From an uncultured Gammaproteobacteria bacterium (GTDB lineage Bacteria; Patescibacteriota; Microgenomatia; UBA10105; UBA927): 64,000 nucleotides of DNA. Positions 1 to 64,000 of this stretch are shown piece after piece (within the stretch, counting starts at the first letter, position 1; each line of letters begins with the position of its first letter). The position numbers and the translations under genes are program-made. The notes under the pieces were generated by a model. The model was given only the letters and a program-made list of their open reading frames with translations, was not told the DNA's origin and searched no databases. Location: contig CAYUKU010000006.1 of the NCBI GenBank assembly GCA_964445435.1, positions 1,112-65,111 on the forward strand. Direction: 5' to 3'.

Positions 1-886
1 CCGAAAGAAACAGAAGAAATATATACACCGTATTCTGCGAAAGAATATTGAAATAATACATCACGGACCTAGTCGAGAAGGTGTTTGCCATCTCTGCGAA
101 CCGATATTCCCGCACCCACGCAGCTCCGTTTTGCTGGTTTCTTGCGATATACGCGACAAATTCACCCCAATTAGGCAGGAAATACAATAATAAGGGCAAA
201 ACAAATGCCAATCCGAAAAAGAGCGCGAGCGTACGAATACGCTCTGCGCGTTTCCGTGAACGAGCAACTTGCCAAAAGGCCGTACTCACAATGGCAAGAA
301 GCGGTCCAGCCAGAAAAACGACTGCAATCCAACGGGTAAGGACTGCCAGAGCACAAAAAATTCCCGCCAAAACGGCATCCCGTCGTTTTCGAAGCGCATC
401 TGAACGCACGAGAAACACTGTCGACCAGATGATAAAAGTCGTGACAGCGGTTTCGGTGTATGTAAAGTGGGAGTAAAACAAAGCATTACCAAGACCCGCA
501 AACACGACAGCTGCGACGATTGCAGTCTTCTCGTCAAACGCCTGCCGTGCAAGCGCGTATGTTCCTGCAGCTGATCCTGCAAAAAATAGTCCGTTCAATA
601 AGAGCGCAACGGTATAGGTATATGAAGTACCCAAAACAAGCATTAGAAGCGCAATCAAGAGACTATAGACAGGCTGAAGATACCCCGTTGCCTCTAACAT
701 GTTTGCATATGTCGCGAGTGATGGAGATCTGAGGAGATCATGGTATTTGAGAGCCAATGACAGGTAATTGTGCTCGTCCCACTGAGGATATTGGCGACTT
801 TTCAACACATAGAGCGTATGCCCTATAACCAAGAGAATTACCAGAAGAAAGAGTGCATACCTGATAACCCGTGCGTTTGGCCTCAT
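1..886 (-). CDS. ArnT/PMT_2-like GT-C membrane glycosyltransferase, partial. The start is at 886 and the C-terminus runs past the window start. The ORF track misses it because there is no in-window stop.
   Basis: I translated the minus strand from the ATG at 886-884 and get an open frame of about 295 codons: MRPNARVIRYALFLLVILLVIGHTLYVLKSRQYPQWDEHNYLSLALKYHDLL...YALARQAFDEKTAIVAAVVFAGLGNALFYSHFTYTETAV... It has multiple TM helices, an acidic QWDEH loop motif, and an 'ARQAFDEKTA..SP..YS..TYTET' segment typical of PMT_2/ArnT-like proteins. Confidence 0.55.
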   Translation of the reverse strand, partial: MRPNARVIRYALFLLVILLVIGHTLYVLKSRQYPQWDEHNYLSLALKYHDLLRSPSLATYANMLEATGYLQPVYSLLIALLMLVLGTSYTYTVALLLNGLFFAGSAAGTYALARQAFDEKTAIVAAVVFAGLGNALFYSHFTYTETAVTTFIIWSTVFLVRSDALRKRRDAVLAGIFCALAVLTRWIAVVFLAGPLLAIVSTAFWQVARSRKRAERIRTLALFFGLAFVLPLLLYFLPNWGEFVAYIARNQQNGAAWVREYRFAEMANTFSTRSVMYYFNILSQNTVYIFLLFLS

Positions 887-912
887 AAATACGTTCCTGT
901 ATAATTGGGCAA
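887..912. promoter_or_regulatory. A 26-bp divergent intergenic region with a TATAAT box 8 nt upstream of the + gene ATG, implying a near-leaderless transcript.
   Basis: Sequence aaatacgttcctgtataattgggcaa ATG. It is the only non-coding space between the divergent genes 1..886(-) and 913..1929(+). Confidence 0.2.
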
Positions 913-1929
913 ATGAAACGGACTCGCCGCGCGTTGCCAAAAGTCAGCTTCATTATACCAACCTTAAACGCCCAGCACATCCTTCCCCGATGCCTCCAGG
1001 CTATCCGAAATCAAAGCTACCCTTACGAAAAAGTCGAAGTTATCGTCGCCGACGGAGGATCGAAAGACAAAACGGTCCAGATCGCAAAAAAATACGGCGC
1101 GATTGTTATCAATAATCCGGAGGTCCTCCACGAGCCGGGGAAATCGCGGGCTTCCCAAATCGCCTCAGGGGATATCATTTTTTATACTGATGCCGATAAC
1201 ATCCTTTCCCATGACCGATGGATTCAGCTTATGGTTTCCGCGTTTCAGAATGGTGAAAAGGTCACCGGCTTTCTCCCGCAGACAATTCCTGCTCCCGACA
1301 GTAACCCGATCGATCGTTATTTAGGATACTTATTCACCGATCCGTTCACCTGGTTTGTGTACTATCCGTCTGCAAGTCCGACGGACTTCAGCCTTACCTA
1401 TACACCAATAAAAGAAACCAAAGACTATGTACTGTATCGGTTTGAGACACATAATCCACCGCTTTTTGGCCTCTCTCAAGGGGTCGGAACGCTAAAAACG
1501 TTCAGCCGAACGGCAATTGCCCACGCGGATGACATGATGGCCGGTATCAAGTTAATACGTGAGGGCGGCATAGTTGCGTATGTACCAAACGCAGGCGTGT
1601 ATCACTATCATGTATCCGGACTTATAAATTTCCTCCATAAATACGCCTGGCGGCTCAGAAACAATTTCACGCAACAGGTCCGGGGGATGGGTCTTATACA
1701 TAGAACGAAATATTTCCCACTGATCCGGAAAGTAAGGATAGTATTTTTTATTCCATACGCGTTGTCCATAGTCGGCCCGCTCGTCCACAGCATCAAGCTT
1801 ACACTCAAACACCGGGATCCTGTTATGCTTCTTCATGTTCCGATGACTATGATTATGGCTCTTATCATTATCTGGGAAGGGGTACGTCATATCGCGGGTA
1901 TACGTACAAAACTCGGTGACTATGCGTAA
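913..1929 (+). CDS. GT2-family glycosyltransferase (GT-A fold) with a C-terminal membrane segment.
   Basis: VSFIIPTLNAQ...VEVIVADGGSKDKT...IIFYTDADNI (DxD motif), and a hydrophobic C-terminus. It is a paralog of 10400..11473. Confidence 0.75.
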   Translation: MKRTRRALPKVSFIIPTLNAQHILPRCLQAIRNQSYPYEKVEVIVADGGSKDKTVQIAKKYGAIVINNPEVLHEPGKSRASQIASGDIIFYTDADNILSHDRWIQLMVSAFQNGEKVTGFLPQTIPAPDSNPIDRYLGYLFTDPFTWFVYYPSASPTDFSLTYTPIKETKDYVLYRFETHNPPLFGLSQGVGTLKTFSRTAIAHADDMMAGIKLIREGGIVAYVPNAGVYHYHVSGLINFLHKYAWRLRNNFTQQVRGMGLIHRTKYFPLIRKVRIVFFIPYALSIVGPLVHSIKLTLKHRDPVMLLHVPMTMIMALIIIWEGVRHIAGIRTKLGDYA

Positions 1930-3076
1930 GAAACAGTCCATTCTCTATGTGAATTTCTCACCGTATGAAAACGCCGGGAATATCCTGGATTATCTCCTCG
2001 AAACATTTGATACTGTCGTACTTTTCTCTTTCCGCTTCCATACCCTGAAAGAAAATACAACATCAGATACCATAACCCTTTATAAGAAGGGGGAAGTCAT
2101 GTGGCAACGCCGCATGCTCGCGCCACCGGTGATTTCTTCCATGACCTTTTACCTTCTGCCCATCCGATCCTTTGTTATTCTCATACAGCTTTTCATATAC
2201 GCAGTTTGGCTACGAAGAGCGCTAGGAATGTTCGATATCTTTTTCACGGTCAATGCATACACGGCGTGGCTTGGCAATATACTTCGCTTCTTTGGAATTG
2301 TTCGGAAAACTATTTTTTGGGTCTGGGATTACTATCCTCCTGTTCACAAAGATCCTATCGTTCGAGTCATGCGATTTTTGTATTGGCAGTTTGATAAACC
2401 CGCAAGTCTGCATGCTGATAAGACCGTATTTCTCAACAAACGCCTCGCGGTCCTTCGAAACCGAATGGGTATACGCACCGCTTCCCAAACCACCCACATC
2501 ATACCCATAGGCACGAATCCCGTACATCGTTTACCTAAAACCGGTCAGACGCTGCGGCTGGTGTTTTTCGGGGTGCTCAAAACGAGTCAGGGACTTGATA
2601 GTGTTTTTGCGGCCTCGTCTCTCATTTACCGAAAGTATCCAAATGCCGAGCTTCATATCATCGGTGATGGGCCGGACAGGGAACGTTTTCAGACACTCGC
2701 TCACGGTTGTCCCATCAAAACTATTTTTTACGGGTACGTTCAGGCTGATCGTGACATACGAAAGATAATTTCTTCCTGCGATATTGGTCTTGCGCCTTAT
2801 ATGCCCGACATCAGCAATGTCTCCTATTACACTGATCCATCCAAAATAAAGACGTATCTTTCGCTTGGTGTCCCTACAATAATGACCGACTTTCTTACCT
2901 TCTCACAAGAGATTACTTCCTATCGCGCTGGAGTCGTCCTTAAAAACGTCTCGCCGAAATCACTTGTTGCTGCTATCAGTCAAATAGTATCAAAGAGAGA
3001 ATCCTTCAGGAGAAATGCGCTCTCCCTCGCGCGACGGTTTTCATACAAAAAGCTCTACCCCAAGCTTTTTTCGTAG
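1916..3076 (+). CDS. GT4-family (GT-B fold) glycosyltransferase.
   Basis: 386 aa. The C-terminal half has LVFFGVL...GLD...HIIGDGP...IGLAPY, typical of Glycos_transf_1. It overlaps the upstream gene by 14 nt. Confidence 0.65.
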   Translation: MTMRKKQSILYVNFSPYENAGNILDYLLETFDTVVLFSFRFHTLKENTTSDTITLYKKGEVMWQRRMLAPPVISSMTFYLLPIRSFVILIQLFIYAVWLRRALGMFDIFFTVNAYTAWLGNILRFFGIVRKTIFWVWDYYPPVHKDPIVRVMRFLYWQFDKPASLHADKTVFLNKRLAVLRNRMGIRTASQTTHIIPIGTNPVHRLPKTGQTLRLVFFGVLKTSQGLDSVFAASSLIYRKYPNAELHIIGDGPDRERFQTLAHGCPIKTIFYGYVQADRDIRKIISSCDIGLAPYMPDISNVSYYTDPSKIKTYLSLGVPTIMTDFLTFSQEITSYRAGVVLKNVSPKSLVAAISQIVSKRESFRRNALSLARRFSYKKLYPKLFS

Positions 3077-3095
3077 GGTGATATAATACCCCACG

Positions 3096-4073
3096 ATGAA
3101 ACAGAATCGTAAACTCCTTGTCGCAGTAACGGGCGCTTCAGGTTTCCTGGGAAGCCGCATGGTTCCTTTTTTGAAAGAGAAAGGTCATACAGTTCGCGCA
3201 ATCCTGCGCAAACACAACCCTCAAACGAAAGAATACTATTCACAGTCAGATAAAATCGTCTACGCTGACCTTTCAGACATGCAGGCGACCCGCCGCGCGC
3301 TTCGGGGTGCCCACTTCGTGTTTCATTTCGCAGCTGATATGGGCGGAGTCGGATATTTTTCCAAGGAGCAGTACGTTCCGTTCGTCACAAACATGCGCAT
3401 GGATCTCAATATCCTTGCTGCGTGCGAGCAAAACGGCGTAAAGCGTCTCTTTTACCCCTCCAGTGCGTGTGCGTATCCCACCGACGCGGCCACCCGCCTC
3501 AGGAAAATCCCAAAACTGGAGGAAACCATGTTTTTGCCCGCAAATCCCGATCAAATGTACGGATGGGAAAAGCTTACCATGCTGCTTTTATCCTCGCATG
3601 CACCGGTAGAAACACGCGTGGGAGTTCTCCATACGATTTTTGGTCCAGGACAGGAATGGTCAGGAGCACGAGCGAAATTTCCACCCGCCATAACATACAA
3701 GGTCATCCAGGCCGCGCGAACGAAATCACCCATCCGCATTTGGGGAGACGGCAAACAGCTCCGAACGTTTCTCTATATCTCGGATGCGCTTGAGAAAATC
3801 TATGAAGTCATGATGGCTAAAGACTACTGGGGCCCCGTGAATATATCCGGCGACCAGCAGGTGACGGTGAAAGAATGTGCAGACTGGCTCGCCAAACTCG
3901 CCGGCATTAAGCCGGTATATATATATGAAAAAGATAAACCAACCGGCGTGATGCTACGGGGAGTAAATAACGATAAGTATAAGAAGCACTACGCATATCG
4001 AAACAAGGTATCGACGAAGAAAGGGTTTTCGCTTCTGTATGAGTACATGCGCGAAAGAATAAAGGAACCTTAG
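3096..4073 (+). CDS. NAD-dependent epimerase/dehydratase (SDR), resembling GDP-mannose 3,5-epimerase (GME).
   Basis: A Rossmann motif VTGASGFLGS. FHFAADMGGVGYF, NGVKRLFYPSSACAYP, PDQMYGWEKL (a YxxxK active site) and HTIFGPGQEW...IWGDGKQLRTF match my memory of GME signatures (LAADMGGMGFI; RFFYASSACIYPE; DAYGLEKL; HNIYGP..W; WGDGLQTRSF). Confidence 0.55.
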   Translation: MKQNRKLLVAVTGASGFLGSRMVPFLKEKGHTVRAILRKHNPQTKEYYSQSDKIVYADLSDMQATRRALRGAHFVFHFAADMGGVGYFSKEQYVPFVTNMRMDLNILAACEQNGVKRLFYPSSACAYPTDAATRLRKIPKLEETMFLPANPDQMYGWEKLTMLLLSSHAPVETRVGVLHTIFGPGQEWSGARAKFPPAITYKVIQAARTKSPIRIWGDGKQLRTFLYISDALEKIYEVMMAKDYWGPVNISGDQQVTVKECADWLAKLAGIKPVYIYEKDKPTGVMLRGVNNDKYKKHYAYRNKVSTKKGFSLLYEYMRERIKEP

Positions 4074-5536
4074 GTTCGTGCTTCCGCTTCCTTTAGCATT
4101 TCTTCGACTTCTCTTCGGAACGGAAAATTTACTGGCATTTTCTTAAGCAGAAATTCAATATCTTCCCAGGAATTCTCCCGTTTCGCATTATTATACAAAT
4201 CGCGTGCTTTTACGAAGTTTCTGTAGTATTCGATATGATATCGGGCTTTCGTCAGTTTATTCCAAAACCGTGAACCCGCAAACGGCGGGTTAACTTGAGT
4301 TCTGTCATACAGACGATTTGCCGTCTCGTAATCCCCCCTCGCGAGTGCCGTTTCGATTGAAGCGACGATCTGGTCTTCTTTTGCCGAGGGGATCCAAAAC
4401 CCGATGAGTAGCGCCAATAACGCTGCGATGGAAACAACACTCAATTCCCTGACAGTAAGTTCCTTGAACCGCTTACCCCATAGAAGCCATCCCAAACCCA
4501 ACCCCAAGAAAACTATCTGCCAGGACAAACCAAACATTTGCCGATCCATCCGGATTCCTATAAAAGGCACATAGTAGTCGCCTCCGCTCATAACAAGCAG
4601 CATAAACAGGGTTTGCAGTACCACGAAAAACGAAAAAAATATGTTTGGGGATTGCGAAAGAAGCGGCAGTGTGAGAACGAAGTACTGTTCGGAAATCGCA
4701 GGCGAAAATAAAACCAGAATACATCCGTACCAGGCCGCCGATTGTGCCAGAGAAATCCTGCGGGCGAATACCCCCCCCAATGTAAGCGCCAAAACGAACA
4801 GAAACATTGGCGATACGTAACGGCTTAAAAAATCAGGTACGAAAACATGCCAGAACGGCGCGTTATTAAATGAGGTATATAAAAAAACGTTTTGTATAAT
4901 CCCGGCAAAGCCATCCCGCAAAAACGGAAGGAAACTCAGAAAAAATATTCCCGTAGGGAGACCTACTGTTACAAGTTTCCATTTCCACGTTTTTTCGCGT
5001 ATCGCAAGCCAAACCGGAAAAAAGAAAAAAATATGTTTGATGATAAGGGAAACACCAAGGAGCGCCAAGCCAGATATTTTCCTTTTTCGCGCAAGAAGCC
5101 ATACTGCCGTCAAACCTGCCAAAAGCGCAAGATTATCAAACTGGCTATAATAACCGGTCACGAGTATAGAAATCGGATTCAAGTAGTAGAGATATGCAGT
5201 GGTCCGGGAAAACAGTGAGGATAGAAGAAAAAACAATCCGATATCCACAAGCGCAAGAACTCCTGCGGTAAAATACCGTAACGCGAAAAACGGATCCGGA
5301 AAAAGGAGTGCTAACTTATAAAGAATCGCAAGGACATAAAACCAAAACGGTCCGTAGTTATATCGGGCGGTTTCTGCGTACACGTTTTTGTGTTCAAGAA
5401 TCGCCCGAGCAGCAATCTGGTATGATTCCATGTCATAGGTGAAACCTGCCGTTGCGGCCAGAAACCGAACCAAGACGCCAACACCCAAAAAAACAAAAAG
5501 CAGGGAAACGCGATACTTGTTAACGAATGCCTTCAT
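4070..5536 (-). CDS. Polytopic membrane protein, DUF2029/GT87-like GT-C glycosyltransferase, with a C-terminal soluble helical domain.
   Basis: 488 aa. The N-terminal TM helix is followed by the loop YDMESYQIAARAILEHKNVY...YNYGPFWFY. The same pattern, (Y/H)D..(..)A.R..L..KN(P)Y, occurs in 26702, 37965 and 60835. It has roughly 10 TM segments. The stop codon overlaps the convergent 3096..4073 gene. Confidence 0.45.
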   Translation of the reverse strand: MKAFVNKYRVSLLFVFLGVGVLVRFLAATAGFTYDMESYQIAARAILEHKNVYAETARYNYGPFWFYVLAILYKLALLFPDPFFALRYFTAGVLALVDIGLFFLLSSLFSRTTAYLYYLNPISILVTGYYSQFDNLALLAGLTAVWLLARKRKISGLALLGVSLIIKHIFFFFPVWLAIREKTWKWKLVTVGLPTGIFFLSFLPFLRDGFAGIIQNVFLYTSFNNAPFWHVFVPDFLSRYVSPMFLFVLALTLGGVFARRISLAQSAAWYGCILVLFSPAISEQYFVLTLPLLSQSPNIFFSFFVVLQTLFMLLVMSGGDYYVPFIGIRMDRQMFGLSWQIVFLGLGLGWLLWGKRFKELTVRELSVVSIAALLALLIGFWIPSAKEDQIVASIETALARGDYETANRLYDRTQVNPPFAGSRFWNKLTKARYHIEYYRNFVKARDLYNNAKRENSWEDIEFLLKKMPVNFPFRREVEEMLKEAEART

Positions 5537-7166
5537 GAACGAGTTTCTTTTCTCCCGATACGTACCGGAGTCGTATTACACGATCGCTCGGGATATCCGG
5601 GCGCTGTGCGAGAAACGCAGCGAGCGTTTTTTCGTCCCAAAAATATCCAAATCCTCCACCTCCCGCCTCTTTATAGCCTTGGGCGTTGATGTTCCACAGG
5701 AACATGGAAGCCAAAAGCTCTTTTGGTATCTTTCCGGTTTTATAAAACCACACCATGACGGTATAGCCCATCCCCTGCTGAAACGGAACTGAAAGATCAC
5801 CGATTCCGTAGTACCCCGGACTGTCTCCCGAAATGAGAAATATCGGATTATCAGGAAGCTTCGAAACTACGGCATCCATTTGACGAAGAAAGTTTTTCCG
5901 TTCATCTGCCAAAATCTTATCAAATTGTATCCCACGCCGAATATAGACAGCATTCTTATAAAGATACGCCGCGAACGACATCCAGATCAGTACGGCAAAA
6001 AGTACACCAAGCCATCTTCTTTGTATTTTTTGCAGGAGGACCATACATCCTGACAATAATCCGGCAACCAGAAATGCCGCACCGACTGCAGATAAGTAAT
6101 AATAACGGGACTCGAGAAACGCGCTTGCCGGACGGTCCAAAACGATAAACGGCAAAAAGCTTAGTAACACAAATACTATGCCGACGTGAAATTGCCGGCG
6201 AAGCGCTTTTTGCTTCAAGGAGACTGTCATGACAAAAACGAGTAACACAATCGAGGCGTACAGAGAAACGAGATCACCGACCAGAATAAGGCTGACTGCC
6301 TGTTTGAGGGGGTGAGCATCCAGAAATTCGTATGCCGTATGAGAAACGGATTGAGAGACGGGAAACAGAATTTCTTTCGGGATAAATACCTGGGAAATCC
6401 CAAGAACCGGATAGAAAAACGCGTGTACCAGCATCCGAGAACCCGTATCAGATCCTCGGGTCACATAGACGCCACCCTGCCCTTCTGCACCGTTGAGTCC
6501 CCACAATCGAACTGCGATCGCAAACACCAGAAACGCGACGACCGGCCAAAATTTCCTTGCAAGCTCGCGCAGTGACGCGCTGGTCTTTGTGAAATACAGA
6601 AACGGAAGAAATACAAACAGAAACAGGCTTGATTCTTTAAACAGGAAGGATATGTACACAAACACAAGCGACAATGTCAGATACAGCTCTTTTTTCTTTT
6701 CGGTATAAGAAATGATCGCGTGGAGCGACAGGAGCGCAAACAAGGCATTCGGAAGTGTTGTCGTGTTTGCTGAAATCCAGGAGACTGCCTGGCTTGGCGT
6801 TGAAGCAGCAGCAAAAAAAAGTGCACCTGCAAATGAGGCAAATGGCCGCCTCGTAAATCGATCCAGAAGTCGAAAAACCAGAAATGAATTTACCAGGTGC
6901 ACAAAAATCGCAAAAAGCGAAAAGGCATATACACGCAAGGGAAACAGAAAATGAAAAGCGTTGTTCAGCAGGCTTCCCGCAATGCGCTCTTTTCCGGTAA
7001 AAAGTTCCGGAAGCGAATACGAGCCAATGTTTCCCAAAAGACCGTTCACCTGAACGAATCCCAAACTCGCCCACTCGTCCTGCTGGAAGAACGTATCCCA
7101 CAGTCCCCAGTAGGCATAGAGAATAGCCGCAAGAAGAAAGACGATGATAAAAAAATTACGCTTCAT
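5520..7166 (-). CDS. GT-C-type membrane glycosyltransferase of the 'FFQQDEW' family (PMT/ArnT-like acidic loop).
   Basis: 548 aa with about 11 TM helices. WGLWDTFFQQDEWASLGFV lies in the first loop; compare the FDE.HFG motif of the PMT family. It has a C-terminal soluble domain and is a paralog of 11383..12966. Confidence 0.5.
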   Translation of the reverse strand: MKRNFFIIVFLLAAILYAYWGLWDTFFQQDEWASLGFVQVNGLLGNIGSYSLPELFTGKERIAGSLLNNAFHFLFPLRVYAFSLFAIFVHLVNSFLVFRLLDRFTRRPFASFAGALFFAAASTPSQAVSWISANTTTLPNALFALLSLHAIISYTEKKKELYLTLSLVFVYISFLFKESSLFLFVFLPFLYFTKTSASLRELARKFWPVVAFLVFAIAVRLWGLNGAEGQGGVYVTRGSDTGSRMLVHAFFYPVLGISQVFIPKEILFPVSQSVSHTAYEFLDAHPLKQAVSLILVGDLVSLYASIVLLVFVMTVSLKQKALRRQFHVGIVFVLLSFLPFIVLDRPASAFLESRYYYLSAVGAAFLVAGLLSGCMVLLQKIQRRWLGVLFAVLIWMSFAAYLYKNAVYIRRGIQFDKILADERKNFLRQMDAVVSKLPDNPIFLISGDSPGYYGIGDLSVPFQQGMGYTVMVWFYKTGKIPKELLASMFLWNINAQGYKEAGGGGFGYFWDEKTLAAFLAQRPDIPSDRVIRLRYVSGEKKLVHEGIR

Positions 7167-8181
7167 CTGACGGTTTCCCTTGTGATAGGGCTATGTAATA
7201 CGACAGGCTTGGCTTTCTCACAATACGCGGGAGAAACGCACTGTCATCAATGACGCGGATGTGTGTCTGAACGTACTGCCTCTTCTTGAGCGTATTGCCT
7301 ATGTGCAGCACATTCCACAACAAACTATTCTGGATCGCCAGTGATAATGCGAACTTTCCCCTGATAAACGACGTGAACGCAAAAAATTCACACATCGCAA
7401 GGTGGATTGGGAGAAGTTTCGCAAGCTCCCACGTGCTTAAGTTCTTCATGTATGTACAGATGCGATTCTTGAACGAATGATACTGTATAAACGCGTTATC
7501 CATACCCGTACTCGTGCCTCCCATCTTGTGATACACCACTGATTGCGGAGCATAGACCACGCGCTTTCCGGCCAGCCATATTCTGTGACACAAATCTGTC
7601 TCCTCGAAGTATGCGAAATAGGACGGATCAAACATGCTGCCGTCAACCTCTACCTTCTTAAGTACATCCCGCCGAAACATCACGGCCGCTCCTTTGGCGG
7701 TATACATATCGTCCGTTTCATCGTACTTTTTCGCATCCTTTTTGCCGAACCCCCAGTGAAGAAGAAACCCGGTGGGAGTGAGAAACGCTCCTGCCGCGTC
7801 CAGGCGTGTCTTATCGTCCATAAGAAGCAGTTTGCTCTGTACGCAGCCGATATCGGGTGCTGATTTCATCTTTTCCACGAGCTTACTGATGAAATCAGGT
7901 TCCACACGGGTATCGTTGTTAAGAAGAAGAATATACTCACCGCGGGCACTTCTATATCCGGCGTTGTTGCCCTCGGCAAATCCTTCGTTTTTCCTGTTTT
8001 GAACGATTTTTACCTTCGGATATTGTTTTCTCGTCCATGCAACCGATTCATCGGTGGAAGCGTTATCAACGAGGATAATTTCGGTTCCCGAATATGTTTG
8101 CTTGGCAAGCGACGGCAATGACATTTTCAACCACCGCAACCCGTTCCAGTTCACGATGATGATTGAAACCGTACCACTCAT
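7156..8181 (-). CDS. GT2-family glycosyltransferase (WcaA/rhamnosyltransferase-like).
   Basis: VSIIIVNWNG...EIILVDNASTDESV...LLLNNDTRV...DVGCVQSKLL. It shares the family of 44917..45828 and 52167..53081. It makes a 4-nt ATGA overlap with the upstream gene. Confidence 0.75.
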   Translation of the reverse strand: MSGTVSIIIVNWNGLRWLKMSLPSLAKQTYSGTEIILVDNASTDESVAWTRKQYPKVKIVQNRKNEGFAEGNNAGYRSARGEYILLLNNDTRVEPDFISKLVEKMKSAPDIGCVQSKLLLMDDKTRLDAAGAFLTPTGFLLHWGFGKKDAKKYDETDDMYTAKGAAVMFRRDVLKKVEVDGSMFDPSYFAYFEETDLCHRIWLAGKRVVYAPQSVVYHKMGGTSTGMDNAFIQYHSFKNRICTYMKNLSTWELAKLLPIHLAMCEFFAFTSFIRGKFALSLAIQNSLLWNVLHIGNTLKKRQYVQTHIRVIDDSAFLPRIVRKPSLSYYIALSQGKPSDEA

Positions 8182-9491
8182 TTGGTTTTCAGAAAGTCCG
8201 TGATGTTCTCGGCTATATAATCAATCTCACGATCACCCAATCCGGGATAGACGCCCACGAAAAACGTGTTGTGAAGAATCCTGTCCGCATTCGGAAGCTC
8301 TTCCGCTACCCGATATTTCACGTTACGATACGCCGCCTGCCTGGTGATATTTCCTGCAAACAACGGACGGGTCTGGATCATCCGTTCCTCAAGATACATC
8401 GTAATCTCATGTCTGGTAAACGGCGCATCGTCGCGGATAGTCAGAGGCATCGCAAACCAGCACGGGTTGGCCTTCGGAAGTGCTTTGGGAAGGATAAAAT
8501 ACTTTTCCCATGCCGCGGCGTATTTACTCATACGGGAGAAATTATGCGCCCGGGCCTTCATGAATGACGGCATTCTTTTGAGTTGTTCGACACCCATGGC
8601 CGCCTGAGGCTCAATGGGCTTGAGGTTGTACCCGATTTGATTAAACATATACTTATGATCATAGGGTTTGCCGTCTACCCGATAGTTAAACCGTGCGTTG
8701 CATGCTCCGTGGGTAGTCTTGTCATCTCCCCGGCACCAGCACGATCGGCCCCAATCCCGCAATGATCTGGTAATTCTCTCGAACCGAAGATCATTGTAGT
8801 ACACAGCTCCCCCTTCTCCCATCGTCATATGGTGCGGAGGATAAAACGACTGCGTGGCAAGAATGCCGAATCCGCCGGTCCGTTTCCCGTCGTATTCACT
8901 GCCCAAAGCATCACAATTATCCTCTATGAGAAAAAGATCGTGCTCCTTTGCAAATTCAACGATCACATCCATCTCGTTGGGATTTCCAAGGGTATGGGCG
9001 ACCATGATCGCGCGGGTTTTTCGGGATAAGGCCTTCTCAAGTTTTTTCGCGTCGATATTATAGGTTTCGGGGTTCACATCAAGAAATACGGGCACCATTT
9101 CATGATTGATAATGGGGTTGACTGTCGTAGGAAATCCGCACGCAGCGGTAATAATTTCGTCGCCGGGCTCCAAATGCCGCGGAAAAAAGTATGACCGAAG
9201 TGACGCAACTGCCAGAAAATTCGAACTTGAACCTGAATTCGTAAGAATGCTGCCCTTTGCTCCCACAAACGCGGCCAAACCCTTTTCGAGTTCTTCTGCC
9301 TTCTTCCCTAACCCAAACCACCCGTCAATGAGAACTGATACGCTTGCGTTTATCTCATGATCGTCGAAGACGCCGCCGGCGTATTGCACCCATGTCTTGC
9401 CCGGGATGAATTTTTTGTTTCGCTTGCGGCCATCGAAAATTTTGGTAATTCTTGCCGCAATTTCCTTTCGAAGCTTGGTTTCCCCGTCCAT
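8178..9491 (-). CDS. rfbH: CDP-4-keto-6-deoxyglucose 3-dehydrase-like enzyme (E1, RfbH/DdhC family; DegT-fold PMP enzyme).
   Basis: 437 aa. This is the DegT/AHBA-synthase fold, but the normally conserved PLP lysine is His (SFYPPHHMTMGEGG). There is a Cys cluster, RSCWCRGDDKTTHGAC (C-x-C-x10-C), that looks like the E1 [2Fe-2S] site. The length matches RfbH. Confidence 0.65.
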   Translation of the reverse strand: MDGETKLRKEIAARITKIFDGRKRNKKFIPGKTWVQYAGGVFDDHEINASVSVLIDGWFGLGKKAEELEKGLAAFVGAKGSILTNSGSSSNFLAVASLRSYFFPRHLEPGDEIITAACGFPTTVNPIINHEMVPVFLDVNPETYNIDAKKLEKALSRKTRAIMVAHTLGNPNEMDVIVEFAKEHDLFLIEDNCDALGSEYDGKRTGGFGILATQSFYPPHHMTMGEGGAVYYNDLRFERITRSLRDWGRSCWCRGDDKTTHGACNARFNYRVDGKPYDHKYMFNQIGYNLKPIEPQAAMGVEQLKRMPSFMKARAHNFSRMSKYAAAWEKYFILPKALPKANPCWFAMPLTIRDDAPFTRHEITMYLEERMIQTRPLFAGNITRQAAYRNVKYRVAEELPNADRILHNTFFVGVYPGLGDREIDYIAENITDFLKTK

Positions 9492-9497
9492 AATCGG

Positions 9498-10403
9498 TTA
9501 ATGAGTCTTATAAAATTCAATAGTCTTGACCAGGCCGTTTTTTATGCTCGTCTCCGGCTTCCACCCGAGAATAGTTGCCGCTTTCTGATTGTCCAGAAGC
9601 CATTCATCCGATTCTCCGATTCTATCGGGAATAGCCCCAAGGCGCAACACGGATGAACTTCCTATCAGCTGGACAATCCTATCTGCGAGCTCCTGTAGCG
9701 TAATTGGCTCTCCGCCGCCGATATTGATAATCTCATATCCGACGGGTTTTTCCCGGGACATTGCCCGCGCAATAGCATCAACGACATCTCCAACGAACAC
9801 ATAGTCCCGTTTTTTTGTGCCAGAAGTAAGGGGGATTTCCTCGTTCCTGAGGGCTTTTTTTATAATCTGACTGATCAGGCGATGATCGGGAAGGTAAGGC
9901 CCGTACATCGTGCCAATTCGAAACACGTAGCAACCTGCATATGCACTATCTTTATAGAGCCGTAACAAGTGTTCGCACGTTCGCTTAGTCGCTGCATAAG
10001 GAGAGGGCGGATACGTGATTGCATTTTCCCGGTATGGAATGACTCCCTGCCCGTATACTTCCTCCGTGCTTGCGAAGATAAATTTCTTAGCAGGTCTATC
10101 TTTGAGGGCCAGTAAAAGGTGTGTCGTTCCTATGATATTTACCTCTGCCGTTTTTCTGGCGACTTCGAAATTGCGGGAAAGATCGACCAACGCGCCGACA
10201 TGACAAACGATATCCGGCGCAAATGAGGTAACCTCCTTATAAACCGCCTTTTCGTCGGTAAGATCAAGAGATCGAATACCCAAATTGTCATCTTCGTGTC
10301 CTGCCGTAGCCAGAATTTCGTACTCACCGCCTCCCCGAAGGTGCGAGAGCAGATTTTTCCCCAAAAAACCAGTTGCGCCCGTCATGAAAACTTTTTGTTT
10401 CAT
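9498..10403 (-). CDS. NAD(P)-dependent sugar epimerase/reductase (SDR). It is possibly the 4-reductase or epimerase partner of the RfbH-like enzyme.
   Basis: I moved the start to MKQKVFMTGATGFLGKNL (ATG at 10403), which gives a classic ATGA overlap with the upstream stop. The catalytic motif is YAATK. Confidence 0.7.
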   Translation of the reverse strand: MKQKVFMTGATGFLGKNLLSHLRGGGEYEILATAGHEDDNLGIRSLDLTDEKAVYKEVTSFAPDIVCHVGALVDLSRNFEVARKTAEVNIIGTTHLLLALKDRPAKKFIFASTEEVYGQGVIPYRENAITYPPSPYAATKRTCEHLLRLYKDSAYAGCYVFRIGTMYGPYLPDHRLISQIIKKALRNEEIPLTSGTKKRDYVFVGDVVDAIARAMSREKPVGYEIINIGGGEPITLQELADRIVQLIGSSSVLRLGAIPDRIGESDEWLLDNQKAATILGWKPETSIKNGLVKTIEFYKTH

Positions 10404-11473
10404 ATCATCTTGCTCCATCGCCGCAATGACGCCGTGCCGTATGCCAATAGATACACCCAACACACCACCGGGTGTAAAAACCACGCCGGATCTTGAAGAT
10501 AAACAAAACCCCTTACCCCGTCCAGAAATGGTTTGATAAAAGTCACCGTATATATAATGTAAAGAAGAAGCTTCAAACGATGATGTGAATTGGTTGGATC
10601 ATAAATAAAATACCGCCTCTTCGTATTGTTCTTCAGGTAATAACTCGAAAGGAACGCAATGCGCTTTTTCATGAGAAACGAAAGGCTTATCGCAGTATCA
10701 TGCAACACATCGGTATCAACGATAGCAAATCGGTTATATCCGCTTTTAATGAGGTCAGCAAATACATCAATGTGAAGGAAATGCGTCGGGTCACTCTGGG
10801 CATATTTCAGAAGAAGATCTTTCCTGTAGACGACACCGTTACAGCCCACGGTCGGAAGGGTTTGGGACGTAAATTCAACGGTGGTGTATGAAGCAGTTTT
10901 TTTTATGACGGTTCCGCCCTTCCATTCCCGGACGTACTGCGGAACCCGATCAGGTATGCCGACATAAAACACAATCGGATCGATTGCGCCAAACAACGCA
11001 TTATACCGGTTAAACAGTGCGTCGGATTTTTGGTAATGGTAATGGAGCGTTCCGGCGTGAACGACCCGAGGGTCGTCGATAAACGGCTGGACCATTTTTG
11101 TAAGCCACTTCCTGTCTAGCACATAATTATCAGCGTCAAGTGAAACAACAAGGTTATGTTTCGCGAGGGCAACTCCCACCCCTCGCTGTGCTTCTGCATT
11201 CTTTGGGATAGGGCTTCTGATACTTCTGAATCCGTATTTCTTCAGGATATGCACGGTTGAATCAGTTGACCCTCCGTCAACATTCAGATATTCAATTTTC
11301 TCTTTAGGATACTCTTGAGCGGCAACGCAGGCCAGGCATCTTTCAAGCGAACGCTCGTTATTGAGCGTCACGATAAGAATGGTTATGTTTGGGAGTCCTT
11401 TGCCTTCGGACATACAACTGGCTCCCCCATTTGGGGAGGTATGTCTTGTATTATATGCTTTTGGCTGTCCCAC
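10400..11473 (-). CDS. GT2-family glycosyltransferase with a C-terminal membrane segment.
   Basis: ITILIVTLNNERSLERCL...IEYLNVDGGSTDST...VVSLDADNYV. It is a paralog of 913..1929. The alternative start MSEGKG at 11413 would cut the overlap with the upstream gene from 90 nt to 30 nt. Confidence 0.7.
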   Translation of the reverse strand: MGQPKAYNTRHTSPNGGASCMSEGKGLPNITILIVTLNNERSLERCLACVAAQEYPKEKIEYLNVDGGSTDSTVHILKKYGFRSIRSPIPKNAEAQRGVGVALAKHNLVVSLDADNYVLDRKWLTKMVQPFIDDPRVVHAGTLHYHYQKSDALFNRYNALFGAIDPIVFYVGIPDRVPQYVREWKGGTVIKKTASYTTVEFTSQTLPTVGCNGVVYRKDLLLKYAQSDPTHFLHIDVFADLIKSGYNRFAIVDTDVLHDTAISLSFLMKKRIAFLSSYYLKNNTKRRYFIYDPTNSHHRLKLLLYIIYTVTFIKPFLDGVRGFVYLQDPAWFLHPVVCWVYLLAYGTASLRRWSKMI

Positions 11474-12966
11474 GAAAATGCGAAAATATTTTCCTCTTTC
11501 AGACCGTATTGACAGGCGATGTTAATAGCGCTTCTATACGAACGGACATACCCAAATCCCACACCTTTGGTTGTTTCACGATATCCTTCATCATAAATCG
11601 GAAACAAAAATCCGGTCCGAAGAAGTTCACTATAATTCCACTCCTGGTGAAACTTCACCATGAGAATCTGACCAACGCCTGATTGAAACGGCATGTCGTC
11701 ACCGAGGTGAACAAAAAGAACCCTGGACGGCAAACGATTAGAATACGATGCCATTTGATTGAGAATATCTTTTCGAATCTGACTTACCGCCTTAAGCGAC
11801 AATAGGTCCTGCCTGATCATAAAAACGTTTAATCCGACATACAATGTAGCAATCGCGGCAACGATGAATTTGTCGGATCTTTCCTTTGCTTTATCCCACT
11901 TCTGAACGATAAGCCAAGCCAAGAGCCCTGACGCTCCTGCCATGATGAAGTAAAAATGCCTCGACTCGAGAAACACCTGTTTCGGCAAGGCGATAAATGG
12001 GATTACTCCAAGAATCGTAAATAATCCAAGCCTCGCTGCCACCGTTCGCCAGGCGACGTCCGTTTTCCTTTTCCAGGCTATGAAAAGTCCCGTGGAAGCA
12101 ATGATAAGGTACACGAGATTCCGGAACGCGTCTTCGACGAAATAAAACAATCCCTTCTCGCCGATGCCGGCGAAACCAAACAGAAATTTCCCAATAGACG
12201 TAAGCCTGTCCGGAGAAATGATAATCTGCGGCAATCCGACAAAGATGAGCCTCGCAAGATATGATGCGTTTGAAACAAAAACGTCGAGGAAACCTTCGAA
12301 ATGAGTGGAGGTTGCCAAAGCTGAAGTGCCGGGAATCAGTCGAAACAATAGATATCCGCCGGCGGCAACGAATACTGCCAAACGCAAACGGGGCGCCAAC
12401 AAGGCATAGTACGCAAACAAAAAAAGAAGGTGTTCTCGAAACATTAACCCCACGACAAGAAAAACAAGTGACCACACCAGTAGCACGGGGCGACCTGACT
12501 TCAGATATTCAGTGAAGCGAAGCATACTTAACAGCCCGAACGTGGCGGACGGAAGAAAACTCATCGACGCTGCATACCAGTGAACCGCCTGGGCAGATGT
12601 ATGGGCGGTCAAGAAAAGCGCCATGGCTAGCCACGAAACACGAATGTCAGAAAGCATAGATCTTATCAGGGCGAAAACAAGAAACCCGTTCAGGGCATGA
12701 AGAAGAAGACTCACTATCGCGTAATAGTGGGATGTAAGACCAAAAAAAAGATAATGCAATGCCATAAAAAGTGTTGTTGCAGGAGTAAAATGCCACCCGG
12801 AAAGCCGAAAAAGTGTTGATAATCCGAGTTTGCCCGCTGCTATCACGCGTCCGAACCCGCTCCACTCATCCTGTTGGAAAAAAACTGACCACAGGTCCCA
12901 AAAAGTACCAAGACTTACAAGAAGTGAAATAACAAATACGTTGAGATATCTCTGTTTTAGATTCAT
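11383..12966 (-). CDS. GT-C-type membrane glycosyltransferase of the 'FFQQDEW' family, a paralog of 5520..7166.
   Basis: I moved the start to MNLKQRYLNVFVISLL (ATG at 12966), which gives an ATGA overlap with the small-ORF stop. WDLWSVFFQQDEWSGFGRV. It has about 11 TM helices plus a C-terminal soluble domain. Confidence 0.5.
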   Translation of the reverse strand: MNLKQRYLNVFVISLLVSLGTFWDLWSVFFQQDEWSGFGRVIAAGKLGLSTLFRLSGWHFTPATTLFMALHYLFFGLTSHYYAIVSLLLHALNGFLVFALIRSMLSDIRVSWLAMALFLTAHTSAQAVHWYAASMSFLPSATFGLLSMLRFTEYLKSGRPVLLVWSLVFLVVGLMFREHLLFLFAYYALLAPRLRLAVFVAAGGYLLFRLIPGTSALATSTHFEGFLDVFVSNASYLARLIFVGLPQIIISPDRLTSIGKFLFGFAGIGEKGLFYFVEDAFRNLVYLIIASTGLFIAWKRKTDVAWRTVAARLGLFTILGVIPFIALPKQVFLESRHFYFIMAGASGLLAWLIVQKWDKAKERSDKFIVAAIATLYVGLNVFMIRQDLLSLKAVSQIRKDILNQMASYSNRLPSRVLFVHLGDDMPFQSGVGQILMVKFHQEWNYSELLRTGFLFPIYDEGYRETTKGVGFGYVRSYRSAINIACQYGLKEENIFAFSWDSQKHIIQDIPPQMGEPVVCPKAKDSQT

Positions 12967-13331
12967 TTCGTATTTCTGTTCTCTGCAATCGTTCGGATAA
13001 CACCCATACCCATACAAATATACGACACGACTGCCAGTTGCTGCGCACTGGCAGGCTTTCCGGCTAAAAGGACAATAAGTGAGATGAAAAGTGTTACGAA
13101 AGAAGCGGTAAACTGAATTCGTGCCCTTAGCGCAAAGAGTACTGACGCGCTTATCCACAGGGAAAGAAACGCGTTTGTCGGATTTATGATGAGATTGAAA
13201 TACGGAAGTTTCCAAAGCACTAATAGCATAATACCCATGACAGTGAGAAGAATAATCCTTGAGGTTACAGTATGCTGTGCTTTGAAAAATCTATGCATGA
13301 CGTCTGATAAAAAGATACCTGCCCAAAGCAA
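12963..13331 (-). CDS. Small integral membrane protein (3-4 TM helices); possibly a GtrA-like lipid-sugar flippase.
   Basis: 122 aa, hydrophobic throughout. It is translationally coupled between two GT-C genes. Its size and topology are reminiscent of GtrA, but I see no diagnostic motif. The start is uncertain (the M12 at 13298 would reduce the overlap). Confidence 0.3.
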   Translation of the reverse strand: MLWAGIFLSDVMHRFFKAQHTVTSRIILLTVMGIMLLVLWKLPYFNLIINPTNAFLSLWISASVLFALRARIQFTASFVTLFISLIVLLAGKPASAQQLAVVSYICMGMGVIRTIAENRNTK

Positions 13332-16275
13332 GCCAGCTGACTACTGAAATCACGAAGCCCACCCACACAAGCTGCTGTGGCCGATACGAAATTTCTATAT
13401 CATAATCGCCGGGTGCGTCTATATACCATCCGTTTGCATATCCGTTTACTTGAACGTGGTCGTGTTTTGGGAGTTCTTTCATTTTCGTGCCATCGGCGGA
13501 CAATATGTATGCCGTCCATCCAGGGTCAAACGTTTGATTAAATATCAGTATATAGGGATCAGACGCTTGACGAACACTCACTCTGAACTTCGTCATGGAA
13601 TCCGCCTCAAACTGTACCGTTGGAGGTGACAGCCGAGGAGACGGTTCACTACGAAACGCGTACACTCCCTGGCTTTCGGAGGTGCGGACTCTATGAAGCC
13701 CTGCGGAGAGCTCAACGCTCGTTTCCGAAAGCCGCTTTCCGTCCAAAACAGGGGAAGTACGACGACCATTTTGACCACGTACGATAAGATCGTACGTGCC
13801 GGCTGACGGAATTTCTAAAATATACTCCTGTGAATCTGGATTTATTTCTAGGGCGTACTCTTGTAGCAGTCGTCTCTTCTGACTTTCAAATAGTTCTTCA
13901 ATAGGACGAAAATCGGAACCGGTCATGTCAGTTTTCTTAAGTGATTTGACCGCCTGCCTGAATCCGTCAAGAAGAAAGATGAGTTCTGATTGCATCACCG
14001 CCCTTTGGGTCGGGGTAAGTTTACCCAACTCCCTGTTGGAATCTGAAAAAAGAAGACCTATGTCGCGTGATATTTCCTTTGCTACCGATTGAATTTTCAA
14101 GTTTGATGTCCGTACATATTCATGGATCTCACTCATTCTCATTTGAACAAGTGCATACTGATAACGGATCAGATCCTGTGGGGAGCGGGACTTTTTTCTC
14201 ATAGTTTGACCCTCGGCGAATTGCTTCATCCAGTAGAGCCTACTGTGCGGAAGCACATAGACAGGCACGAAGCCGAATTTACCTTCCAGACGCTTCCTTT
14301 CGTGCGGATCACACAAGAGACATGTTGCCGAGACAATTCCCCCCTGAATGTACGGCTTCTCAACATTAATGAGTGCGGGTGATCTATCAAATAAATCTGC
14401 GCCAGCTGTGTCCGTGGCAGTAAGGAAATCCGCATAACCTGTATTGGAAGTAACATAGATACCTGTCGAAGTAAACAAACTTACGGGTTTCTCGGATTGA
14501 ACCGTATAAAGCCGCCACTTTTCAAACGAAGCTATTTGCCGTATCCCCGGCAACGCCTTCAAATCTGCTTCCTGTGACTCAAGATTCTCCCCTGTTGTTT
14601 TTTTGTCCGAATAAAGGGCATCGGACCGCCAAAGAATCGTCCGAATCCCGGAGACCTTTAGAAGTATTTTAAAGTCGTCAAATCTCCTGTCTGAAAGAGC
14701 CCGGTACAGTGCGTCAACAATCGCAGGAGGATTGTTGGCGTCCGATACGATCGGCCTATGCATGACCATACGCGGTAGCGGATCAGGACTCCAATACCCC
14801 CACGTGTATCCGTCCATTTTACTCTCATCAAATCTCGGCAGAAGCAATATTTTGTCATTGAAATCAGTCGTGCGATGGACGTAGTTCGCAGTTTCCACCA
14901 CATAACTCGGGAGTTTCACCTTGTTGGTAAACGGCAGATTGTAATCGAAAAAATTTCCCTGGATAAACGGCGCATGGTACGCGAGAATTCCGAGTATCGA
15001 TCCGGCGACCAAAAGTGGTTTCAGCAATTGTTTTCTGAAATGTCTCGCCGTCATCTCCGCGAGCCGCGAAAACGTGAAACCGGCTAACACGCTTGTAGCC
15101 AACAGCGGGAGAATTCCGAATTTATAGAACGCGGTTCTAAAAATACCGAACCCGGGAATGAATTCAACCATAAGCGAAAAAAGAAATCCCGTTGGCGCAT
15201 GAGAGCCGGCTGTGAAAAACATACCCACAAAAAGAAGGGCGAGAAATAAACCGACAAAACGCTTCTCATGGGAGTTTTTGGATAAAAAGTAAGCCCCGAT
15301 AGACGCCAGAGGCCACACGAAGCTGGCAATGATAAGAAAGGGACTGTTTATATACTTGAGCATGAACGGGAATTGTGTGTCACGATCCCACGCGGGAAGT
15401 CCCTGCATACGGAAAATGTTGAGTATGCTCGCATTTTTGCTGACTGCGTCGACAATCCCAAGGATACTTTCTGTTCCGCCCTGCAAATTCAATTGAGTAG
15501 CGTATGATGTCGCCGCATAGTAGATGTACGGTATGAGCCAAAATGAAGAAAAAAGAGAAAATAACAAGATAAATGCTGTGGTAATTTTCAAAAACAAGAA
15601 AAAGGTTTTTGTTCTTCGCGCAGAAATTCCCAGCACGTACGCTGCGGTCACCACCCATCCAACCATTAGGGGCCCGTACAAGGGCGGAGATCCTCCGCCG
15701 TTAAACAACGCCGCCGTCATGGAGATAAGAATAAGTTTTTTCCAGTTTACGGCACCCTCAAAGAGCGTTTTGTATAGAAAGAAGATAAGAAGCGGCAGAA
15801 GAAACTGCACTGAGAATTTCGTCCTCCATATCACGCTCCATGCATGGAGATTAAGAAAATTAATTGCGTACAGTACGGACGAAATAACGACGGTGCCATA
15901 GGAAATTTTCCAACTCTTAATGTTTCCTATGTACAACCATGCCACAAGGATAGAGACGAGATTGATCGTGTGCCAAAAAATAAAAACTACGCGTTGCGTT
16001 ATCTGGATGTCGCGAGTCAGAATCCAAGCCAACACTTCTGGAATATGAATAGTAAGAACTGCCGGATTTGATAAAACACTCGAGCCGAAATTCAAAACAG
16101 GTGCCCATGTGGAAAAAAGTGACTTCCAAAATTCCGTAATCGGCAGCCGATAGCCACTGTCATGTCCCAAGATAAGTGTATCTCCAGGTAACCAGACTTG
16201 CACAATAAATGCGGACAGAAACGCAGCAAAGAGGAAATAAATTATGCTGCGTCTTGTTCTTTTCATACGTTGCAT
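13291..16275 (-). CDS. Very large (994 aa) polytopic membrane protein: an N-terminal multi-TM domain of about 450 aa, a large extracytoplasmic region, a YfhO-type C-terminal module and a final TM anchor. Putative GT-C glycosyltransferase.
   Basis: About 12 N-terminal TM helices. The C-terminus is FNQTFDPGWTAYILSADGTK...VNGYANGWYID...LVWVGFVISVVSWLALGRYLF. It shares the YFPGW..VDG / terminal-TM module of the YfhO-like and PTPS-related proteins in this window. Confidence 0.45.
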   Translation of the reverse strand: MQRMKRTRRSIIYFLFAAFLSAFIVQVWLPGDTLILGHDSGYRLPITEFWKSLFSTWAPVLNFGSSVLSNPAVLTIHIPEVLAWILTRDIQITQRVVFIFWHTINLVSILVAWLYIGNIKSWKISYGTVVISSVLYAINFLNLHAWSVIWRTKFSVQFLLPLLIFFLYKTLFEGAVNWKKLILISMTAALFNGGGSPPLYGPLMVGWVVTAAYVLGISARRTKTFFLFLKITTAFILLFSLFSSFWLIPYIYYAATSYATQLNLQGGTESILGIVDAVSKNASILNIFRMQGLPAWDRDTQFPFMLKYINSPFLIIASFVWPLASIGAYFLSKNSHEKRFVGLFLALLFVGMFFTAGSHAPTGFLFSLMVEFIPGFGIFRTAFYKFGILPLLATSVLAGFTFSRLAEMTARHFRKQLLKPLLVAGSILGILAYHAPFIQGNFFDYNLPFTNKVKLPSYVVETANYVHRTTDFNDKILLLPRFDESKMDGYTWGYWSPDPLPRMVMHRPIVSDANNPPAIVDALYRALSDRRFDDFKILLKVSGIRTILWRSDALYSDKKTTGENLESQEADLKALPGIRQIASFEKWRLYTVQSEKPVSLFTSTGIYVTSNTGYADFLTATDTAGADLFDRSPALINVEKPYIQGGIVSATCLLCDPHERKRLEGKFGFVPVYVLPHSRLYWMKQFAEGQTMRKKSRSPQDLIRYQYALVQMRMSEIHEYVRTSNLKIQSVAKEISRDIGLLFSDSNRELGKLTPTQRAVMQSELIFLLDGFRQAVKSLKKTDMTGSDFRPIEELFESQKRRLLQEYALEINPDSQEYILEIPSAGTYDLIVRGQNGRRTSPVLDGKRLSETSVELSAGLHRVRTSESQGVYAFRSEPSPRLSPPTVQFEADSMTKFRVSVRQASDPYILIFNQTFDPGWTAYILSADGTKMKELPKHDHVQVNGYANGWYIDAPGDYDIEISYRPQQLVWVGFVISVVSWLALGRYLFIRRHA

Positions 16276-16336
16276 TATACAAACTTTTCATTTGATGTCG
16301 CAGGGTGTATCATCTAGATCACCGTATACATCAACG
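16276..16336. promoter_or_regulatory. A 61-bp divergent promoter region between 13291..16275(-) and the GNAT gene (+).
   Basis: It is one of only three real intergenic gaps in the window. It is AT-rich, with TATACA 7 nt before the ATG at 16337 and a TTGCAT/TATAC element next to the minus-strand start. Confidence 0.2.
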
Positions 16337-16879
16337 ATGGCCAACAAATTTCCTTTTTTAAGAAGCCAATACCTTGTCATCAAACCCCTGGAAGCAGGGC
16401 ATCTGGAAAACTTCCGCGCGCTTCGCAATGATCCTCAGACTTCCTACTATCTCACTTCGGTCGTTCCGATAAACCCAGTTAAACAGAAAAAGTGGTTTGA
16501 GGCGGTAAGTGCTGATGATTCGCGGATGTTCTTCGCAATCGAAACGCACGGGAAAGAATTTCTAGGGCTCATCCGGTGCGACGAGTGGGATAAAATAAAC
16601 AGAAGCATACGCATCGGAGTGGATATAGTACCATCGCACAGACGGAGAGGATTCGCCACACAGGCGTACCGAATCCTTCTGGATTTTCTTTTCTTCCAGT
16701 TAAATATTCATCGCGTTTGGCTTCTGGTTGCTTCTTTCAACGATGCGGCCATACCGTTGTATAAAAAGCTCGGATTTCGGAAGGAAGGAAAACAGCGGGA
16801 CGCCATATTCCGAAACGGCACATATCACGACTACATTATGATGAGCATGCTTTCGCATGAATATGAAAAAACCGGATAA
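16337..16879 (+). CDS. GNAT-family N-acetyltransferase, a probable amino-sugar N-acetyltransferase (WecD/RimL-like).
   Basis: I moved the start to MANKFPFLRSQYLVIKPLE. RRRGFATQAYRILLDFLF...RVWLLVASFNDAAIPLYKKLGFRKEGKQRDAIFRNG is a GNAT motif A/B. It lies directly upstream of, and overlapping, a sugar aminotransferase. Confidence 0.7.
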   Translation: MANKFPFLRSQYLVIKPLEAGHLENFRALRNDPQTSYYLTSVVPINPVKQKKWFEAVSADDSRMFFAIETHGKEFLGLIRCDEWDKINRSIRIGVDIVPSHRRRGFATQAYRILLDFLFFQLNIHRVWLLVASFNDAAIPLYKKLGFRKEGKQRDAIFRNGTYHDYIMMSMLSHEYEKTG

Positions 16880-18029
16880 ACTCATCCCGCTTTTTAAGGT
16901 TTTCATGAGTAAGCGGGTTATCCGCCCGCTTGAGAAGACACTGCTATCCGGCTATATCGGGCAGGGGGTGAAAGTTGACGAATTTGAAGAAAAACTAAAA
17001 GCATTTCTGGGGAACCCATACCTTCTCACCGTCAACAGCGGCACATCAGCACTGCATCTTGCTTTAAGACTTGCAGGCGTTAAAAACGGAGACGAAGTCA
17101 TAAGCACTCCGATGACCTGCACCGCCTCCAACTGGCCAATCCTTGCAAACGGCGGCAAAATTGTTTGGGCAGACATCAACCCAAAAACCGGAAACATCGC
17201 GCCTGATAGTATAGAGAGGAAAATAACCCCAAAAACAAAAGCGATCCTCGTCGTGGACTGGGGCGGATATCCGTGCGATATCGCGGCCATAAAAAAAATT
17301 GCGGGCGATATTCCCATTATCGAAGACGCTGCACATGCTTTCGGAACAGTTTATAACGGAACGCTTGTGGGAAATTCTTCTGATTTCACCTGTTTTTCCT
17401 TTCAGGCAATCAAGCATCTTACAACCGGCGACGGCGGACTGCTCGCGGTAAAAAGAAAAAAGGACTACGAGCGCGGCAAACTTCTTCGGTGGTACGGAAT
17501 CGATCGGGAAACGAGAACACAACACGAACGGATCGAAATCGATGTACTCGAGTGGGGATACAAATTCCACATGAATGATATCAATGCAACAATCGGTCTT
17601 GAAAATCTCAAATTCACCCCGTCAATTCTTAAAAAACACCGCGACAACGCATCGTATTATAAGAAAGCCCTTCTGGGACTTACCAATGTTACCCTTCTTC
17701 AGGAACGAAAGGAAGATCTGTCAAGCTACTGGCTGTTTACCATCAGAGTAAAACACGTTCACGCTTTCATAGAGTTTATGAATGACCATAACGTAATGGT
17801 TTCTCAGGTACACCGAAGAAATGACACGCACCCAACGGTCGCCCCGTTTCGCGCCAAGCTTCCGGGAGTCGATGAATTTACATCAGAAATGGTTTGTATT
17901 CCTGTGGGCTGGTGGGTAACTGCTCGGGAACGCCGGTATATTGGCGATTGTATACGAACGTATGACAAAATCGCCGGAACGCTTCCCAATAAGACGTATC
18001 GGTCATCCGACAGCTGCGTTTACTGCTAA
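16857..18029 (+). CDS. DegT/DnrJ/EryC1/StrS-family PLP-dependent sugar aminotransferase.
   Basis: GTSALHLAL...DEVISTPMTC...IEDAAHAFG...SFQAIKHLTTGDGG (the PLP lysine is present). Confidence 0.8.
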   Translation: MNMKKPDKLIPLFKVFMSKRVIRPLEKTLLSGYIGQGVKVDEFEEKLKAFLGNPYLLTVNSGTSALHLALRLAGVKNGDEVISTPMTCTASNWPILANGGKIVWADINPKTGNIAPDSIERKITPKTKAILVVDWGGYPCDIAAIKKIAGDIPIIEDAAHAFGTVYNGTLVGNSSDFTCFSFQAIKHLTTGDGGLLAVKRKKDYERGKLLRWYGIDRETRTQHERIEIDVLEWGYKFHMNDINATIGLENLKFTPSILKKHRDNASYYKKALLGLTNVTLLQERKEDLSSYWLFTIRVKHVHAFIEFMNDHNVMVSQVHRRNDTHPTVAPFRAKLPGVDEFTSEMVCIPVGWWVTARERRYIGDCIRTYDKIAGTLPNKTYRSSDSCVYC

Positions 18030-18033
18030 CCCG

Positions 18034-18927
18034 TTAACGATTGGTGTATCTGAAATATGCCCGTAAAAATTTCCACTGTAGTGCCAATGGCAACCTACTC
18101 CTTTTCTTTTTCACTTGTCCTGCTGTAGCGTATCCCACTGCGTATCCTGCAATTGCCCAAAACAAGGCAAGTAGGGTTCTTTTGTACAAGGCAAAGGACG
18201 CGATCCAAACCAGATCCCGCAGCGTTATCAATGGAAATAAACCGCACGAAAAATATTTCGCATTCAGCCATGCCTTGTTGCGAAAAATCGTGTACGACTG
18301 GAAGGGACGAAAATGCAATTCCTGATCGTGGTGAAGCACTCGAACGGCCGGATCAAATAGTATTTGGTGCCCCTTTCCAAGAAGCCGGAGCGCCAAATCA
18401 TCTTCATGAAGCCACAGAAAAAAATCTTCGTCAAATCCGCCGACGGCACGAAATGATTCTTTGCGAAACGCGGTTGCCCCCCCTGGAAAAGTAAATAGGC
18501 TGTGCCCGGAAAGCCAGGGAACCCGCTTCCAGAAGTACGACTTCTGATTCATGTTGTACACGTTGCCCGCAATAGCCGCAACGTTCATCGGTTCTCGTTG
18601 GAATCTTTGTACCAGCATCTTCAATCCGTCTTTTTCTATCTCGCAGTCTTCATCAAGGAAAAAAACATACCTGCCCCTGCTCATATCGATGCCTTTGTTT
18701 AACCCAGATATTCCGGCATTTTTACCCATCGAGACGACTCGAGCTGCAGGGTGGCGGGCACGAAGATAAGAAAGATATGATCGAGAGGAAGAGTTTACGA
18801 TAAGTAAAAGTTCATAAGGGCGATACGAAGAGCGCCTCACTGAACCAACACAAAGATCAAGGGTTGCCGACTTTTTTGGTCCGACCAATACGATAACAGA
18901 AACAATCGGGTGTGGCGTATGTTTCAT
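18034..18927 (-). CDS. GT2-family glycosyltransferase.
   Basis: VSVIVLVGPK...YELLLIVNSS...VFFLDEDCEI...GGATAFRKESF. Confidence 0.65.
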   Translation of the reverse strand: MKHTPHPIVSVIVLVGPKKSATLDLCVGSVRRSSYRPYELLLIVNSSSRSYLSYLRARHPAARVVSMGKNAGISGLNKGIDMSRGRYVFFLDEDCEIEKDGLKMLVQRFQREPMNVAAIAGNVYNMNQKSYFWKRVPWLSGHSLFTFPGGATAFRKESFRAVGGFDEDFFLWLHEDDLALRLLGKGHQILFDPAVRVLHHDQELHFRPFQSYTIFRNKAWLNAKYFSCGLFPLITLRDLVWIASFALYKRTLLALFWAIAGYAVGYATAGQVKKKRSRLPLALQWKFLRAYFRYTNR

Positions 18928-18933
18928 GTACTA

Positions 18934-20250
18934 TCACTGCTCGTTGTATAGCAAAACAGCCCATACAGACAGGAAAACAAGTATAGCAAACTGGGCAAAT
19001 ACATTCCGGCGGGCAAAAATCGCCATGCGCTTGCTGGAAACAAACTCAGGGAGGATACCCGTGGCAAACCAGAGGATAATCCCCCGGTACATCGGATAGG
19101 AAAATCCAAATACGACTGCCCACGTTTGCGAAAGCAATGACACTGAAACGCCAAGCATAACAAACGAAAGAACAGCGAATTTGTGTACATAGTCGCGGGC
19201 AAAAACGGCAAGAGCCGTAACGAGAAACGGGTAAAAAGGATACCGATACCACCCGTGACTGGGTTCATTCGGAATCGCTGCAATATAAACAAGAAAGTAT
19301 CCCAAAAGGCCGAAGCAAAGGTATATATGCTTCTTCATATCCTTCACAAACAGCATAAACCACGCCAACCAACCGGCGTATATCCACCCGTCCACATAAT
19401 ACCGGTCAACAAGATACGGTTGAGTCAGGAGGGCATATATACTATTGAATGTCATGTCGTACCGGGCCAGTTGAAGCCGCCATAAGGAAAGAAAGAGCTT
19501 CTGATCCCACCAGAACCCGTACCCGATAAAAAGAAGGAAGAATCCGGTGACAACCCCTGTAAAAAACGCCGCATCACGATATTTTTTCCTGTATAGCAAA
19601 ATTCCGACTGACGATACGGTTGCAGCAATCCAGGGAACCTTCGCAAGAATGGCAAATCCCGCCAAGACTGCAGCAAGGTACAGGAAACGCCTTTCCCCCT
19701 TCTCTATGTATGTATGTACACAAAGGAGAATTCCCAAAAACATGGGAATGAAGAAATTCTCATTTTGCAGTATGCGCGACCCGACAACAATGGTAGGAAT
19801 AATTGCGTAAAGGAGCGAAGCAAGAAGCCCCACTTGTACGCCATACAAACGATAGGCAAACAGGTATACCATGACGATGCTCGCGACACCTAGAATAAGC
19901 GCTAATTGCCGCATGGAGGCAAATGACACGGTATACATATCAGAGGCGCCGGCGAGTCGTGCGTACGCGCCGGCTATAAGTCCAAAGACTGGAGGATGTT
20001 CCAAGTATGGCTCCACGAGCCAGAATCTCGCGCCACCTGAGGATATATAATGCGTCCGCTTCTGATACTGCGGATGAGGCGACCATGATATCGGAACGCC
20101 CGTCGTAAGAAGATTTACTCCTAACCATGTCCATGCGTACTCATCAAAGGTCGCTCCCTCGCGCGGCCAAGTTGTATACTTGTGAAACCGTAAAAGAAAT
20201 CCAACGATAAGAATCGCCGCAAGAAAAAATAGTGCGTACTTTTTGAACAT
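18934..20250 (-). CDS. ArnT/PMT_2-like GT-C membrane glycosyltransferase.
   Basis: 438 aa with about 11 TM helices. An N-terminal helix is followed by TWPREGATFDEYAWTW (a DE motif), and PVFGLIAGAYARLAG... Confidence 0.55.
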   Translation of the reverse strand: MFKKYALFFLAAILIVGFLLRFHKYTTWPREGATFDEYAWTWLGVNLLTTGVPISWSPHPQYQKRTHYISSGGARFWLVEPYLEHPPVFGLIAGAYARLAGASDMYTVSFASMRQLALILGVASIVMVYLFAYRLYGVQVGLLASLLYAIIPTIVVGSRILQNENFFIPMFLGILLCVHTYIEKGERRFLYLAAVLAGFAILAKVPWIAATVSSVGILLYRKKYRDAAFFTGVVTGFFLLFIGYGFWWDQKLFLSLWRLQLARYDMTFNSIYALLTQPYLVDRYYVDGWIYAGWLAWFMLFVKDMKKHIYLCFGLLGYFLVYIAAIPNEPSHGWYRYPFYPFLVTALAVFARDYVHKFAVLSFVMLGVSVSLLSQTWAVVFGFSYPMYRGIILWFATGILPEFVSSKRMAIFARRNVFAQFAILVFLSVWAVLLYNEQ

Positions 20251-20252
20251 TG

Positions 20253-21362
20253 TTATGACGGGTTTGCTATTTCCTTTGAAAGAAGTGTTGTACTTTCATC
20301 AATAACGTTCTTCCACGAGAGACTCTTGACCCAGTTCACGCCTGCTTTCTGAAACTCCCGATAGCGCAGCATATCCCGCAAGAGAAGCAGAGCTTCCCGG
20401 GCCATTTCGCGGGGAGAATTCTCCCTAAGCACAATTCCCGTTTTGCCGTCTTTCACGACATCACACAATCCCGACACGTTATACACAACAGAGGGAGTCC
20501 ATTGGCTTGCCGCTTCCAGAACGACAAGTCCCCACCCCTCCCGAACCGAAGCGTGCAGAAGTATATGAGCTCTCCCCATCCGCTCAAGTTTCTCTCTCTG
20601 GGAGATTTTTCCCAGAAATAATACGCTTTTTTCTATTCCATACTCCCGCAACATACCTTTCAACTTACCCATGTAAGAGACGTCTCCGCCTCCGACAATC
20701 CATAATTTCGCCTCCGGCTCTTCTTTAATGATAAATGAAAACGCCTTAATGACTTCTTCGATGCCCTTCATTTTTACCACGCGACTCACAAAAATAAACG
20801 TCGGCGTTTTTTCTTTTTTCACGGGTTTATCTGTGGGTTCATTGGTTATGGGACACGGGATGGCTGTGCAATGGGATTTTGGTATCCCTAACGCCTCCAA
20901 GTGCGGTATCGTCGAAGGCGCATCCGTCCAAAAAGGAATATTTCGGTACAGTCGAAAATATAGGCGTTCAAGCGTCTTGCCGATGTAGCTTATCGGAAAC
21001 GGGACCATATAATCCCATATTTCCCCTGCAACCTCATGGATGAATGCTACTTTCGGTCCACGGACAAAAAGCGGCGTAAAGAAGGGGACGCCATGAATTT
21101 CATCGATCACAACATCAAATGAATTTCGGTTTCGAAGGTAATAGAAGGGCGCCACCAGATAAACTGTAAGTGATCCTGCGGCGCGAACTATGCTCACTCC
21201 GTCTATGATTTCATTTCTCCTGGCGCCTGAAAATGCAGCCGTAAACCATGTAACTGAATGGCCTCTTTGGACCCAGCCTTTCGCATGCTCGAGTGTCACT
21301 ATTTCCGCTCCGCCTGCTTTCGGGTGGTTCGTGTCTCTCCAGTTAAAAATGAGAATTTTCAT
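20253..21362 (-). CDS. GT4-family (GT-B fold) glycosyltransferase.
   Basis: MKILIFNW...GGAE...; FIFVSRVVKMKGIEE...LWIVGGGD...LLHASVREGWGLVVLEAAS (the EX7E region). Confidence 0.7.
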   Translation of the reverse strand: MKILIFNWRDTNHPKAGGAEIVTLEHAKGWVQRGHSVTWFTAAFSGARRNEIIDGVSIVRAAGSLTVYLVAPFYYLRNRNSFDVVIDEIHGVPFFTPLFVRGPKVAFIHEVAGEIWDYMVPFPISYIGKTLERLYFRLYRNIPFWTDAPSTIPHLEALGIPKSHCTAIPCPITNEPTDKPVKKEKTPTFIFVSRVVKMKGIEEVIKAFSFIIKEEPEAKLWIVGGGDVSYMGKLKGMLREYGIEKSVLFLGKISQREKLERMGRAHILLHASVREGWGLVVLEAASQWTPSVVYNVSGLCDVVKDGKTGIVLRENSPREMAREALLLLRDMLRYREFQKAGVNWVKSLSWKNVIDESTTLLSKEIANPS

Positions 21363-22166
21363 CTATCCGATGTTAACACGGAAATTCAAATCCGGATCAT
21401 ATCGCCATTTTCGCTTGCTCGCATCATCGTAGTATCTTCGAATTTTCAATCGATAAAATACCGCTAGGGTATCTTTCAGCATGTTAAGGATAATTTTCCA
21501 GAAGCTTTTTGATGTGATATTACTCTTCACTCCCTCAAAATTAAGCTCGACGGGCGCCTCAATGATCTTCGTGTATCCCAACCGGTGAGCAACCGCAAGA
21601 ATTTCTATATCAAAAGCAAATTGTTTCACCAGCAGTCTTGGAAGCACGTCTTCTAAGACTTTGCGCTTATATAACTTCATCCCCACCTGGGTATCGCGAA
21701 CGTCGATGCTAAAAAGAACACGCGTGAACATCTGATATCCCCATGAAAACATTCTTCGCACCACAGGATAGTGCACTTTTGACAAAGGGTGGCGCTTGCT
21801 GCCTACCACTATGTCTGCGTCCTCCCACAGGAGAGTATCGAGCATCAGTCGCAGCCCTTGCGGTTTCAGGTCACCTCCCGCGTCCATAAATCCGACGATA
21901 TCCCCATGACTCTGGGCCATTCCGTAACGGACGGCGTATCCTTTCCCCTTGTTTACTTTGTATCCTACGACACTGACCCGTGAATCATTTACCTTTTTCG
22001 CCGCCTCCCGGCTGCCGTCCATATCTCCGTCTATGACGGCTATGACTTCAAAGGGAAACGGAAGCGTATCAAGGACCTTCAGAACTTGTCGAATATCACG
22101 GGCGATCGTATCCGCCTGTTTATACACCGGGATGATAATTGACAGTTTACTTTTTTCGTTCTGCAT
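21363..22166 (-). CDS. GT2 polyprenyl-phosphate glycosyltransferase (Dpm1/GtrB/ArnC-like), with a C-terminal amphipathic tail.
   Basis: I moved the start to MQNEKSKLSIIIPVYKQ. EVIAVIDGDMDGS...GKGYAVRYG...DIVGFMDAGGDL...SKR. It is about 267 aa. Confidence 0.65.
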   Translation of the reverse strand: MQNEKSKLSIIIPVYKQADTIARDIRQVLKVLDTLPFPFEVIAVIDGDMDGSREAAKKVNDSRVSVVGYKVNKGKGYAVRYGMAQSHGDIVGFMDAGGDLKPQGLRLMLDTLLWEDADIVVGSKRHPLSKVHYPVVRRMFSWGYQMFTRVLFSIDVRDTQVGMKLYKRKVLEDVLPRLLVKQFAFDIEILAVAHRLGYTKIIEAPVELNFEGVKSNITSKSFWKIILNMLKDTLAVFYRLKIRRYYDDASKRKWRYDPDLNFRVNIG

Positions 22167-23388
22167 AGGGATAGAACAACAAAAGAATAATGAATAATCC
22201 ACCGACCAAAATCGTGTTATTGACGATCACAGTCGTGAGATTTTCGTGTGCCAGCGATATGATGACCGCTTGGAGTATGGCCGCCCCCGCGCTAAATACC
22301 CAAATCTGCGTTCTGCCGAGGGCTATATACATCGTCGTAAACAGATTCACGAGCGTATAGAGGGAGATAAAAAGTCCGAATATGCCCAGGTATCCGCTTG
22401 CAGAAGCGAATGCCGGTCCGAAAAGCAGATTCACAACCATTTCCGGAAAAAGGGAATATACTGCAGTCAATCCGAATGATATGGCTGCGACGAGGACGAG
22501 AGCCGCAAAAATAATTTTCCCGTATGATTTTCCCAATTCCTTGCGCTCCGCGAGCATCGGGAATGCCACCTGACCGATGGAATAAGAAGCAAAAAAAATT
22601 ATTTTCCCTAAAACGGAAAGCGACGAGTACACTCCTGCATCAACGGGATTGAAAAAATGCTTCACCAGAACTACATCCAGACTGTACAATGCGTTTACAG
22701 AAAATACAGCCACAAATGTGGGTATCGAATAATACAACGCGTGAGCTGGTGAGAGCGAAATAACCCGCTCTTTGTGGGCAAGAAAAGGCCTCAAGGGTAC
22801 GAATGACGACACATACCCGACAAGCGATGCGATGACGTTTGCCCCGAGCGTCCATCCTACGCCAAAAACAGCGGCAACGGCACCGAAAACCAAACGAAGC
22901 ACTCCCCCCAGTGCGTTCACCACGGAAATCGCGACGAACTGTTGGTACGCCTGAAGGACGCTTATGTTAACGATGGTAAAAAGAAATGCCCCGAACATGA
23001 GATACAAAAAGATGAGGTTTATCTTCGCCTCAATATTCAAAAACGATGCGAGTGCGCCCACAAACGGAAGAAGCAAAACAAGAGCAATACCTTCTGCAAA
23101 AAGAAGTAGTCTTGAAATGCGCACAAACAGACGCCTCCCCTGTCCGTGATCATCCTTTGCCCGTAGCTGGGAAAAGAATTTGACAAGAATATTCTGAGCA
23201 ATAACAGAGGGGGAATTTAAGATGTAAAAAATAGACAAGAGTGCAGCCAATTCCCCATAGCCCGCCGGACCAAGCGTGCGCCCGACCACCAGGTGATATA
23301 TATACGCAAGCACGTTCGTAAGCATCGTACCTGCAAACATAACTGCGCTGTTTCGAAAAAACGGGTGATGTACGATTTTTTTCAGCAT
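22147..23388 (-). CDS. Wzx-like polysaccharide/lipid-linked-sugar flippase (MOP superfamily).
   Basis: I moved the start to MLKKIVHHPFFRNSAVMFAG. It has about 12 TM helices, with ...GRTLGPAGYGELAALLSIFYIL... typical of Polysacc_synt proteins. Confidence 0.6.
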   Translation of the reverse strand: MLKKIVHHPFFRNSAVMFAGTMLTNVLAYIYHLVVGRTLGPAGYGELAALLSIFYILNSPSVIAQNILVKFFSQLRAKDDHGQGRRLFVRISRLLLFAEGIALVLLLPFVGALASFLNIEAKINLIFLYLMFGAFLFTIVNISVLQAYQQFVAISVVNALGGVLRLVFGAVAAVFGVGWTLGANVIASLVGYVSSFVPLRPFLAHKERVISLSPAHALYYSIPTFVAVFSVNALYSLDVVLVKHFFNPVDAGVYSSLSVLGKIIFFASYSIGQVAFPMLAERKELGKSYGKIIFAALVLVAAISFGLTAVYSLFPEMVVNLLFGPAFASASGYLGIFGLFISLYTLVNLFTTMYIALGRTQIWVFSAGAAILQAVIISLAHENLTTVIVNNTILVGGLFIILLLFYPYAERKK

Positions 23389-23393
23389 ATGTT

Positions 23394-24080
23394 CTAGTGG
23401 AAAAATCTCAATCTTATCAGCGTTACGAGCGCAGCAAGGCCGTCCTTCCATGTGAGCTTCTTCCCTTCATGAAACTTGCGTCCGAAATACGAAATCGGTA
23501 CCTCATAAATCTGGTGCCCTGAGAGCAGAACCTTCGCCGTAAATTCCGGCTCGAAATCAAACCGTCTCGCCTGTATAGTCATCCCGTCTGTCACGCTTTT
23601 ACGGAACACTTTGTAGCCGGTCTCCATGTCGGTAATGTTGGTGTTAAAAAGGAGATTCGTTACGAGCGTCACAAATTTATTCCCAAGCGCATACACAAAC
23701 ATGGTCGACAGATGCGGACCGAGAAACCTCGACCCGTATACGACAGTCACCCGGGGATTTTTAAAAGGAAGAAGAAGCGTTTTATAGTCGCTGGGGCTAT
23801 ACTCAAGATCAGCATCCTGAATGATAATAATGTCTCCGGTCGCACGGGCAATTCCCGCCGTTACCGCGGATCCCTTACCGCCGTTTGTCTTCTTATAGAG
23901 AACAGTTGCCTCTTTTTCCCAGGATTTGAGCACGGTTCTGGTCCCGTCTGTCGACCCGTCGTCGATGACGATTATCTCCTTCCTCCAGCCGGGGAGATTT
24001 TCATCCCGCACACGGTTGAGAATCGTTTCGATTGTTGCCTGTTCGTTATAAACCGGAATGATTATTGAGAGTTTTTTCAT
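23394..24080 (-). CDS. GT2 polyprenyl-phosphate glycosyltransferase (Dpm1-like, soluble).
   Basis: MKKLSIIIPVYNEQATI...EIIVIDDGSTDGT...GKGSAV..G...IIIIQDADLEYSP. Confidence 0.75.
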   Translation of the reverse strand: MKKLSIIIPVYNEQATIETILNRVRDENLPGWRKEIIVIDDGSTDGTRTVLKSWEKEATVLYKKTNGGKGSAVTAGIARATGDIIIIQDADLEYSPSDYKTLLLPFKNPRVTVVYGSRFLGPHLSTMFVYALGNKFVTLVTNLLFNTNITDMETGYKVFRKSVTDGMTIQARRFDFEPEFTAKVLLSGHQIYEVPISYFGRKFHEGKKLTWKDGLAALVTLIRLRFFH

Positions 24081-25116
24081 ATACGTTTGCCGTACCTACG
24101 GCTACTTTCTTCCAGGTAAACTGTTTTGCCCAGTCAAGTCCTTTTTGAACCAGTTCTTTTCTTTTGGAAGCCGATAGCGAAACTGCCGTCTTAAGACCAC
24201 GAAGAATATCATCAGGACGAGTCGGATTTATGCGTATTGACGGCCCGGAAATCTCATTCAGACTCGCTACATCGCTTGTTACGACCGGGCAGCCGCACGA
24301 AAGAGCCTCAAGCACCGGAAATCCAAAACCCTCGGCAAATGACGGAAAAACACACGCCGTCGCAAGCGAGTAAAAAGCGGCAAGGTCACTATCAGAAATA
24401 AACCCAGGAGTGATGACCTCCCCATTGAGGTTATGCTCCGCCACAAAACGGCGAATTTCGGCTGTCTGTTCCAGATCTGCATCAAGAAACGCTCTCCCCA
24501 CCAGTATGACCTGAAAGTCGCTCTTGGTTTCCCTTTTATATAGATCAATCGCCGCAAGAAGACCCATGACGTTCTTATTCCAATTTACGTCACCGACATA
24601 GAGAAAAAACTTCTCCCTTATCGAATATCTCTTTTTGAGAGAAAGAAGCATCCTTTTGTCCGTTACCTGACGCAGTGTGCTTCGTGGGGCAAGCGGCACC
24701 GGGAAAATTCGGCCCGACGGAATTCCAAAGAAGCGCTTGATATCCTCTTTTGACGCCCGGGAGTCTGTTATCACCGCATTGGCGACTGCCCTGACTGCCT
24801 GTTTTTGTACCTGCCACTTGATCTCACCCCGGATACCACGGGGAAAGTGTTCGGGATACGCAATGGGAATAAGATCATGAATTGTCACCACGATGGGTTT
24901 GGAACTTCTCCACGGCATCGTCAGGAAAAACGGATCGAAGAAAGGATAGTGGATGACATCAACTGAGGAATCCACGGACGATATATCCGAAAATTGGCTC
25001 ACCGTAATATCGGACGCATATGCTCCCAGCGCTCGAATGAGTTCTTTTGTATACAGTCCAATTCCCCTCCCACTGTGACCACCCGAAAGCGGTATCGTAT
25101 TTATGGCGATATGCAT
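24046..25116 (-). CDS. GT4-family (GT-B) glycosyltransferase.
   Basis: FLYVGDVNWNKN...ILVGRAF...FPSFAEGFGFPVLEALSCGCPVV. Confidence 0.7.
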   Translation of the reverse strand: MHIAINTIPLSGGHSGRGIGLYTKELIRALGAYASDITVSQFSDISSVDSSVDVIHYPFFDPFFLTMPWRSSKPIVVTIHDLIPIAYPEHFPRGIRGEIKWQVQKQAVRAVANAVITDSRASKEDIKRFFGIPSGRIFPVPLAPRSTLRQVTDKRMLLSLKKRYSIREKFFLYVGDVNWNKNVMGLLAAIDLYKRETKSDFQVILVGRAFLDADLEQTAEIRRFVAEHNLNGEVITPGFISDSDLAAFYSLATACVFPSFAEGFGFPVLEALSCGCPVVTSDVASLNEISGPSIRINPTRPDDILRGLKTAVSLSASKRKELVQKGLDWAKQFTWKKVAVGTANVYEKTLNNHSGL

Positions 25117-25140
25117 AATAAAGTTCGAGTCTCTTTTTGA

Positions 25141-26739
25141 TTAAGAAATCCTCGTTTTGATGACTTTTAGTATAGCCCATACGGATAGCCATAACAAACT
25201 TAAAAAGGATATACTATCGGCCATTTTCCGAAACGGCGTCTCGCCGAAAGCGATAGTAATTTTATGCGTTCCGTCCGGTACCGTAAAACGAAGTATTCCT
25301 GTTTTCGTATTCTCAAACTCCCGCGGTATCGCATCGATCGAAAGTTTCCAGCCAGGATAGAAAAGTGTGTTCATTGAAATTGTGGACGGGCCGTCAGATT
25401 CAACGGTGAATGATGAATCTATGGCCCGGATCCGCTCATCCCGTATCGTAGCTGTTCCCGCCACGACGTCTATTTTTGTCTCTGGACGGTCTTTTTTCCA
25501 TGGCGTCCATACAGTTGAAAAGGTATTGCCTATGGATGACGTACCGTCGGTGAATTCGGGTCTCGTGAAATAATAGGAATCAGACCGTGACGCATATACA
25601 ACCGGACGCATGTATGACTTCGATGCAAAAACACTAAGGACAGCGAGACTTACGCCGACCCATCCCGGATATGAAGCCGCTACACGCGCGGCCAAAAACG
25701 CCGTCACCGGAAGCATGACGGCAAGCAATCTCCACGGATATTGAATAAATGGAAGAAAAGGAAGCCCTTCCCAAAGCGGTTTTGAAATTTCGAGCATGAG
25801 CAATAAACCGATCGCTGCGACCAGAAGAAACAATCGGTGTACCGGCAGCGCCTCTTTTGAAGCGCGTCTCAGAAGCGAAAGAGTCACAACGATAAGCGGA
25901 ACCAGTCCGATCTGAAATGACATTTCATCGCTCGTAAGCTGCCGCACCGAAAATCCGGTACCCCATGAAGGAAGAAGAAGCTGCACAAGAAGCGGAAAAT
26001 GATCTGCGAAATTAACACTATTGAGTCCGGTGACAAATACGCGCTCCACGAGTGCGGGAATCCAAAAATAGGCGGATAGTAACAGTCCGACGAAAAGAAA
26101 TCCGATGAGTCGCCTACCTCTCACCATCGTATAGCACAACAGTATTGGCGCAAGTACCATCGCCATAATATTGTGGCTTAGAACAAGAAACGCAAAGGCC
26201 GCGGAAACGACAAGCGGCAGGGAGTGCTCCACGGCAGACAGAGCAACGAAAAACCACGCAATTGCCCAAACCTCTCCGATCGAACCGCGAACGTATATAT
26301 CCACGAACCAATACGGGATGGTTGCAAAAATTATGGTCGCTACGGCAGCATGCCTCCGTAAAACCCATCGGGATAGCCAGAGGTAACACGCGCCGATTGC
26401 AAGAAAATACCCGAGTGCTAAGGCAACTTTGAAAGAATCAACAAAGCTCAGTCCTGCTACATGAAGAAGAAATCCGATATAGTTGGGAAACGGATAATGG
26501 AAAATAAATAACGGAATTCCATACCCGCTGTTAAGATCAGGTGCCCACCTCGGAAATACATGTCCTTCGCTCAATACACGGGCGAATTGCCAGAATCTGA
26601 TTATGTGATACTCTCCGTCATGGGTCGGTATGAAACCCGGACCAAACAGCGGAAACGCCGCGAAAAGCGCAATTACTCCCACGATGCCCAGCCAAAACAC
26701 CTCAATCTTTGATAGTTTTCCCATAAAACGCAGTCGCAA
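25141..26739 (-). CDS. PTPS-related-family polytopic membrane protein (putative GT-C glycosyltransferase) with a YfhO-type C-terminal domain and terminal TM anchor.
   Basis: IPTHDGEYHIIRFWQFARVLSEGHVFPRWAPDLNSGYGIPLF...; C-terminus LFYPGWKLSIDAIP...GTHKITIAFGETP, then a TM helix. It is a paralog of 29133, 39275, 56129 and 57793. Confidence 0.55.
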   Translation of the reverse strand: MRLRFMGKLSKIEVFWLGIVGVIALFAAFPLFGPGFIPTHDGEYHIIRFWQFARVLSEGHVFPRWAPDLNSGYGIPLFIFHYPFPNYIGFLLHVAGLSFVDSFKVALALGYFLAIGACYLWLSRWVLRRHAAVATIIFATIPYWFVDIYVRGSIGEVWAIAWFFVALSAVEHSLPLVVSAAFAFLVLSHNIMAMVLAPILLCYTMVRGRRLIGFLFVGLLLSAYFWIPALVERVFVTGLNSVNFADHFPLLVQLLLPSWGTGFSVRQLTSDEMSFQIGLVPLIVVTLSLLRRASKEALPVHRLFLLVAAIGLLLMLEISKPLWEGLPFLPFIQYPWRLLAVMLPVTAFLAARVAASYPGWVGVSLAVLSVFASKSYMRPVVYASRSDSYYFTRPEFTDGTSSIGNTFSTVWTPWKKDRPETKIDVVAGTATIRDERIRAIDSSFTVESDGPSTISMNTLFYPGWKLSIDAIPREFENTKTGILRFTVPDGTHKITIAFGETPFRKMADSISFLSLLWLSVWAILKVIKTRIS

Positions 26740-27871
26740 TAAGGGTACGCAGTCCGTACGTTTTCACATACCAACCGCAGTAAAGAAGTACCGGAATAAC
26801 GGTGAAGAGTATTCGCAACATGGGACCCGCCCCTGCGTACTCTCTAGTAAGGATGTAGGGCAGGTGCCGAAAGGAAAGACCGATGCTCAAAGCCAGAGAG
26901 AATCCGTGCAAGAATGACTTCTTTGTTATGGGAATAAGTGCCACAAACGCCAAAAACCAAACCGCATACCACGGATACAGCTCTTCGCGGATAGGAGCGA
27001 AAATCACAAACACGCCAAACAGCAACCAATACGCGGCTGTGTAGCGCCTCGCCGCATCCCAGGTCCTCAAAAATAGGATAGGCAAAAGCACAATCGTCGC
27101 TCCTTTTATGCCTACTGACAATGCCCAGACGGTAACCCTGTCGATCAGATTCTCTTTGCGAAGGCCGAATGCTCCTATTGCCAGAACTGCCAAAACCATC
27201 ATGACGATATCATTGTGAGCAGAAACAAGTATTTCAATAAGAACGAGTGGGTTAAGCCCGAAAAAAAGAACCTGCCGCATACTGCCCGTATTCTTCCAGA
27301 TCAGAAAAAGCATGAGAAGGTATCCCATGCTCATAACCGCCTTGAATGAAATCATCGTCAGCCATACGTTTCCACGGCCTATCATATAAGGCACATAGGA
27401 CACTGCAAGCCATACGGGACCGTACAGAGCAACTTTGTTGGCGGCCCGGGTGTACGCGAGGGCGGGTTCGTTGGGTATTTCGATCGGCATAACGATGTAG
27501 GGGTTTTCCTTATGCGCGTACAAGACACGGGCAGTCGTCATGTAATTGAAAATATCGTACGTAAATGCAGGAAATGAAAACAGCAACAATCCGGCAACAG
27601 CAAAGAAAAAAAGTTTCACTTTCGCGGGCGAGACGGATTCCAACCGGGATTTTGTGAAGCGCATAACGGTCGCATAATATCCATAGAGCGCCAACAGAAT
27701 CGCAACGTACAACACGCCGGCGATCTTCATGTGTTCGTACACGAGCCGTGAAAGGGGCTGCTGAACAACGGTAAACCAGTTCGCATTCGTAAGATGCAAG
27801 TTAAGATCCACAAAGGCCCAGGAATATACAAACAGAAGGAAAAGAACGATAAAATATCCCAGAAGCATCAT
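26702..27871 (-). CDS. DUF2029/GT87-like polytopic membrane protein (putative GT-C mannosyl/glycosyltransferase).
   Basis: SFPAFTYDIFNYMTTARVLYAHKENPYIVMP...LNPLVLIEILVSAHNDIVMM. It is a close paralog of 60835..61935. Confidence 0.45.
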   Translation of the reverse strand: MMLLGYFIVLFLLFVYSWAFVDLNLHLTNANWFTVVQQPLSRLVYEHMKIAGVLYVAILLALYGYYATVMRFTKSRLESVSPAKVKLFFFAVAGLLLFSFPAFTYDIFNYMTTARVLYAHKENPYIVMPIEIPNEPALAYTRAANKVALYGPVWLAVSYVPYMIGRGNVWLTMISFKAVMSMGYLLMLFLIWKNTGSMRQVLFFGLNPLVLIEILVSAHNDIVMMVLAVLAIGAFGLRKENLIDRVTVWALSVGIKGATIVLLPILFLRTWDAARRYTAAYWLLFGVFVIFAPIREELYPWYAVWFLAFVALIPITKKSFLHGFSLALSIGLSFRHLPYILTREYAGAGPMLRILFTVIPVLLYCGWYVKTYGLRTLIATAFYGKTIKD

Positions 27872-28395
27872 AGGGCATCCACGAGAGTCAAAACGGTTTC
27901 CCGCATCTGAATTGCTTCACGGATGTTTCGTCCAAGAGGAAGTTCGGTAGTGTTGGATTTTTCCGGCTGCCAGAGGAATGTTTCCGGCGCCTTCCAGGAA
28001 ATGCTTTCCAACACACCTCTATGAACTTCAACTGCTTCCTGCACGGTCTTCTTCATAACCGTTATATCCTTCTTCTGTCTTTGTGCGTCTTTCACATACA
28101 TGGGAATACTCTGGAATTGGACTGTACTGCGCTTGAGCGCATCGTCAGCCAGTAAATACTGTTTATATTCAAAGAGTGTTTTCGCCTCAACTAAATACTT
28201 GTCCGAAAGTCCGAGATGATAGCGAAATGAAGCGATATTACCCCAATACCAATAGCCTTTCAGCGTGTCCATCATCCGCGAAACACGATAGAGCTTGTTG
28301 CCGGGCATGTATGACGGATAGGGCAGCACATACTCAGCCTGCACGCGGGGCACCAAAGACAACACCAGAATCATAAATACGAATACTTTCTTCAT
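27868..28395 (-). CDS. Secreted/periplasmic hypothetical protein (175 aa) with an N-terminal signal peptide.
   Basis: MKKVFVFMILVLSLVPRVQA|EYV..., hydrophilic afterwards. It has an ATGA overlap with the upstream gene and a 3-nt gap to the downstream gene. Confidence 0.5.
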   Translation of the reverse strand: MKKVFVFMILVLSLVPRVQAEYVLPYPSYMPGNKLYRVSRMMDTLKGYWYWGNIASFRYHLGLSDKYLVEAKTLFEYKQYLLADDALKRSTVQFQSIPMYVKDAQRQKKDITVMKKTVQEAVEVHRGVLESISWKAPETFLWQPEKSNTTELPLGRNIREAIQMRETVLTLVDAL

Positions 28396-28398
28396 GCC

Positions 28399-29172
28399 TT
28401 ATCGCAACTTTAGATACTTCCTATACGCGATTGCCCAATGAAGGGCTGAGTACACTGCAAACTCAAGCCCTGCAAGTCCGTCCACGAACCCCTTATGCCT
28501 AACGTAAAGAGTAAGAAACGTCATCATCGGTTTACAATAATTGTAGTAAAGATAGAAAAAGGGTGTTTTTGGAGTCTTCTTCCGGAGAAATTCGCCCGCA
28601 GTTAGTGTCGTATAGCTGTCTGCTTTTCTCCAATAGTCCTGACGCGTCCTGTATGAATAATGAAGAAGCGGCTGGGTCAAATATCCGACTGTCCCTTCCA
28701 CCTCAATCTGTTCATGCACGCTTTTCGAAGGAAACCGCCCCTTTCCCCTTCGTATCAGGCGAATAACGTAGTCTGGGTACTGACCGCCTTTCCTCATAAA
28801 GTGGCCCCAGAAATAATTTTTCCGGGGGATAAAAAATCCGTTCTCTTTTGGCAATGCTGCAATTGTATCTCTTATTTCTTCTTTCAGCTGGGCAGTTACA
28901 ATCTCGTCGGCGTCCAGCTGAAGAATCCAGTCGCTTGTACATGCTTGCAGCGCTTTCTGTTTGTTGATGTGAAATATCGACGGGTTGTCGGTCGTGATAA
29001 CGTTTTTGGTAAACTGTCTGGCAATCGTACGTGTTTTATCGCTTGACCCGCCATCAACCACAACGATTTCATCTGCCCAATCATCCACCGCAGAAAGGCA
29101 TGCTTCAATATTTTTCTCTTCGTTGAATACCGCTATTGCAACTGAGAGTGTCGGCGTTTTTTTGCTGGCCAT
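28399..29172 (-). CDS. GT2-family glycosyltransferase (WaaE/KdtX-like small GT2).
   Basis: LSVAIAVFNEEKNIEACL...EIVVVDGGSSDKT...QLDADE. The C-terminus is GLAGLEFAVYSALHWAIAYRKY. It is a paralog of 51403 and 53081. Confidence 0.7.
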   Translation of the reverse strand: MASKKTPTLSVAIAVFNEEKNIEACLSAVDDWADEIVVVDGGSSDKTRTIARQFTKNVITTDNPSIFHINKQKALQACTSDWILQLDADEIVTAQLKEEIRDTIAALPKENGFFIPRKNYFWGHFMRKGGQYPDYVIRLIRRGKGRFPSKSVHEQIEVEGTVGYLTQPLLHYSYRTRQDYWRKADSYTTLTAGEFLRKKTPKTPFFYLYYNYCKPMMTFLTLYVRHKGFVDGLAGLEFAVYSALHWAIAYRKYLKLR

Positions 29173-30770
29173 AGGCGTATTGTACCCGCAAGAAACACGG
29201 CAAACAAACCGACAAAGGAAATAAGATTGGCAGTTTTGCGCAATTTCGTGTCAGTAAACTCAATGCGGACCGAATGCGTTCCACGCGGCACACGAAACGT
29301 CATAAGCCCACGGAATCGTGGATCCTGGAATTCGATCTGCGAGGGAACACCATCGACGAAAACACGCCAGCCCGGGAAATACAGGGTATTTTCTACCACA
29401 CGGACGTCTGATCCTGCGTCAATCTGGTATTCATGAAGCGTTGTTGTCCTTGATTTTTGGGTAACTGTTGCATTTCCTTCGGTGACTTCTATCGGCTTTT
29501 CGGGACGATGCTCCATGAATCGCACGGACCAAATAGGACTGCTTTCCCCCGTGTCCGTCGTACTATCATAAACGCCGGAATAATAGCTTTCATGCCGGAA
29601 ACTATAAGATTTTGCCCGCCACATGTGGGTTGACGTCAGAAGTGCTATAAAAACGAGCATCCACCCTACTACCAACTTCCCACGGGAAACCGACATGATA
29701 AGTACGCTCCCCAATACGGAAGACAAAAGAACACTCACCGTCAAAAACCGCCACGGAAACTGAAACTTCTGCAAAATGGAGACGGAATTCCAAATACCTC
29801 GTGAAAACGGAGTTTGAATAAGAAGTGATAACCCGAACACAACGACACCTCCCCACAGAAACACCTGCAAACGCTTGCGGGCGTGCAGCCCATACATAGA
29901 TGTCAAAAATACAGCAACCCATCCGGCAATTCCTACTTCCTTTGTCAGGAGGTTGGTGCCGCCATAATTCCATGGAGAATAGAAAAATTGTGAGAACTCG
30001 ACGAACCGATTGGCGAAATCCCCTTTCGTGACGATATCCCGAAGTGTATATTTACCCTCAAAAAAGGCGGGAATCCAAAAAAACGCAGAGAGGGCAAAAC
30101 CTACACCGATAGAAAGGAGTGTTTCCACCCAAAAACAACGGGAACGCTTCGACTCAAATACGAAAAGATACCAAGCATACAAAAACACAAGCGGGAAAGC
30201 CATGAGGCTCACGGCGTTATGTGACAAGAGAAGGCCTGAGGTTCCTCCGATTATAAGAAGTCTGGATCGCACAATGTTTCCACGGGCAAGAAGCAACAGT
30301 CCCAGAAATATAAGAGGAGGAAATATAAACGCTACGTGCTCTCCTATAGCTCCCCGCACGTACAGATCGACGAACCGGTATGGCGCAAAACCGTATAGGA
30401 CCGCACCGACAAATCCGGCAAACGGTCCCCACGAAGTCCCCGCCCACAAAAAAAATGCAAGAACGCTTAAAGTATACGAAACCGCAAAAACAAGTTTCAC
30501 GCTATCCACAAGTCCGACTCCAAGCACGTGAAAGAAGGAGGCAATGTATGACGGCAACGGGTACAAAAACATGAGTATCGGATGTCCGTAACCCCAGTTG
30601 AGGTTAGCTGCCCATCGGGGTATAACGATTCCCTCAGCCAGTGATTGGTAAAAATTGGCAATCCTCGCGACATGATCGGGCGCATCGTGCGCATCCATAA
30701 TGCCCGGTGTCAAAAGGTTTAGAAGTGGGAGAAGTGATAGGACGAAAAGAATGAAACCGAACCGTTTCAT
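29133..30770 (-). CDS. PTPS-related-family polytopic membrane protein (putative GT-C) with a YfhO-type C-terminal domain.
   Basis: MDAHDAPDHVARIANFYQSLAEGIVIPRWAANLNWGYGHPILMF...; C-terminus LYFPGWRVFVDGVPSQ...GTHSVRIEF, then a TM helix. Confidence 0.55.
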   Translation of the reverse strand: MKRFGFILFVLSLLPLLNLLTPGIMDAHDAPDHVARIANFYQSLAEGIVIPRWAANLNWGYGHPILMFLYPLPSYIASFFHVLGVGLVDSVKLVFAVSYTLSVLAFFLWAGTSWGPFAGFVGAVLYGFAPYRFVDLYVRGAIGEHVAFIFPPLIFLGLLLLARGNIVRSRLLIIGGTSGLLLSHNAVSLMAFPLVFLYAWYLFVFESKRSRCFWVETLLSIGVGFALSAFFWIPAFFEGKYTLRDIVTKGDFANRFVEFSQFFYSPWNYGGTNLLTKEVGIAGWVAVFLTSMYGLHARKRLQVFLWGGVVVFGLSLLIQTPFSRGIWNSVSILQKFQFPWRFLTVSVLLSSVLGSVLIMSVSRGKLVVGWMLVFIALLTSTHMWRAKSYSFRHESYYSGVYDSTTDTGESSPIWSVRFMEHRPEKPIEVTEGNATVTQKSRTTTLHEYQIDAGSDVRVVENTLYFPGWRVFVDGVPSQIEFQDPRFRGLMTFRVPRGTHSVRIEFTDTKLRKTANLISFVGLFAVFLAGTIRLWPAKKRRHSQLQ

Positions 30771-32422
30771 GGAAGTATTGCCGCCTTTACAGCAATTGTA
30801 CCATCCAGATTGGCGAATCTGGCAACTTCCATCGCTCCAGGCGCAAAATCATCGGAATTTCCCACGTACAGAACTCCTTTTGTGAGAGCCTCGTTCTTCT
30901 GAATCGGGCGGAATTCGTATTTTCCGAACCTGTGCGTTTGCGCGTATCCACCGGAATCAGTCCCGCCTTCTTTCCTGTAGATGGCCGGATCATATCTGCT
31001 GTAATACAGAAAAAGCATATAGGACTGGTACAAATTCTCCTCGTTTGAAAAAACTATTTTTTCATAGGAATCTTCTTCTCTCAGGACATACCCGATTGCA
31101 CGGGAGAACGCATAATGAAATGAGCCCGATTGTTCGTACGGAAAATTGACGAAGTAATTTCTTATAAATCCCCCCAATCCGAACAAGGAAAGAAACAGGA
31201 TAGCTCCTGTTAAATATACGTTCCCCGATTTGGCAAAAGCTATGGCGTTCATAATCCCAAACGCCGTGAATACCTCCCATGCAAAAAGAGCCGGATAGGT
31301 TCTCATCGCGTGTGGAGCGCCTGTTGCTATGCCTCCCGGAAGGTTCGCCAAAAGGAGCCACAAGAAAACGCTTCTTTTCACCTTCGGATGTACGTCTTTT
31401 TTGAAGAGAAATGCAAAAAGTCCAATCAGTATAAATGGCAACTGCCAAAGGTACAAAAGTCCCGAGTTTGGGGCTTTGAACGGTTCTCCCCCTGAGTTGA
31501 AAAAAAGCCACTTCGGTCGGAAATGAGATGAATACGCCTGGACAAAAACTTCCACGGGAAATATGTACATGCTGTTTGCAATTCTTCCGATCACATCACC
31601 CTCCAAAACAGCCTTCTGCCGGCGCTCCATGCGCTTGGTGTACTCCTGCCAGTGAGCCTCGGGTTTGAAGGTACTCGTCCCGCTGAAACGTACTATCGCG
31701 CTTGGAGAAAACGTCAGTGCCGCGATCCATATGCATACCACAAAAACGGGCAGAAAAACGATGAGAAATCTTCTATTTTTCAGGAAAACAGGTGTGATAT
31801 CACGGTAATATAAAAGAAAAAGTCCTAATCCGAAAATCGGGATGAAAACCTGGCCCGCGTAATAACTGATAACGGCGACCGTAAAAAAAACAAGTGCCGG
31901 AATGAAGGAATACACGTGTCGTGCTCCCCGCAGGAAAAAATAAAACCCAAACAGAGCCGCTGAGACATATGCGTTCGTTTCATGTCCGATCCGAGAAAGA
32001 TATATATGCCATGGACTTGTAGCCCACAGGCAGGCAACCAGAAGCGATACGACATGTGCGGACTTGCCGTGTCTGCCAAACAACTCCATGGAAATCCCAT
32101 ACACGGCCCAAGTAGTTAAGACGGCAAGAAGCACTGCCGGCATTCTGATCGCAACGCTTGTGAGACCCAGAGAGCCGACGAATGGAGCAACGAGAAAAAG
32201 GTATGTGCTTCTACGCCAATCGTCATACCCCCTTTGGGATATAAAGGGAAAATCACCGAATTCGTCAACTCCTGTTTTCACAACGCTGTACGCGTTGTAG
32301 CCGATTGAGGCCTCGTCCATGGAGGTTGACGGAGGAACGCCGCCAAGATTCCATAATCGCAGCGATGCCGCCGCAAGAAGTATACCGGCAAGTACAATAT
32401 TTGAGATGACACGCATCTTCAC
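30767..32422 (-). CDS. ArnT/PMT_2-like GT-C membrane glycosyltransferase (COG1807-type).
   Basis: PPSTSMDEASIGYNAYSVVKTGVDEFGDFPFISQRGYDDW...; it has about 12 TM helices and a C-terminal soluble domain. Confidence 0.65.
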   Translation of the reverse strand: MKMRVISNIVLAGILLAAASLRLWNLGGVPPSTSMDEASIGYNAYSVVKTGVDEFGDFPFISQRGYDDWRRSTYLFLVAPFVGSLGLTSVAIRMPAVLLAVLTTWAVYGISMELFGRHGKSAHVVSLLVACLWATSPWHIYLSRIGHETNAYVSAALFGFYFFLRGARHVYSFIPALVFFTVAVISYYAGQVFIPIFGLGLFLLYYRDITPVFLKNRRFLIVFLPVFVVCIWIAALTFSPSAIVRFSGTSTFKPEAHWQEYTKRMERRQKAVLEGDVIGRIANSMYIFPVEVFVQAYSSHFRPKWLFFNSGGEPFKAPNSGLLYLWQLPFILIGLFAFLFKKDVHPKVKRSVFLWLLLANLPGGIATGAPHAMRTYPALFAWEVFTAFGIMNAIAFAKSGNVYLTGAILFLSLFGLGGFIRNYFVNFPYEQSGSFHYAFSRAIGYVLREEDSYEKIVFSNEENLYQSYMLFLYYSRYDPAIYRKEGGTDSGGYAQTHRFGKYEFRPIQKNEALTKGVLYVGNSDDFAPGAMEVARFANLDGTIAVKAAILP

Positions 32423-33492
32423 GATAATGCCTTCAGCAGTTTAAATGCACCCATTTTTGGCAGGCTTCTGTTTGCAGACAGGTTGCTCTTCCCCATGACT
32501 TTAAACGTTTTCTTGCGGTGGAGATACCAACGATAATTCTCGATGAATGATTCCAGATTCGTTTTTCGGGGACGCCATTTCAGTTTCGTTTTCAGTTTGG
32601 TCGTGTCTGCGTAAATTGAGCGGCTCATCATAGTGTATTGGTATACCCCGACGGGTGAAATATTTAACCTATCAAGGACCGCAAGCGCCCATACAGCCGG
32701 CCCCTGTGGAAGAGGCACGATGGCAGATGAGCTTCCGGCAAATTCTATAACCCCTTCGTAAAGCTTACGAAGGGGCATGTATCCGTCACCCCCGATGACA
32801 TAAATATCAAACCCTTTTTGCCTGCTTGCTCTTATCAGGGCGTCACAGACGTCTGACGCGTCCACGAACTGATAGATATTTGAACCGTCACCGAGAAGAT
32901 ACACATTTTTATTTTCGGATATAAACTCATACAGGATACTTTGCAGACCTAACCTCCCGACGCCGGTAATGACCGGACAACGGAATATTTGGATATTCAT
33001 CTTGGTTTTGTACTTCGCTAGTTCACTCTCTGCGGCCAGCTTACTCTTCCCGTATGCTTCCAAAGGGCGCGGCGGCGTTTCCTCGGTCACCGGAAGTTCG
33101 CTTGGAATCCCATACGTAACGTTGCTGGAGGTAAACACGAACGATTTCACACCGCTCCCAACCGCTTCTTTCGCAATATGAGCAGTACCTTCCACGTTGG
33201 TCTTCCACGTCATTTCATCTGATAAGGCCTTATTGGGCATCGCTGCGGCAAGATGATATACGACGTCGAACGGCCCTTCCGTCTCAAATAACCGCTTCAC
33301 GGAATCGGCATCTAGCACGTTTCCCTTCGCCCAACGCACGAATCGCGAGTAATTCACGGGCGAATGATTGCTAAGCCGGTCGAAGACTACAATGTCCTTC
33401 TCTCCCTTCTCAAGGAGGAGTCGAATAAGGTAGCTGCCCAAAAAACCCGCTCCTCCGGTGATAAGAATTCTTTTAGTTTTTGTGCTGCGCAT
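32419..33492 (-). CDS. NAD-dependent sugar epimerase/dehydratase (SDR).
   Basis: ILITGGAGFLGSYL...YHLAA...FTSSNVTYG...PLEAYGKSK (YxxxK). Confidence 0.75.
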   Translation of the reverse strand: MRSTKTKRILITGGAGFLGSYLIRLLLEKGEKDIVVFDRLSNHSPVNYSRFVRWAKGNVLDADSVKRLFETEGPFDVVYHLAAAMPNKALSDEMTWKTNVEGTAHIAKEAVGSGVKSFVFTSSNVTYGIPSELPVTEETPPRPLEAYGKSKLAAESELAKYKTKMNIQIFRCPVITGVGRLGLQSILYEFISENKNVYLLGDGSNIYQFVDASDVCDALIRASRQKGFDIYVIGGDGYMPLRKLYEGVIEFAGSSSAIVPLPQGPAVWALAVLDRLNISPVGVYQYTMMSRSIYADTTKLKTKLKWRPRKTNLESFIENYRWYLHRKKTFKVMGKSNLSANRSLPKMGAFKLLKALS

Positions 33493-34705
33493 ATATATAG
33501 TAAAGATAGGATTTCGGATCTCCTTCGGTGAAATTGATCGCCCTTCCCTTTTCTATTTCCTTCAACACATCCTCCCGCAATTGTGGAAGATGATTTCCGA
33601 AATTGTTGCGGAAAAAAACATTCATATTGTACGTGAGAGCGTACCCCCAAAACAAGATCAAAAGCCCCTGAATCCACACCCTCTTCAGACGCCAAAGAGT
33701 TACGGTAAGGTATGCATACATCAAAACAGCAATCGGCCTCGTTACGACGAAATAGTAATCCGATATTTCTCCGCGATACAATGAAAGAATAACAAGCGGT
33801 ACCGCAAACCACATAACGACCAAGAAACACACCCTAAGCGCAGCAGCACGGCCGTGTTCCTTAAAATAAACGGACAAAAACACGGGCAAAATGAGAAATG
33901 CAACCATCCGCAGCTCTTTAATCCCCAGAATCGCGATGAATTCGATAAGCGAATCTGATAAAAGCTGTGCAACTCTCACAAAATGAAACCCGTGATAATA
34001 GTCTTGAAAATACGAAACTACGTTTCCTTGTATAGGTCCTTTTTGCGCCCACGCAGCTATGATCGGAATAAGCCACACGGAAAAAAATACGAAACCCAGC
34101 ACGCCGTGTTTGAACACTTCTTTTTGCCGGATTATGAAAGGTGTGCAAAGGAACAGATAAAGAAAAAGGAAGACGGCCGTGAAATGTATATGGAGTGAAA
34201 ATCCTAAGGCAGCACCCAGGAGAAGCAGATATTTCGTCTTACCCTCCATGATGCGAACGAGCGAGAAAAACACAACCAGGGAAAGTGCAGGGAGAAAGAT
34301 AACCGGCCAGGCGATACGATCTTGAACAATTATTCTTGAAGAAAACGTGTATATGGCAAAGGAGACGACTGCCACATCGCTTCCGAATAATCTGCGGGCA
34401 ACCGCGAACAAAACGCCCGCCGTGCCCAGCGAAACGACAGCTGCAAACACGCCCGCTGCGACAGGATCCAATCCGAAAACCCAATAAAACGGAACGAGAA
34501 GATAATAGTACAGCGGCCCTATATGAATCGGGCTATTGAGCTTCGCGACCATTCCCTCCAGGGGCAGCTTGCCGTCAACAAGCATATCCTTCATAACCCA
34601 GGCGTTTGAAACCTGATCCCAGGTAAACTGCATACGGTTTTCTATGTCCCAAAAACGAAGAAATACGAAACTCAAAATGATAAGGACCAGAACGAGTTTT
34701 TTCAT
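33473..34705 (-). CDS. Polytopic membrane protein, a putative GT-C glycosyltransferase (ArnT-like, divergent).
   Basis: I moved the start to MKKLVLVLIILSFVFLRFWD (ATG at 34705, 4 nt after the upstream stop). It has about 11 TM helices, with ...LFAVARRLFGSDVAVVSFAIYTFSSRIIVQDR... resembling the PMT_2 core. Confidence 0.4.
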   Translation of the reverse strand: MKKLVLVLIILSFVFLRFWDIENRMQFTWDQVSNAWVMKDMLVDGKLPLEGMVAKLNSPIHIGPLYYYLLVPFYWVFGLDPVAAGVFAAVVSLGTAGVLFAVARRLFGSDVAVVSFAIYTFSSRIIVQDRIAWPVIFLPALSLVVFFSLVRIMEGKTKYLLLLGAALGFSLHIHFTAVFLFLYLFLCTPFIIRQKEVFKHGVLGFVFFSVWLIPIIAAWAQKGPIQGNVVSYFQDYYHGFHFVRVAQLLSDSLIEFIAILGIKELRMVAFLILPVFLSVYFKEHGRAAALRVCFLVVMWFAVPLVILSLYRGEISDYYFVVTRPIAVLMYAYLTVTLWRLKRVWIQGLLILFWGYALTYNMNVFFRNNFGNHLPQLREDVLKEIEKGRAINFTEGDPKSYLYYIYAQHKN

Positions 34706-34709
34706 GAGG

Positions 34710-36368
34710 TTATTGATCGGATATTCTGATTGCTTCCGTTCCATCGAGGTAATCGATTGTCTTTTGGGCTTTGGGAATTTCCAGGGGCGTCCCGACATAC
34801 AGGATGCTGCCGTCTTTAATTTCGTTCTCCCACTCAATCGGCCGGAACTCATAGATATCAAACTTATTTCTTACTTCCTGAAACCCGCCTGAGGCGGTAC
34901 CTCCCTCTTTCAGATATCTGACAGGGTCGTACCTGAGAAAAAAGAGGAAAAACATATGCGGTTGCTCAAGGTCGGTAGAAACCACAATCTTTTTGTACCT
35001 GTTTCGGACGGCGGTTGTGTATTCTACCGCCTCTTTATATCCGTACTGCCAGTATTTGGAGTACTCGTGATTCGTGTGTCCGAAATACATGTGTGAATAG
35101 TACATGATATTCCCGAGAACAAACACTGACCCGATTGCGGCGATGCACACGATAAAGGGGTTACTCCGTTTCTCAATCAGGATTCTGACTGCGCGCGCCA
35201 CTCCAAACGCCGTAAAAATCTGAAAAACGGGCAGAAAAACGAGCGTCCTGATTCCATGGGGAAGTTCAGTTGTGGGAGCAGCTGCGACAGGTGCAATAAA
35301 AAGCCAACCCCATAAAATGGGGGCGAGTTTCCCACCGGTTTTGGCTACACGAAACATTCCCCAGAGAAGGAACGGAAGCTCCCACAGATACAGCATGCCC
35401 ATATCGGGCGCATGGTGCCTTGCGTTATCTCCTGTCAGAAAAAGCCACTTGGGAGAAAAGTGAGACAGATACCCCGAGAGGACAGTTGTGCCCCACACGA
35501 TGCGGCGGTTTTCAAAAAGCGCCCCGACTCTATCACCCTCGTTCACGTCATATTCAAGTTTAGCGACACTGCGCTTCAGAAGCCCGGTTTGATCGGCAAG
35601 CGAGCTGGTTCCCCGAAGCCGCATAAGCGTTGTCGGGTTCAAGAATACGGGCAAAAGCGGTAAGACGACCAGAAAACCCGAAACAAAAAATAAAACCAGG
35701 TCGCGCCTGTTCGTGAGCAGTGACTTGCGAAACACCACCAAAAGGATAAGTACCAATAACGGCAAAAATATTCGCTCACTGTGATAGGCGTATAACCCGA
35801 GTCCGAACAAGACGCCGCTTACCCACAGGTGCCTCCCCAACCGAATAGACCGCAAAAACAGCCCAACCGCCCAGATATTAATCGCAACACCGATATTTGC
35901 CTCAAATGCGATACGGGAAAACTGTATATGCCAGGGGGAAATAGAAAGAAGAAGAGCACTAAACAATGCAATGGTTCGCCTGCGATTCGCATCCGGCGAT
36001 TTCTCATTCCACTGTACTGCCCCCAGAAGCTCAAGCACTAAAAAATATACGCCAACGACTGCCAGTGTCCCCACGACCGCTGCCGGCACCCGCACTGACC
36101 ACGTCGATAATCCAAACAATCCTACCGCGGGAACGGTGAGATACATATACAATGGAGGCTTGTAATCATCAAACGACCGAAGGGAAAGCGGAAACTTTGT
36201 CCCATATTCATCGCGCCCTGTTTTCAGAATCGAATACGCATTGTATCCCAGGGCTACCTCATCCCAGTCGGGGCTCGGGGGGACACTCCCCAGCTGCCAA
36301 AACCGCACAAATACGGCTATCCCCATGATAAAAAGGATCGCGAAATGCTTGATAAAAAACTGTCTCAT
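34710..36368 (-). CDS. ArnT/PMT_2-like GT-C membrane glycosyltransferase.
   Basis: PPSPDWDEVALGYNAYSILKTGRDEYGTKFPLSLRSFDDYKPPLYMY... It has an ATGA overlap with 36365..37990, forming a tandem paralog pair. Confidence 0.65.
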   Translation of the reverse strand: MRQFFIKHFAILFIMGIAVFVRFWQLGSVPPSPDWDEVALGYNAYSILKTGRDEYGTKFPLSLRSFDDYKPPLYMYLTVPAVGLFGLSTWSVRVPAAVVGTLAVVGVYFLVLELLGAVQWNEKSPDANRRRTIALFSALLLSISPWHIQFSRIAFEANIGVAINIWAVGLFLRSIRLGRHLWVSGVLFGLGLYAYHSERIFLPLLVLILLVVFRKSLLTNRRDLVLFFVSGFLVVLPLLPVFLNPTTLMRLRGTSSLADQTGLLKRSVAKLEYDVNEGDRVGALFENRRIVWGTTVLSGYLSHFSPKWLFLTGDNARHHAPDMGMLYLWELPFLLWGMFRVAKTGGKLAPILWGWLFIAPVAAAPTTELPHGIRTLVFLPVFQIFTAFGVARAVRILIEKRSNPFIVCIAAIGSVFVLGNIMYYSHMYFGHTNHEYSKYWQYGYKEAVEYTTAVRNRYKKIVVSTDLEQPHMFFLFFLRYDPVRYLKEGGTASGGFQEVRNKFDIYEFRPIEWENEIKDGSILYVGTPLEIPKAQKTIDYLDGTEAIRISDQ

Positions 36369-37990
36369 AGATCGAAAATTTCAAGCACCGGTTCTCCGTT
36401 TAGTTTATATATTGTTGTAAGTGTCCGCGCCCCCTGGGGTTTGACGCCCGGCGGAAGAACATAGAGTGAACCTTTCTCAAACTTCGGAAGTTCGTTGCCG
36501 ACAAACTTCCACGAACCGAATCCGGATACGTGATAAAAACCTGCTGCGTCAAAATATGATTCTTTCATACTGAGAAAAAAAGAAGGATCAGTTCGCTCGT
36601 AGAACAGAACATAGGCATACGGCCTGCCGATACTTTCCGTTAGATAAACGCGTTGGTAGTTCTCTTTTATGGGAGACACGAAACGGATTGCCTCTCTATA
36701 TCCATATTGCCATTCCCCGGAAAACTCCCGCGGATAATGCACATGGTAATTATGAAGGTAATACGAGAACGCAAATACATACGCGACCACCGTCACAGCA
36801 GTAAACGTCCTCCTTACAACAGCGCCTTTCAACACCGTGAAGAACCACATAATGCCACCCGCTATAAATATGTGCCACACCGGTAGACTGTTTTCTATCC
36901 GAAGCGCGTGGGGCGTTTCACGGGCAACGGCGGCGGGCAACATGGAGGCCAGCAACCAAAAGAGTAGAAGTAATCCTTCCCGCCTGAACCGCGAAAGAAC
37001 GAAGTATACCCCGGCTACAAGAAACGGAAATTCAATGCTATAGAGCTGACCGACATCCTGGATCGAGAATTTCGGATTTCCGTCACCTCGCACAAAAAGA
37101 AACTGCGGGTCGAAGTGGTCGAAAAAATGCAAAAGATAACTTCGCAGGTACCCTATTCTTCGGTTATGCAGAATCTTTCCTAACAAAGCCTGATTATCAA
37201 ATTCTATACGGCTATTTGCAGTCAAAACTATACCGGAATCCGAAAATATGTTCACCTCTTCAAATCGCAGTCTTGCTTCCTTTGACATCAGATGAGGGGC
37301 AATAGGCAAAAGAAACACGGCCGCAATCACAATCCCGCCCATGAGCCATCGAGCCTGTTTTTGCAGATTGCCGCCAAGCCAGACAAGCACTCCTACCCCC
37401 AAAATTGGAGAAAAATACCGTGCGCTGTTAAACGTATATATACTCGCCACGAAAGGCAGAAGCGCAATAAGCCAATATCTCGGTCGTGTGCGCGTACGGC
37501 AAACCAAATACATACCCAATACGACAAAAAACACCGCAATGTTCGCCTCAAACCCGGCGCGCGAGAGTTGGATATGCCAGGGAGATATCGCAAGGAGGGC
37601 ACTTGCAAGAAGGGACAATGCTCCCACACGGAATAATTCAGAAGCGAGAAAGTATACCAGCGCAACTGTGAGGGTACCTGCGAGCCCCGAAGGCAGGCGT
37701 ACCGCCTCTTCTGTCAATCCTAGCAGTGAGACGAACGGAACGGTCGCGTATATCGATAACGGTGGTTTATAGTCTCCGTACGCAGTGAAAGTATCGAGCG
37801 GAAAAAATTTTCCGTGCTCGTCCCGACCGGTTTTGGCGATACTGTACGCGTTGTAGCCGATCGACACCTCATCCCAGGATAACGAGGGCGGGTTCACTCC
37901 TATGCCCCAAAGACGAAGAAATCCCCCAAATAAAACGATAAGTATGAGGGTGGCATCCATCCATTTACGCTTGATCATAGAGGCATTCAT
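36365..37990 (-). CDS. ArnT/PMT_2-like GT-C membrane glycosyltransferase.
   Basis: PPSLSWDEVSIGYNAYSIAKTGRDEHGKFFPLDTFTAYGDYKPPLSIY... The start is ambiguous (M1 at 37990, or M11 at 37960). Confidence 0.65.
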   Translation of the reverse strand: MNASMIKRKWMDATLILIVLFGGFLRLWGIGVNPPSLSWDEVSIGYNAYSIAKTGRDEHGKFFPLDTFTAYGDYKPPLSIYATVPFVSLLGLTEEAVRLPSGLAGTLTVALVYFLASELFRVGALSLLASALLAISPWHIQLSRAGFEANIAVFFVVLGMYLVCRTRTRPRYWLIALLPFVASIYTFNSARYFSPILGVGVLVWLGGNLQKQARWLMGGIVIAAVFLLPIAPHLMSKEARLRFEEVNIFSDSGIVLTANSRIEFDNQALLGKILHNRRIGYLRSYLLHFFDHFDPQFLFVRGDGNPKFSIQDVGQLYSIEFPFLVAGVYFVLSRFRREGLLLLFWLLASMLPAAVARETPHALRIENSLPVWHIFIAGGIMWFFTVLKGAVVRRTFTAVTVVAYVFAFSYYLHNYHVHYPREFSGEWQYGYREAIRFVSPIKENYQRVYLTESIGRPYAYVLFYERTDPSFFLSMKESYFDAAGFYHVSGFGSWKFVGNELPKFEKGSLYVLPPGVKPQGARTLTTIYKLNGEPVLEIFDL

Positions 37991-39227
37991 CCCAATCTTT
38001 CAGACCTCCTAATAGGAGGAGCGTCCCGATGTACGTTACGTGACTGTTGTTGAAATACCGGCTTACATACCAAACGACAAGGAGGGTAACGGCGTACGAA
38101 ACAAACAATCGTGAAATCCGAAGCTTTCTTGCCATAAATCGAAGTGCCGCAATCATAACCGGAATTCCCAAAACCGCCTGCCACAAAACGAACGGGTAGT
38201 ACTCATGGATATCACGAATAACACCGGCGTTATAAAGAACCATACCTAACCCGTATCCCGATACGGGATATCCTGTAGGCGTTCCTCCGCTTAGGTATAA
38301 GATGACGCTTTGGACAAACGCTTTTGCGTCCCATACGAGAAACGGAGCGACGAAAACAAGGGCGGTAACGAAGGCGACTAAACCGTATTTGAGTACCGTC
38401 AACGCGCTTTTATTTACACTGCGAAACATATAATAAAAATAAAATGGCAAGGAAAACCATATCGTTTGTTTGGAAATGAAACTTAACCCGAAAAGTACAG
38501 ACGACCAGAACCACGATTTTTTATCAAGAAGGTAGACTGCCCACACAAACCAAAACAGCGCGAAGGCGTCACTTCTCCCTTCGATAAAATAATGGGCAAT
38601 TCCAGGCGCGAGCGCAAAAAGGGTTGCAGCGATCCTGCCCACTTGGCGATTCTTAAACCATCGAAGAATGATATACACCGTCCCCGCAAGACAAAAAAGA
38701 AGCACCATCCGCCCGTCGAAATACCCCAACAACGGGGTAGCGGTGAAATAAAACAGAAACGGAAACAAAAGATACCAGGGAGGCATCACGAAGTGGTAGA
38801 GCGCCGGATTGACAGCGTCGCGCCCCAGTTCAGCATAATGCCAATCCTTCATCGGCGTCTCGAAATAGGTCTCCTTGTACGGATTTTTCCCTACGAGGAG
38901 AAATCTCATCGCCGCTTCCTGCTGAAGAATAATGTCGTGCACCCCATATATGGGTGCTGTCTTATGCCTATCGACGATTGACGTTACCGTAATCCCTCCC
39001 AGCACCAAAACAAGCGTCAGGCAGAAGAGCGCTGTCTTCACCCGTTCGATAAGCGCATCCTTCCACCTGGGCGGATAAAGGGAAAAAAGAACATGGAAGG
39101 CAAGCACTGCAAATATGACGCCAAACAACCAGTACGGCGTGCCTACTACCGGTAAAATTCTATACTGCATGATAAGGGGAACGGAAAGTACAAACAGGAG
39201 AATGGCATCGAGCGCCAATACGTTCAT
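37965..39227 (-). CDS. DUF2029/GT87-like polytopic membrane protein (putative GT-C).
   Basis: 420 aa. The first loop is PIYGVHDIILQQEAAMRFLLVGKNPYKETYFETP, the same (Y/H)D...A.R.L..KNPY pattern as 4070, 26702 and 60835. Confidence 0.45.
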   Translation of the reverse strand: MNVLALDAILLFVLSVPLIMQYRILPVVGTPYWLFGVIFAVLAFHVLFSLYPPRWKDALIERVKTALFCLTLVLVLGGITVTSIVDRHKTAPIYGVHDIILQQEAAMRFLLVGKNPYKETYFETPMKDWHYAELGRDAVNPALYHFVMPPWYLLFPFLFYFTATPLLGYFDGRMVLLFCLAGTVYIILRWFKNRQVGRIAATLFALAPGIAHYFIEGRSDAFALFWFVWAVYLLDKKSWFWSSVLFGLSFISKQTIWFSLPFYFYYMFRSVNKSALTVLKYGLVAFVTALVFVAPFLVWDAKAFVQSVILYLSGGTPTGYPVSGYGLGMVLYNAGVIRDIHEYYPFVLWQAVLGIPVMIAALRFMARKLRISRLFVSYAVTLLVVWYVSRYFNNSHVTYIGTLLLLGGLKDWDECLYDQA

Positions 39228-39274
39228 GGAATCATTGTATCACGGCCTCTGTTATAATCCGTATCAGAACTCTT
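39228..39274. promoter_or_regulatory. Divergent promoter region; an extended -10 (TGTTATAAT) for the + operon 39275-44923.
   Basis: tgTTATAAT lies at 39250-39258, 16 nt upstream of the ATG at 39275. There is no obvious Shine-Dalgarno sequence. This is the only gap between the head-to-head operons. Confidence 0.3.
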
Positions 39275-40894
39275 ATGAGACTCCGAACGCATGTGTTGAT
39301 CGTGCTTATCGCAAGCATCATCCCGTTTTTGATCATATTTGTCAGTCCAAACCTCCCCCATACGAGTGACGGAGGGGTTCATCTCCCCAGAATGGGTGCG
39401 TATTTCAGGGCGATTGCTGATGGTCATCTACCCGTGCGATGGGCGGGTGACCTCAACTTCGGGTACGGCTTGCCGCTTTTTAATTTCATGTACCATACGC
39501 CGTACATCCTTTCTTCGGCGCTTATCGCGGCAGGCTTTTCCCTTGTCACGTCGTTCAAACTTACGCTTGCTTTGAGTTTCGTTTTCTCGGGGCTGTTCAT
39601 GTACCTGTTCGTTTCTGAATGGCAGAAAGACAAAAAACTCGCCCTCTGGGTGACTCTGTTTTACCAGTTTGCCCCATTCCGGCTCGTGGAAATCCTTGTC
39701 AGGGGTGCTATAGGCGGAATATACAGCTACACGTTTCTCCCGCTTGTTTTGTGGAGCATCGTCAGAATCGCAAAAAAACCATCACCCGCACGCGTCGCGG
39801 GGGTAGCAATCGCAATGGGCCTGCTTATCATCTCGCATAACTCCCTAAGCCTTATTTTTTTTGGCGTCATCGTATTGTTCGCATCCTGGTTCTATCCGAA
39901 AAAAAGCATACTCATACCGGTTGTGACGGGACTGTTTTTGGGACTTCTTCTGTCTGCCTTCTATTGGATTCCGGCACTTGCGGAACACAAATACACATAC
40001 GGCGACCTGTTCATGACTGATCTCTACAAAACACACTTCCCGCCGCTTGTCCGATTCTTCCTGCCAAACCTCACCAATTCACAAACCTTGAGAACCGCAG
40101 AGATATCGGTACAACTGGGCATGTTTCATGTGATAGGAATCGCCGTGGCGCTTTTCGGACTGTTTCGCGGAGTATTCGACCGAAAAACGAAGCACATACT
40201 TTGGTTTGGACTCATCGTAACGGCCGTATCTCTTTTTTTTATGCAACCTGTCTCGCTTTTCCTTTGGGAACGGGTAACATTTTTACGGCAATTTCAGTTC
40301 CCCTGGCGGTTTTTGGCGCTATCGAGTTTCGGATCGGCACTTATCAGCATATCTATTGTGAAAGTCGTTCAATCACGAACCGCCCAAGCGATTCTGTTGT
40401 TTTTGACTGTGATTACAACTGCTTATTACTGGTATCCCCCGCAGGGCTTCGATACAGTGCGTGAGAGTGATTTCTGGAATTACCCTCTCAACACAACGTA
40501 CTTCGGGGAAACGGACGTCATCTGGTCGGCGGGTCCGGCGAAAGGATATCCCAAAGCACGTGTTGAGTTTATTGAAGGAACAGGATCGATTTCCGATCTT
40601 GCGAAAAAGACACAACTTCACACATTCACGGTGACGTCCAGCGTGTCTGCGAAACTTGTCGATCATACCCAGTACTTCCCCGGCTGGCGGGTGTATGTGG
40701 ATGGTCAGAAAACTCCGGTGGAATTTCAGGATCAGAATTGGCGGGGAGAAATTACATTCGCGGTCCCCCAAGGAACGCACAACGTAAAGGTCGCGTTCGA
40801 AGAAAGCCGAATCCGGTTCATAAGCAATACTGTTTCCGTTTTGGCTGTGGGCATCATATTGCTTACACTCATATCGAAATATATACGCTTATGA
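39275..40894 (+). CDS. PTPS-related-family polytopic membrane protein (putative GT-C) with a YfhO-type C-terminal domain.
   Basis: LPHTSDGGVHLPRMGAYFRAIADGHLPVRWAGDLNFGYGLPLFNF...; C-terminus QYFPGWRVYVDGQKTPVEF...GTHNVKVAFEE, then a TM helix. Confidence 0.55.
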   Translation: MRLRTHVLIVLIASIIPFLIIFVSPNLPHTSDGGVHLPRMGAYFRAIADGHLPVRWAGDLNFGYGLPLFNFMYHTPYILSSALIAAGFSLVTSFKLTLALSFVFSGLFMYLFVSEWQKDKKLALWVTLFYQFAPFRLVEILVRGAIGGIYSYTFLPLVLWSIVRIAKKPSPARVAGVAIAMGLLIISHNSLSLIFFGVIVLFASWFYPKKSILIPVVTGLFLGLLLSAFYWIPALAEHKYTYGDLFMTDLYKTHFPPLVRFFLPNLTNSQTLRTAEISVQLGMFHVIGIAVALFGLFRGVFDRKTKHILWFGLIVTAVSLFFMQPVSLFLWERVTFLRQFQFPWRFLALSSFGSALISISIVKVVQSRTAQAILLFLTVITTAYYWYPPQGFDTVRESDFWNYPLNTTYFGETDVIWSAGPAKGYPKARVEFIEGTGSISDLAKKTQLHTFTVTSSVSAKLVDHTQYFPGWRVYVDGQKTPVEFQDQNWRGEITFAVPQGTHNVKVAFEESRIRFISNTVSVLAVGIILLTLISKYIRL

Positions 40895-43245
40895 AACCGC
40901 GCGAGCTTGTTGTCTCAATTATTTTTCTTGCAGTCATAGCCGTCGTATTTTTTTACAAGTCGGTGTTTCTGGGGCGAATTCCCTTTCCGGGAGACCTTCT
41001 TATCGCCCAGTACAAACCGTGGAGGACATACTCATATCTCGGGTACGCTCCCGGGTCATATCCTCAGAAAAACCAGTACTTCGACACATTACGGCAGCTG
41101 TATCCCTGGAAAACGCTCAGTCTGAAAGAACTTTCATCAGGCAGGATTCCGCTATGGAACCCGCATAACTTTTCGGGCAGTCCGCTTCTTGCCAACAACC
41201 AGTCGGCTGTCTTCTATCCGCTCAATATCCTCTACGGCATCTTCACCCAGCCGGTCGCCTGGACCATCATCATGGCAGCAGCGCTTTTTTTGGCATCAGT
41301 GGGAATGTATCTGTTTAGCCGGTCACTTTCCGTCTCTCCCATGGGCTCGTCGCTTGCGGCGGTGGCATATAGCTATAGCCTCTTTATGACGACATTTCTC
41401 GAGTATAACTCGATCCATCAGACAGCGATGTGGTTGCCGTTTGTACTTCTTTCAATAGAGCTTCTTCTTAAAAAAGGCATTTCCCGCCTGCGCGCCATTC
41501 TGTTTGTCGTTACAGTAACAAGCGCAGCTCTTGCCGGCCACCTTCAGATTTTCGTGTATATACTTCTTTTTTCTCTGGCATATCTGATATTGCGCGCCAG
41601 AAGTTTATCGACGAAAATTCACCATTCTCTCATTTTTTTGTTTCTCGTGCCGCTCGGAATTTCTTCGATACAGCTTATTCCGACGTTCGAGCTCATCATG
41701 CATTCGGCGCGATCGGCGCAGGAATACCAGTTTCTGGTTGAAAACCTTCTTCTTCAACCGCATCAGCTCGCCCTTTTTCTAGGCGCCGATCTCTTCGGAA
41801 ATCCAGCAAGCGGTAACTACCTCTTAAAAGACAGCTATCCGGGGAACGCCGTCTATCTGGGCATCGTGCCCTTACTGTTTAGCTTCTTTGCGCTCAAAAA
41901 CTGGCGGCGCAGCTGGACGGTGCGAACGTTTGGCTTCGCGGCACTTGTTCTGCTTGTTCTCATGACGCGGTCGTTCGTATCAGAAATCATCTATAGAATT
42001 CCCCTTCCGTTTATCAGTACCGCATCGCCAACAAACGGCATATTTCTCCTCAGTTTCTGCCTTTCGGTCCTCGCCGCCTTAGGCAGCGACACGTGGCGCA
42101 CAAAAACGGAAAAGCGGACGAGACGGATTATACTCGCAACCGGTGTTGCTTTCGTTCTTTTCTGGGTGGCAGCTCGCGTAGACCCGAAATTGATTAGCGT
42201 CAAAAATCTCATCTATTCCACGCTCTTGTATGTGGCAAGCGCGGCACTTCTTATCGCTGGTACGTTTTGGGCAAAGGCAAAAAACTACGCGTTTATCATG
42301 CTTCTGGCGATCGCCATCCTCGACAGTTTTTATTTCTTCCAAAAATTCAACCCGTTCGTACCTTCCCAGCTTGTGTTTCCGCAGGCATCGGTATTCCAAT
42401 GGCTAGCCCAAAACTCGCCCCTCGACCGGTTCTGGGGTTTGGGGAATGCCAATATAGAGGCAAATTTCGCCACACAGTACGGTCTTTACTCGCCCGAGGG
42501 ATATGATCCATTATATCCGAAGGCCTACGGTGAGTTCATCGGTCTTGCCGCAAACGGTAAGCTTGCAAACTCGTTTAGCAACGCAACGCGATCCGATGCA
42601 GTCATCCCCGCAAACACAACAGATACCCTTACCGACCCGGTGAAGAAAAAAACGCTTAACCTTCTGGGGGTACGCTATATCCTGGATCGTGCGGAAAACG
42701 CAAATACCGAAAATATATTCCCGCCGAACTCCTATCGGCTCGTCTATGAAAAGGACGGGTGGAAAATATTTGAAAATCTTGACGCCCTTCCGAGAGCATT
42801 TCTGACACAGTCTACCCGGACGTACCAGAGCCGGGTCGACTTTCAGGAAAAATTTGCCGACAGCAAGTTTAATCCGAAGGAAGCGGTGCTTCTGGCCGAG
42901 CCGACAAATTTACCACCGGGCGAACCCAAACAGGCGGGAACGGCGACCATTTCCTCCTATATGAATAATCGGGTCGAGATTATCACGTCAGCCCCGGCAA
43001 CACAGATGCTGATACTTACTGATACATACTTCCCTGGGTGGACCGCCACCGTTGACGGTCGGAAAGAAAAAATCCTCAAGGCCGACTGGACGTTTCGCGC
43101 GGTGAGCGTTCCCGCAGGAAAGCATATGGTTGTCTTTTCGTACGAACCATCCTCCTTTTCCTGGGGCCTCAAAAGCTCTATGATGAGCGTACTTATATTT
43201 ATAGGATTTATTCTCACCCTAAAAAGAAAAAACGCATATGACTAA
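40891..43245 (+). CDS. YfhO-family GT-C membrane glycosyltransferase.
   Basis: I moved the start to MKPRELVVSIIFLAV (an ATGA overlap). ...GRIPLWNPHNFSGSPLLANNQSAVFYPLN...; it has about 13 TM helices. The C-terminus is TDTYFPGWTATVDGRKEKILKADWTFRAVSVPAGKH, then a TM helix. Confidence 0.65.
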   Translation: MKPRELVVSIIFLAVIAVVFFYKSVFLGRIPFPGDLLIAQYKPWRTYSYLGYAPGSYPQKNQYFDTLRQLYPWKTLSLKELSSGRIPLWNPHNFSGSPLLANNQSAVFYPLNILYGIFTQPVAWTIIMAAALFLASVGMYLFSRSLSVSPMGSSLAAVAYSYSLFMTTFLEYNSIHQTAMWLPFVLLSIELLLKKGISRLRAILFVVTVTSAALAGHLQIFVYILLFSLAYLILRARSLSTKIHHSLIFLFLVPLGISSIQLIPTFELIMHSARSAQEYQFLVENLLLQPHQLALFLGADLFGNPASGNYLLKDSYPGNAVYLGIVPLLFSFFALKNWRRSWTVRTFGFAALVLLVLMTRSFVSEIIYRIPLPFISTASPTNGIFLLSFCLSVLAALGSDTWRTKTEKRTRRIILATGVAFVLFWVAARVDPKLISVKNLIYSTLLYVASAALLIAGTFWAKAKNYAFIMLLAIAILDSFYFFQKFNPFVPSQLVFPQASVFQWLAQNSPLDRFWGLGNANIEANFATQYGLYSPEGYDPLYPKAYGEFIGLAANGKLANSFSNATRSDAVIPANTTDTLTDPVKKKTLNLLGVRYILDRAENANTENIFPPNSYRLVYEKDGWKIFENLDALPRAFLTQSTRTYQSRVDFQEKFADSKFNPKEAVLLAEPTNLPPGEPKQAGTATISSYMNNRVEIITSAPATQMLILTDTYFPGWTATVDGRKEKILKADWTFRAVSVPAGKHMVVFSYEPSSFSWGLKSSMMSVLIFIGFILTLKRKNAYD

Positions 43246-44923
43246 ATCGTCCACATTCGTACTATTCGTTGCCATTTTCCTCATCGGAGCGATTCTGAGA
43301 TTTTATGCTTTAGGGTCCGTCCCAAACGGGTTATATCAGGATGAAACCGCAATCGGTTACAACGCGTACTCTATTCTCAAAACGGGAAAAGACGAATACG
43401 GAAAACCGTATCCCCTGTATTTCAAGTCATTTGGAGACTACAAGCTTCCCGTCTATATATACAGCACGGTAGCAAGCATCAAACTCTTCGGGCTCACGCC
43501 GTTTGCCGTTCGTTTCCCGTCGGCACTTTTCGGTACGCTGACCCTGATTATGATGTACGTTCTCGTCCGCAAACTTACCCGTAGCGAATCGTTCGCACTC
43601 TTGTCCGTACTATTTCTCTCGTTTAATCCCTGGCACCTCCATTACAGTCGGGCGACGTTTGAGGTATCGCAGGGGTTATTCTTCTTTCTTCTCGGAACCT
43701 GGTGTATCGCCAAATCCAGCGAAAAAAGACACGGGTTTTTCCTTATGGGCGTGCTATCGTTTCTCGCCGCTTTCTATACGTATAACCTCACCCGGCTTCT
43801 TTCACCACTTCTGTTTCTTATCGTGCTTTGTTATTTCCATCGTAAACAAACACTTCCCCGGCGCCGGGAACTAATCGCCTCGCTTGTCGTCGGCACTCTT
43901 GGTCTTCTGCCGTTTTTCAGGACATTTTTTTCCCAGGGAGGATTTGCGTCTTCAGCCGGAACGCTTATCTTCACCAGTGCTTCTGTCCAGGCGCCTCTTC
44001 TGGAAATTCGAAGTTACATGATTGGACATCCGATCCTGGCGAAACTCTTTTTCAATACTGCCATCCTCACGTTCTGGCAATATCTCGCAAACGTATACGC
44101 ATACCTTTCGACGGATTTCTTCTTTATTCATGGTTCACCGCACGGGAATCATGGAATCGGCAATGTCGGATTATTTTATGCATTTGAACTGCCTCTTATG
44201 GTTGTCGGTTTTCTGACCTATTTCCGTGATAAAGCAAAACCCTTCACATTACTCACATCCTGGGCGCTGGCGGTCGTCATAGTTTCTTCTTTAACCCGGG
44301 AAGCTCCGCACGCCACGCGAAGTTTTTTCCTCCTCTTTCCACTGGTCATATTTTCTGCGAAAGGCTTTTTTACCATCGTTTCCCAGATTCGAAAAACTGG
44401 CCGTACGCATCAAGTCATCCTGTTTTCGGCAATCTCGGTTGCGGTCCTGATAAACATTGTGTACTACATGGCTTCGTACTACATCCGCTTTCCGATCGCG
44501 TACGCCAAAGCCTGGCGTACGGCGGACGCTCAACTGTCTCTCTACATAAAGGCCCATGAGAAAAACTACGAGCGGATTGTCATCGACGATGCAGCAGGAT
44601 TCATCTATAGCTCGCTTTTGTTTTATAACGAGTTTTCACCAAGCGAATTTCAAGAGACGGTAAAAAGACTTCCTGACGATTCGGAAGGATTTAGCAAAGT
44701 ATCATCGTTTGGCAAATACGAAATACGCAACATCTCCGATGCCGATTTCCGAAAACCAAAAACGCTCATCATCACTACGCCCGACAAAAAGCCGGCATTC
44801 GTACCACCCCTTGAGACATTCTATTACCCTAAAAGACCAGTGGTGTTTGCGGTAAAGCAGGAGATCATGCGCTTCCCGATTGAAGACATTGCCTATGTCG
44901 CGGTAGCCGGAGTGCCTCAGTAA
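43238..44923 (+). CDS. ArnT/PMT_2-like GT-C membrane glycosyltransferase.
   Basis: VPNGLYQDETAIGYNAYSILKTGKDEYGKPYPLYFKSFGDYKLPVYIY... It makes an 8-nt overlap with the upstream gene. Confidence 0.65.
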   Translation: MTKSSTFVLFVAIFLIGAILRFYALGSVPNGLYQDETAIGYNAYSILKTGKDEYGKPYPLYFKSFGDYKLPVYIYSTVASIKLFGLTPFAVRFPSALFGTLTLIMMYVLVRKLTRSESFALLSVLFLSFNPWHLHYSRATFEVSQGLFFFLLGTWCIAKSSEKRHGFFLMGVLSFLAAFYTYNLTRLLSPLLFLIVLCYFHRKQTLPRRRELIASLVVGTLGLLPFFRTFFSQGGFASSAGTLIFTSASVQAPLLEIRSYMIGHPILAKLFFNTAILTFWQYLANVYAYLSTDFFFIHGSPHGNHGIGNVGLFYAFELPLMVVGFLTYFRDKAKPFTLLTSWALAVVIVSSLTREAPHATRSFFLLFPLVIFSAKGFFTIVSQIRKTGRTHQVILFSAISVAVLINIVYYMASYYIRFPIAYAKAWRTADAQLSLYIKAHEKNYERIVIDDAAGFIYSSLLFYNEFSPSEFQETVKRLPDDSEGFSKVSSFGKYEIRNISDADFRKPKTLIITTPDKKPAFVPPLETFYYPKRPVVFAVKQEIMRFPIEDIAYVAVAGVPQ

Positions 44924-45828
44924 ATTGCTATATCCCGGTCTTTCTTTTTCCAGAGCGATCCGACGCGTTTTCTTTTTTCCAACACCCGGGGAATTTTCCC
45001 GACTGCCATACACCATCCTATCAGCAGTGACGTCTTCCCGCGCAATAACTGCTGAACGATCCGCACCGGTGTCCAAACCACATGAGAAAACCATATATCG
45101 AGATCGGTAAGATTTTTCCAGGTGAATATGAATTGGTTCCTGAAAGCGATACGCTCTATTCTTTCTTTTGCGAATTGCGTCTGAATCGCCCCCTTCTGAT
45201 GATAGTGCCAAACGACTGCACGCGGTTCGAAGATGACACGGAATCCTGCCTTCATCGCCCGATACGAAAGATCAATATCCTCCCAATAAAACGGATTGTA
45301 TAGTTCATCCATTCCCCCGAAACGTTCCCAGAGCGCTTTTCTGAATGCGGAACTTCCGCCTGAGGCCCACGCAGTGTCGTTTTTATCCGTCTGACCGCGA
45401 CTATGGACATACAACCCTCTCCTCCAGTGAGCAACTCCCCGACCCCGAAGAACGACGCCTTCCTTCTCCGGATTTTTCTCAAGACACCCTACCGCAAATA
45501 CCGCCGGATCAGAAAAATGAGAAAGAAGCGGTTTGAGAAACCCTTTCTGGGGAACCACATCGCTGTTGAGAAGCACCACAATTTCTCCCTTTGCGTGAGT
45601 CACCCCCACGTTTACCGATTGCGCGAATCCCGAATTACTTTCTTTTACTATCGTGCGAATGCTGGGAAAGGTACGATGAAGAAGCGTAACTGAATCGTCA
45701 GTCGAATGGTCATCCACGACGATCACTTCGCAATCTCCGACGGCATCAAGAACCTTCGGCAAATGCTGCGCCAGAAGTTTCGCACCGTTCCAATTCGGAA
45801 TGATAATCGATACGGTCAACTGTTTCAT
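44917..45828 (-). CDS. GT2-family glycosyltransferase (WcaA-like).
   Basis: LTVSIIIPNWNGAKLL...EVIVVDDHSTDDSV...VVLLNSDVVP...GGSSAFRKALWE. Its 3' end overlaps the convergent 43238..44923 gene by 7 nt. Confidence 0.75.
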   Translation of the reverse strand: MKQLTVSIIIPNWNGAKLLAQHLPKVLDAVGDCEVIVVDDHSTDDSVTLLHRTFPSIRTIVKESNSGFAQSVNVGVTHAKGEIVVLLNSDVVPQKGFLKPLLSHFSDPAVFAVGCLEKNPEKEGVVLRGRGVAHWRRGLYVHSRGQTDKNDTAWASGGSSAFRKALWERFGGMDELYNPFYWEDIDLSYRAMKAGFRVIFEPRAVVWHYHQKGAIQTQFAKERIERIAFRNQFIFTWKNLTDLDIWFSHVVWTPVRIVQQLLRGKTSLLIGWCMAVGKIPRVLEKRKRVGSLWKKKDRDIAIY

Positions 45829-48077
45829 GAGCCCAAAAGAATACCACGAAACGGATGGTAATACAAACGCACCGTATGTGTGCCGGCTGGCACAACGACA
45901 CCCATAAATATTCCGTCCGTTTTCACGACCGGAGCTTCTTTATTATCAATAGTCGCAATCCATGACGGGTGATAACTATTATATATAACAAGAAGGCGGG
46001 GATTTGATGCCATGGTTTTGATCTCAATCGAGTTAGGAGTATAGGAAGTTATCCGTGTTCCTTCTCCGAGTCGAAGAGGCACGGGCAAGAGGGAAACCGT
46101 TTTATCTACGATCGCCAGGGTACCTGCTTCTGACTGGGCGAGAGCCCGGAGCGCTTCCTGCGGATCCTGAACCGATATAACGCGCTCAGCAAACCCGACT
46201 CTGTCAAGAGATTTTTTGTATTCATACACCCGCGTCTCACCTTCCTGGTACACCTTCACCAGGTACGGCCGGCTTACCTCTTCAAGCGTCAGAACGTATT
46301 TGACGTTCAGAAACGGCAACAGCGGGGAGTCAATGTTTTTCGAGGTTAAGATGCGGTTGAACCCGTACGGCTTGGCGATGCTCATATCGGCGCGGGTCAT
46401 GGCAGCGAAAAATGTTTCATACGCAGATGAATAGAGAGGGTCGTATCCTTCTGTGGTTTCGATCCCGAAGTAGGATGAAGCATTCGGCGGAAGAATCCGG
46501 TCATCAAGACTCATGACGCGAAAAGGCCCGGTCTGGTTTTTGAGGAATCGTATAACCGAAGTTTCCGGGAATAAGTAATCGCTTGGGGTAAACGGAGTAA
46601 ACTTCCACGCAAATCTGAGAAGATCACCCACCGAAATGGCGATAAGAAGAAAAACTACGACTTTTCTCAACTGCCTGAGCCTGCTCGATACGTATATGCC
46701 AAGTGCGCCGATAGAAAAAAGTGCGGTTGGCAAGATCAGGTTTCGCCTGGCAACCAAAGCATGAGAGATGGCTTCTGGGCTTTTCTGCTTCATCAAAACA
46801 AAAACTACAATCCACAGAATGACATACACGCCCGCCATAGCCAGAAGCGGAAATTTCACGCGAAGTGATTTTTTGAGAAATCCGCTGAATCCGATCGATG
46901 AAAGCACGGCAAGTGCAAAGTCGATAAGAATCATAAGTCGAGTCGGCTGAAGAGACGAAATGACAGGAATGTTTGTCTGGTAGGGCAACTTCGCCACAAT
47001 GGTCGGCAAAGAAAATAGCAAGGATATAAGTGCTGTCCACACCCAAAATTTCCCCTCTTTCCAAAACGGTATCGAAGCGATCAGCGCAAACAGGAGCGGT
47101 ATCGTGCCGATATACCCAGCAAATTCCGCCCAATTCCAGGTTCCCCAATAATTGAGCGTTGCGGGATTCCCGAAAAAATCCGGAGCGAAAAAGCCGGAAA
47201 GATGCTTCCAGGGAAGGAAAAATCCTGCCTCATGCCAACCGGTTCCCTGCGTTCTTGCAGACCGGGTAACAGACTCTATGAACGGCACCCACTGTGCTGC
47301 TGTTACCGTCAAAAGAATACCCATAAGCATGACAAATTTCCATGGCATTGCCTTTAATCGCCGTATTGCTTCAGTTCCTCGCGCCAGAAAGTACGCCAAG
47401 GAAAGCAGATATACATAGAGCGCTACCTGGATGTGTCCTGCCAGAAACGTCATGGTGATTCCCACAAAAATGGATATAAACCATAATTTTTTTCCTGCAA
47501 CAAGATCATCTATTCCCATGAGGATGAGCGGAAGCCAGATCGCAGTTTGTACGATGGTTCCCCACGTCAGCCACGAAACTGAGAATCCGGAGAAACTCCA
47601 TGAAACTGCCCCCAGAAACGCTGCCCAGGGATGAATCGCCATTCGCGTAAGAAAAATATACAGTAATATTCCTCCCAGAAGGGGTTGTAGTACGATAAGG
47701 ATCGTCCAGGCAACGGAGAATGGAAAGAAAATGAAAAGTACGTTCAGCGGATAAAACACACCGGCCTGTATATTGCCGGCAAGCGGACTACCGGAAAATG
47801 TATACGGATTCCACCAGGGAATTTCACCGTGTTTCCAGCTTTCAACGGCAAGTTTCCTCCAGGGAATTTGCTGACGAACCGGATCGGTTATGAGAAAATT
47901 CTTAAAAGGCACGCCCCGGGGATAGTCACTGGCGTAATAATCCCTCCAGGGATGATACAGGCCTACCAACGAATCTGCGGGAATCGGCAATTTCCCCAAA
48001 AATAGCTGCCAGAAAAATACGGCAACTACCAAAACAAACGCGCCGATCGGCAGAATGCTTAAAAGAAATCGTTTCAT
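45825..48077 (-). CDS. YfhO-family GT-C membrane glycosyltransferase.
   Basis: I moved the start to MKRFLLSILPIGAF (ATG at 48077; the track's M at 48104 is a TTG). ...GEIPWWNPYTFSGSPLAGNIQAGVFYPLN...; C-terminus NSYHPSWIATIDNKEAPVVKTDGIFMGVVVPAGTH, then a TM helix. Confidence 0.65.
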   Translation of the reverse strand: MKRFLLSILPIGAFVLVVAVFFWQLFLGKLPIPADSLVGLYHPWRDYYASDYPRGVPFKNFLITDPVRQQIPWRKLAVESWKHGEIPWWNPYTFSGSPLAGNIQAGVFYPLNVLFIFFPFSVAWTILIVLQPLLGGILLYIFLTRMAIHPWAAFLGAVSWSFSGFSVSWLTWGTIVQTAIWLPLILMGIDDLVAGKKLWFISIFVGITMTFLAGHIQVALYVYLLSLAYFLARGTEAIRRLKAMPWKFVMLMGILLTVTAAQWVPFIESVTRSARTQGTGWHEAGFFLPWKHLSGFFAPDFFGNPATLNYWGTWNWAEFAGYIGTIPLLFALIASIPFWKEGKFWVWTALISLLFSLPTIVAKLPYQTNIPVISSLQPTRLMILIDFALAVLSSIGFSGFLKKSLRVKFPLLAMAGVYVILWIVVFVLMKQKSPEAISHALVARRNLILPTALFSIGALGIYVSSRLRQLRKVVVFLLIAISVGDLLRFAWKFTPFTPSDYLFPETSVIRFLKNQTGPFRVMSLDDRILPPNASSYFGIETTEGYDPLYSSAYETFFAAMTRADMSIAKPYGFNRILTSKNIDSPLLPFLNVKYVLTLEEVSRPYLVKVYQEGETRVYEYKKSLDRVGFAERVISVQDPQEALRALAQSEAGTLAIVDKTVSLLPVPLRLGEGTRITSYTPNSIEIKTMASNPRLLVIYNSYHPSWIATIDNKEAPVVKTDGIFMGVVVPAGTHTVRLYYHPFRGILLGS

Positions 48078-49129
48078 ACGATGAGCGTATGCAGTCGTTT
48101 GCAAAACCCGTCATATCTGAAATCGGCCGCTCTCGACCGTGCCGCTTTTGAGATATGCGTCCACATTTTGGTATTCGCGGCGAGTTTCCCGGTGATGTCC
48201 ATGAGTTCTTTTTTCGTGTTCCACAAAAATCCGCTCACCCAATTTCCTACCACTTCCTTTTGCCCTCCCGCGGCATACACTACAGGTACTGCTCCTCCCG
48301 CCATTGCCTCTATTGTAGTAAGTCCGAAATGCTCCGCTTTCTCAGGGTGATTTGAAACATCTTCTCCGAAGCCCGCGGCGTGCCAATATATTTTCGCCCG
48401 ACCGTAAAGGGAGACTAAATCATTGAAAGGAATATTGGGAAGGATATCTATCCGATAGCCGTGAGCCAGTTTTTTGAGTTTATCGACAAACGGCTGGTCT
48501 TCGGGAAGCATACCCCCTGCCAACACAAGACGCCAGTCGGGAAGCTGCCTTTCATTTAGTTTCTTAAACGTCTCGATGAGAACTTCCTGTTTTTTCGTAT
48601 TCATACCCGTGGTAAAGCGGCCAACGGAAAGAATAAGTGATTCCTTCTTTTTCGGTCCGAATGCGTCGATATCTATAGCAGGAGCAAGTACGGATGCGCG
48701 GATACCGAATTTTTTGTCAATGTGATCTTTTACAAACTGTGAGTAGCAGAGAAAATGAGTTACCCTTCTTACTTTGAGCTGGGTCAACAGACTCTTCTCG
48801 TTCACCCACCCTGTCGGAAACTGAAAAATAAGGATTACTTTTTTCGAAAAAACGAACGGAATGCTTCCGTCACTTACGAAAAAAATTGCATCGTATCGCC
48901 TCGTAATGTTTGCCTTCTCAAACAGATTTCCGCTCTTCCAAATATTTCGTACGAGTCGTACGCCGGACAACGGCATGTGAAAACGCTCTTTGGCGGCGCC
49001 CAGAATTCCCGGATCGTCCCAGAAAATGTCAACCTCGTGTTCGGGCGTCAGACAAGAGGCGATGTCAAAACAATACCGCTCTCCCCCACCAAGCGTATTG
49101 AGATAAGGATTATAAATGCCTATCTTCAT
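48074..49129 (-). CDS. GT4-family (GT-B) glycosyltransferase.
   Basis: I moved the start to MKIGIYNPYLNTLGGGERY. ...LILSVGRFT...LVLAGG...GFGEDV...EHFGLTTIEAMAGGAVPVV. Confidence 0.7.
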   Translation of the reverse strand: MKIGIYNPYLNTLGGGERYCFDIASCLTPEHEVDIFWDDPGILGAAKERFHMPLSGVRLVRNIWKSGNLFEKANITRRYDAIFFVSDGSIPFVFSKKVILIFQFPTGWVNEKSLLTQLKVRRVTHFLCYSQFVKDHIDKKFGIRASVLAPAIDIDAFGPKKKESLILSVGRFTTGMNTKKQEVLIETFKKLNERQLPDWRLVLAGGMLPEDQPFVDKLKKLAHGYRIDILPNIPFNDLVSLYGRAKIYWHAAGFGEDVSNHPEKAEHFGLTTIEAMAGGAVPVVYAAGGQKEVVGNWVSGFLWNTKKELMDITGKLAANTKMWTHISKAARSRAADFRYDGFCKRLHTLIV

Positions 49130-51422
49130 AGCGCACCCGCAGCGAAACCATAATAAGAAGCGCAAGCGAGAAAACCGAAATCGGTAAGCCTATTGTAACC
49201 GATCGAGGACGATAGATCATTCGTACTTCGTGTGCGCCAGGGGCCAAAGCAACCGCGCGAAATGCGTAATTAGCCCGAAGAACGGGAGTTTTGGTGCCAT
49301 CAACAGATGCCTGCCAACCCTGCTCATGCACGTCGGAAAGGAAAAGGAGCTTACTTGCGGCGGAATCTGTCTCGAATACGATTTCATTCGGAGTATAGCG
49401 GATAAGACGCACAGACCCTTCACCGGGAGCAGGTTCAAGTGAGGGCGTTTGCTCTAAGACAACTTTCCCCTCCCCAATTGTATTATCGAAGTAAAGCAGT
49501 TTGAGGATGTCCTCCTTTTCTCTGGCTATCTCATAACCGGAGGCGAGGAAATATCGGGGAAGCGCATGGGTGTTTTCCAGTATCTCGTAATGGTCATCCT
49601 TATATACGGAAACATAAAAGGGATACTTCCAATACGGATATGCCCACACGTTCGTCCCGTCACTCAACCGTTGGAGCACAAAACGTACCCCCAAAAGATC
49701 AAGAGCTCTCTGGGCATATGCTCCACCCCGGGCAAGCGTCACTACCGAGCGATCCGGATTTTTAAGAGTTCCTTCATCCGCGTACCTGACAAATTCACCG
49801 TATCGCCTCTGGTACAACGCATCGTATCCCTCAATGGACGAAATCCCGAAGCTCGATCCCAGTTCGTTGCCGAAATTTCCGAAAACCCGATCGATGCCGG
49901 TCTTCTGGGTAAGATACGCAATGACGTCCATCTTCGGGTATACATACTCCCGCGGGTCAAATGGCATCCACTTGATCGCAAATCGCAGGCTATCAAATGA
50001 GCCCACCAGAATAAACGCCGCGAGAATAAGAAGCCTTCCTGTGTGCCACCAAAATCCTATCAGCGCGCCCGTTACCCCAAGAAAGAATACAAGCGTCGGA
50101 AGTAAACTATTTCTAATGGCTATTGCGCTTTTGTCTGCGGGTACGAACGATCCCATAAAAACTGCCATCCACAGAAGTACTACCATCAGTACGGTCGTGA
50201 TGACGAAACCGATAAACGGTTTGTGTTTGCGCGTTGTCCAATCACGTCTGAGCGCATCAATGCCAAATGCGCTACAAGCAGCGAGTGAAAAACTAAAAAG
50301 AAAAATAATCCTGCTGGCCGCACTCGTCGACAAAACGGGAATCCGAAGGGAAAAAAGCAGGTCGGTTAGTGGCGTGGGGGTTGCCAAAAGAAGTGCGCCT
50401 AAGCCCAAACCTGCAAAAAACCAAACGATCCTCCGCCGCACACGTACAGTTGCCCATACTGCAAAAAAGAGTGCCACTACGCCAGCAAAACTTGCCCACT
50501 CAGCGTAATGGCCAAACCAGTCGTTTCGGGTAACCGGATTTCCATAGAAATCCGGTGAAAACACCGTAACGAGATACTGCCAGGGAATAATTTCTCCCTT
50601 GATGAAACTGGCCATACGCACAGACTGGCTGTATGCGTCATAAGAGGCAAGAAGCTGAGGGAACGCAAAAGTCAACCCAAGAGCAACAAGCGCCAAAGTG
50701 AGTAGTGTTCGGCGTACCCTTTTTGCCCGTGCCCCCCAAAAAACGGCAAATATCACTGAAGTAGCAATCACGTAAATGCTCATCTGAAAATGACCCGAGA
50801 GAAGGGAAAACGACGTTCCTAATGCTATGCCAAGTGTTGAAAGAGCCCCCGGTCTGGTATGGAATTTCACTATGCTCGACAAGATAAGCGGCAAAATCAA
50901 AACGGCATACGCTAGTGTCCCGTACGCCATCCATACAACGATAAACCCACAGAACATAAACGAGATGCTTCCTAAAACGCTTCCCGTTTTTGAAGCGCCC
51001 ACAGTCCGCAAAAATCCGAACATAAATAATCCCGCGAGAAGAGGCTGAAGAAGAATGCTGACCGACCACGCATCAATGGTCTTAAGGAAAAGAAATAGTG
51101 CAATCACAGGGGAAAAAACAGCTGTCTGGTAGTTCCCTGCGTGCGGGGTACCCGCGAAACTATAAGGATTCCAGAGCGGAATTTGGCCCATCTTCCAGGA
51201 ATCAACCGTCAGTTTCTTCCAAGGATAAATTTGGGTTATCACATCCGGCATGGCGTTATTTTTTACCGACATCCCAAAGGATGCGCTCCAGGGAGGAAAA
51301 AAGCTTACCAAATATGTGGACGGAAACGGCACGCGCCCTCTTGAGAAAAAAGGCCACGAAAAAACCGCAACCAGAAGGATAATAAGAAATATGGGCCAGC
51401 GATTAACGAGTATTTTTTTCAT
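49110..51422 (-). CDS. YfhO-family GT-C membrane glycosyltransferase.
   Basis: I moved the start to MKKILVNRWPIFLIILLVAV. ...GQIPLWNPYSFAGTPHAGNYQTAVFSPV...; C-terminus SDVHEQGWQASVDGTKTPVLRANYAFRAVALAPGAH, then a TM helix. Confidence 0.65.
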   Translation of the reverse strand: MKKILVNRWPIFLIILLVAVFSWPFFSRGRVPFPSTYLVSFFPPWSASFGMSVKNNAMPDVITQIYPWKKLTVDSWKMGQIPLWNPYSFAGTPHAGNYQTAVFSPVIALFLFLKTIDAWSVSILLQPLLAGLFMFGFLRTVGASKTGSVLGSISFMFCGFIVVWMAYGTLAYAVLILPLILSSIVKFHTRPGALSTLGIALGTSFSLLSGHFQMSIYVIATSVIFAVFWGARAKRVRRTLLTLALVALGLTFAFPQLLASYDAYSQSVRMASFIKGEIIPWQYLVTVFSPDFYGNPVTRNDWFGHYAEWASFAGVVALFFAVWATVRVRRRIVWFFAGLGLGALLLATPTPLTDLLFSLRIPVLSTSAASRIIFLFSFSLAACSAFGIDALRRDWTTRKHKPFIGFVITTVLMVVLLWMAVFMGSFVPADKSAIAIRNSLLPTLVFFLGVTGALIGFWWHTGRLLILAAFILVGSFDSLRFAIKWMPFDPREYVYPKMDVIAYLTQKTGIDRVFGNFGNELGSSFGISSIEGYDALYQRRYGEFVRYADEGTLKNPDRSVVTLARGGAYAQRALDLLGVRFVLQRLSDGTNVWAYPYWKYPFYVSVYKDDHYEILENTHALPRYFLASGYEIAREKEDILKLLYFDNTIGEGKVVLEQTPSLEPAPGEGSVRLIRYTPNEIVFETDSAASKLLFLSDVHEQGWQASVDGTKTPVLRANYAFRAVALAPGAHEVRMIYRPRSVTIGLPISVFSLALLIMVSLRVRYEDRHL

Positions 51423-52179
51423 GCGACGTGACCTGAAGTTCCCACAATTTAGCGTACGTAATAAATAAACTAAACCCCTGATAAACACTCTCTATGATTC
51501 CGACCGTGCCCGCCTTCCACCCTCCTCCCGAGAAATACATTCGGAAAAACCCGGTAAGAAACACCCGTATAAGCCGCCATCCGACAATCTGGGGATGGTG
51601 CGCCTCATAGCGTAGTACTGCTTCGGTCTTTGACCATTCGTTTGTTTTGGAAACCATTTCCTCAAGTGTCCGATGCGTCTGGTGGAGAATCGGATCAACA
51701 ATCGTTTCCACTCTCCCTTCCACGACCGCAGTTTCATGGAGTTTCCCCCTCCAACCTTTCAGAGCATCCTTTCGAAAAAGCCTGTGCATTTTATCGGTGT
51801 GCGGCCAAAGGTGTCCGAGGTAATAGTTTTTGCGGGTGATATAGTATCCGTTGGGTGATGAGGACCCGTACTCCTTCATAATTTTTTGTATCGTCCGTGC
51901 AAGCGAAGGTGTTATTCGCTCATCTGCGTCCACATAGAGTATCCAGTCCCCGTGGGCGCTCGTAAGACCCACGTTACGAATTTCAGAGAAGTCATCTGAA
52001 GAAGTAGTCACAACGCTGACGTTCATCGAGCGGGCAATGTCTCGTGTCCTATCGGTTGAATTGTTGTCAACGAGGATAATTTCCGAAACCCAGTCCAGGC
52101 TTTTTATGCATTCGCCGATCCGCAACTCTTCATTTTTAGCGATAATGATAGCAGAGATAGTATTTTTCATCGCTTCCAT
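51403..52179 (-). CDS. GT2-family glycosyltransferase (WaaE/KdtX-like).
   Basis: ISAIIIAKNEELRIGECI...EIILVDNNSTDRT...YVDADE. The C-terminus is GTVGIIESVYQGFSLFITYAKLWE. Confidence 0.7.
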   Translation of the reverse strand: MEAMKNTISAIIIAKNEELRIGECIKSLDWVSEIILVDNNSTDRTRDIARSMNVSVVTTSSDDFSEIRNVGLTSAHGDWILYVDADERITPSLARTIQKIMKEYGSSSPNGYYITRKNYYLGHLWPHTDKMHRLFRKDALKGWRGKLHETAVVEGRVETIVDPILHQTHRTLEEMVSKTNEWSKTEAVLRYEAHHPQIVGWRLIRVFLTGFFRMYFSGGGWKAGTVGIIESVYQGFSLFITYAKLWELQVTSHEKNTR

Positions 52180-53081
52180 GTATATCTGTTTCCAAATCTT
52201 CCTGTAATGAAATCAAAAACTGCCCTGCGCAAAACGGGCGAGGATGAAAAAACGAAACGGACCGCCTCTCTCAGAAGCGCAATTTTCGTACGAAGTGGCG
52301 CATATCTCATGCCGATAAGCAGCCTGTTCCTCGTAAGATAGTATTGATGGAGTCCATGACCCGGCTTCCCGGTCGACCCTGCGTTTATATGCCAAACGAT
52401 TGAGGAAGGGGCGTAAACGCAGCGAAATCCGGCTTTTTTCGCCCGCAGGGAGTAATCCAGATCTTCAAGGTAGAGGAAAAATCGATCATCCAGATAGCCG
52501 ATGCGGGAGACAACGTCTTTTCTGATCATAAGCGAGCAACCGGTGATGAAATCCGTATCCTCCTGTCTTTCAAATTGGCCCGTATCCACCTCGTCCACTC
52601 CTCTATGTGACGCATACATATTTGCCCAATCAACGAGTCCGCCCGCATACCAGATAACCCGCCCGCGATCTTTCTTACTGTAGCGGTCATGATGAAACTC
52701 ATATCCGGGTGCAAAATAAATCTTCGATCCTGCCAGACCTACTGCACTATCATCAAACGCATCCAGAAGCCCTTTCAAGGCATCCTTGTCGACCTTCGTA
52801 TCGTTATTCAGGAGCCACACGAAATCAGCGCCTTTTGAAACTGCGTACCGCATTCCCCTATTATTTCCGCCGGTGAATCCCTCGTTTACAGGGCTTTCCA
52901 ATACAGTCACGGAAGGAAAATTTTTGCGTATCGATGCGACCGAATCGTCGGTGGAAGCATTATCAACGACAACCGTAGCTACGTTGTTCCTCGCGTTGTC
53001 CATGTCGGCAAGCGAAGAAAGACAGTTTAGGGTATCCGCCTTCCCGTTCCAGTTTACAACGATTATGAATACATTTTTCAT
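52167..53081 (-). CDS. GT2-family glycosyltransferase (WcaA/rhamnosyltransferase-like).
   Basis: I moved the start to MKNVFIIVVNWNGKADTL (ATG at 53081, a TAATG overlap). ...VVVDNASTDDSV...LLNNDTKV...ITGCSLMIRKD. Confidence 0.75.
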   Translation of the reverse strand: MKNVFIIVVNWNGKADTLNCLSSLADMDNARNNVATVVVDNASTDDSVASIRKNFPSVTVLESPVNEGFTGGNNRGMRYAVSKGADFVWLLNNDTKVDKDALKGLLDAFDDSAVGLAGSKIYFAPGYEFHHDRYSKKDRGRVIWYAGGLVDWANMYASHRGVDEVDTGQFERQEDTDFITGCSLMIRKDVVSRIGYLDDRFFLYLEDLDYSLRAKKAGFRCVYAPSSIVWHINAGSTGKPGHGLHQYYLTRNRLLIGMRYAPLRTKIALLREAVRFVFSSSPVLRRAVFDFITGRFGNRYTWKR

Positions 53082-53980
53082 TACAGAAGCTTCTTTTGGA
53101 CTTTCAGAAAGAATGAGCGTACCGGTGAAGCCGACTCCCGTATCCTTGCAGTCAGAAGCCAAAATCGAACCTCTCTCGCGTTTCGTTTTAACTCATCATT
53201 TGCAGCTTCAAGAGTGATACTTCGCTGTGCGAACGCATTCTTCTCCCACAATTTTGCAAAAACGACGAAGGAATAAAACGCCTGGAGCAGAGCAAGAACC
53301 AATCCATGGAGGCCGTCTTTGTATCCGCTTTGAGCGAAATAAATTTTTACGAAATCCGAGACCGGAAATCTGATCGCGTCATACCAGGCCAGCTGATAAT
53401 TCGTGGCCTGAAGATTTGCCACTTCATTCTCCGTATAGAGCTTGTCCATTTTTCGAATAAACTGACCCACTGTTTCATAATTATGGTGAACGAACGGTTC
53501 AGTAAGCGTATCGGTCGGACCGTGCACTTCTATGTATTCGTGCACGTGCTTCTCCTGGAATCTGCCCTTGTCCTTTCTGAACAGTCTTAGGTGCCTATCC
53601 GGCCACCAGAGGCCATGTTCTATCCATTTGCCGAAAATGATGTTTTTGCGGGCAATCCAGTATCCGACGATATCTGAGTCCGGTTTCTGCGTCACTTTTT
53701 TGATTTCTGAGGCTAACGCCTGCGGAATCTCTTCGTCAGCATCAAGGTTGAGTATCCAATCGCCTGTCGCCTGAGTGAATCCGAAATTCTTATTTACGTT
53801 AAGCATCGGATTATTGGGTCGGACGAAAACCTTTGCGCCGAACTTCTTCGCCACGGCAGCAGTCTTATCAACGGAGCTATTATCCACTACGATTATCTCT
53901 GACGCCCAACGAACCGACGCCAGGCACGCTGCGAGCTTATCTTCCTCATTATAGGCCGAAATAACAACGCTTACTGACAT
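53081..53980 (-). CDS. GT2-family glycosyltransferase (WaaE/KdtX-like).
   Basis: MSVSVVISAYNEEDKLAACL...EIIVVDNSSVDKT...NLDADEEI. The C-terminus is GLHGLVLALLQAFYSFVVFAKLWE. Confidence 0.7.
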   Translation of the reverse strand: MSVSVVISAYNEEDKLAACLASVRWASEIIVVDNSSVDKTAAVAKKFGAKVFVRPNNPMLNVNKNFGFTQATGDWILNLDADEEIPQALASEIKKVTQKPDSDIVGYWIARKNIIFGKWIEHGLWWPDRHLRLFRKDKGRFQEKHVHEYIEVHGPTDTLTEPFVHHNYETVGQFIRKMDKLYTENEVANLQATNYQLAWYDAIRFPVSDFVKIYFAQSGYKDGLHGLVLALLQAFYSFVVFAKLWEKNAFAQRSITLEAANDELKRNAREVRFWLLTARIRESASPVRSFFLKVQKKLL

Positions 53981-53983
53981 AAG

Positions 53984-55462
53984 CTAGACGTGAAAACGTG
54001 AAATAATTGAGACAACTTCAGGTTTGGCCCTCCACCAAACACAGCCTGCGTACAGTATAACACTTGCCGCTGCAACTGCCGCCAAACTCACGGGACTCGC
54101 TGGAACCACCGAAAGCGCCCCTGCAGTGAACAAGCTCTGCGCTACTGCTGCCGCAAGAGGAACGCCGATACTCCGGGTAAACGAAAACGGCGCCGCTCTC
54201 TTCACCAGATGAACAACGACGCCGACGGTAAGACTCACGGCGAAAATAGCTGCCGCGTATCCGTGAAATCCGAATACCGAAATAAGAAGGACAGTCAAAA
54301 TCCACGTGGCTGTCGTCCACATGACCATCAGGGCAAGTGTTACTTTAATTCTCCCTACTGCGTTAAGCGCATTTGTAAGAGGAGTTGAAAGAGAAGACAC
54401 GAGTGTGGCAAGGGCGAATAAGTAAAACGATGGCAGGGCCGGCATCCATTTACCATATTTGGGAATGTAGGAAATAAGAGGCTCAATGAAAAAAATAAGT
54501 CCGACAGTTACCGGGAATACGGCCAACGATATCCCGAAAAGTGTCTTTTCGATTGCTTTTGTAAGATGCTCTTTTGAGGTCTGAAGGCGGGAAAAGGCAG
54601 GGAAGGTAACGCGGATAATGCTATCCATGATAAGCCGCAGCGGCACGTCTGCCCATTTTTTCGCCCACCCTATGTACCCGATCTCGGAAAACGGCAGCAT
54701 TTTCCCAAGAAAAACCGTCATAAGATCATCTTTCAAAAGCGCCAGGAACGAGTTCAGTTGGAACGGAACGCCGAATTTAAGAAGCTTCGCTGCAACGGGT
54801 CTTTGTATTCCAATGGCAATTCTCCACGGTGATACGACATACATCGCAACCAACCCCAAAAGAGCACGGATAACGACGGCCCAGGTGAAACTTTCGATGC
54901 CTCTTCCCTGCCAAGCCAACCAAACCGCAACAACGTAAAAACCTACCGTCTCCAGAATCTGAGGAATGATAAGCTTCTGAAACTCGAGCGACCGCTCAAG
55001 CAAGACGGATGGAATTGTTTTGAGTGATGAAATGAAAAAAGACGCGATAAGACTGCGCAGGAGCCACAATCCGGACGAATCCAGTTTATAAAACTGGGCA
55101 ATCTGAGAGGAAAAAAGGAAAGAAACGACCGTAAGAGCTCCCACAAGGATCTGTTGGATCGTGAAGGTAGTCGCAAGATCGCTTTTTGTAACCTCATCCT
55201 TTTTTTGAATGAGCGCAGCCGCAAGACCAATGTCTGAGAAATAATTAAGAAACGCTATAACTGCCGACACGACGTAGAAAATTCCGAAGACTTGGGGCGT
55301 GAGAAAAACGGTAAGAAGAAAGGTCGCTCCAAAAGCAATAATTTGCAAAAGAAACGTCCGAGAAGTAAGCGCAAGAATTCCTGCAAATGATTTCTTCTTT
55401 ATGTGTTCTATTTCGGTCAAGTGCGCTGCGTCTGCCATGGTTTGGTGACGAATAACCTCCAC
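53984..55462 (-). CDS. Wzx-like flippase (polysaccharide biosynthesis / MOP superfamily).
   Basis: 492 aa with 12-14 TM helices. ...KKKSFAGILALTSRTFLLQIIAFGATFLLTVFLTPQVFG... The start may be M9 (MADAAHL, at 55438). Confidence 0.6.
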   Translation of the reverse strand: MEVIRHQTMADAAHLTEIEHIKKKSFAGILALTSRTFLLQIIAFGATFLLTVFLTPQVFGIFYVVSAVIAFLNYFSDIGLAAALIQKKDEVTKSDLATTFTIQQILVGALTVVSFLFSSQIAQFYKLDSSGLWLLRSLIASFFISSLKTIPSVLLERSLEFQKLIIPQILETVGFYVVAVWLAWQGRGIESFTWAVVIRALLGLVAMYVVSPWRIAIGIQRPVAAKLLKFGVPFQLNSFLALLKDDLMTVFLGKMLPFSEIGYIGWAKKWADVPLRLIMDSIIRVTFPAFSRLQTSKEHLTKAIEKTLFGISLAVFPVTVGLIFFIEPLISYIPKYGKWMPALPSFYLFALATLVSSLSTPLTNALNAVGRIKVTLALMVMWTTATWILTVLLISVFGFHGYAAAIFAVSLTVGVVVHLVKRAAPFSFTRSIGVPLAAAVAQSLFTAGALSVVPASPVSLAAVAAASVILYAGCVWWRAKPEVVSIISRFHV

Positions 55463-56148
55463 AATCCTTCCAGATCTCCCTGTGCGGTTTTCAAAACCCG
55501 TACCGTCGATCCCGGGTTATCTATCCAGGTTACCGGCTCCTCGTAGATGGCGCATCCGCTTTTCTCGGCCATTACAAGAAGCTCGGTATCGAAAAACCAC
55601 TCATTATCGATAACCCTCGGAATAATTTCATCGACGACCCGCTTCGAAACTGCCTTAAATCCGCACTGAGCGTCGCTAAAATGCACCCAAAAGAATACTT
55701 TGATAAGGAAGATATACACCTTCGACGTTACGGTTCGAAGCAAGCTTCTGCCTTTCACATTGGCGCCCCGGGCATTTCTGCTGCCTATGGCTACATCAAA
55801 ACCCTTAAGAATCGACCTGGACAAGGCGGGGAAGTGTTTGAGGTCGGTCGAAAGGTCAACATCCATATAGGCATTTACGTCTGACTTATACTTTCGCCAG
55901 ACGGACTTCACTGCTCTCCCGCGGCCCTTTTCATCCAAATGTTCGACTTTCACCCGGGGATATTTTTTTGTAAGGGATTTGGCTATGGCATGCGTGTTAT
56001 CTGTCGATGCATTATCGGCAATTACAACCATCCAGTCGAAATCCGCACAATTGCCCGCGAGGTAGGCCACAAGCTTCCCCACGCTATCGGCTAGTTCCTT
56101 CTCTTCGTTGTAAACCGGGATGACGACGTTAAGTGTTGGTTTTTTCAT
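55417..56148 (-). CDS. GT2 polyprenyl-phosphate glycosyltransferase (Dpm1-like, soluble).
   Basis: MKKPTLNVVIPVYNEEKEL...VVIADNASTDNT...GKGRAV...DVDLSTD...GSRN...QCGFKA. Confidence 0.75.
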   Translation of the reverse strand: MKKPTLNVVIPVYNEEKELADSVGKLVAYLAGNCADFDWMVVIADNASTDNTHAIAKSLTKKYPRVKVEHLDEKGRGRAVKSVWRKYKSDVNAYMDVDLSTDLKHFPALSRSILKGFDVAIGSRNARGANVKGRSLLRTVTSKVYIFLIKVFFWVHFSDAQCGFKAVSKRVVDEIIPRVIDNEWFFDTELLVMAEKSGCAIYEEPVTWIDNPGSTVRVLKTAQGDLEGLWRLFVTKPWQTQRT

Positions 56149-57796
56149 ATTTTCTGCCCAAAAGAAAGAAAAGCCCCAAAACGGCTATAACGCTTATTAT
56201 ATTACCTAGCGTACGCACAGGGGTATCGGCAAAACGAATTTCAACGACATTCTGTCCCTTGGGAATCAAGATAGTCGGAAGAGATTGAGCGACTGTCGGC
56301 ACCACCGGTTTTCCGTTTACAAGATACTTCCACCCTGGAAAGACGGTTTTGTTGAGGGTTATCTTTTCGTCTTTATTCGTTGTGACGGTAAATCGTTCAT
56401 ATGTATCGCTTTGAACTATGTGCTCGACTATCATCCCTTCCCTGGGAACAATGGTCGTACGCGCATACGCGTCCGGGCTTGCCGGACGAACGAAATCGGG
56501 AGGTAAATATTCATATGAGATATTCGATACATCAAAGCGCAGCGCTTTTTCCGATTCGAATTCACGGGCTTCCTTTGTAAACAGATACTGCGGCTGAAAC
56601 CATTTGCCGTAATATGGAATCGCAAGAAGGACCACGATGGTGGTCAATATAAACCGCAACGCCTTCGCGCGCATATGAACGAAAAGCGTACCGATGAGCA
56701 CGCTTAGCCCGAGCTCAGCGTATGCCAGGAATCTCCAAGGATACTGAAGGTAAGAAAAAAACGGAATGTTTTCCCATAAAAATATGCTTATCGGAAGCGT
56801 AAAAAATATCCCAACTCCGGTGATAACCATTCCTGTCAGACCGAGATACCGTTCGGGAAAGAATCGTCCTTTGAGAAGAACCAATGCTCCTGCTGCAAGT
56901 CCAATAATGATATGGAGCTTACCCAGCATAAACGACATACCGTCTACACATCCTGCCGTAGAGCCCCCGAATCCCCAGGGTGAACTCCATAGTTGTGGTG
57001 CGCACACCAAATGATCATGAAAGTCAGAGGAGCTCGATATTTGTCCTGCCACATTTGTGTATTTCATCTCAACAAGAGCAGGAAGCCAAAAAAATGCAGA
57101 AAGCCCAAGTCCCAACACCAATATCAATATATAGTTTTTCAAGGGAGAAAGGGACTGCGCGCTCATCCGACGCACGAAAAACGTGATTACCGCTGCCATT
57201 GCCAGGAGGAAGCTTGTGGCGTACCCCAACAATGTATGGGAGAGAATAACCCCAGCAAGGCCGATTCCTCCGATAAGAAAACCGAGCTTATGCGGGTTTT
57301 TCTTATGTATGTCAACCAGAGACCACAAGAGTAACGGAAAAAAAACAAGTGTCCAGAGTTCGCCTACCGCTCCCCGTACGTACAGCTGCACGGCATGATA
57401 CGGTGCATAGGCATAAAAAATTCCTGCTATCAGCCCTCCAAGCACACCTATAAAAGGAACCAAGGCCACATAGAGTATACCCCCTGCAAGAATCATGCCC
57501 AAAATCATCATCACTTTGGTCGCTGACAGGCCAGAAGTGCCAAGGGCATAGAGAAACCCGCCCACATAATACGGGAGCGGGCCATAAAAATTATAGAGGG
57601 GATATCCGTACCCGTATCCCAGATCAGTTACCCAACGGACCGGAAACTGTCCACCCCGAAGAGCTTTACCCATGGAAACAACTCTGCCAATTTGCGTGTC
57701 ATCGTGCATTGGGAAATATCCGTCGCCCAAAAGCGGTGACACAGTCCCCAGTGAAACCATGAGAACCAGCAGAAATCCGATTATTTTACCTGTCAT
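56129..57796 (-). CDS. PTPS-related-family polytopic membrane protein (putative GT-C) with a YfhO-type C-terminal domain.
   Basis: FPMHDDTQIGRVVSMGKALRGGQFPVRWVTDLGYGYGYPLYNFYGPLPYY...; C-terminus TVFPGWKYLVNGKPVVP...GQNVVEIRF, then a TM helix. It is in tandem with 57793..59328. Confidence 0.55.
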   Translation of the reverse strand: MTGKIIGFLLVLMVSLGTVSPLLGDGYFPMHDDTQIGRVVSMGKALRGGQFPVRWVTDLGYGYGYPLYNFYGPLPYYVGGFLYALGTSGLSATKVMMILGMILAGGILYVALVPFIGVLGGLIAGIFYAYAPYHAVQLYVRGAVGELWTLVFFPLLLWSLVDIHKKNPHKLGFLIGGIGLAGVILSHTLLGYATSFLLAMAAVITFFVRRMSAQSLSPLKNYILILVLGLGLSAFFWLPALVEMKYTNVAGQISSSSDFHDHLVCAPQLWSSPWGFGGSTAGCVDGMSFMLGKLHIIIGLAAGALVLLKGRFFPERYLGLTGMVITGVGIFFTLPISIFLWENIPFFSYLQYPWRFLAYAELGLSVLIGTLFVHMRAKALRFILTTIVVLLAIPYYGKWFQPQYLFTKEAREFESEKALRFDVSNISYEYLPPDFVRPASPDAYARTTIVPREGMIVEHIVQSDTYERFTVTTNKDEKITLNKTVFPGWKYLVNGKPVVPTVAQSLPTILIPKGQNVVEIRFADTPVRTLGNIISVIAVLGLFFLLGRKYEKTNT

Positions 57797-59328
57797 AGGG
57801 CTTTGAGTTTCTTTTTCCCTGTTTTCCTGATGAGCTGAAAAAGAAAAAGTAACAAGAAAAACAGGCTCACACTGTCTGCGATAAACCGAAATACCGTCTC
57901 ACGAAAACCCGCCACGATTCTATGTTCGCCTTTCGGCACTTCTATGCGCATCACCCCAAGGGGGTTTGCGTGATCAACAGGTGTCAGTTTTCCGTCGAGC
58001 GTTACTCCCCAGCCGGGATAATATGCCGTATTGATTTGCACGACACTGTCTTCTGACGCCGTCACTGTGACGTCGATATATTGCGTCGTTACTCTATTCT
58101 CTGTAATGGTTCCACCTCCCGAATGGAATTCAAGTTTTTCATTCGCCCGCGCCGTCGGCTTCTGGGTCACCCATATTGGAAGGTATTCGTCGTGGACGGT
58201 TGTTGTTGCTTCATTCGTCGTATAGTACCCTTCCGGAAATGACTCATAGGCGATAAATCTGCTTGCCATAGCAAACTGTAGCGCACATGCGATCATCAGT
58301 ACGCCACCAAAAACGTATTGTCGCTTCGCATTGGCATGAACGGCACACGCAACAAGGAAGCTCCCGGCAAACACGCTCATACTCAAAAACCGAAACGGAA
58401 ACTGAAAAAGCGTCGCAAGAACATCGAAGCGCCATATAAACGCGCTCACGGGCAGCGCCATGCACGTTGCGCCAACAAAAATCCAGAAAAAGAGAGATCG
58501 AATCGAGTGTCTCTGTTGGGAAAAGACGCTCACGATGGCTGCAAAAAGACCCGGAATTCCGACAAGCCACCAAAGACTGCGCTCAAACAAATACTGCCTG
58601 GGATCAGAAACTACGATACGATCAAACACAACGAACCTTCGCTCATAAAGCGCCGGCAACCAAAAAAACGCAGCCATCCCCATAGCGAACGTAAGGGGCC
58701 ACAAGTACCGCGAGAATTTCCGAAGCGCAATAATATAGAGCATATTCGTGCCGATAAATAGAACGGCAAGCGAATTATGGCTCAGAATTAACATAAATGC
58801 GGAAATCATAAAAAGCCATTTCTTATCGCGGGCGATCGAATAGAATGAAAGCGCCGCCCAAAGAAACGCAAATATCTCTCCCACCGAGCCGCGCTTATAT
58901 ATATCAAAAAGCAAATACGGCGCGGCAAGGAAGCTTATTGCGCCCATCGTGGCAGCAAATGAATGAAAATAGGTCTGAAGCCACAGTCTTACGACTACCC
59001 CGGCCCCCACTACGGAAAGAATAATAATCAGCTTTACGGAATCGACGAACGAAAAACCCAGGAATTTGAAAATCGATCCGACGTACATAAACCCCGGGTA
59101 AAGGAAGTTCGCCACCGGATACCCGTAGCTGTAATTGAGTCTCCCCAAAAATCGGACCGGGAACTGCCCCTCACGCAGACTCTGGTAAAACGCACTCAAC
59201 CGAACGATCATCCAGCTTCCGTCGTCCGTCAGGATAAATCCCGGCCGAAAAAGCGGGAAAAGCACAATAAGACCGACTAGAATGACAACGCCAAACGGCC
59301 ATAATTTTTGGAAGAGGGGCGACTTCAT
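57793..59328 (-). CDS. PTPS-related-family polytopic membrane protein (putative GT-C) with a YfhO-type C-terminal domain.
   Basis: FILTDDGSWMIVRLSAFYQSLREGQFPVRFLGRLNYSYGYPVANFLYPGF...; C-terminus AYYPGWGVTLDGKLTPVD...GEHRIVAGF, then a TM helix. It has an ATGA overlap with 56129..57796. Confidence 0.55.
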   Translation of the reverse strand: MKSPLFQKLWPFGVVILVGLIVLFPLFRPGFILTDDGSWMIVRLSAFYQSLREGQFPVRFLGRLNYSYGYPVANFLYPGFMYVGSIFKFLGFSFVDSVKLIIILSVVGAGVVVRLWLQTYFHSFAATMGAISFLAAPYLLFDIYKRGSVGEIFAFLWAALSFYSIARDKKWLFMISAFMLILSHNSLAVLFIGTNMLYIIALRKFSRYLWPLTFAMGMAAFFWLPALYERRFVVFDRIVVSDPRQYLFERSLWWLVGIPGLFAAIVSVFSQQRHSIRSLFFWIFVGATCMALPVSAFIWRFDVLATLFQFPFRFLSMSVFAGSFLVACAVHANAKRQYVFGGVLMIACALQFAMASRFIAYESFPEGYYTTNEATTTVHDEYLPIWVTQKPTARANEKLEFHSGGGTITENRVTTQYIDVTVTASEDSVVQINTAYYPGWGVTLDGKLTPVDHANPLGVMRIEVPKGEHRIVAGFRETVFRFIADSVSLFFLLLFLFQLIRKTGKKKLKAL

Positions 59329-60821
59329 AGAGGCGTAATTTTATACATCCGCATCCACACATCCTCCCTGTTTCCTTTCTGGTAACTTGAAACCAATTCC
59401 ATTGGCCAGTCGGGAATCGTCTGCGTCTGATTGAAAACGATATATGTTGTATGATCTTTTGCGTCTTTGAGCATTTCTTGGGTAGGTGCGTCATAGGGCA
59501 CCGGCCACACTCCCTTCACTTTTACGTTCGGGTTGTCCACCTGGTACATTTCTATCGCGTACGGGAACAGTCCGAAGGTGCCCTCCGTATAGATACTCAC
59601 TTTTCCTTTTTGTGCTTCTTTTGTCACGATTTCGTTAATCTCTTTGACTCCCCAACCGCTCGGCCAATCGTCGATGAGTTGGCTCTTATCCGAAAACGGT
59701 ATCGGGGCATATTTCGGATTTGTCAGAATGAAATAATCAGTCCACAGGGAGGGGAAAACGATAAGGCCGAACAAAAAAATCGTCAGGGCGTTCTTTCTTC
59801 GTATGAGATCCGTCAGCGTTCGGGCCGCAAGGATAAGAAGAGGCATAACCATAAAGAGAATAAAACGAGGATAGAGAACTCTGCCAAACATCGAAAGCGC
59901 AAAAAACGGTGCAAACCACCAAACGAAAAGGAGCAGAGACTCCCGCCACTTCCCCCCGAAACGGAATAGTCCGATAATCGACGCGACAAACACGGGCCAC
60001 GTCAGATAATGAATTGCCCAGTCAAACAAACCTCTCAAGTTACCCGATACGAACTTGAACGGATGGACGACCCACTCGTGAAATGAATAGATAAATACCA
60101 TATCTTTCTGAGCGACCATGTGGAAAAGCGGTGAGAGCCGAAGCGTGGCATACATTGCCTGCGAGATAAACGCAGCCACGAGCACGAACCCGGTCCACCG
60201 AAAAAAATTCCTATTTCTCTTCGGGTTTTTCCAGTCAAAAAGAAGAAGCGTCGCAGGCAACATGTAGAGACTTAAGAAGCCCGAGGATTTATTGAGCATT
60301 CCTGCTCCCAGTACCATCCCCAAAATAAGGGCGATATCAAGCCGCAGGTTTCGTACAAGAAGAACGGAAAGGAATGCACTCCAGATGAAGAACGTAGCCA
60401 CAAGCGAATCATAGACGGCAAGACGATCATACATGAGCGTAAAGGGTACGATAAGATAAAGAACACATGTGAGAAAGCTTATTTTTTTCCTCTGGAACAG
60501 TTCGAAACTCAAAAACCACAAGCCAACCATGCTCACGGCTCCGGCTATAACGGAAACGAGTCGGCCGGCAACCAGAGGATCACGGATAAATTTCAAAAAG
60601 ACCATCATAACCCACGTAAACATGGGTTGTTTTCCGTCTACCAGAGAAATAAACCGCCACGCCGCATCCCGCGAGCCTATTTGCGACCAACGGATATAGA
60701 TAGCCTCATCTGTGAATATGGGTAAAATCGTCAAATGGAACAGCCTCGTGGCGAAAAAAGCCGCGGTCAATAAGAGCAAGGCAAACACGAACGTACGCAC
60801 GCTGGCAAGCTTACGAGCCAT
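59325..60821 (-). CDS. ArnT/PMT_2-like GT-C membrane glycosyltransferase (classic DEA.Y motif).
   Basis: I moved the start to MARKLASVRTFVFALLLL. ...ILPIFTDEAIYIRWSQ... (an ArnT-type DExxY motif), with about 12 TM helices and a C-terminal soluble domain. Confidence 0.6.
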   Translation of the reverse strand: MARKLASVRTFVFALLLLTAAFFATRLFHLTILPIFTDEAIYIRWSQIGSRDAAWRFISLVDGKQPMFTWVMMVFLKFIRDPLVAGRLVSVIAGAVSMVGLWFLSFELFQRKKISFLTCVLYLIVPFTLMYDRLAVYDSLVATFFIWSAFLSVLLVRNLRLDIALILGMVLGAGMLNKSSGFLSLYMLPATLLLFDWKNPKRNRNFFRWTGFVLVAAFISQAMYATLRLSPLFHMVAQKDMVFIYSFHEWVVHPFKFVSGNLRGLFDWAIHYLTWPVFVASIIGLFRFGGKWRESLLLFVWWFAPFFALSMFGRVLYPRFILFMVMPLLILAARTLTDLIRRKNALTIFLFGLIVFPSLWTDYFILTNPKYAPIPFSDKSQLIDDWPSGWGVKEINEIVTKEAQKGKVSIYTEGTFGLFPYAIEMYQVDNPNVKVKGVWPVPYDAPTQEMLKDAKDHTTYIVFNQTQTIPDWPMELVSSYQKGNREDVWMRMYKITPL

Positions 60822-60834
60822 AGGGAAATTATAC

Positions 60835-61935
60835 CTACTTTTTGGCCAGAAGAACAATTCCTGCCAGACCAAGAGGTACAATCATCCCCCAAAACTTGAT
60901 AAGGGGAACAGGGTCATTCCAATGACCGAAATAGAAATACGGCGCATAGATAAGAAGAAGCCCGAGTGAAGCAGCGCCAGTGACGAGGGTAATCCGCCGG
61001 TTTCGAGGTAAAAGTCCGACAAAAGGCACGATCCATACCAAATACCAGGGAAGAATCTCACGCTGAGTGATAACGGCAAGAAGACCCATGCACATGGCAA
61101 TGAGAAACCACAGTGGTCTGTACCCGAACAGCACAACCGGGAGCGCGAATAATGTCATTAATTTCGTACCTGTCGCCAGAGCCATCAGGGCAAACGATTG
61201 GAGCGTCTGGCCCGAAACAGAAGCCCAAATGGACCATACCGCAAACAGCATCATGACGATATCGTTATGTCCGCTCACCAGCGTCTCAAAAATGATAAGC
61301 GGGTTTAATGCCACAATAGCCATGCCCACGTTTATCTGTTTCGGGTCAGTTTTCGCCAAAATTTTTTGCGTCAGCCAAACAACCCCAAGATATGAAAAAA
61401 CCGCAATTCCCTTCATGCTCCATAATGTGGGAAGAAAATATCCCAACCCCAGCAAGTAAAACGGAAGACTGAGAATAATCCAAAACGGCGTGTACGCGCT
61501 TGGCAAATGAGTCCAACGCATAAAAGAAAGCCACGGCTCTACGCCGCGAAAGTCAAGCGGGACGACCGTATACGGATTCTTGTGGTACACGAGCACTGTT
61601 TTGGCCGTGAACATGTAGTTAAAAATGTCGTAAGAAAACGCCGGATAGGAAAAAAGGAGGAGGACTGATAGGATGATTGCGATGCGCCAAACGGTTTCTT
61701 GCGCAAGTCTACCTTTCCGTGCCTGAGAAATGGCAAACGCATACAAACTGAAATAAACGATAAGTAGTCCAACATACCATGCCGTGGCCCACGGTCGAGC
61801 ATAGAACCCTACATACTGAAACAGTTTCTCGATGGATTGGAGGATTCCGACCTGTGAAATCGTTAAACTAAGATCAACCTGAGTAAACGAAAAGAGAAAC
61901 AATAAAACCGCAGCTGCACTATAGGCGAAAATCAT
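60835..61935 (-). CDS. DUF2029/GT87-like polytopic membrane protein (putative GT-C), a paralog of 26702..27871.
   Basis: SYPAFSYDIFNYMFTAKTVLVYHKNPYTVVP...LNPLIIFETLVSGHNDIVMM. Confidence 0.45.
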   Translation of the reverse strand: MIFAYSAAAVLLFLFSFTQVDLSLTISQVGILQSIEKLFQYVGFYARPWATAWYVGLLIVYFSLYAFAISQARKGRLAQETVWRIAIILSVLLLFSYPAFSYDIFNYMFTAKTVLVYHKNPYTVVPLDFRGVEPWLSFMRWTHLPSAYTPFWIILSLPFYLLGLGYFLPTLWSMKGIAVFSYLGVVWLTQKILAKTDPKQINVGMAIVALNPLIIFETLVSGHNDIVMMLFAVWSIWASVSGQTLQSFALMALATGTKLMTLFALPVVLFGYRPLWFLIAMCMGLLAVITQREILPWYLVWIVPFVGLLPRNRRITLVTGAASLGLLLIYAPYFYFGHWNDPVPLIKFWGMIVPLGLAGIVLLAKK

Positions 61936-62696
61936 GAATAATATCCTTTAAACGCGTTGACCCGGATCCTTACGATATCCAAGAATCCCTGCCACGAATC
62001 TTTTATGGGATTCACCCTTCTTGTTTCCACATAGTGCCATTCGACCGGCACCTCTTTTATCTTATATCCGCGATTCTTCGCCAGAAATATCACTTCTATG
62101 TCAAATCCTGCCGTTACCATGGATCCGCTTACTTCCTTTTTCGTGCCGTAGAGCTTAAGACTTTTGAAAATATTCTCGGCTGCGTTTTTACGAAATGCCT
62201 TAAATCCGCACTGGGTGTCTACGATACCCTTCAGTCCCAAGAGCGTACTTCGCAAAAACATAAATCCCCGCGCCATCATGATGCGAAAGACCGGCGCGCC
62301 TTCCCGGACGCCGTTTCTTGACCCGATGACCACGTCATATCCCTTGGAGAACCACGGCAGAAGCTTCTCTACCTCCCGGATCGGCGTTGCTTGATCCAGA
62401 TCGGTAAACAACACAATGTCTCCCCGTGAAGCCGCGACTCCCGTGGCGACGGTTCCCGCTTTCCCCAAATGGATATTGTGAATCACTCGAAATCCCCGAT
62501 TGTTTTTCACGAATTCGTCCAGGAGTATTTTTGTCTTGTCTGATGATCCGTCGTTTACGATAATCGCTTCCCAGGTATATGACTGTCGCTCCAAGTAGAG
62601 CGAAACCTTGTCGAGGGCTCCAAGCCGAATATTCGTCTCTTCGTTATACGCGGGGATGATAACCGACAAAAAAGGCATACGTATCTTACTCTTCAT
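61932..62696 (-). CDS. GT2 polyprenyl-phosphate glycosyltransferase (Dpm1-like, soluble).
   Basis: MPFLSVIIPAYNEETNI...EAIIVNDGSSDKT...GKAGTV..G...DIVLFTDLDQATP...GSRN...QCGFKAF. Confidence 0.75.
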   Translation of the reverse strand: MKSKIRMPFLSVIIPAYNEETNIRLGALDKVSLYLERQSYTWEAIIVNDGSSDKTKILLDEFVKNNRGFRVIHNIHLGKAGTVATGVAASRGDIVLFTDLDQATPIREVEKLLPWFSKGYDVVIGSRNGVREGAPVFRIMMARGFMFLRSTLLGLKGIVDTQCGFKAFRKNAAENIFKSLKLYGTKKEVSGSMVTAGFDIEVIFLAKNRGYKIKEVPVEWHYVETRRVNPIKDSWQGFLDIVRIRVNAFKGYYS

Positions 62697-64000
62697 ACGG
62701 GACGAGTTTATAGATTTTCACGAAGGGCGCGTCCCACGTTCCTGCGATTTGCGCCCTGCCGAATCCAGCCACCTCCCACAGTGGATGGCCAAGCGGCTGA
62801 CAATTTATTGTCTCACAAATTACGATAAGTTGCTTCGTAACGCTTTTGCGGGCGGGATCAATATCGGTATTTTCAATGACAACCGGCGCATTTCCCCATA
62901 TCTCAAAAAAGTACCGATACGCGTGATCGGAATTTCCGTCTGTGAGAAGTGCGAAGTTAAATGGCTCTCCGTTCGTCTGCTCAAACGCCGTACGGGCGAT
63001 TGTCTTTACCTGTTCCAACTGGTTATTTGGAGGGTAGACGAAAGGACGACCCTGCCAATTAAAGATAATAAGCCCGGCCCATAGCAGAATCACGGGCAGG
63101 CGTGCGTTTTTGTTACTCCACACCCATTGGGCCATCATCCCGAGAAACAGGAAGGGGAATGCAAACAGAATGGTGAAATAGTAATCGTAGATGGCTCGCT
63201 GGTAAAACCCAAAAAGCCCAATGACGATGCCCACCCACACACAAAGAAGCAGTATTTCTTTTTTTCGCGTCCGGGCAATGATCACAAATCCGAGAAAGAA
63301 CGCCAATACCCATCGGGCAGTCTGCGACAAGACCGTCAAGGCTGTGATGTACCAGTCAGGATAACTATTCCACAATTCTTTGGGCGGCATCCGGAAAACC
63401 ACTCTGCTAAAAATCCGAAACGACACGTCAGCGATCGTTTTCCCGTAAGAAGACGGTGTAAATCCCGTTTCTTTACCCGCGGAAAGAAACTGTACGATGG
63501 TACGTGTATTTGCAAACTGGTGTCGCAACTCAAACGCGATAAACGGACTTGCCCCGATAAGAAATCCTACTGCAGTCAAAAGCATCGTCTTTACAAACGG
63601 AAGTGTATGTCGGTGAAGGAGATACCATACAAACACAACCACGAATAAAAAGAGGAAAAGATAGTGAAGCTGTATACCGATTCCCAACACGATACCGATA
63701 AGAAGCTCGTTGGCGCGAATTCTCCTTGTGACCAACCGCCACAGAAGGTAGATAAGCATTATCGCGAAAAACGGCACGACGTTCGGATTCCACGATGACC
63801 GGGAATACGCGATAACGAGCGGGGAAAAGGCATACAGACTCGCTGCCACAAGACCCGCTACCGTACCAAATAAGGATCGTCCGGTTACGTACACCATAAA
63901 CACGGTAGCAATACCGAACAAGCCGACCATGACCGCAGGTCCCACGGGATCGAGTTTCCACGCCCACAGAAACGGCAGCATGAAATAATAGTAAATAGGC
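62686..64000 (-). CDS. ArnT/PMT_2-like GT-C membrane glycosyltransferase, partial. The N-terminus lies beyond the window end.
   Basis: The frame stays open upstream of the track's M at 63981 (...PIYYYFMLPFLW). ...SLFGTVAGLVAASLYAFSPLVIAYSRSSWNPNVVPFFAIMLIYLLWRL... matches the PMT_2 core. The acidic loop-1 motif is presumably in the missing N-terminus. Confidence 0.5.
   Translation of the reverse strand, partial: PIYYYFMLPFLWAWKLDPVGPAVMVGLFGIATVFMVYVTGRSLFGTVAGLVAASLYAFSPLVIAYSRSSWNPNVVPFFAIMLIYLLWRLVTRRIRANELLIGIVLGIGIQLHYLFLFLFVVVFVWYLLHRHTLPFVKTMLLTAVGFLIGASPFIAFELRHQFANTRTIVQFLSAGKETGFTPSSYGKTIADVSFRIFSRVVFRMPPKELWNSYPDWYITALTVLSQTARWVLAFFLGFVIIARTRKKEILLLCVWVGIVIGLFGFYQRAIYDYYFTILFAFPFLFLGMMAQWVWSNKNARLPVILLWAGLIIFNWQGRPFVYPPNNQLEQVKTIARTAFEQTNGEPFNFALLTDGNSDHAYRYFFEIWGNAPVVIENTDIDPARKSVTKQLIVICETINCQPLGHPLWEVAGFGRAQIAGTWDAPFVKIYKLVPYEE

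Follow-up and report, generated by a model that had tools for sequence, protein, structure and literature searches.

Does a locus with two dozen membrane-bound glycosyltransferases serve to vary the cell surface, or does it encode a fixed pathway to one glycan? The question is raised by a 64-kb stretch of DNA, analysed at its full length of 64,000 nucleotides (the window), from an ultra-small bacterium of Candidatus Gottesmanbacteria (CPR/Patescibacteria), relatives of which have genomes of about 1 Mb. A first-pass annotation had read it as a donor-flip-transfer system on the pattern of the Gtr and CsbB-GtcA-YfhO three-component systems, multiplied combinatorially into a highly diversified apparatus. 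Our analysis suggests, with a probability of roughly 0.6, that the window forms the central part of a conserved gene cluster for glycan assembly and that this cluster would work as a fixed multi-step assembly line, making a single complex envelope glycan instead of varying the decoration of the surface.

Gene content of the window

The gene map contains 51 tightly packed genes, with 99.7% of the 64 kb coding. A Pfam scan of every open reading frame returned 24 polytopic GT-C-type proteins, 13 GT2 and 4 GT4 enzymes and two Polysacc_synt (Wzx-like) flippases, reproducing the counts of the first-pass annotation, together with six nucleotide-sugar enzymes (three SDR epimerase/dehydratases, two DegT aminotransferases and one GNAT). 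The GT-C genes occupy 39,053 of the 64,000 bases (61%) and fall into at least six families, where at least five had been proposed. Genes are truncated at both ends as described earlier (g00 by the window start, g49 by the window end), and one 111-residue gene, g10a, is added to the previous gene list. GC content is uniform along the window at 45–49%, and neither nucleotide repeats longer than 75 nt, RNA genes, IS or mobile elements, composition breaks nor phase-variation tracts were found in the 64 kb. Homology with relatives gives the cluster a length of at least ~77 kb, which is at least 7% of a ~1-Mb genome. To our knowledge, the GT-C density is far above that of ordinary bacteria. Within the Gottesmanbacteria lineage it is ordinary, the outcome that according to the first-pass annotation would make the finding unremarkable; the unusual unit is the whole lineage and not this one genome.

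The GT-C proteins

The GT-C genes are as follows (coordinates, strand, assignment).

g00, 1–886, minus: PMT_2-type GT-C (Pfam PMT_2, 35.9 bits); loop-1 motif QWDEHN
g04, 4070–5536, minus: GT-C_B type (ALG3/ALG6/PimE/GPI-MT-I-like); no Pfam match of its own
g05, 5520–7166, minus: PMT_2-like GT-C (23.9 bits, cut-off 26.1); FFQQDEW after TM1; paralogue of g10
g10, 11383–12966, minus: GT-C, 527 aa; paralogue of g05; FFQQDEW
g11, 13291–16275, minus: AftD-like GT-C, 994 aa; large extracytoplasmic domain and terminal TM helix; GHDSG after TM1
g15, 18934–20250, minus: PMT_2 GT-C (58.4 bits); TFDEYA
g21, 25141–26739, minus: PTPS_related-like GT-C by paralogy; THDGE
g22, 26702–27871, minus: GT87/MptA_B-type GT-C; paralogue of g47; orthologue in L052 matches PF26314 MptA_B_family
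g25, 29133–30770, minus: PTPS_related GT-C, GT-C_A type; C-terminal beta-sandwich and terminal TM helix
g26, 30767–32422, minus: PMT-like GT-C; SMDEAS; paralogue of g29, g30 and g34; orthologue in L052 has PMT_2
g28, 33473–34861, minus: PMT_2 GT-C; loop-1 motif TWDQVS
g29, 34710–36368, minus: PMT_2 GT-C; DWDEVA
g30, 36365–37990, minus: PMT/PMT_2 GT-C; SWDEVS
g31, 37965–39227, minus: GT87-like GT-C (23.1 bits, cut-off 25); aligns with g47 and g22; kept in L052
g32, 39275–40894, plus: PTPS_related GT-C (Pfam)
g33, 40738–43245, plus: YfhO GT-C (80.2 bits)
g34, 43238–44923, plus: PMT/PMT_2 GT-C; YQDETA
g36, 45825–48104, minus: YfhO GT-C (85.9 bits)
g38, 49110–51488, minus: YfhO GT-C (68.2 bits)
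g44, 56129–57796, minus: PTPS_related GT-C (26.5 bits, cut-off 26.4) and paralogy
g45, 57793–59328, minus: PTPS_related-like GT-C by paralogy
g46, 59325–60881, minus: PMT_2 GT-C (51.7 bits); FTDEAI
g47, 60835–61935, minus: GT87 GT-C (29.1 bits, cut-off 25)
g49, 62686–64000, minus: PMT_2 GT-C, truncated at the window end

The truncated g00 represents the N-terminal 294 residues of a protein of ~520 residues, and its full-length orthologue in L046 (520 aa) has PMT_2. The start of g10 was corrected to ~12966, and its product is also 527 residues long in L046, a strain 96–98% identical to this one. That of g28 probably lies at ~34705, giving ~410 residues (408 in the L052 orthologue), and that of g33 is probably at ~40891.

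Fifteen of the 24 candidates score above the Pfam gathering thresholds of GT-C families, and g05 and g31 match such families below the cut-off. The seven that lack a Pfam match of their own are all tied to GT-C by paralogy, by the Pfam matches of orthologues or by structure: g21 and g45 are full-length paralogues of PTPS_related genes (g21 is 28–30% identical over its full length to g25, g32, g44 and g45), g26 pairs with the PMT genes, g22 with the GT87 gene g47 and g10 with g05. The AlphaFold2 model of g04, which belongs to one of the two least certain families, has a pLDDT of 92.2, and its top 23 Foldseek matches are all GT-C; homologues of this protein, which has an invariant Asp35 after TM1, are named DUF2079 or DUF2029 in the sources. 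For g25 (pLDDT 88), only GT-C structures are among the best fold-search matches. Among the 117 homologues of g11, many have a PF11847 (GT-C_AftD) match. No transporter-like protein is among the 24, and the family searches and the two models uphold the GT-C identity assigned at first pass.

An acidic residue directly after TM1 is found in 23 of the 24 proteins, mostly as DE, HD or DD. In g28 it takes the form DQ; for the truncated g49 it is known only through orthologues, which have ~75 additional N-terminal residues with TM1 and FLGDEGRD. The one protein lacking it is g38, with Ser-Thr at this place; the two other YfhO proteins, g33 and g36, have Gly-Asp or Ala-Asp there. The PTPS-like, YfhO and AftD-like members bear beta-sandwich or large extracytoplasmic domains similar to the carbohydrate-binding modules of Emb/AftD enzymes, a similarity that favours a glycan as the acceptor.

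Donor synthases, flippases and sugar supply

The remaining genes comprise the GT2 and GT4 enzymes, the flippases, the nucleotide-sugar enzymes and two small proteins.

g01, 913–1929, plus: GT2 with two C-terminal TM helices; GtrB-like architecture, generic GT2 sequence matches
g02, 1916–3076, plus: GT4 (Glycos_transf_1)
g03, 3096–4073, plus: NAD-dependent sugar epimerase/dehydratase (Pfam)
g06, 7156–8181, minus: GT2 (Pfam)
g07, 8178–9491, minus: DegT/DnrJ/EryC1 sugar aminotransferase (276.7 bits)
g08, 9498–10484, minus: sugar 4,6-dehydratase/epimerase (SDR)
g09, 10400–11473, minus: GT2 with two weak C-terminal hydrophobic helices
g10a, 12963–13298, minus: membrane protein, 111 aa, 3–4 TM helices; matches no known family
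g12, 16244–16879, plus: GNAT N-acetyltransferase
g13, 16857–18029, plus: DegT sugar aminotransferase (281.5 bits)
g14, 18034–18927, minus: GT2 (Pfam)
g16, 20253–21362, minus: GT4 (Pfam)
g17, 21363–22202, minus: GT2, candidate polyprenyl-phosphate sugar synthase; best NCBIfam match PpgS, below curated cut-off
g18, 22147–23451, minus: MOP-family (Wzx-like) flippase (Pfam Polysacc_synt, 41.4 bits)
g19, 23394–24080, minus: GT2, Dpm1/ArnC/AglJ-like candidate polyprenyl-phosphate sugar synthase; 228 aa, no TM helix
g20, 24046–25116, minus: GT4 (Pfam)
g23, 27868–28395, minus: N-terminally anchored protein, 175 aa; weakly DUF5667-like (24.8 bits, below cut-off)
g24, 28399–29172, minus: GT2 (Pfam)
g27, 32419–33492, minus: sugar epimerase/dehydratase
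g35, 44917–45828, minus: GT2 (Pfam)
g37, 48074–49165, minus: GT4 (Pfam)
g39, 51403–52179, minus: GT2 (Pfam)
g40, 52167–53162, minus: GT2 (Pfam)
g41, 53081–53980, minus: GT2 (Pfam)
g42, 53984–55462, minus: MOP-family (Wzx-like) flippase (Pfam Polysacc_synt_3, 179.5 bits)
g43, 55417–56148, minus: GT2, candidate polyprenyl-phosphate sugar synthase
g48, 61932–62696, minus: GT2, GtrB/DPMS/ArnC-like candidate polyprenyl-phosphate sugar synthase

The four GT2 enzymes singled out previously as Dpm1/GtrB-type (g17, g19, g43 and g48) are indeed Dpm1/GtrB/ArnC-like in NCBIfam and PDB comparisons, with scores under the NCBIfam curated cut-offs and no TM helices. The best PDB matches of g19 (NCBIfam AglJ, 109 bits) are DPMS 5mlz (6e-18) and ArnC, those of g48 are GtrB 5ekp (7e-13), DPMS and ArnC, and the best matches of g43 are PgfS, dolichyl-P hexose transferase, AglJ and ArnC, all below curated cut-offs. 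No GtrA-type flippase is encoded inside the 64-kb window. The start of g09 is probably ~20 codons downstream of the longest-ORF start, as its orthologues have 335–338 residues. The small gene g10a is the next gene downstream of the AftD-like GT-C, both here and in all six other loci examined, and g23 is kept in L048 and L052.

Conservation in relatives

Orthologues of g49 occur in 41 Gottesmanbacteria/Patescibacteria genomes, among them closed chromosomes of 0.995 and 1.088 Mb. Collinearity was assessed over two runs: the one from g49 to g41 holds in 25 loci, shorter runs mostly stopping at contig ends, and the one from g00 to g32 in L043, L045, L046, L047 and L052. Along these runs, dozens of Gottesmanbacteria species keep one-to-one orthologues in identical order, at 44–76% identity. 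Median identities between orthologues are 47–70%, against 25–33% among paralogues in the window, and on the latter value we judge the paralogues to be ancient. Exceptions to this order exist. The gene g10 is present here and in L046 and missing from this position in L043, L045 and L047; at this site L020 is reduced to GT2-GtrA, g49, g48 and g47; and the cluster is rearranged in L030 and L039. The smaller and rearranged versions suggest that the full gene set is not obligatory and that some modules may act independently.

As had been proposed from the truncated genes, the cluster runs past both window ends in relatives, where further glycan genes are found on both sides. The flank beside g49 contains a GT2-GtrA_DPMS_TM fusion, a UXS-like enzyme, Ugd and RmlD/B/C/A, followed by an unrelated CAP-domain gene; the other has a SAM methyltransferase and two more AftD-like membrane proteins. 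Neither the window nor ~12 kb of relatives' flanks contains an initiating phosphoglycosyltransferase, a Wzy polymerase, an LCP ligase or an acceptor gene, which bears out the earlier remark that no acceptor is identifiable.

Alternative explanations

The conserved order bears on the combinatorial view taken at first pass, in which many Gtr-like or CsbB-GtcA-YfhO-like three-component modules would decorate a pre-formed surface polymer independently and so generate antigen or phage-receptor diversity. Donor-synthase-like GT2 genes do adjoin GT-C genes (g48 lies between g49 and g47, and g43 beside g44 and g45), the minimal GT2-GtrA, g49, g48, g47 unit stands on its own in L020, and the presence or absence of g10 and the rearrangements in L030 and L039 reveal a degree of modular turnover. 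Against this stand the one-to-one orthologues across dozens of species, the ancient paralogues, and a window free of repeats, phase-variation tracts, mobile elements and composition shifts, all of which fit a fixed pathway better than variable decoration; moreover, the number of donor synthases, four to seven against 24 GT-Cs, fits poorly with independent three-gene modules. We consider this view quite improbable. The whole density could also be an artefact of chimeric assembly or of hydrophobic reading frames over-called as GT-C, given that the source is a metagenome-assembled genome and that seven of the 24 proteins lack a Pfam match. Independent assemblies of many samples, closed chromosomes among them, show the identical order; together with the uniform GC content and the GT-C links of all seven proteins, this largely refutes an artefact, to which we give hardly any credence.

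It is unlikely, though conceivable, that the cluster serves chiefly for protein O-glycosylation, in which PMT/PMT_2 types would glycosylate S-layer, pilin or secreted proteins with mannose or another sugar, in the manner of actinobacterial Pmt, and the remaining GT-Cs would lengthen the glycans once these are attached to protein. PMT/PMT_2-like proteins make up 11 of the 24 GT-Cs, mostly with DE in loop 1, and g30 and g34 also match the PMT family PF02366; however, PMT_2 is equally the family of ArnT and of lipid- and glycan-modifying enzymes. Pilin glycosylation has been put forward for another CPR lineage, as a proposal only (PMC11623550). No acceptor protein gene lies in the window or the ~12 kb of relatives' flanks, the domains resembling carbohydrate-binding modules suggest glycan acceptors, and relatives of the YfhO, AftD-like and GT87/MptA_B proteins act on teichoic acids and lipoglycans in characterised bacteria (PMC5836110, PMC8035078).

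Proposed pathway and comparison with known systems

From the computed family and fold assignments, gene order and cross-species conservation we infer donors, acceptors, step order and product of the favoured assembly line as follows. Nucleotide-sugar enzymes, namely the SDR, DegT and GNAT proteins of the window and the outlying RmlABCD, Ugd and UXS-like enzyme of relatives, would provide rhamnose, uronic or pentose sugars and amino-deoxy sugars in N-acetylated form. On the cytoplasmic face, the nine ordinary GT2 enzymes and the four GT4 enzymes may assemble at least one polyprenyl-diphosphate-linked oligosaccharide, for export by the two MOP/Wzx-like flippases. The soluble g17, g19, g43 and g48 would place single sugars on polyprenyl phosphate, a role that g01 and g09, which are anchored in the membrane, and the adjacent GT2-GtrA fusion may share, and the loaded carriers would then be flipped. 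On the extracytoplasmic side at least 24 GT-Cs of at least six families could each add one defined residue or linkage to a glycan finally carried by an envelope polymer, a lipid anchor or surface proteins.

The donor-flip-transfer chemistry of the first-pass annotation has support at the level of families, from the GT2 synthases, MOP flippases, many GT-Cs and the GT2-GtrA fusion of relatives. Its analogy with the Gtr and CsbB-GtcA-YfhO systems fits these parts but understates the nine other GT2, four GT4 and two Wzx-like proteins, which suggest that a lipid-linked oligosaccharide is made in the cytoplasm as well. The proposed assembly line recalls mycobacterial arabinogalactan/lipoarabinomannan synthesis or the lumenal ALG/PMT/PIG steps of the eukaryotic endoplasmic reticulum.

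Gene Content of the Window

The 51 genes of the window (about 50 long open reading frames, from the ORF listing and hydropathy scan, and one added small gene) occupy 99.7% of its bases and leave almost no intergenic space, and the GC content is uniform at 45–49% throughout. A Pfam scan of every ORF found 24 polytopic proteins resembling membrane glycosyltransferases of the GT-C class, 13 GT2 enzymes, 4 GT4 enzymes, and 2 flippases of the Polysacc_synt (Wzx/MOP) type, which reproduces exactly the family counts of the first-pass annotation. Further genes encode three SDR epimerase/dehydratases, two DegT aminotransferases, one GNAT protein, and one anchored protein of 175 residues. The GT-C genes alone make up 61% of the window. 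No tRNA genes, Rfam matches, or nucleotide repeats longer than 75 nt were detected in the window, and on these scans recent duplication and mobile DNA were rejected.

Several gene boundaries were adjusted by comparison with relatives. The g10 gene starts at about position 12966 and encodes 527 residues, the start being that annotated in a strain that is 96–98% identical (L046). At the window ends, g00 is the N-terminal portion of a 520-residue PMT_2 protein, and g49 is cut, its reading frame remaining open (...PIYYYFM) to base 64000; orthologues of g49 have about 75 extra residues that bear TM1 and an FLGDEGRD motif. Because of the lengths of their orthologues, the longest-ORF starts of g09, g28, g33, and g38 are probably too far upstream. 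Divergent gene pairs lie only about 30–50 nt apart at 886–913, 16244–16313, and 39227–39275, which obliges their promoters to overlap one another or reach into coding sequence. No enrichment of consensus sigma-70 promoters was found, and a promoter/terminator search over 38–46 kb was uninformative.

Identification of the GT-C Glycosyltransferases

GT-C enzymes are defined as polytopic membrane proteins with about 7–13 TM helices (PMC11127046), and the hydropathy scan gave 5–12 TM segments for each of the 24 candidates. Pfam gathering cut-offs are passed by 15 of them, and g05 (PMT_2) and g31 (GT87) have matches below the cut-off. All-against-all BLAST groups many of the proteins into paralogous sets, which align over their full length at 25–33% identity.

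Pfam assignments and paralogue groups of the GT-C proteins in the window
PMT_2 or PMT, above Pfam gathering cut-off: g00, g15, g28, g29, g30, g34, g46, g49
PTPS_related, above Pfam gathering cut-off: g25, g32, g44
YfhO, above Pfam gathering cut-off: g33, g36, g38
GT87, above Pfam gathering cut-off: g47
PTPS-like paralogues, by BLAST: g21, g25, g32, g44, g45
YfhO paralogues, by BLAST: g33, g36, g38
PMT-like paralogues, by BLAST: g26, g29, g30, g34
GT87-like paralogues: g22 and g47 by BLAST, g31 added by alignment
Paralogue pair, by BLAST: g05 and g10

Other members were placed through their homologues. The 994-residue g11 has no Pfam match of its own, and many of its 117 homologues carry the GT-C_AftD domain (PF11847), some being named as alpha-(1->3)-arabinofuranosyltransferase family by NCBI; a neighbouring paralogue in the related locus L047 matches PF11847 weakly. 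For g22 the role of a Wzy polymerase was considered and rejected, as paralogy with g47 and the match of its orthologue in L052 to MptA_B_family (PF26314) place it with the GT87/MptA_B proteins. NCBIfam returned no matches for g04, g05, g10, g11, g22, g23, and g45, and g04 found none in Pfam or in a PDB sequence search either. PDB sequence searches with the PTPS-like, g05/g10, and GT87 profiles likewise gave nothing meaningful, so that structure prediction was needed. The AlphaFold model of g04, whose homologues are labelled DUF2079 or DUF2029 by their sources, was built from a 34-sequence alignment and has a pLDDT of 92.2. Every one of its best 23 Foldseek matches in the PDB is a GT-C enzyme, and they include GPI mannosyltransferase I, ALG3, ALG6, ArnT, PimE, STT3, Pmt, and AftA. 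The models of both g04 and g25 are helical bundles. A g04 homologue of 648 residues from Lentisphaeria (P0157) is a natural fusion with a GT2 domain, i.e. a GT-A enzyme joined to a g04-type GT-C, and a protein identical to g25 was located elsewhere only on one 4.1-kb Logan contig.

The marks of the GT-C superfamily are thus present: polytopic topology, an acidic residue in the loop after TM1, and a GT-C fold by structure comparison. The last two had been proposed in the first-pass annotation as decisive for the class, and both bear it out: the fold is seen in the g04 matches, and 23 of the 24 proteins have the acidic residue directly behind TM1. Within families the Asp does not vary. The loop motif is DE in the PMT-like and g05 families, HD or DD in the PTPS-like family and g11, YDIFNY in GT87, DQ in g28, and an invariant Asp35 in g04; for the truncated g49 it is visible in the orthologues. 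The sole GT-C lacking an acidic residue at this point is g38.

49110-51488, (-) strand: g38, a YfhO paralogue with Ser-Thr at the site of Gly-Asp/Ala-Asp in g33 and g36

From this substitution, g38 may be catalytically inactive or may rely on another residue. Taken together, the Pfam matches, paralogy, orthologue domains, g04 fold, and TM1-loop acidic residues establish the 24 polytopic proteins as GT-Cs, and the original observation stands. The count of "at least five" families holds and can be raised to at least six: PMT/PMT_2, PTPS_related, YfhO, GT87/MptA_B, AftD-like, and a DUF2079-like family of the GT-C_B type.

C-terminal Modules and Small Membrane Proteins

The PTPS-like, YfhO, and AftD-like GT-Cs have in common a C-terminal module, detectable between families by BLAST, in which a beta-sandwich containing an FPGW motif is succeeded by a single terminal TM helix. 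This module is carried by g21, g25, g32, g44, g45, g33, g36, g38, and g11, and also by the protein encoded at 16972–19821 of L047. In the g25 model the beta-sandwich matches beta-sandwich domains of glycoside hydrolases, and its combination with a terminal TM helix recalls the carbohydrate-binding modules of Emb/AftD. This resemblance favours a glycan as the acceptor.

A small membrane protein accompanies the AftD-like enzymes. Proteins of this type have 91–136 residues, three or four TM helices, and a conserved LPY(F/L/I)NL motif, and in each of the seven loci examined the gene follows immediately downstream of one for an AftD-like GT-C.

Small membrane protein genes adjoining AftD-like GT-C genes
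Window 12963-13298, (-) strand: g10a, conserved 111-residue membrane protein
L043 12961-13290: g10a-type gene
L046 2299-2574: g10a-type gene
L047 3778-4116: g10a-type gene
L049 8486-8884: g10a-type gene
L050 13411-13797: g10a-type gene
L051 13350-13760: g10a-type gene

The protein belongs to no Pfam family, and only 22 representatives were found at E <= 0.001 among 1.84 billion sequences. Assignment as a GtrA-type flippase was rejected (no Pfam match; hhalign probability 0.1%). g10a may be a new flippase, or a new accessory subunit of AftD-like enzymes.

27868-28395, (-) strand: g23, the stand-alone anchored 175-residue protein, DUF5667-like with a match below the Pfam cut-off

The DUF5667-like domain (PF18915) is also found fused inside AftD-like homologues of g11 (P0008, P0026, P0033, P0040, P0077, and P0082).

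Donor Synthases and Flippases

Four GT2 enzymes had been singled out as lipid-phosphate-sugar synthases of the Dpm1/GtrB type, and NCBIfam and PDB matches agree that only g17, g19, g43, and g48 have this appearance. Their best NCBIfam matches, all below curated cut-offs, are PpgS, AglJ, ArnC, PgfS, and dolichyl-phosphate hexose transferase, and among solved structures they align best, over the whole catalytic domain, with Pyrococcus DPMS, ArnC, and GtrB. All four are soluble proteins of 228–279 residues and lack the C-terminal TM helices of GtrB and ArnC. Two C-terminal hydrophobic helices like those of GtrB and ArnC are present in g01 and g09, which may on this architecture be further polyprenyl-phosphate sugar synthases; g01 otherwise matches generic GT2 enzymes, e.g. 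chondroitin synthase, with scores below curated cut-offs.

The two MOP-family proteins are recognizable as Wzx-type flippases by the matches of g18 to Polysacc_synt and of g42 to Polysacc_synt_3 (179.5 bits), and they may flip diphosphate-linked oligosaccharides. None of the window proteins matches GtrA_DPMS_TM in Pfam, and a GT2-GtrA fusion is encoded just outside in relatives. Since for GT136 systems transport of the monophosphate-linked donor by a MATE-family flippase has been proposed (PMC11127046), the MOP-family proteins of the window might by analogy move such a donor too, standing in for GtrA.

Conservation and Extent of the Cluster

A scan for g49 orthologues in one genome per GTDB species identified 41 orthologous loci with 46–76% identity, all in Candidatus Gottesmanbacteria or "Patescibacteria group" MAGs, and in addition one distant Daviesbacteria locus. 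The Gottesmanbacteria-type cluster, at 46–76% identity, is found in about 18 third-party MAGs that bear the title "uncultured Gammaproteobacteria bacterium" (e.g. CAZKLT010000003.1 and CAZQTD010000002.1), the title evidently being a placeholder or mislabel. The gene order g49-g48-g47-g46-g45-g44-g43-g42-g41 is collinear in 25 loci, and most shorter runs end at contig ends. Median identity between orthologues is 47–70%, whereas that among paralogues is 25–33%. Genes g00–g32 are likewise collinear around the homologues of g11, g04, and g25, with Pfam annotation agreeing gene for gene, in L043 and L052 (54–71%), L045 and L047 (44–68%), and the strain L046 (96–98%).

This order has exceptions. In one Gottesmanbacteria species, on a contig of about 1.02 Mb (L020; MFJV01000001.1, 767326–788606), the site has only rml/ugd, GT2-GtrA, g49, g48, and g47, a set that may represent the cluster's smallest core module, and two loci (L030 and L039) hold a rearranged cluster that is still GT-C-rich. 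Within the window one gene varies.

11383-12966, (-) strand: g10, a GT-C 31% identical to g05, present in the window and L046 and absent from the corresponding position in L043, L045, and L047

This distribution marks g10 as gained or lost in particular lineages, in a cluster that is fixed in other respects. As collinear orthologues recur across Gottesmanbacteria relatives, the cluster is a lineage trait and not a peculiarity of the window. Measured against its relatives, as the first-pass annotation itself advised, the window is ordinary within its lineage, and it is the Gottesmanbacteria lineage itself that is notable.

The locus had been expected to run past both window ends, and it does so: g00 and g49 are cut, and cluster genes are found on both flanks in relatives. 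Beyond g49 in the closest relative (L001) follow, in order, a GT2-GtrA_DPMS_TM fusion, a UXS-like SDR, UDP-glucose dehydrogenase, RmlD, RmlB, RmlC, and RmlA, and then an unrelated CAP-domain protein, which marks the border on this side. Beyond g00 relatives have a SAM methyltransferase, then a second AftD-like protein (949 residues, 27% identical to g11), and also another polytopic protein with a weak GT-C_AftD match; on this side the DNA examined ends before the cluster does. The window and the flanks seen in relatives amount to at least about 77 kb with at least 26 GT-Cs; the window itself comes from a contig of 80,144 bp. Three of the contigs with g49 orthologues are about 1.0 Mb long, two labelled as chromosomes (995 and 1,088 kb) and one a 1,020-kb scaffold, and the cluster takes up at least 7% of a chromosome of 1.0–1.09 Mb.

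A metagenome scan with the second AftD-like protein yielded only three distant loci of about 30% identity, the orthologous left border not being among them; in these loci a small membrane protein again accompanies the AftD-like gene. These JGI metagenome contigs (L049–L051, Microgenomates-like) hold a different cluster around the AftD-like gene, which includes a hexapeptide acyltransferase and a polytopic protein of about 990 residues with a C-terminal GDSL esterase domain; from these two genes their glycan would seem to be O-acylated.

A Proposed Fixed Assembly Pathway

The families, folds, motifs, gene order, and conservation are direct observations, and the reading that they best support is a fixed multi-step pathway, for which we infer donors, acceptors, order of steps, and product. 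Sugar nucleotides would be supplied, and the GT2 and GT4 enzymes would use the cytoplasm to assemble one or more lipid-linked oligosaccharides, which the Wzx-like proteins would export. A few polyprenyl-phosphate monosaccharide donors would also be made and flipped, and at least 24 linkage-specific GT-Cs would then elaborate the glycan stepwise outside the cytoplasm, in the manner of mycobacterial AG/LAM assembly or of the ALG/PMT/PIG steps in the ER lumen. The main gap of this reading concerns the genes for an initiating phosphoglycosyltransferase, a polymerase, a ligase, and an acceptor, none of which was found in the window or in the flanks seen in relatives.

The first-pass annotation had instead seen a donor-flip-transfer scheme multiplied combinatorially, i.e. 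Gtr-like decoration. Some modular turnover is indeed real, as in L020, L030, L039, and g10. However, the one-to-one orthologues are collinear across relatives, the paralogues are ancient, variable or mobile DNA is absent, and four to seven synthases are ill-matched to 24 GT-Cs, so that combinatorial, Gtr-like decoration is disfavoured. The PMT-like members may mainly O-glycosylate proteins, which could coexist with the fixed pathway. An assembly artefact is excluded because the cluster recurs in independent assemblies.

All parts of the cluster are of known kinds; what is new is its scale and contiguity, its setting in a reduced CPR genome, the mix of families, and the small membrane protein adjacent to the AftD-like enzyme. 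We know of no denser GT-C locus and of no characterized relative of the PTPS_related, DUF2079-like (g04), and g05 families. No description of the cluster was found in open-access papers on glycosyltransferases of Gottesmanbacteria, Microgenomates, Patescibacteria, or CPR bacteria. The boldest reading would be that Gottesmanbacteria, with about 1 Mb of DNA, give at least 7% of it to one conserved cluster with at least 26 GT-Cs; that these assemble a complex glycan of the envelope, nearly all of it outside the membrane, as an independently arisen bacterial counterpart of the ER-lumen and mycobacterial pathways; and that the cluster contains GT-C families with no known characterized member and a new small membrane partner for the AftD-like enzymes, perhaps a flippase or accessory subunit. 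To this conjunction we give a probability of roughly one in three. If it is true, the glycan is probably central to the episymbiotic lifestyle, e.g. in host attachment or protection. CPR bacteria have shed most biosynthetic pathways, and a lineage-wide outlay of at least 7% of the genome would mark the glycan as key to the life of these uncultured episymbionts. In the cluster, moreover, uncharacterized GT-Cs of at least six families lie compactly together beside likely donor synthases and sugar pathways, which should help in finding functions for orphan GT-C families such as PTPS_related and DUF2079-like and should serve glycoengineering.

Comparison with Known Systems

The three-component systems GtrA/GtrB/Gtr*, CsbB/GtcA/YfhO, and GT136 pentofuranose (PMC11127046, PMC5836110, PMC8035078) share with the cluster, as read here, the logic of polyprenyl-phosphate sugar synthase, flippase, and GT-C. 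Corresponding parts are three YfhO homologues, GtrB-like GT2 enzymes as candidate synthases, flippases of the MOP/MATE superfamily, and, beside g49 in relatives, a GT2-GtrA fusion. Unlike these systems, the cluster has 24 GT-Cs per four to seven candidate synthases and no stand-alone GtrA in the window, is conserved as a whole and not serotype- or phage-variable, and includes, besides these parts, 13 GT2/GT4 enzymes of the cytoplasm and complete sugar-nucleotide pathways.

The g04–g09 sub-cluster, with its DegT aminotransferase, SDR dehydratase, GT2, and PMT_2-like GT-Cs, resembles the Arn (L-Ara4N) operon (cf. ArnB, ArnC, and ArnT). The ArnA formyltransferase/decarboxylase, the ArnD deformylase, and the SMR-type ArnE/F pair were not found in the window, and lipid A synthesis is not known in CPR bacteria. 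Of the Wzx/Wzy pathway, the families of initiating phosphoglycosyltransferase, Wzy polymerase, and chain-length regulator are absent from the window and from the relatives' flanks seen, and may be encoded elsewhere in the genome.

The ER lumen (ALG3/9/12/6/8/10, STT3, PMT1-6, PIG-M/V/B/Z, and DPY19) has a comparable number of GT-Cs of both structural classes, which act sequentially from Dol-P-Man and Dol-P-Glc after a lipid-linked oligosaccharide has been flipped. Of the two predicted structures, that of g04 is similar to the ALG3/ALG6/GPI-MT-I class and that of g25 to the STT3/PMT class, with sequence identity of only 8–20%. No match to the STT3/PglB family was found in the cluster, which unlike the ER system is bacterial and has its genes clustered.

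Assembly of AG, LAM, and LM in mycobacteria and corynebacteria employs EmbA/B/C, AftA-D, MptA/B/C, PimE, and Pmt with the Ppm1 donor synthase and the Rv3789 flippase. The roughly 15–20 mycobacterial GT-Cs are scattered over 4.4 Mb, whereas the cluster is contiguous in a genome of about 1 Mb, belongs to an unrelated (CPR) lineage, and differs in its mix of PTPS_related, YfhO, and many PMT_2 proteins. Decaprenyl-phosphoarabinose genes (UbiA-type DPPRS and DprE1/DprE2) are not represented among the window Pfam families. In both systems, as far as gene families indicate for the cluster, many different GT-Cs would act serially outside the cytoplasm on polyprenyl-phosphate donors made by GT2 enzymes. 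The cluster further has AftD-like and GT87/MptA_B-like members, CBM-like domains on some of its GT-Cs, and, in its candidate donor synthases, a soluble catalytic domain like that of Ppm1.

Follow-up and report, generated by a model that had tools for sequence, protein, structure and literature searches.

Few enzymes can convert a D- to an L-hexose on their own, and GDP-mannose 3,5-epimerase (GME or GM35E, EC 5.1.3.18) is one of them. The characterized enzymes are from plants and algae, with only one from a bacterium (PMC6678494), and the nearest known counterparts of the protein described here are the enzymes of A. thaliana (AtGME; structures 2C59 and 2C54), Myrciaria dubia (8SG0), and Methylacidiphilum fumariolicum (MfGM35E). 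BlmG, encoded in the bleomycin cluster, is reported to be 42% identical to AtGME, and it and other putative bacterial GME homologues have been assumed to give an L-sugar to a glycosyltransferase (PMC6678494). A review of GM35E names the Ser/Tyr/Lys triad, the Cys/Lys pair, and the Arg residues as diagnostic, and calls for homologues with other specificities or with single-site epimerization (PMC8787198).

The 64 kb stretch of DNA analyzed here (the window) contains a gene that the first-pass annotation had taken for a GME-like SDR in an operon with GT2 and GT4 glycosyltransferase genes (Table 1). The three genes are co-directional and tightly packed: GT2 and GT4 overlap by 14 nt, and 19 nt separate GT4 from the epimerase gene. 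A sigma-70-like promoter match lies upstream of GT2, its end 7 nt from the start codon, a spacing suggestive of a leaderless GT2-GT4-epimerase transcript; the count of such sites in the region was not above shuffled expectation. No Shine-Dalgarno sequence was visible ahead of the epimerase ATG, and the TATAAT hexamer found there might be an internal -10 box giving rise to a leaderless transcript. The GT2 protein has two C-terminal hydrophobic segments, with hydropathy peaks at approximately aa 273-295 and 302-325. Comparable -10-like boxes were also seen just upstream of other genes that stand first in their units.

Table 1. Features of the epimerase locus, with positions in the window and AtGME counterparts.
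Feature	Position	Strand	Details
Sigma-70-like promoter match	877..905	+	TTGGCC-17-TATAAT; 10/12 matches; consensus match only
GT2 glycosyltransferase	913..1929	+	First gene of unit; 338 aa; PF00535, E 1.1e-23
GT4 glycosyltransferase	1916..3076	+	386 aa; PF00534/PF13692
TATAAT hexamer	3083..3088	+	7 nt upstream of epimerase ATG
Epimerase, GME-family extended SDR	3096..4073	+	325 aa, ATG to stop
GxxGxxG glycine motif	3132-3152	+	TGASGFLGS, aa 12-20
Leu37-Arg38-Lys39	3204-3212	+	At site of NAD-binding Asp
FHFAADMGGVGYF	3321-3359	+	aa 76-88; AtGME NLAADMGGMGFI
NGVKRLFYPSSACAYP	3432-3479	+	aa 113-128; AtGME RFFYASSACIYPE
Ser123	3462-3464	+	Aligned with AtGME Ser143
Cys125	3468-3470	+	Aligned with AtGME Cys145
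PDQMYGWEKL	3546-3575	+	aa 151-160; AtGME DAYGLEKL
Tyr155	3558-3560	+	Aligned with AtGME Tyr174
Lys159	3570-3572	+	Aligned with AtGME Lys178
Thr180	3633-3635	+	Replaces AtGME Asn203
Lys194	3675-3677	+	Aligned with AtGME Lys217
IWGDGKQLRTF	3738-3770	+	aa 215-225; AtGME WGDGLQTRSF
Arg223	3762-3764	+	Aligned with AtGME Arg243
Arg288	3957-3959	+	Aligned with AtGME Arg306
Two large polytopic membrane proteins	4070..7166	-	488 aa (no Pfam match), 548 aa (weak PMT_2)
Deoxy-sugar block (GT2, RfbH-like, SDR)	7156..10484	-	
RfbH-like PLP/PMP 3-dehydrase	8178..9491	-	NF011936, 552.9 bits (cut-off 423)
4,6-dehydratase-like SDR	9498..10484	-	Thr/Glu signature; TEYK matches RmlB, Gmd

In related contigs, no other gene accompanies the epimerase homologue as consistently as GT4. 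GT4 orthologues (430-860 bits) were located 3-47 bp upstream of the epimerase homologue in L004, L005, L087, L107, and L112-L115; at L201 a GT4 fragment is directly upstream, and at L006/L202 a GT4 gene is directly downstream. GT4 adjoins the epimerase gene in the window, L004, L005, L112, L114, L201, and L006/L202. Orthologues of GT2 lie ~1.2 kb upstream of the epimerase homologue in L004, L005, and L112. The packing of the genes, the promoter-like site, and the layout kept in related contigs all support the operon that had been proposed.

Among characterized and structurally solved proteins, plant GME is by a wide margin the best relative of the epimerase. The comparison with A. thaliana GME gave 163 bits (E 7.2e-47; query 6-323, chain 29-343), against 72 bits for the next-best family (MoeE5, E 4e-19; Fcl, E 1e-17), and in BLASTP the two proteins were 32% identical (E 1e-54). 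This similarity is far above chance and clearly ahead of the next families. The lead widened with a profile of the clade to which the epimerase belongs, which we call the T-clade after its Thr in place of Asn203: that profile scored 274 bits with GME, 130 with MoeE5, 127 with Fcl, and 84 with WbmF, so that the margin of GME over every other solved family is at least 90 bits with the single sequence and at least 140 with the profile. A WbmF-like reading was rejected on those profile scores. The AF2 model of the epimerase (pLDDT 93.4) has the extended-SDR Rossmann fold and N-terminal glycine motif (GxxGxxG/A) of GM35E, and its best PDB matches were 2c59, 2c54, and 8sg0 (TM 0.89, rmsd 2.0, E ~1e-31), with GalE trailing at E 7e-24. 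Of the general family models, Pfam returned the broad family PF01370 only; no NCBIfam model reached its cut-off, the best being Fcl NF047922 (78.8 bits, cut-off 500), and the GalE model TIGR01179 scored 40 bits (cut-off 262).

The four sequence blocks that the first-pass annotation had likened to plant GME are all present and match their A. thaliana counterparts in the full-length alignment. In a 138-sequence alignment, the AtGME signature S143/C145/Y174/K178/K217/R243/R306 is identical in the epimerase. The triad responsible for C4 oxidation and reduction (Ser123, Tyr155, Lys159) was recovered in both the pairwise and the multiple alignments, the acid-base pair Cys125/Lys194 is invariant across the T-clade, and Arg288, which acidifies the Cys, and Arg223, which contacts the diphosphate, are 100% conserved in the T-clade and in canonical GMEs alike. 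At Arg288 the HMMER pairwise alignment was one residue off, and the multiple alignment, anchored on P-x-G-V, resolved this. The catalytic Cys and Lys, which were to be checked, are thus both in place, along with the triad and the Cys-acidifying Arg. The Cys and Lys columns read T/G, Y/N, and E/H in the E. coli references GalE, RmlD, and the 4,6-dehydratases, and none of GalE, RmlB, Gmd, RmlD, and HldD has the Cys/Lys/Arg set. GalE, RmlD, and dehydratase readings were rejected on these active-site columns and on the position of their references outside the clade in the tree.

That tree was calculated by neighbor joining (NJ) only and has a poorly resolved backbone. It placed the epimerase inside the Cys/Lys family, with Fcl, GalE, RmlB, RmlD, Gmd, and HldD all outside, in a separate clade of 38 representatives (bootstrap 76/100) apart from the characterized enzymes (At, Os, Mf). 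The phmmer scores against AtGME were likewise bimodal, at 110-195 bits for T-type sequences and 300-390 bits for canonical ones. Scores, residues, and the tree with its bootstraps therefore bear out a protein that is GME-like rather than GalE-, RmlD-, or Fcl-like and that stands away from the generic clades. With the GME catalytic residues present and the placement outside those clades, neither of the grounds on which the first-pass annotation would have given up its reading applies. Judged by its sequence, however, the epimerase is a divergent branch of the GME family and not an orthologue of the assayed GMEs. One relative, at 53% identity, is from ‘Candidatus Roizmanbacteria’, and another, at 76% identity, is on a 9 kb contig of a MAG labelled Gammaproteobacteria.

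The divergence is apparent in the residues that the T-clade has replaced. Canonical GMEs have 74 positions with conservation of at least 95%, of which the T-clade keeps 46 and lacks 28. Those kept in both clades include K225, W236, Q241, R243, and D309 of the nucleotide-binding half. Asn203 of the “orange wall” (FHN.YGP), a key residue of GM35E that 97% of the 79 canonical sequences keep, is Thr in 100% of the T-clade, including Thr180 of the epimerase (LHTIFGP). Seven further residues, 96-100% conserved in canonical GMEs (Arg200, Gly209, Gly214, Glu216, Arg224, Gly254, Arg304), are V, Q, A, A, Y, K, and M, respectively, in the epimerase, and several of the replaced residues flank the loop of the catalytic Lys. 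Together with the Asn203Thr change, these replacements are consistent with a different substrate or binding mode. The cofactor site has also changed: the NAD-ribose-binding Asp58, present in 100% of canonical GMEs, is Leu37 in the epimerase, with Arg38-Lys39 next to it, and no relative at 54% identity or above has the NAD-type Asp, making this a trait of the sub-branch. Arg-Lys after a lost NAD-binding Asp is a pattern usually tied to NADP(H) in SDRs.

GME homologues had been described as uncommon in bacteria in the first-pass annotation. This is incorrect, as in species-representative genomes of bacteria and archaea at least 521 stretches code for a relative of the epimerase, and a bacterial GME has been characterized (PMC6678494). 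We kept 80 loci. Among the loci examined, 68 ORFs exceeded 300 bits against AtGME and were of the canonical type, with bacterial homologues from Chloroflexota, Alphaproteobacteria, Actinomycetota, and others; the pattern of the genome-contig scan was broad and gave almost only canonical GMEs, which served as a contrast set, with three T-type loci (L007, L017, L023). Relatives at 40-50% identity adjoin a small GT2 gene and sometimes a GT4 gene as well, and some sit within the structural modules of phages. A GT2 gene of ~220 aa adjoins or overlaps the start of the epimerase gene in at least 15 loci that are more distant. On confirmed phage contigs, the T-clade gene sits between glycosyltransferases within the structural module, and those contigs gave no match to the reference dehydratase or nucleotidyltransferase queries.

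Genes for sugar-nucleotide synthesis were rare near T-clade genes. In 26 of 28 dereplicated T-clade loci, no Gmd, Fcl, ManC, ManB, or HddA was found within 10 kb; GDP-pathway neighbors were found at 22/102 canonical loci versus 2/28 T-clade loci, a difference that is suggestive and not significant (Fisher p = 0.10), and Gmd was present at 13/61 canonical versus 0/17 T-type viral loci. The only two T-clade loci with such genes nearby both have GDP-type ones: L116 (55% identity) has GmhA-, HddA-, and HddC-like GDP-heptose genes and a dehydratase-like SDR directly upstream of the epimerase homologue, and L118 encodes, besides an Fcl-like SDR (286 bits), a protein with a weak match to the GT11 fucosyltransferase family. 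The window itself was searched for the GDP-mannose pyrophosphorylase that the first-pass annotation had proposed to look for, and neither ManC nor ManB nor another nucleotidyltransferase was found in its 64 kb. These also contain no tRNA genes and no Rfam matches. Convergent with the epimerase gene is a pair of membrane-protein genes with orthologues in L004, L005, L007, and L112, that is, conserved in the closest synteny group only. The RfbH/dehydratase block beyond it is present in the same four loci and absent from L201, L006/L202, and L116.

The reading that we favor, with slightly better than even confidence, is that the epimerase works alone as a sugar-nucleotide epimerase, belongs to a distinct clade of the GME family, draws a GDP-manno-type substrate from the cell pool, and passes its product to GT4 and probably GT2. 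Use of a pool sugar nucleotide is required by the stand-alone context of the T-clade genes and by the phage cassettes that are without pathway genes. We infer the chemistry, substrate, product, and glycosyltransferase role as follows. Going by the residues that are conserved, C4 of an NDP-hexose would be transiently oxidized by Ser123/Tyr155/Lys159 together with a tightly bound nicotinamide cofactor. From opposite faces of the sugar, Cys125 and Lys194 would then take and give back protons at C5 and/or C3, with Arg288 holding the Cys as a thiolate and Arg223 gripping the diphosphate, and C4 would be re-reduced in the last step. The leading candidate substrate is GDP-D-mannose or another GDP-linked manno-configured sugar, giving products of the GDP-L-galactose or GDP-L-gulose type. 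The product of the epimerase is thus probably a rare (L-type) sugar destined for the neighboring glycosyltransferases, and the co-transcribed GT4, probably with GT2, may use it on a surface glycan, glycolipid, or glycoprotein. Conversion of GDP-mannose into GDP-L-galactose or GDP-L-gulose is a reasonable guess and not an inference from orthology, because the epimerase is outside the clade of assayed GMEs and Asn203 and the charged residues are gone. Caution over function assigned by similarity in this superfamily is also warranted by the Fcl-like proteins DdahC and MlghC, which are reductases without epimerase activity (PMC7949155). Overall, the first-pass annotation was borne out in part: its GME-like character and GT2/GT4 unit stood, and its statement that GME homologues are uncommon in bacteria did not.

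A tentative proposal, possible rather than probable, is that the T-clade, though a sister of GME, differs from it in function. Here the Cys/Lys proton shuttle would be kept, the pocket remodeled (N203T and loss of R200, E216, R224, and R304), and the cofactor site of the sub-branch of NADP type. Its members would yield some other rare sugar nucleotide (such as a GDP-heptose of L configuration, an epimer at C3 or C5 alone, or a non-GDP L-hexose) as part of a portable GT2+GT4 cassette for “rare-sugar decoration” in giant glycan loci of uncultured bacteria and in phage structural modules. In phages, the cassette might serve virion glycosylation.

We consider it rather unlikely that the GME fold and Cys/Lys chemistry act on a substrate other than GDP-mannose (a UDP-, CDP-, dTDP-, or ADP-hexose, an N-acetylhexosamine, or GDP-heptose) and/or at a single center (C3 or C5), yielding a product that is neither GDP-L-galactose nor GDP-L-gulose. 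The canonical invariants lost around the pocket and Lys loop point this way, as do the absence of ManC, Gmd, and Fcl near most T-clade genes when canonical GMEs are often beside them, and the context of L116, which favors GDP-heptose over GDP-mannose; single 3- or 5-epimerases and NDP-glucose-active homologues have been raised as a question (PMC8787198). However, the five residues of the nucleotide-binding half are common to both clades, the tryptophan of WG[DS]G is common to the epimerase and the GDP-specific Fcl, and the informative T-clade contexts are all GDP-linked, with no non-GDP nucleotidyltransferase found beside any T-clade gene.

Quite improbable, in our view, is an NADPH-dependent epimerase/4-reductase that, in the manner of Fcl or ColC, completes the neighboring deoxy-sugar branch. 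The dehydratase-like SDR and RfbH-like protein would form an NDP-4-keto-3,6-dideoxyhexose, and the epimerase would epimerize C5 and reduce C4, yielding a colitose- or ascarylose-type 3,6-dideoxy-L-hexose. RfbH and the Thr/Glu-type dehydratase are indeed at a distance of 4-6 kb from the epimerase gene (window, L004, L005, L007, and L112), no other candidate 4-reductase SDR was found within ~20 kb (the next one along occupies 32419..33492), the L116 homologue has its own dehydratase-like SDR, and the Arg-Lys of the sub-branch is NADP(H)-like. Yet non-reducing SDRs such as HldD and Gmd also use tightly bound NADP+, the epimerase gene belongs to the GT2/GT4 transcript, on the strand opposite to RfbH, and most T-clade genes, phage cassettes included, have no dehydratase nearby. 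The acid/base set is moreover of the GME type (Cys/Lys plus Arg), not Cys/His plus Lys (PMC8787198). We keep this as a minor alternative because RfbH is not conserved beside close relatives, being missing at L201 (66% identity), L006/L202 (57%), and L116. A generic extended SDR (a GalE-type 4-epimerase, 4,6-dehydratase, or simple 4-reductase) with only superfamily-level likeness to GME would suit the Pfam and NCBIfam results, but is largely refuted, and very improbable, given the lead of GME in both kinds of score, the lack of the Cys/Lys/Arg set in the generic enzymes, and their position outside the clade.

If the epimerase is just another GDP-mannose 3,5-epimerase, our finding is a routine annotation. 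As a group, the T-clade, with its machinery kept and its pocket and cofactor site changed, is a well-populated candidate set for the search for new specificities, and its product would reveal an unusual surface sugar of uncultured bacteria and some phages.

In relation to known enzymes, the epimerase shares with the Fcl/GMER/GFS and ColC type the superfamily, the Cys position, the WG.G block, and a basic residue after beta-2. Unlike Fcl, to which it is 23% identical (75 bits) and which branches outside the clade, it has Lys194 in place of His and Arg288 in place of Lys, and so does not have the Cys/His pair plus Lys of that enzyme (NF047922). Like BlmG, it is a bacterial GME-like SDR presumed to supply a glycosyltransferase with an L-sugar; the Streptomyces loci that we found are of the canonical GME type (RYHNVYGP motif). 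It differs from canonical GM35E in having Thr for Asn203 and Leu then Arg-Lys for Asp58, from plant GME in being without the ~25-residue N-terminal and ~35-residue C-terminal extensions, and from MfGM35E, which is ~50% identical to AtGME, in its lower identity to that enzyme. With GM35E it has in common the extended-SDR fold, GxxGxxG, the Ser/Tyr/Lys and Cys/Lys residues, both Arg, and the AADMGG, SSAC.YP, YG.EKL, and WGDG.Q.R.F blocks, and, as with MfGM35E, its gene has glycosyltransferase neighbors (PMC6678494).

All four peptides that the first-pass annotation had quoted for a GDP-mannose 3,5-epimerase (GME or GM35E)-like SDR were found in the target ORF (aa 76-88, 113-128, 151-160 and 215-225), and the GME blocks that it had set against them are those present in the phmmer alignment with the Arabidopsis enzyme (AtGME; PDB 2c59). 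Pfam assigned the target just to the broad epimerase/dehydratase family PF01370 and none of the NCBIfam models attained its own cut-off on it, so family membership was tested directly. When all PDB sequences were searched with phmmer, the top match was AtGME 2c59 (E = 7.2e-47, 163 bits, query 6-323 against chain residues 29-343), followed by a second plant GME (8sg0), with the next families well below (MoeE5, 4e-19; GDP-L-fucose synthase, Fcl, 1e-17). By BLASTP the target shared 32% identity with AtGME (E = 1e-54), versus 23% with E. coli Fcl (E = 1e-19). The best PDB structural matches of an AlphaFold2 model (mean pLDDT 93.4; input alignment of 28 sequences) were likewise GME structures (TM 0.89, rmsd 2.0, E = 2.5e-31), GalE-type enzymes having E = 7e-24.

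The residues diagnostic of GM35E, in AtGME numbering, are the Ser143/Tyr174/Lys178 triad, the acid-base pair Cys145/Lys217 (His in GMER/Fcl), Arg306, which acidifies the Cys (Lys in GMER), Arg243 on the diphosphate, and a highly conserved Asn203 (PMC8787198). We compared these positions across 138 aligned sequences. Besides the target and AtGME, the set comprised Fcl, Gmd, RfbB, RfbD, GalE and HldD as annotated in the E. coli K-12 genome, another two SDRs encoded in the window, and 128 homologues, of which 114 each represent a 50%-identity cluster and 14 are closer matches. At 143/145/174/178/203/217/243 the target has S-C-Y-K-T-K-R and AtGME S-C-Y-K-N-K-R, and at 304/306 they have M-R and R-R, respectively. 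In contrast, Fcl has S-C-Y-K-N-H-R and P-K, and the five other E. coli references are unlike the target at the Cys and Lys columns. The GME-specific catalytic set is thus complete in the target, the sole exception being Asn203, replaced by Thr180; the catalytic Cys and Lys that had been singled out for checking are both present. In a neighbor-joining tree, the target was nested within a large Cys/Lys family, with Fcl, HldD, RmlB, GalE, Gmd and RmlD all outside; it did not group with the GalE or dTDP-sugar reductase clades, a placement that would have spoken against the first-pass reading.

By sequence comparison, however, the target and the tested GMEs are not orthologues. Its clade comprised 38 cluster representatives and excluded AtGME (bootstrap 76/100, neighbor-joining tree). 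Phmmer scores were bimodal: target-like sequences gave 270-740 bits with the target as reference and 110-195 with AtGME, versus 150-220 and 300-390 bits, respectively, for canonical sequences. When 118 target-like and 79 canonical sequences were compared at the 74 positions where canonical GMEs show at least 95% conservation, 46 were kept in the target-like set, including the catalytic set, K225, W236, Q241, R243 and D309, and 28 were not. Asn203 is Thr and Gly209 is Gln in 100% of the target-like clade; other substitutions are Arg200 to Ile/Val, Glu216 to Ala, Arg224 to Tyr, Gly254 to Lys and Arg304 to Leu/Met. Several of the substituted positions flank the loop bearing the catalytic Lys. The NAD-ribose-binding Asp at the end of beta-2, present in 100% of canonical GMEs, is Leu37 in the target, followed by Arg-Lys, and was absent from all sampled relatives at 54% identity or above (every third aligned sequence). 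Loss of this Asp with Arg-Lys after beta-2 suggests NADP(H) in SDRs, and this pattern would suggest the same cofactor for the target.

The epimerase is the final gene of a co-directional GT2-GT4-epimerase unit, in agreement with the operonic arrangement initially proposed. TATAAT-like boxes were seen at window positions 901-906, 3083-3088 and 39250-39262 and at other gene starts; in unit-first genes they lay 6-8 nt 5' of the start codon (ATG at 913, 3096, 13291, 32419, 37965 and 39275). A Shine-Dalgarno sequence was visible at almost no gene of the window. These features suggest leaderless transcripts or non-SD initiation in the source organism.

Features of the window and of loci with relatives of the target (positions are those of the window or, for the L entries, of the respective locus)
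Feature	Position	Strand	Remarks
Promoter-like TTGGCC-17-TATAAT	877-905	+	Ends 7 nt ahead of GT2 ATG
GT2	913..1929	+	Two C-terminal hydrophobic segments; overlaps GT4 by 14 nt
GT4	1916..3076	+	19-nt gap with TATAAT to epimerase ATG
GME-family epimerase ORF (target)	3096..4073	+	ATG-to-stop, 325 aa
RfbH-like 3-dehydrase and adjoining Thr/Glu-type 4,6-dehydratase-like SDR	8178-10484	-	NCBIfam score (RfbH); Thr/Glu signature (SDR)
L114			Epimerase 62% identity; GT4 upstream
L201			Epimerase 66% identity; GT4 fragment upstream
L006 and L202			Epimerase 57% identity; GT4 overlapping, downstream
L116	3024-12848		55%-identical homologue directly after dehydratase-like SDR; 5 kb from GmhA-/HddA-/HddC-like genes
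L118	8249-10894 and 18372-19331		Homologue P0074 after weak GT11 (fucosyltransferase-family) match and GT2
L121 cassette: GT2 (219 aa), T-type GME-like epimerase, GT4 (368 aa)	7360-10045		Between major head protein and virion structural proteins

Nearly all genes of the 64 kb window are glycan genes: ~17 GT2 and 5 GT4 glycosyltransferases, ~15 large GT-C-like membrane proteins (PMT_2, YfhO, PTPS_related, GT87), two flippase-like proteins, a GNAT acetyltransferase, a DegT aminotransferase, a dehydratase-type SDR adjoining an RfbH-like 3-dehydrase, and one further SDR. The locus is unusually large and paralogue-rich, and no housekeeping genes were seen in it; the window contained no tRNA genes or Rfam matches. 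The GDP-mannose pyrophosphorylase gene that the first-pass annotation had suggested seeking was not found, nor was any nucleotidyltransferase, ManB, Gmd or Fcl within the 64 kb. The RfbH-like protein scored 552.9 bits against a curated NCBIfam cut-off of 423, and near it and its dehydratase partner there was no E3-type reductase, nucleotidyltransferase or obvious 4-reductase. The GTG start listed for the dehydratase-like SDR (328 aa) is probably too far 5', as its orthologues have 301-307 aa.

The order GT2-GT4-epimerase, then two convergent membrane proteins, GT2, RfbH and dehydratase, recurs at three loci with epimerases 69-99% identical to the target (L004, L005, L112). Below that identity GT4 alone remains next to the epimerase, and RfbH was not present at L201, L006/L202 or L116. 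The closest genome-collection relative among the matches listed (L007, CAZKLT010000023.1; 76% identity) has an RfbH neighbour too; its contig, 9 kb long and possibly mis-binned, belongs to a MAG with the label Gammaproteobacteria. A 53% relative (P0062) is from Candidatus Roizmanbacteria.

At 40-50% identity, a ~220-aa GT2 adjoins, and often overlaps, the epimerase in at least 15 loci, sometimes with a GT4 following. Phage structural gene homologues also occur at four of these loci (L092/L122, L093, L108, L121), where the cassette lies within the structural module; in L121 (IMGVR_UViG_3300025115_000075), PHROGs matched the large terminase subunit, portal and major head protein 5' of the cassette and virion structural proteins 3' of it. 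No match to any reference dehydratase or nucleotidyltransferase query was found in the four phage cassettes, which may serve to add a rare sugar to the virion or to the host surface. A 495-aa relative (P0101, 46% identity) has extra HNH (PF01844) and NinG (PF05766) domains, suggesting a fusion or mis-called gene in a phage context. GDP-sugar pathway genes lay within 10 kb at 2 of 28 T-type loci (those of the target's branch) versus 22 of 102 canonical loci (dereplicated loci flanked by at least 8 kb; Fisher p = 0.10). The two were L116 and L118. The dehydratase-like SDR of L116 and its GmhA-, HddA- and HddC-like genes, which we take to be a GDP-D-glycero-D-manno-heptose route, hint that some clade members use GDP-heptose or its 6-deoxy-4-keto derivative. 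In L118, an Fcl-like SDR (286 bits) is 8 kb from P0074, and an ABC-type O-antigen exporter (Wzm/Wzt) is nearby.

The conserved residues imply a GME mechanism for the target, in which the bound cofactor, together with the Ser/Tyr/Lys triad, would transiently oxidise C4, Cys125 and Lys194 would take and return protons at C5 and/or C3, and C4 would be reduced again. Most loci, including those of phages, are without a dedicated upstream pathway, which argues for a redox-neutral epimerase on a pool sugar nucleotide and against a reductase of a 4-keto intermediate. The constant adjacency of glycosyltransferases argues for a dedicated donor-supply role. The best substrate candidate is GDP-mannose or another GDP-manno sugar, based on the residues conserved on the nucleotide side, a WGDG tryptophan that Fcl also has, and the two GDP-type contexts. 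We consider a GME-like stand-alone epimerase acting on a GDP-hexose-type substrate somewhat probable. That the product passes through a polyprenyl-phosphate carrier is speculation, prompted by the hydrophobic segments of the unit's GT2 and the GT-C-rich locus.

Because the substrate pocket and cofactor site are altered, the substrate or product may well differ, and we regard another substrate, or epimerisation at a single site, as the less likely though substantial alternative to the GDP-hexose epimerase. An NADPH-dependent epimerase/reductase completing the RfbH branch is improbable. With the GME catalytic residues in place, a generic SDR is very hard to credit.

The first-pass annotation had called GME homologues uncommon in bacteria, a view contradicted by at least 521 relatives in the species-representative genome collection. 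The loci collected at that stage contained 68 canonical ORFs, whose sources included Chloroflexota, Alphaproteobacteria, Actinomycetota and Gemmatimonadota. The viral collection yielded at least 592 matching stretches. Canonical GME genes were abundant on viral contigs, making up 61 of the best 80 of these matches (L138-L200, IMG/VR), often together with Gmd (13 loci), Fcl (9) or ManC-like genes (6), a combination that would amount to a full GDP-L-sugar pathway. One bacterial GM35E has been characterised (PMC6678494), and JGI labels several members of the target's clade 'GDP-D-mannose 3',5'-epimerase'. What is new here is a clade of putative epimerases that lacks two features of canonical GM35Es, Asn203 and the NAD-binding Asp, and retains the catalytic core; we therefore describe the target as working like GME, without classing it as a GM35E.

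What the first reader, a model, noticed from the sequence alone, without database searches (positions are those of the whole stretch)
56129..59328. Five 'PTPS-related' membrane proteins, including a head-to-tail tandem pair.
Five paralogs share the same N-terminal signature: an acidic/His loop (HDGEYH, HDAPDH, SDGGVH, HDDTQ or TDDGSW) followed by (F/V)P.RW...LN.GYG.P. Their length (511-555 aa) and architecture are also shared. The pair 57793..59328 and 56129..57796 lies in tandem with an ATGA overlap.

The family name is historical, and there is no sign of pterin chemistry. The acidic first loop is what GT-C enzymes use to bind the lipid-phosphate-sugar donor, so these are candidate glycosyltransferases of unknown specificity. 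The family is poorly characterised, so a five-copy expansion in one locus is a good handle on its function.
Basis: partly seen in the sequence, partly recalled or inferred. Interest (0 to 1): 0.55.

Follow-up and report, generated by a model that had tools for sequence, protein, structure and literature searches.

The report
Conserved tandem GT-C glycosyltransferase pair
Two overlapping genes, plus three relatives nearby, encode membrane sugar-transferases of a little-studied family, and the pair is an ancient, tightly coupled unit in a large cell-surface glycan gene cluster conserved across a whole group of ultra-small (CPR) bacteria.

Summary
There are five full-length paralogs of 511-555 aa at 27-32 % identity. 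They share an Asp-containing first loop, and the pair at 57793-59328 / 56129-57796 overlaps by ATGA.

The GT-C reading is supported. AlphaFold models of both tandem genes are confident (pLDDT 91-92). Their top 18 and top 29 Foldseek PDB hits are all GT-C enzymes, and no transporter appears above noise.

The 'PTPS_related' label is weak. Only 3 of 5 reach Pfam's threshold, by 0.1-4 bits, and they match only the N-terminal half of the model. The C-terminal beta-sandwich plus final TM helix resembles YfhO.

New findings here:
- The five copies are five ancient orthologous groups, not a recent expansion. A and B are the most divergent pair.
- B->A adjacency holds in 79/79 Microgenomates loci, and 57 keep the 4-nt overlap.
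- A Dpm1-like GT2 and a Wzx flippase usually follow directly downstream.
- A ~14-gene operon, and a larger cluster around it, are conserved across the group.
- Rare natural B-type/A-type fusions exist.

Most likely role: two sequential or paired extracytoplasmic polyprenyl-phosphate-sugar transferases in a conserved envelope-glycan assembly line. Donor sugar and acceptor are unknown.

The parts
57793..59328 (-). B: 511-aa GT-C-fold membrane glycosyltransferase, the upstream partner of the tandem pair. No Pfam hit.
   Evidence: ORF. AF2 pLDDT 92.4, pTM 0.91. The top 29 Foldseek PDB hits are all GT-C. D36, R43, R59, G69, Y70 and P71 are conserved in >=76/77 orthologs.
56129..57796 (-). A: 555-aa GT-C-fold membrane glycosyltransferase, the downstream partner. 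Marginal PF10131 hit.
   Evidence: PF10131 at 26.5 bits against GA 26.4. AF2 pLDDT 91.2, pTM 0.92. The top 18 Foldseek PDB hits are all GT-C. H31 and D32 are conserved in 77/77 orthologs and D33 in 72/77.
57793..57796 (-). ATGA stop/start overlap between B and A, indicating translational coupling.
   Evidence: Sequence read. The same 4-nt NTGA overlap occurs in 57 of 79 related loci, and B is directly upstream of A in 79/79.
55417..56148 (-). 243-aa GT2 of the Dpm1/GtrB/ArnC type, a putative polyprenyl-phosphate-sugar synthase. Its start overlaps the end of A by 20 nt.
   Evidence: Glycos_transf_2 at 3.8e-23. The best PDB match is Pyrococcus DPMS 5mlz at 4.8e-16, followed by ArnC. The best NCBIfam matches (sub-threshold) are PgfS, dolichyl-P hexose transferase, AglJ and PpgS. 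Overlap read. It lies directly downstream of A in ~70 loci.
53984..55462 (-). Wzx/MOP-type flippase, 492 aa.
   Evidence: Polysacc_synt_3 at 1e-52. MOP flippase at 1.4e-30 and O-glycosylation flippase at 3e-26. Position is conserved.
59325..60881 (-). PMT_2-type GT-C (518 aa) directly upstream of B.
   Evidence: PMT_2 at 1.5e-13. Position is conserved.
60835..61935 (-). GT87/MptA_B-like GT-C, 366 aa.
   Evidence: GT87 at 1e-6 and crt_membr at 6.7e-7. Orthologs are annotated PF26314 MptA_B_family.
61932..62696 (-). Second Dpm1-like GT2 (254 aa) in the same operon.
   Evidence: Glycos_transf_2 at 2.3e-26. PgfS at 1.8e-20 and dolichyl-P hexose transferase at 1e-15. It is the best-conserved gene of the block, at 61-88 % identity.
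25141..26739 (-). Paralog C, 532 aa.
   Evidence: BLASTP against A, B, D and E gives E 2e-45 to 2e-65. Orthologs lie at a conserved position in L084 and L085.
29133..30770 (-). Paralog D, 545 aa.
   Evidence: PF10131 at 30.7 bits. It has its own ortholog group at 52-71 % identity. Position is conserved.
39275..40894 (+). Paralog E (539 aa), followed by a YfhO gene.
   Evidence: PF10131 at 29.0 bits. A 51 % ortholog lies next to YfhO in L084.
44917..63981 (-). Gap-free, same-strand block of 15 genes that contains the pair, probably one operon. Order: PMT_2, GT2, GT87, PMT_2, B, A, GT2, Wzx, GT2 x3, YfhO, GT4, YfhO, GT2.
   Evidence: ORF coordinates overlap or abut. Promoter- and terminator-like sites are not enriched over shuffles. 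Fourteen of the genes are in conserved order across the Gottesmanbacteria-level loci among L001-L083, with variants in the more distant Levy-, Shapiro- and Roizmanbacteria loci.

Best explanation
A and B are two distinct, catalytically competent GT-C-fold glycosyltransferases of the PTPS_related/YfhO branch.

Architecture (predicted): each has an N-in TM1 and an extracytoplasmic first loop carrying an invariant Asp (D32 in A, D36 in B). A core of about 11 TM helices follows, with invariant Arg and His residues (R38, R54, R141, H187 and R355 in A). The protein ends with a small extracytoplasmic beta-sandwich and a C-terminal TM anchor.

Inferred mechanism: on the outer face of the membrane each enzyme takes a polyprenyl-phosphate-monosaccharide donor and transfers the sugar to a growing surface glycan. 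The translationally coupled Dpm1-like GT2 just downstream (55417-56148) and its sibling at 61932-62696 would make the donors on the cytoplasmic face. The cytoplasmic GT2 and GT4 enzymes would start the glycan on a lipid carrier. The adjacent Wzx would export it.

The two enzymes catalyse two different, probably consecutive, steps. They are made in fixed 1:1 proportion and may act as a physical pair. C, D and E do analogous steps elsewhere in the same conserved assembly line, alongside PMT_2, GT87 and YfhO enzymes.

Shown here: paralogy, fold, conserved catalytic-loop residues, gene order, coupling and fusions. Inferred: donor type, outside-facing catalysis, a glycan rather than a protein acceptor, and consecutive action.
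For: - Fold: confident AF2 models have exclusively GT-C top hits.
- Family: A, D and E hit PF10131, a member of the GT-C clan (PMC7801869). hhalign to the window's three YfhO proteins gives 97.5 %, E 5.7e-12. The C-terminal domain is shared with YfhO (BLASTP 5e-7).
- Active site: the first-loop Asp and flanking Arg residues are invariant in the five paralogs. They are also conserved in 76-77 of 77 orthologs of both A and B, so both partners are under selection as enzymes.
- Donor supply: the small GT2 neighbours best match polyprenyl- or dolichyl-phosphate sugar synthases, namely DPMS 5mlz at 4.8e-16, ArnC, PgfS, AglJ and PpgS. The downstream GT2 overlaps A by 20 nt and follows A in ~70 loci.
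- System logic: GT-A polyprenyl-P-sugar synthase + flippase + GT-C is the established multi-component transmembrane glycosylation scheme, and YfhO and PMT_2 enzymes are its GT-C components (PMC8035078; PMC11127046).
- Pairing: B is directly upstream of A in 79/79 loci, and 57/79 keep the 4-nt overlap. A natural in-frame fusion of a B-type and an A-type module sits in the same operon slot (P0244). A second, independent double-module fusion was seen in two assemblies (P0245).
- Distinct roles: A and B are the most divergent of the five (130 bits). Each has lineage-specific conserved extracytoplasmic motifs.
Against: - No member of this family has been characterised biochemically or structurally. 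The profile search found no PDB sequence relative at E<=10, and the literature search found only database mentions.
- TM-scores to solved GT-C enzymes are modest (0.38-0.48), so fold-class assignment is secure but no specific mechanism can be transferred.
- No initiating phosphoglycosyltransferase, Wzy polymerase or ligase was detected in the 64-kb window. The nature of the acceptor (lipid-linked glycan, wall polymer, protein or lipid) is therefore open.
- No GtrA-type flippase for the monosaccharide donor lies in the window. A GT2-GtrA fusion is seen only just outside the block in related loci.
- In four distant loci the Dpm1-like GT2 downstream of A is missing.
- Double-module fusions are rare: two clusters of 1 and 3 members.
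Confidence: 0.7

Rival explanations
1. A and B are protein O-glycosyltransferases. They would transfer sugar from polyprenyl-phosphate donors to Ser/Thr-rich regions of secreted or surface proteins (S-layer, pilins, adhesins). The comparison is with eukaryotic and actinobacterial PMT and the streptococcal YfhO-family PgfM1/PgfM2.
For: The window's YfhO proteins give their only NCBIfam matches to PgfM1/PgfM2, weak and confined to the C-terminus. The small GT2s match PgfS best or near-best. The flippase matches an 'O-glycosylation flippase' model at 3e-26. PMT_2-type enzymes flank the pair. YfhO-family enzymes are reported to glycosylate Ser/Thr-rich regions in streptococci (PMC12041528, listed).
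Against: All those NCBIfam matches are far below the curated cut-offs. The operon also carries three more GT2s, a GT4 and a Wzx, which suits assembly of an oligo- or polysaccharide on a lipid carrier. No candidate acceptor protein is encoded in the 64-kb window.
Confidence: 0.2
2. A and B modify a lipid, such as a scavenged membrane lipid or a glycolipid anchor. The comparison is with ArnT on lipid A and PimE on phosphatidylinositol mannosides.
For: ArnT is among the top structural matches for both models (5f15 and 5ezm). ArnC-type synthases are among the best matches of the neighbouring GT2.
Against: ArnT is no closer than oligosaccharyl- or arabinosyl-transferases in the fold search. The conserved beta-sandwich domain resembles the C-terminal domain of YfhO and beta-sandwich modules attached to glycoside hydrolases (GH30 hits at low TM-score). 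That fits glycan recognition better than lipid recognition.
Confidence: 0.1
3. One partner, or both, is not a glycosyltransferase. It could be a non-catalytic scaffold, a glycan polymerase or ligase, or a transporter that merely shares a polytopic architecture.
For: B and C have no Pfam hit. Activity is untested. Some GT-C-fold proteins are non-catalytic, for example PIG-U, which appears among B's lower hits.
Against: The catalytic-loop Asp and the conserved Arg and His residues are retained in both lineages across 77 orthologs. Transporters appear only at Foldseek probability <0.2. Full-length homology links B and C to the PF10131-positive paralogs.
Confidence: 0.05

Closest known systems
YfhO family (PF09586): B. 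subtilis and S. aureus YfhO (LTA GlcNAc transferase), L. monocytogenes YfhO (WTA), streptococcal PgfM1/PgfM2
   Same: Both are GT-C-fold polytopic enzymes. The TM cores are homologous (hhalign 97.5 %). They share the C-terminal beta-sandwich plus final TM helix (faint YfhO C-terminal hit). Both are genetically paired with a CsbB/Dpm1-type GT2 and a flippase (PMC8035078).
   Different: The window proteins are ~250-300 aa shorter and lack most of YfhO's large extracytoplasmic region. None reaches the YfhO gathering score. Their first-loop motif, (H/T/S)D(D/G)...R...P.R(W/F)...L.(Y/G)YG.P, differs from the PWR...KN..D..RQ.YPW motif of the window's YfhO proteins. They occur as five paralogs alongside three true YfhO genes.
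Pfam PF10131 PTPS_related (GT-C clan CL0111, function unknown)
   Same: The N-terminal ~320 residues (TM2 to ~TM10) of A, D and E match the first half of the model just above threshold. Many orthologs carry a precomputed PF10131 hit. Some NCBI records name them '6-pyruvoyl-tetrahydropterin synthase-related protein'.
   Different: B and C do not hit. The second half of the 621-position model is not matched. Typical PF10131 proteins outside CPR (Chloroflexi/Anaerolineae) are 750-1100 aa.
Mycobacterial extracytoplasmic GT-C assembly line (EmbA/B/C, AftA-D, MptA/B, PimE) for arabinogalactan and LM/LAM
   Same: Both use many different GT-C enzymes with polyprenyl-phosphate sugars to build a conserved envelope glycan outside the membrane. 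AftA, AftD and EmbB are among the best fold matches. MptA_B/GT87-like genes lie in the same operon. EmbA-EmbB is a heterodimer of adjacent paralogs (PDB 7bvc/7bvf titles).
   Different: There is no sequence-level relationship beyond the fold. The donors, product and organism are entirely different. Here the genes are concentrated in one conserved cluster in a ~1-Mb genome.
Three- or multi-component transmembrane glycosylation systems (GtrA/GtrB/Gtr*, CsbB/GtcA/YfhO, GT136 system)
   Same: Both combine a Dpm1/GtrB-like GT2, a flippase and a GT-C enzyme encoded together (PMC8035078; PMC11127046).
   Different: Those systems add single side-chain sugars and are usually strain-variable. Here two GT-C genes are coupled in tandem inside a ~14-gene operon, with ~24 GT-C-like genes in 64 kb, and the order is conserved across a class-level clade.
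Pmt1-Pmt2 heterodimeric protein O-mannosyltransferase
   Same: It is a pair of paralogous GT-C enzymes working as a complex. PMT-type chains appear among the lower fold hits (6p25_B, 9e61).
   Different: Physical interaction of A and B is not shown here. No MIR domain is present, and the families differ.

Membership tests
Pfam PF10131 PTPS_related | Whole-protein score at or above the curated gathering score (26.4 bits) | tested here: inconclusive
   A scores 26.5, D 30.7 and E 29.0 bits and pass by 0.1-4.3 bits. B and C have no hit at E<=0.1. B and C are full-length homologs of the three that pass, so they belong to the same superfamily branch but lie outside the model's reach.
Pfam PF10131 PTPS_related | Match along the whole 621-position model | tested here: not met
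   Only profile positions ~1-324 are matched in A, D and E. The C-terminal part instead resembles the YfhO C-terminus.
Pfam PF09586 YfhO | Score at or above the gathering score (28.5 bits) | tested here: not met
   The only hit is a faint 11.7-bit match of C to profile positions 786-825. Profile-profile homology to the window's YfhO trio is nonetheless strong (97.5 %, E 5.7e-12).
GT-C fold glycosyltransferase superfamily (Pfam clan CL0111) | Polytopic membrane protein whose fold matches solved GT-C enzymes | tested here: met
   For A, the top 18 PDB hits are all GT-C, at E 4e-5 to 5e-3 and TM 0.38-0.46. For B, the top 29 are all GT-C, at E 1.6e-5 to 2e-2. The models have pLDDT 91-92.
GT-C fold glycosyltransferase superfamily (Pfam clan CL0111) | Conserved acidic residue(s) in the first extracytoplasmic loop after TM1 | tested here: met
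   D32 (A) and D36 (B) are invariant in the five paralogs and present in 77/77 and 76/77 orthologs. They lie 9-13 residues after TM1 in the models.
GT-C fold glycosyltransferase superfamily (Pfam clan CL0111) | Transfers sugar from a lipid-phosphate-linked donor | not testable with these tools
   Needs biochemistry. The only support is contextual, namely the adjacent Dpm1-like GT2.
Multi-component transmembrane glycosylation system (GT-A synthase + flippase + GT-C) | Co-encoded polyprenyl-phosphate-sugar synthase of the Dpm1/GtrB/CsbB type | tested here: met
   The GT2 at 55417-56148 overlaps A by 20 nt. Its best structural-sequence relative is DPMS 5mlz at 4.8e-16, followed by ArnC. It is conserved downstream of A in ~70 of 79 loci. 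All NCBIfam equivalog scores are below cut-off, so the sugar is unknown.
Multi-component transmembrane glycosylation system (GT-A synthase + flippase + GT-C) | Co-encoded flippase | tested here: inconclusive
   A Wzx/MOP flippase lies two genes downstream and is conserved. That type usually flips oligosaccharide-PP-lipids. No GtrA-type gene lies in the window. A GT2-GtrA_DPMS_TM fusion lies just upstream of the block in L001 and L002.
6-pyruvoyl-tetrahydropterin synthase (the enzyme the family is named after) | PTPS catalytic domain | tested here: not met
   No PTPS or other soluble-enzyme domain appears in any Pfam or NCBIfam scan of the five. The proteins are polytopic membrane proteins.

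The most novel reading that the evidence does not exclude
A and B form an obligate two-active-site GT-C heterocomplex, analogous to EmbA-EmbB or Pmt1-Pmt2. This complex would be a core module of a class-wide conserved, extracytoplasmic assembly line of ~20 GT-C enzymes that builds a Microgenomates-specific envelope heteropolysaccharide. That would be a lipoarabinomannan-like solution in ~1-Mb episymbiont-type genomes, with each of the five paralog groups fixing one linkage.
Probability: 0.25. Interest if true: 0.7.

Novelty: new member of a known kind. Interest (0 to 1): 0.45.

Why it matters
CPR/Patescibacteria have tiny genomes and almost no characterised surface chemistry, yet their lifestyle is thought to depend on cell-surface contact. 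This window devotes essentially all of its 64 kb to glycan synthesis. That is about 6 % of a genome, judging by the ~1.0-1.1-Mb chromosomes of relatives. It includes ~24 GT-C-type enzymes.

The operon containing the pair keeps its gene order across Gottesman-, Levy-, Shapiro- and Roizmanbacteria at only 37-60 % protein identity. Such conservation is unlike strain-variable O-antigen or capsule loci. It points to a core envelope polymer.

The PTPS_related/YfhO-like family has ~14,600 representatives at 50 % clustering (E<=1e-10), with no solved structure and no assigned activity. A conserved pair with its donor synthase next door, and naturally fused versions, offers a compact three-gene unit (B, A, GT2) for heterologous reconstitution.

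For the finding as written the gain is modest. It confirms a database-implied fold assignment and corrects 'expansion' to 'five ancient orthologous groups'.

Tried and rejected
2. A profile search of PDB sequences with the family alignment gave no hit at E<=10. No solved sequence relative exists.
3. An exact-sequence contig look-up of A (P0001) found nothing. Cluster look-up gave no names.
5. Folding the natural fusion P0244 with single-domain rows was abandoned. MAFFT stacked every single-domain sequence on one half, and only two true double-module fusion clusters exist.
6. Literature searches returned nothing relevant for PTPS_related, for Patescibacteria + GT-C, for CPR + YfhO and for Gottesmanbacteria + glycosyltransferase. 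My recollection that Haloferax AglS might be a PF10131 member could not be checked from the listed papers and is not used.
7. Recent tandem duplication was rejected as the origin of the pair. A and B are the most divergent pair of the five, and both have separate ortholog groups.
8. The antisense ORFs inside the region (56993-57334, 58318-58761 and 58963-59280, all +) were treated as spurious. They lie wholly within conserved coding sequence on the other strand, are low-complexity and K/R-rich, and were not pursued.
9. tRNA, Rfam and promoter/terminator scans found nothing above background.

Full report
**1. Observation**

A is 56129..57796(-), 555 aa. B is 57793..59328(-), 511 aa. The minus-strand sequence at the junction reads ...AAA GCC CTA TGA overlapping ATG ACA GGT, which is a genuine ATGA stop/start overlap.

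All-against-all BLASTP of the window's ORFs recovers five mutually full-length paralogs:
- A and B, as above
- C, 25141..26739(-), 532 aa
- D, 29133..30770(-), 545 aa
- E, 39275..40894(+), 539 aa

Pairwise identity is 27-32 %, with E from 3e-36 to 2e-80. The alignment confirms each quoted loop motif. It gives an invariant Asp (D32 in A numbering), R38, R54, L59, Y63-G64 and P66. Further invariant positions are R141-G142, S186-H187, W237/P239/A240/E243, Q351/P353/R355 and P487-G488-W489. Hydropathy analysis and the models agree on a shared plan: TM1, a 50-60-residue loop, about ten more TM helices, a 120-145-residue soluble domain and a final TM helix.

**2. Family identity**

Pfam gives PF10131 (PTPS_related) for A, D and E only, at 26.5, 30.7 and 29.0 bits against a gathering score of 26.4. 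The matches cover only profile positions ~1-324 of 621. B has no relevant hit. C has only a faint match to the last 40 positions of YfhO. NCBIfam has nothing for any of the five.

A profile of A, its orthologs and the paralogs aligns to the window's three bona fide YfhO proteins at 97.5 % probability, E 5.7e-12, over the TM core. BLASTP links the C-terminal domain of D and E to the YfhO C-terminus.

The proteins therefore sit between PF10131 and PF09586. They are best described as a short PTPS_related/YfhO-like branch of the GT-C clan. PF10131 is already listed among the members of Pfam clan CL0111 (GT-C) with 'function unknown' (PMC7801869). No pterin-synthase domain is present.

**3. Fold**

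With a 39-sequence alignment, A gave an AlphaFold2 model of pLDDT 91.2 and pTM 0.92. With a 28-sequence alignment, B gave pLDDT 92.4 and pTM 0.91.

- For A, the top 18 Foldseek PDB matches are all GT-C enzymes (E 4e-5 to 5e-3, TM 0.38-0.46): AftA 8if8, AglB 3waj, STT3A/B, PglB 5ogl, ArnT 5f15, AftD 6w98 and DPY19 7zlh.
- For B, the top 29 are all GT-C or GT-C-fold: STT3 8age, ALG12 9s6t, AftD, EmbB 7bvc_B, AglB, ArnT, PglB, AftA and PIG-U.
- MFS and SLC transporters appear only at probability <0.2.

**4. Organism and family size**

Homologs of A number >2000 at E<=1e-5 in the word-indexed search. Where named, they are Patescibacteria: Gottesmanbacteria and Woesebacteria. A scan of one genome per species confirmed 556 relatives. 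The best 80 are all Microgenomates. Gottesmanbacteria are at 41-61 % identity, and Levy-, Shapiro- and Roizmanbacteria at 37-41 %. Many records carry an 'uncultured Gammaproteobacteria' title that is evidently a placeholder.

An exhaustive HMMER search with the five-paralog profile found 23,052 cluster representatives at E<=1e-3 and 14,640 at E<=1e-10. The top 150 split cleanly into A-type (31), B-type (22), C-type (24), D-type (42) and E-type (31).

The 'five-copy expansion' is therefore five old orthologous groups. A and B are the most divergent pair of the five, at 130-133 bits against 159-254 for the others. The tandem arrangement is not a recent duplication.

**5. Context in the window**

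Nearly every ORF in the 64 kb is glycan-related:
- about 24 polytopic GT-C-like proteins: ten PMT_2-type, three GT87/MptA_B-like, three YfhO, the five paralogs, and three with no Pfam hit
- about 13 GT2 and 5 GT4 enzymes
- two Wzx/MOP flippases
- two DegT aminotransferases, a GNAT and three epimerase/dehydratases

No initiating phosphoglycosyltransferase, Wzy or ligase was detected. From 63981 down to 44917, fifteen minus-strand genes overlap or abut. Promoter- and terminator-like sites there are not enriched over shuffles. The window has no tRNA or Rfam hit.

The four small GT2s (55417, 61932, 21363 and 23394) are mutually related. They best match polyprenyl- or dolichyl-phosphate sugar synthases: Pyrococcus DPMS 5mlz at 4.8e-16, and ArnC. 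Among NCBIfam models they match PgfS, dolichyl-P hexose transferase, AglJ and PpgS, all below equivalog cut-offs. 'Dpm1-like' is supported at superfamily level, but the sugar is unknown. The start of GT2 55417-56148 lies 20 nt inside the end of A.

**6. Conservation of the arrangement**

Across 83 related loci, tblastn with the window's proteins shows a recurring block on one strand. Its order is PMT_2, GT2(61932), GT87, PMT_2(59325), B, A, GT2(55417), Wzx, GT2 x3, YfhO, GT4, YfhO. It is present in essentially all Gottesmanbacteria-level loci.

The more distant clades show variants (gene calls):
- an extra YfhO between PMT_2 and B
- the Dpm1-like GT2 missing in four loci

B lies directly upstream of A in 79 of 79 loci that include upstream sequence, and 57 keep the same 4-nt NTGA overlap. 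A Dpm1-like GT2 follows A in ~70 loci, usually overlapping it.

Orthologs of C, D and E lie at conserved positions in two further genomes. One is 8 kb beyond the A/B block on the same 1.07-Mb contig. The larger cluster is therefore conserved too, although that rests on only two genomes.

Both A- and B-lineages keep the first-loop Asp and flanking residues in 76-77 of 77 orthologs. Each also has its own conserved extracytoplasmic motif. In A it is HFVC..QLW.S.WGFGGS..GC.DG.SF, with a Cys pair present in 66/77 orthologs. In B it is YYTTNEATTTV..EY.P.W. Neither partner looks like a degenerate subunit.

**7. Natural fusions**

The exhaustive search surfaced double-length proteins.

P0244 (1116 aa, seen on 2 contigs) has an N-half closest to D (35 %, 263 bits) and B (36 %, 253 bits), with B's DG.WM.IRLSAF.QSLREG.FPVR signature. 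Its C-half is unambiguously A-type (39 %, 329 bits, against <=196 bits for the others). The halves are joined by only ...AFF-RKR-IFGW... between B's last TM helix and A's first. It occupies the B-A slot of the same operon type.

P0245 (1093 aa, 3 members) is a second, independent two-module fusion. It was found in two separate assemblies, with a third family member directly upstream.

Fusions of a family member to a PMT_2 module (~900-940 aa) are commoner, for example in Chisholmbacteria. These are classic gene-fusion hints of functional or physical coupling. They are rare, however, and I could not test an A-B interface.

**8. Mechanism**

The best-supported reading rests on the established logic of multi-component transmembrane glycosylation: a GT-A polyprenyl-P-sugar synthase, a flippase and a GT-C enzyme (PMC8035078; PMC11127046).
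- The Dpm1-like GT2s charge a polyprenyl phosphate with a monosaccharide on the cytoplasmic face.
- The donor is flipped to the outer face.
- A and B, with their first loop and beta-sandwich outside, each add a sugar to an acceptor. The invariant loop Asp and the conserved Arg and His residues would serve in catalysis and phosphate handling.

The further GT2 and GT4 enzymes and the Wzx suggest that the acceptor is an oligo- or polysaccharide built on a lipid carrier and exported. The conserved gene order across a class-level clade argues for a core envelope polymer rather than a variable antigen. In spirit this is closest to the mycobacterial GT-C assembly line.

Steps shown here are paralogy, fold, residue conservation, gene order, coupling and fusions. 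Steps inferred are the donor class, sidedness, acceptor class and consecutive or joint action.

Three rivals remain. Protein O-glycosylation is supported by the PgfS, PgfM and O-glycosylation-flippase resemblances, all sub-threshold. Lipid modification is suggested by the ArnT-like fold matches. A non-catalytic role is disfavoured by conservation of the active-site loop.

**9. Novelty and score**

The fold and clan assignment were already implied by Pfam, and the system type is known. The finding as written is a new member of a known kind.

What adds interest is the deep conservation of a translationally coupled heteropair with its donor synthase. So do the rare natural fusions, and the concentration of ~24 GT-C-type genes in one conserved cluster of a ~1-Mb genome. 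I found no paper describing any of this. Donor, acceptor and product remain unknown.

Interest is 0.45.

Noticed in passing
window 1-64000: Almost the whole window is glycan biosynthesis. It holds ~24 polytopic GT-C-like ORFs (PMT_2 x10, GT87-like x3, YfhO x3, the five paralogs and three unassigned), ~13 GT2, 5 GT4 and 2 Wzx. No initiating phosphoglycosyltransferase, Wzy or ligase was detected, and there is no tRNA or Rfam hit. Relatives have ~1.0-1.1-Mb chromosomes, so this is roughly 6 % of a genome.
   Followed up: partly
window 13291-16275 (-), 4070-5536 (-), 11383-13215 (-): Three large polytopic proteins (994, 488 and 610 aa) have no Pfam hit even at E<=5. The 994-aa one has a first loop 'LPGDTLILGHDSGYRLP' reminiscent of GT-C enzymes. 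11383-13215 is a paralog of the PMT_2-like 5520-7166.
   Followed up: partly
window 8178-9491, 9498-10484, 16244-16879, 16857-18029, 3096-4073: An amino-sugar module: two DegT/EryC1-type aminotransferases, a GNAT acetyltransferase and NDP-sugar epimerases/dehydratases. It suggests that an N-acetylated amino-deoxy sugar is one building block of the product.
   Followed up: no
window 56129-57796, residues 258-292 of A: An A-lineage-specific extracytoplasmic loop, HFVC..QLW.S.WGFGGS..GC.DG.SF. Its two cysteines (C265, C283) are conserved in 66/77 orthologs, which suggests a possible disulfide. The loop is absent from B-E and is the least confident part of the model (pLDDT 64-87).
   Followed up: partly
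P0244 (L086 8001-11351), P0245 (L087 8001-11282, L088 1531-4812): Natural in-frame fusions of two family modules. P0244 is B-type + A-type in the same operon slot. P0245 is seen in two independent assemblies with a third family member directly upstream.
   Followed up: yes
P0246 (3329 aa, 5 matched stretches), P0248 (1670 aa, 4 stretches), P0303 and P0394-P0406 (~900-940 aa): Much larger multi-module proteins contain this domain, and there are recurrent fusions of a family member to a PMT_2 module (Chisholmbacteria). GT-C/GT-C fusion appears to be a recurring theme in this clade. The giant ones could also be gene-calling artefacts.
   Followed up: no
L055, L062, L064, L065, L069, L071, L074, L075, L077, L081: In Levy-, Shapiro- and related loci an extra YfhO gene is inserted between the PMT_2 gene and the B-A pair. 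In L058, L061, L062 and L078 the Dpm1-like GT2 after A is missing, so Wzx follows A: directly in L058 and L061, and after a 1.4-2.2-kb stretch with no match in L062 and L078.
   Followed up: partly
L004-L083 record titles: About half of the species-representative MAGs carrying this Microgenomates operon are titled 'uncultured Gammaproteobacteria bacterium' (CAY*/CAZ* accessions). The title is evidently a placeholder or mis-assignment.
   Followed up: no
L001 2466-3578, L002 2332-3441: Just upstream of the conserved block, related genomes encode a GT2 fused to a GtrA_DPMS_TM domain (~370 aa). It is a candidate synthase-plus-flippase for the monosaccharide donor. The corresponding position lies beyond the end of this window.
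   Followed up: no
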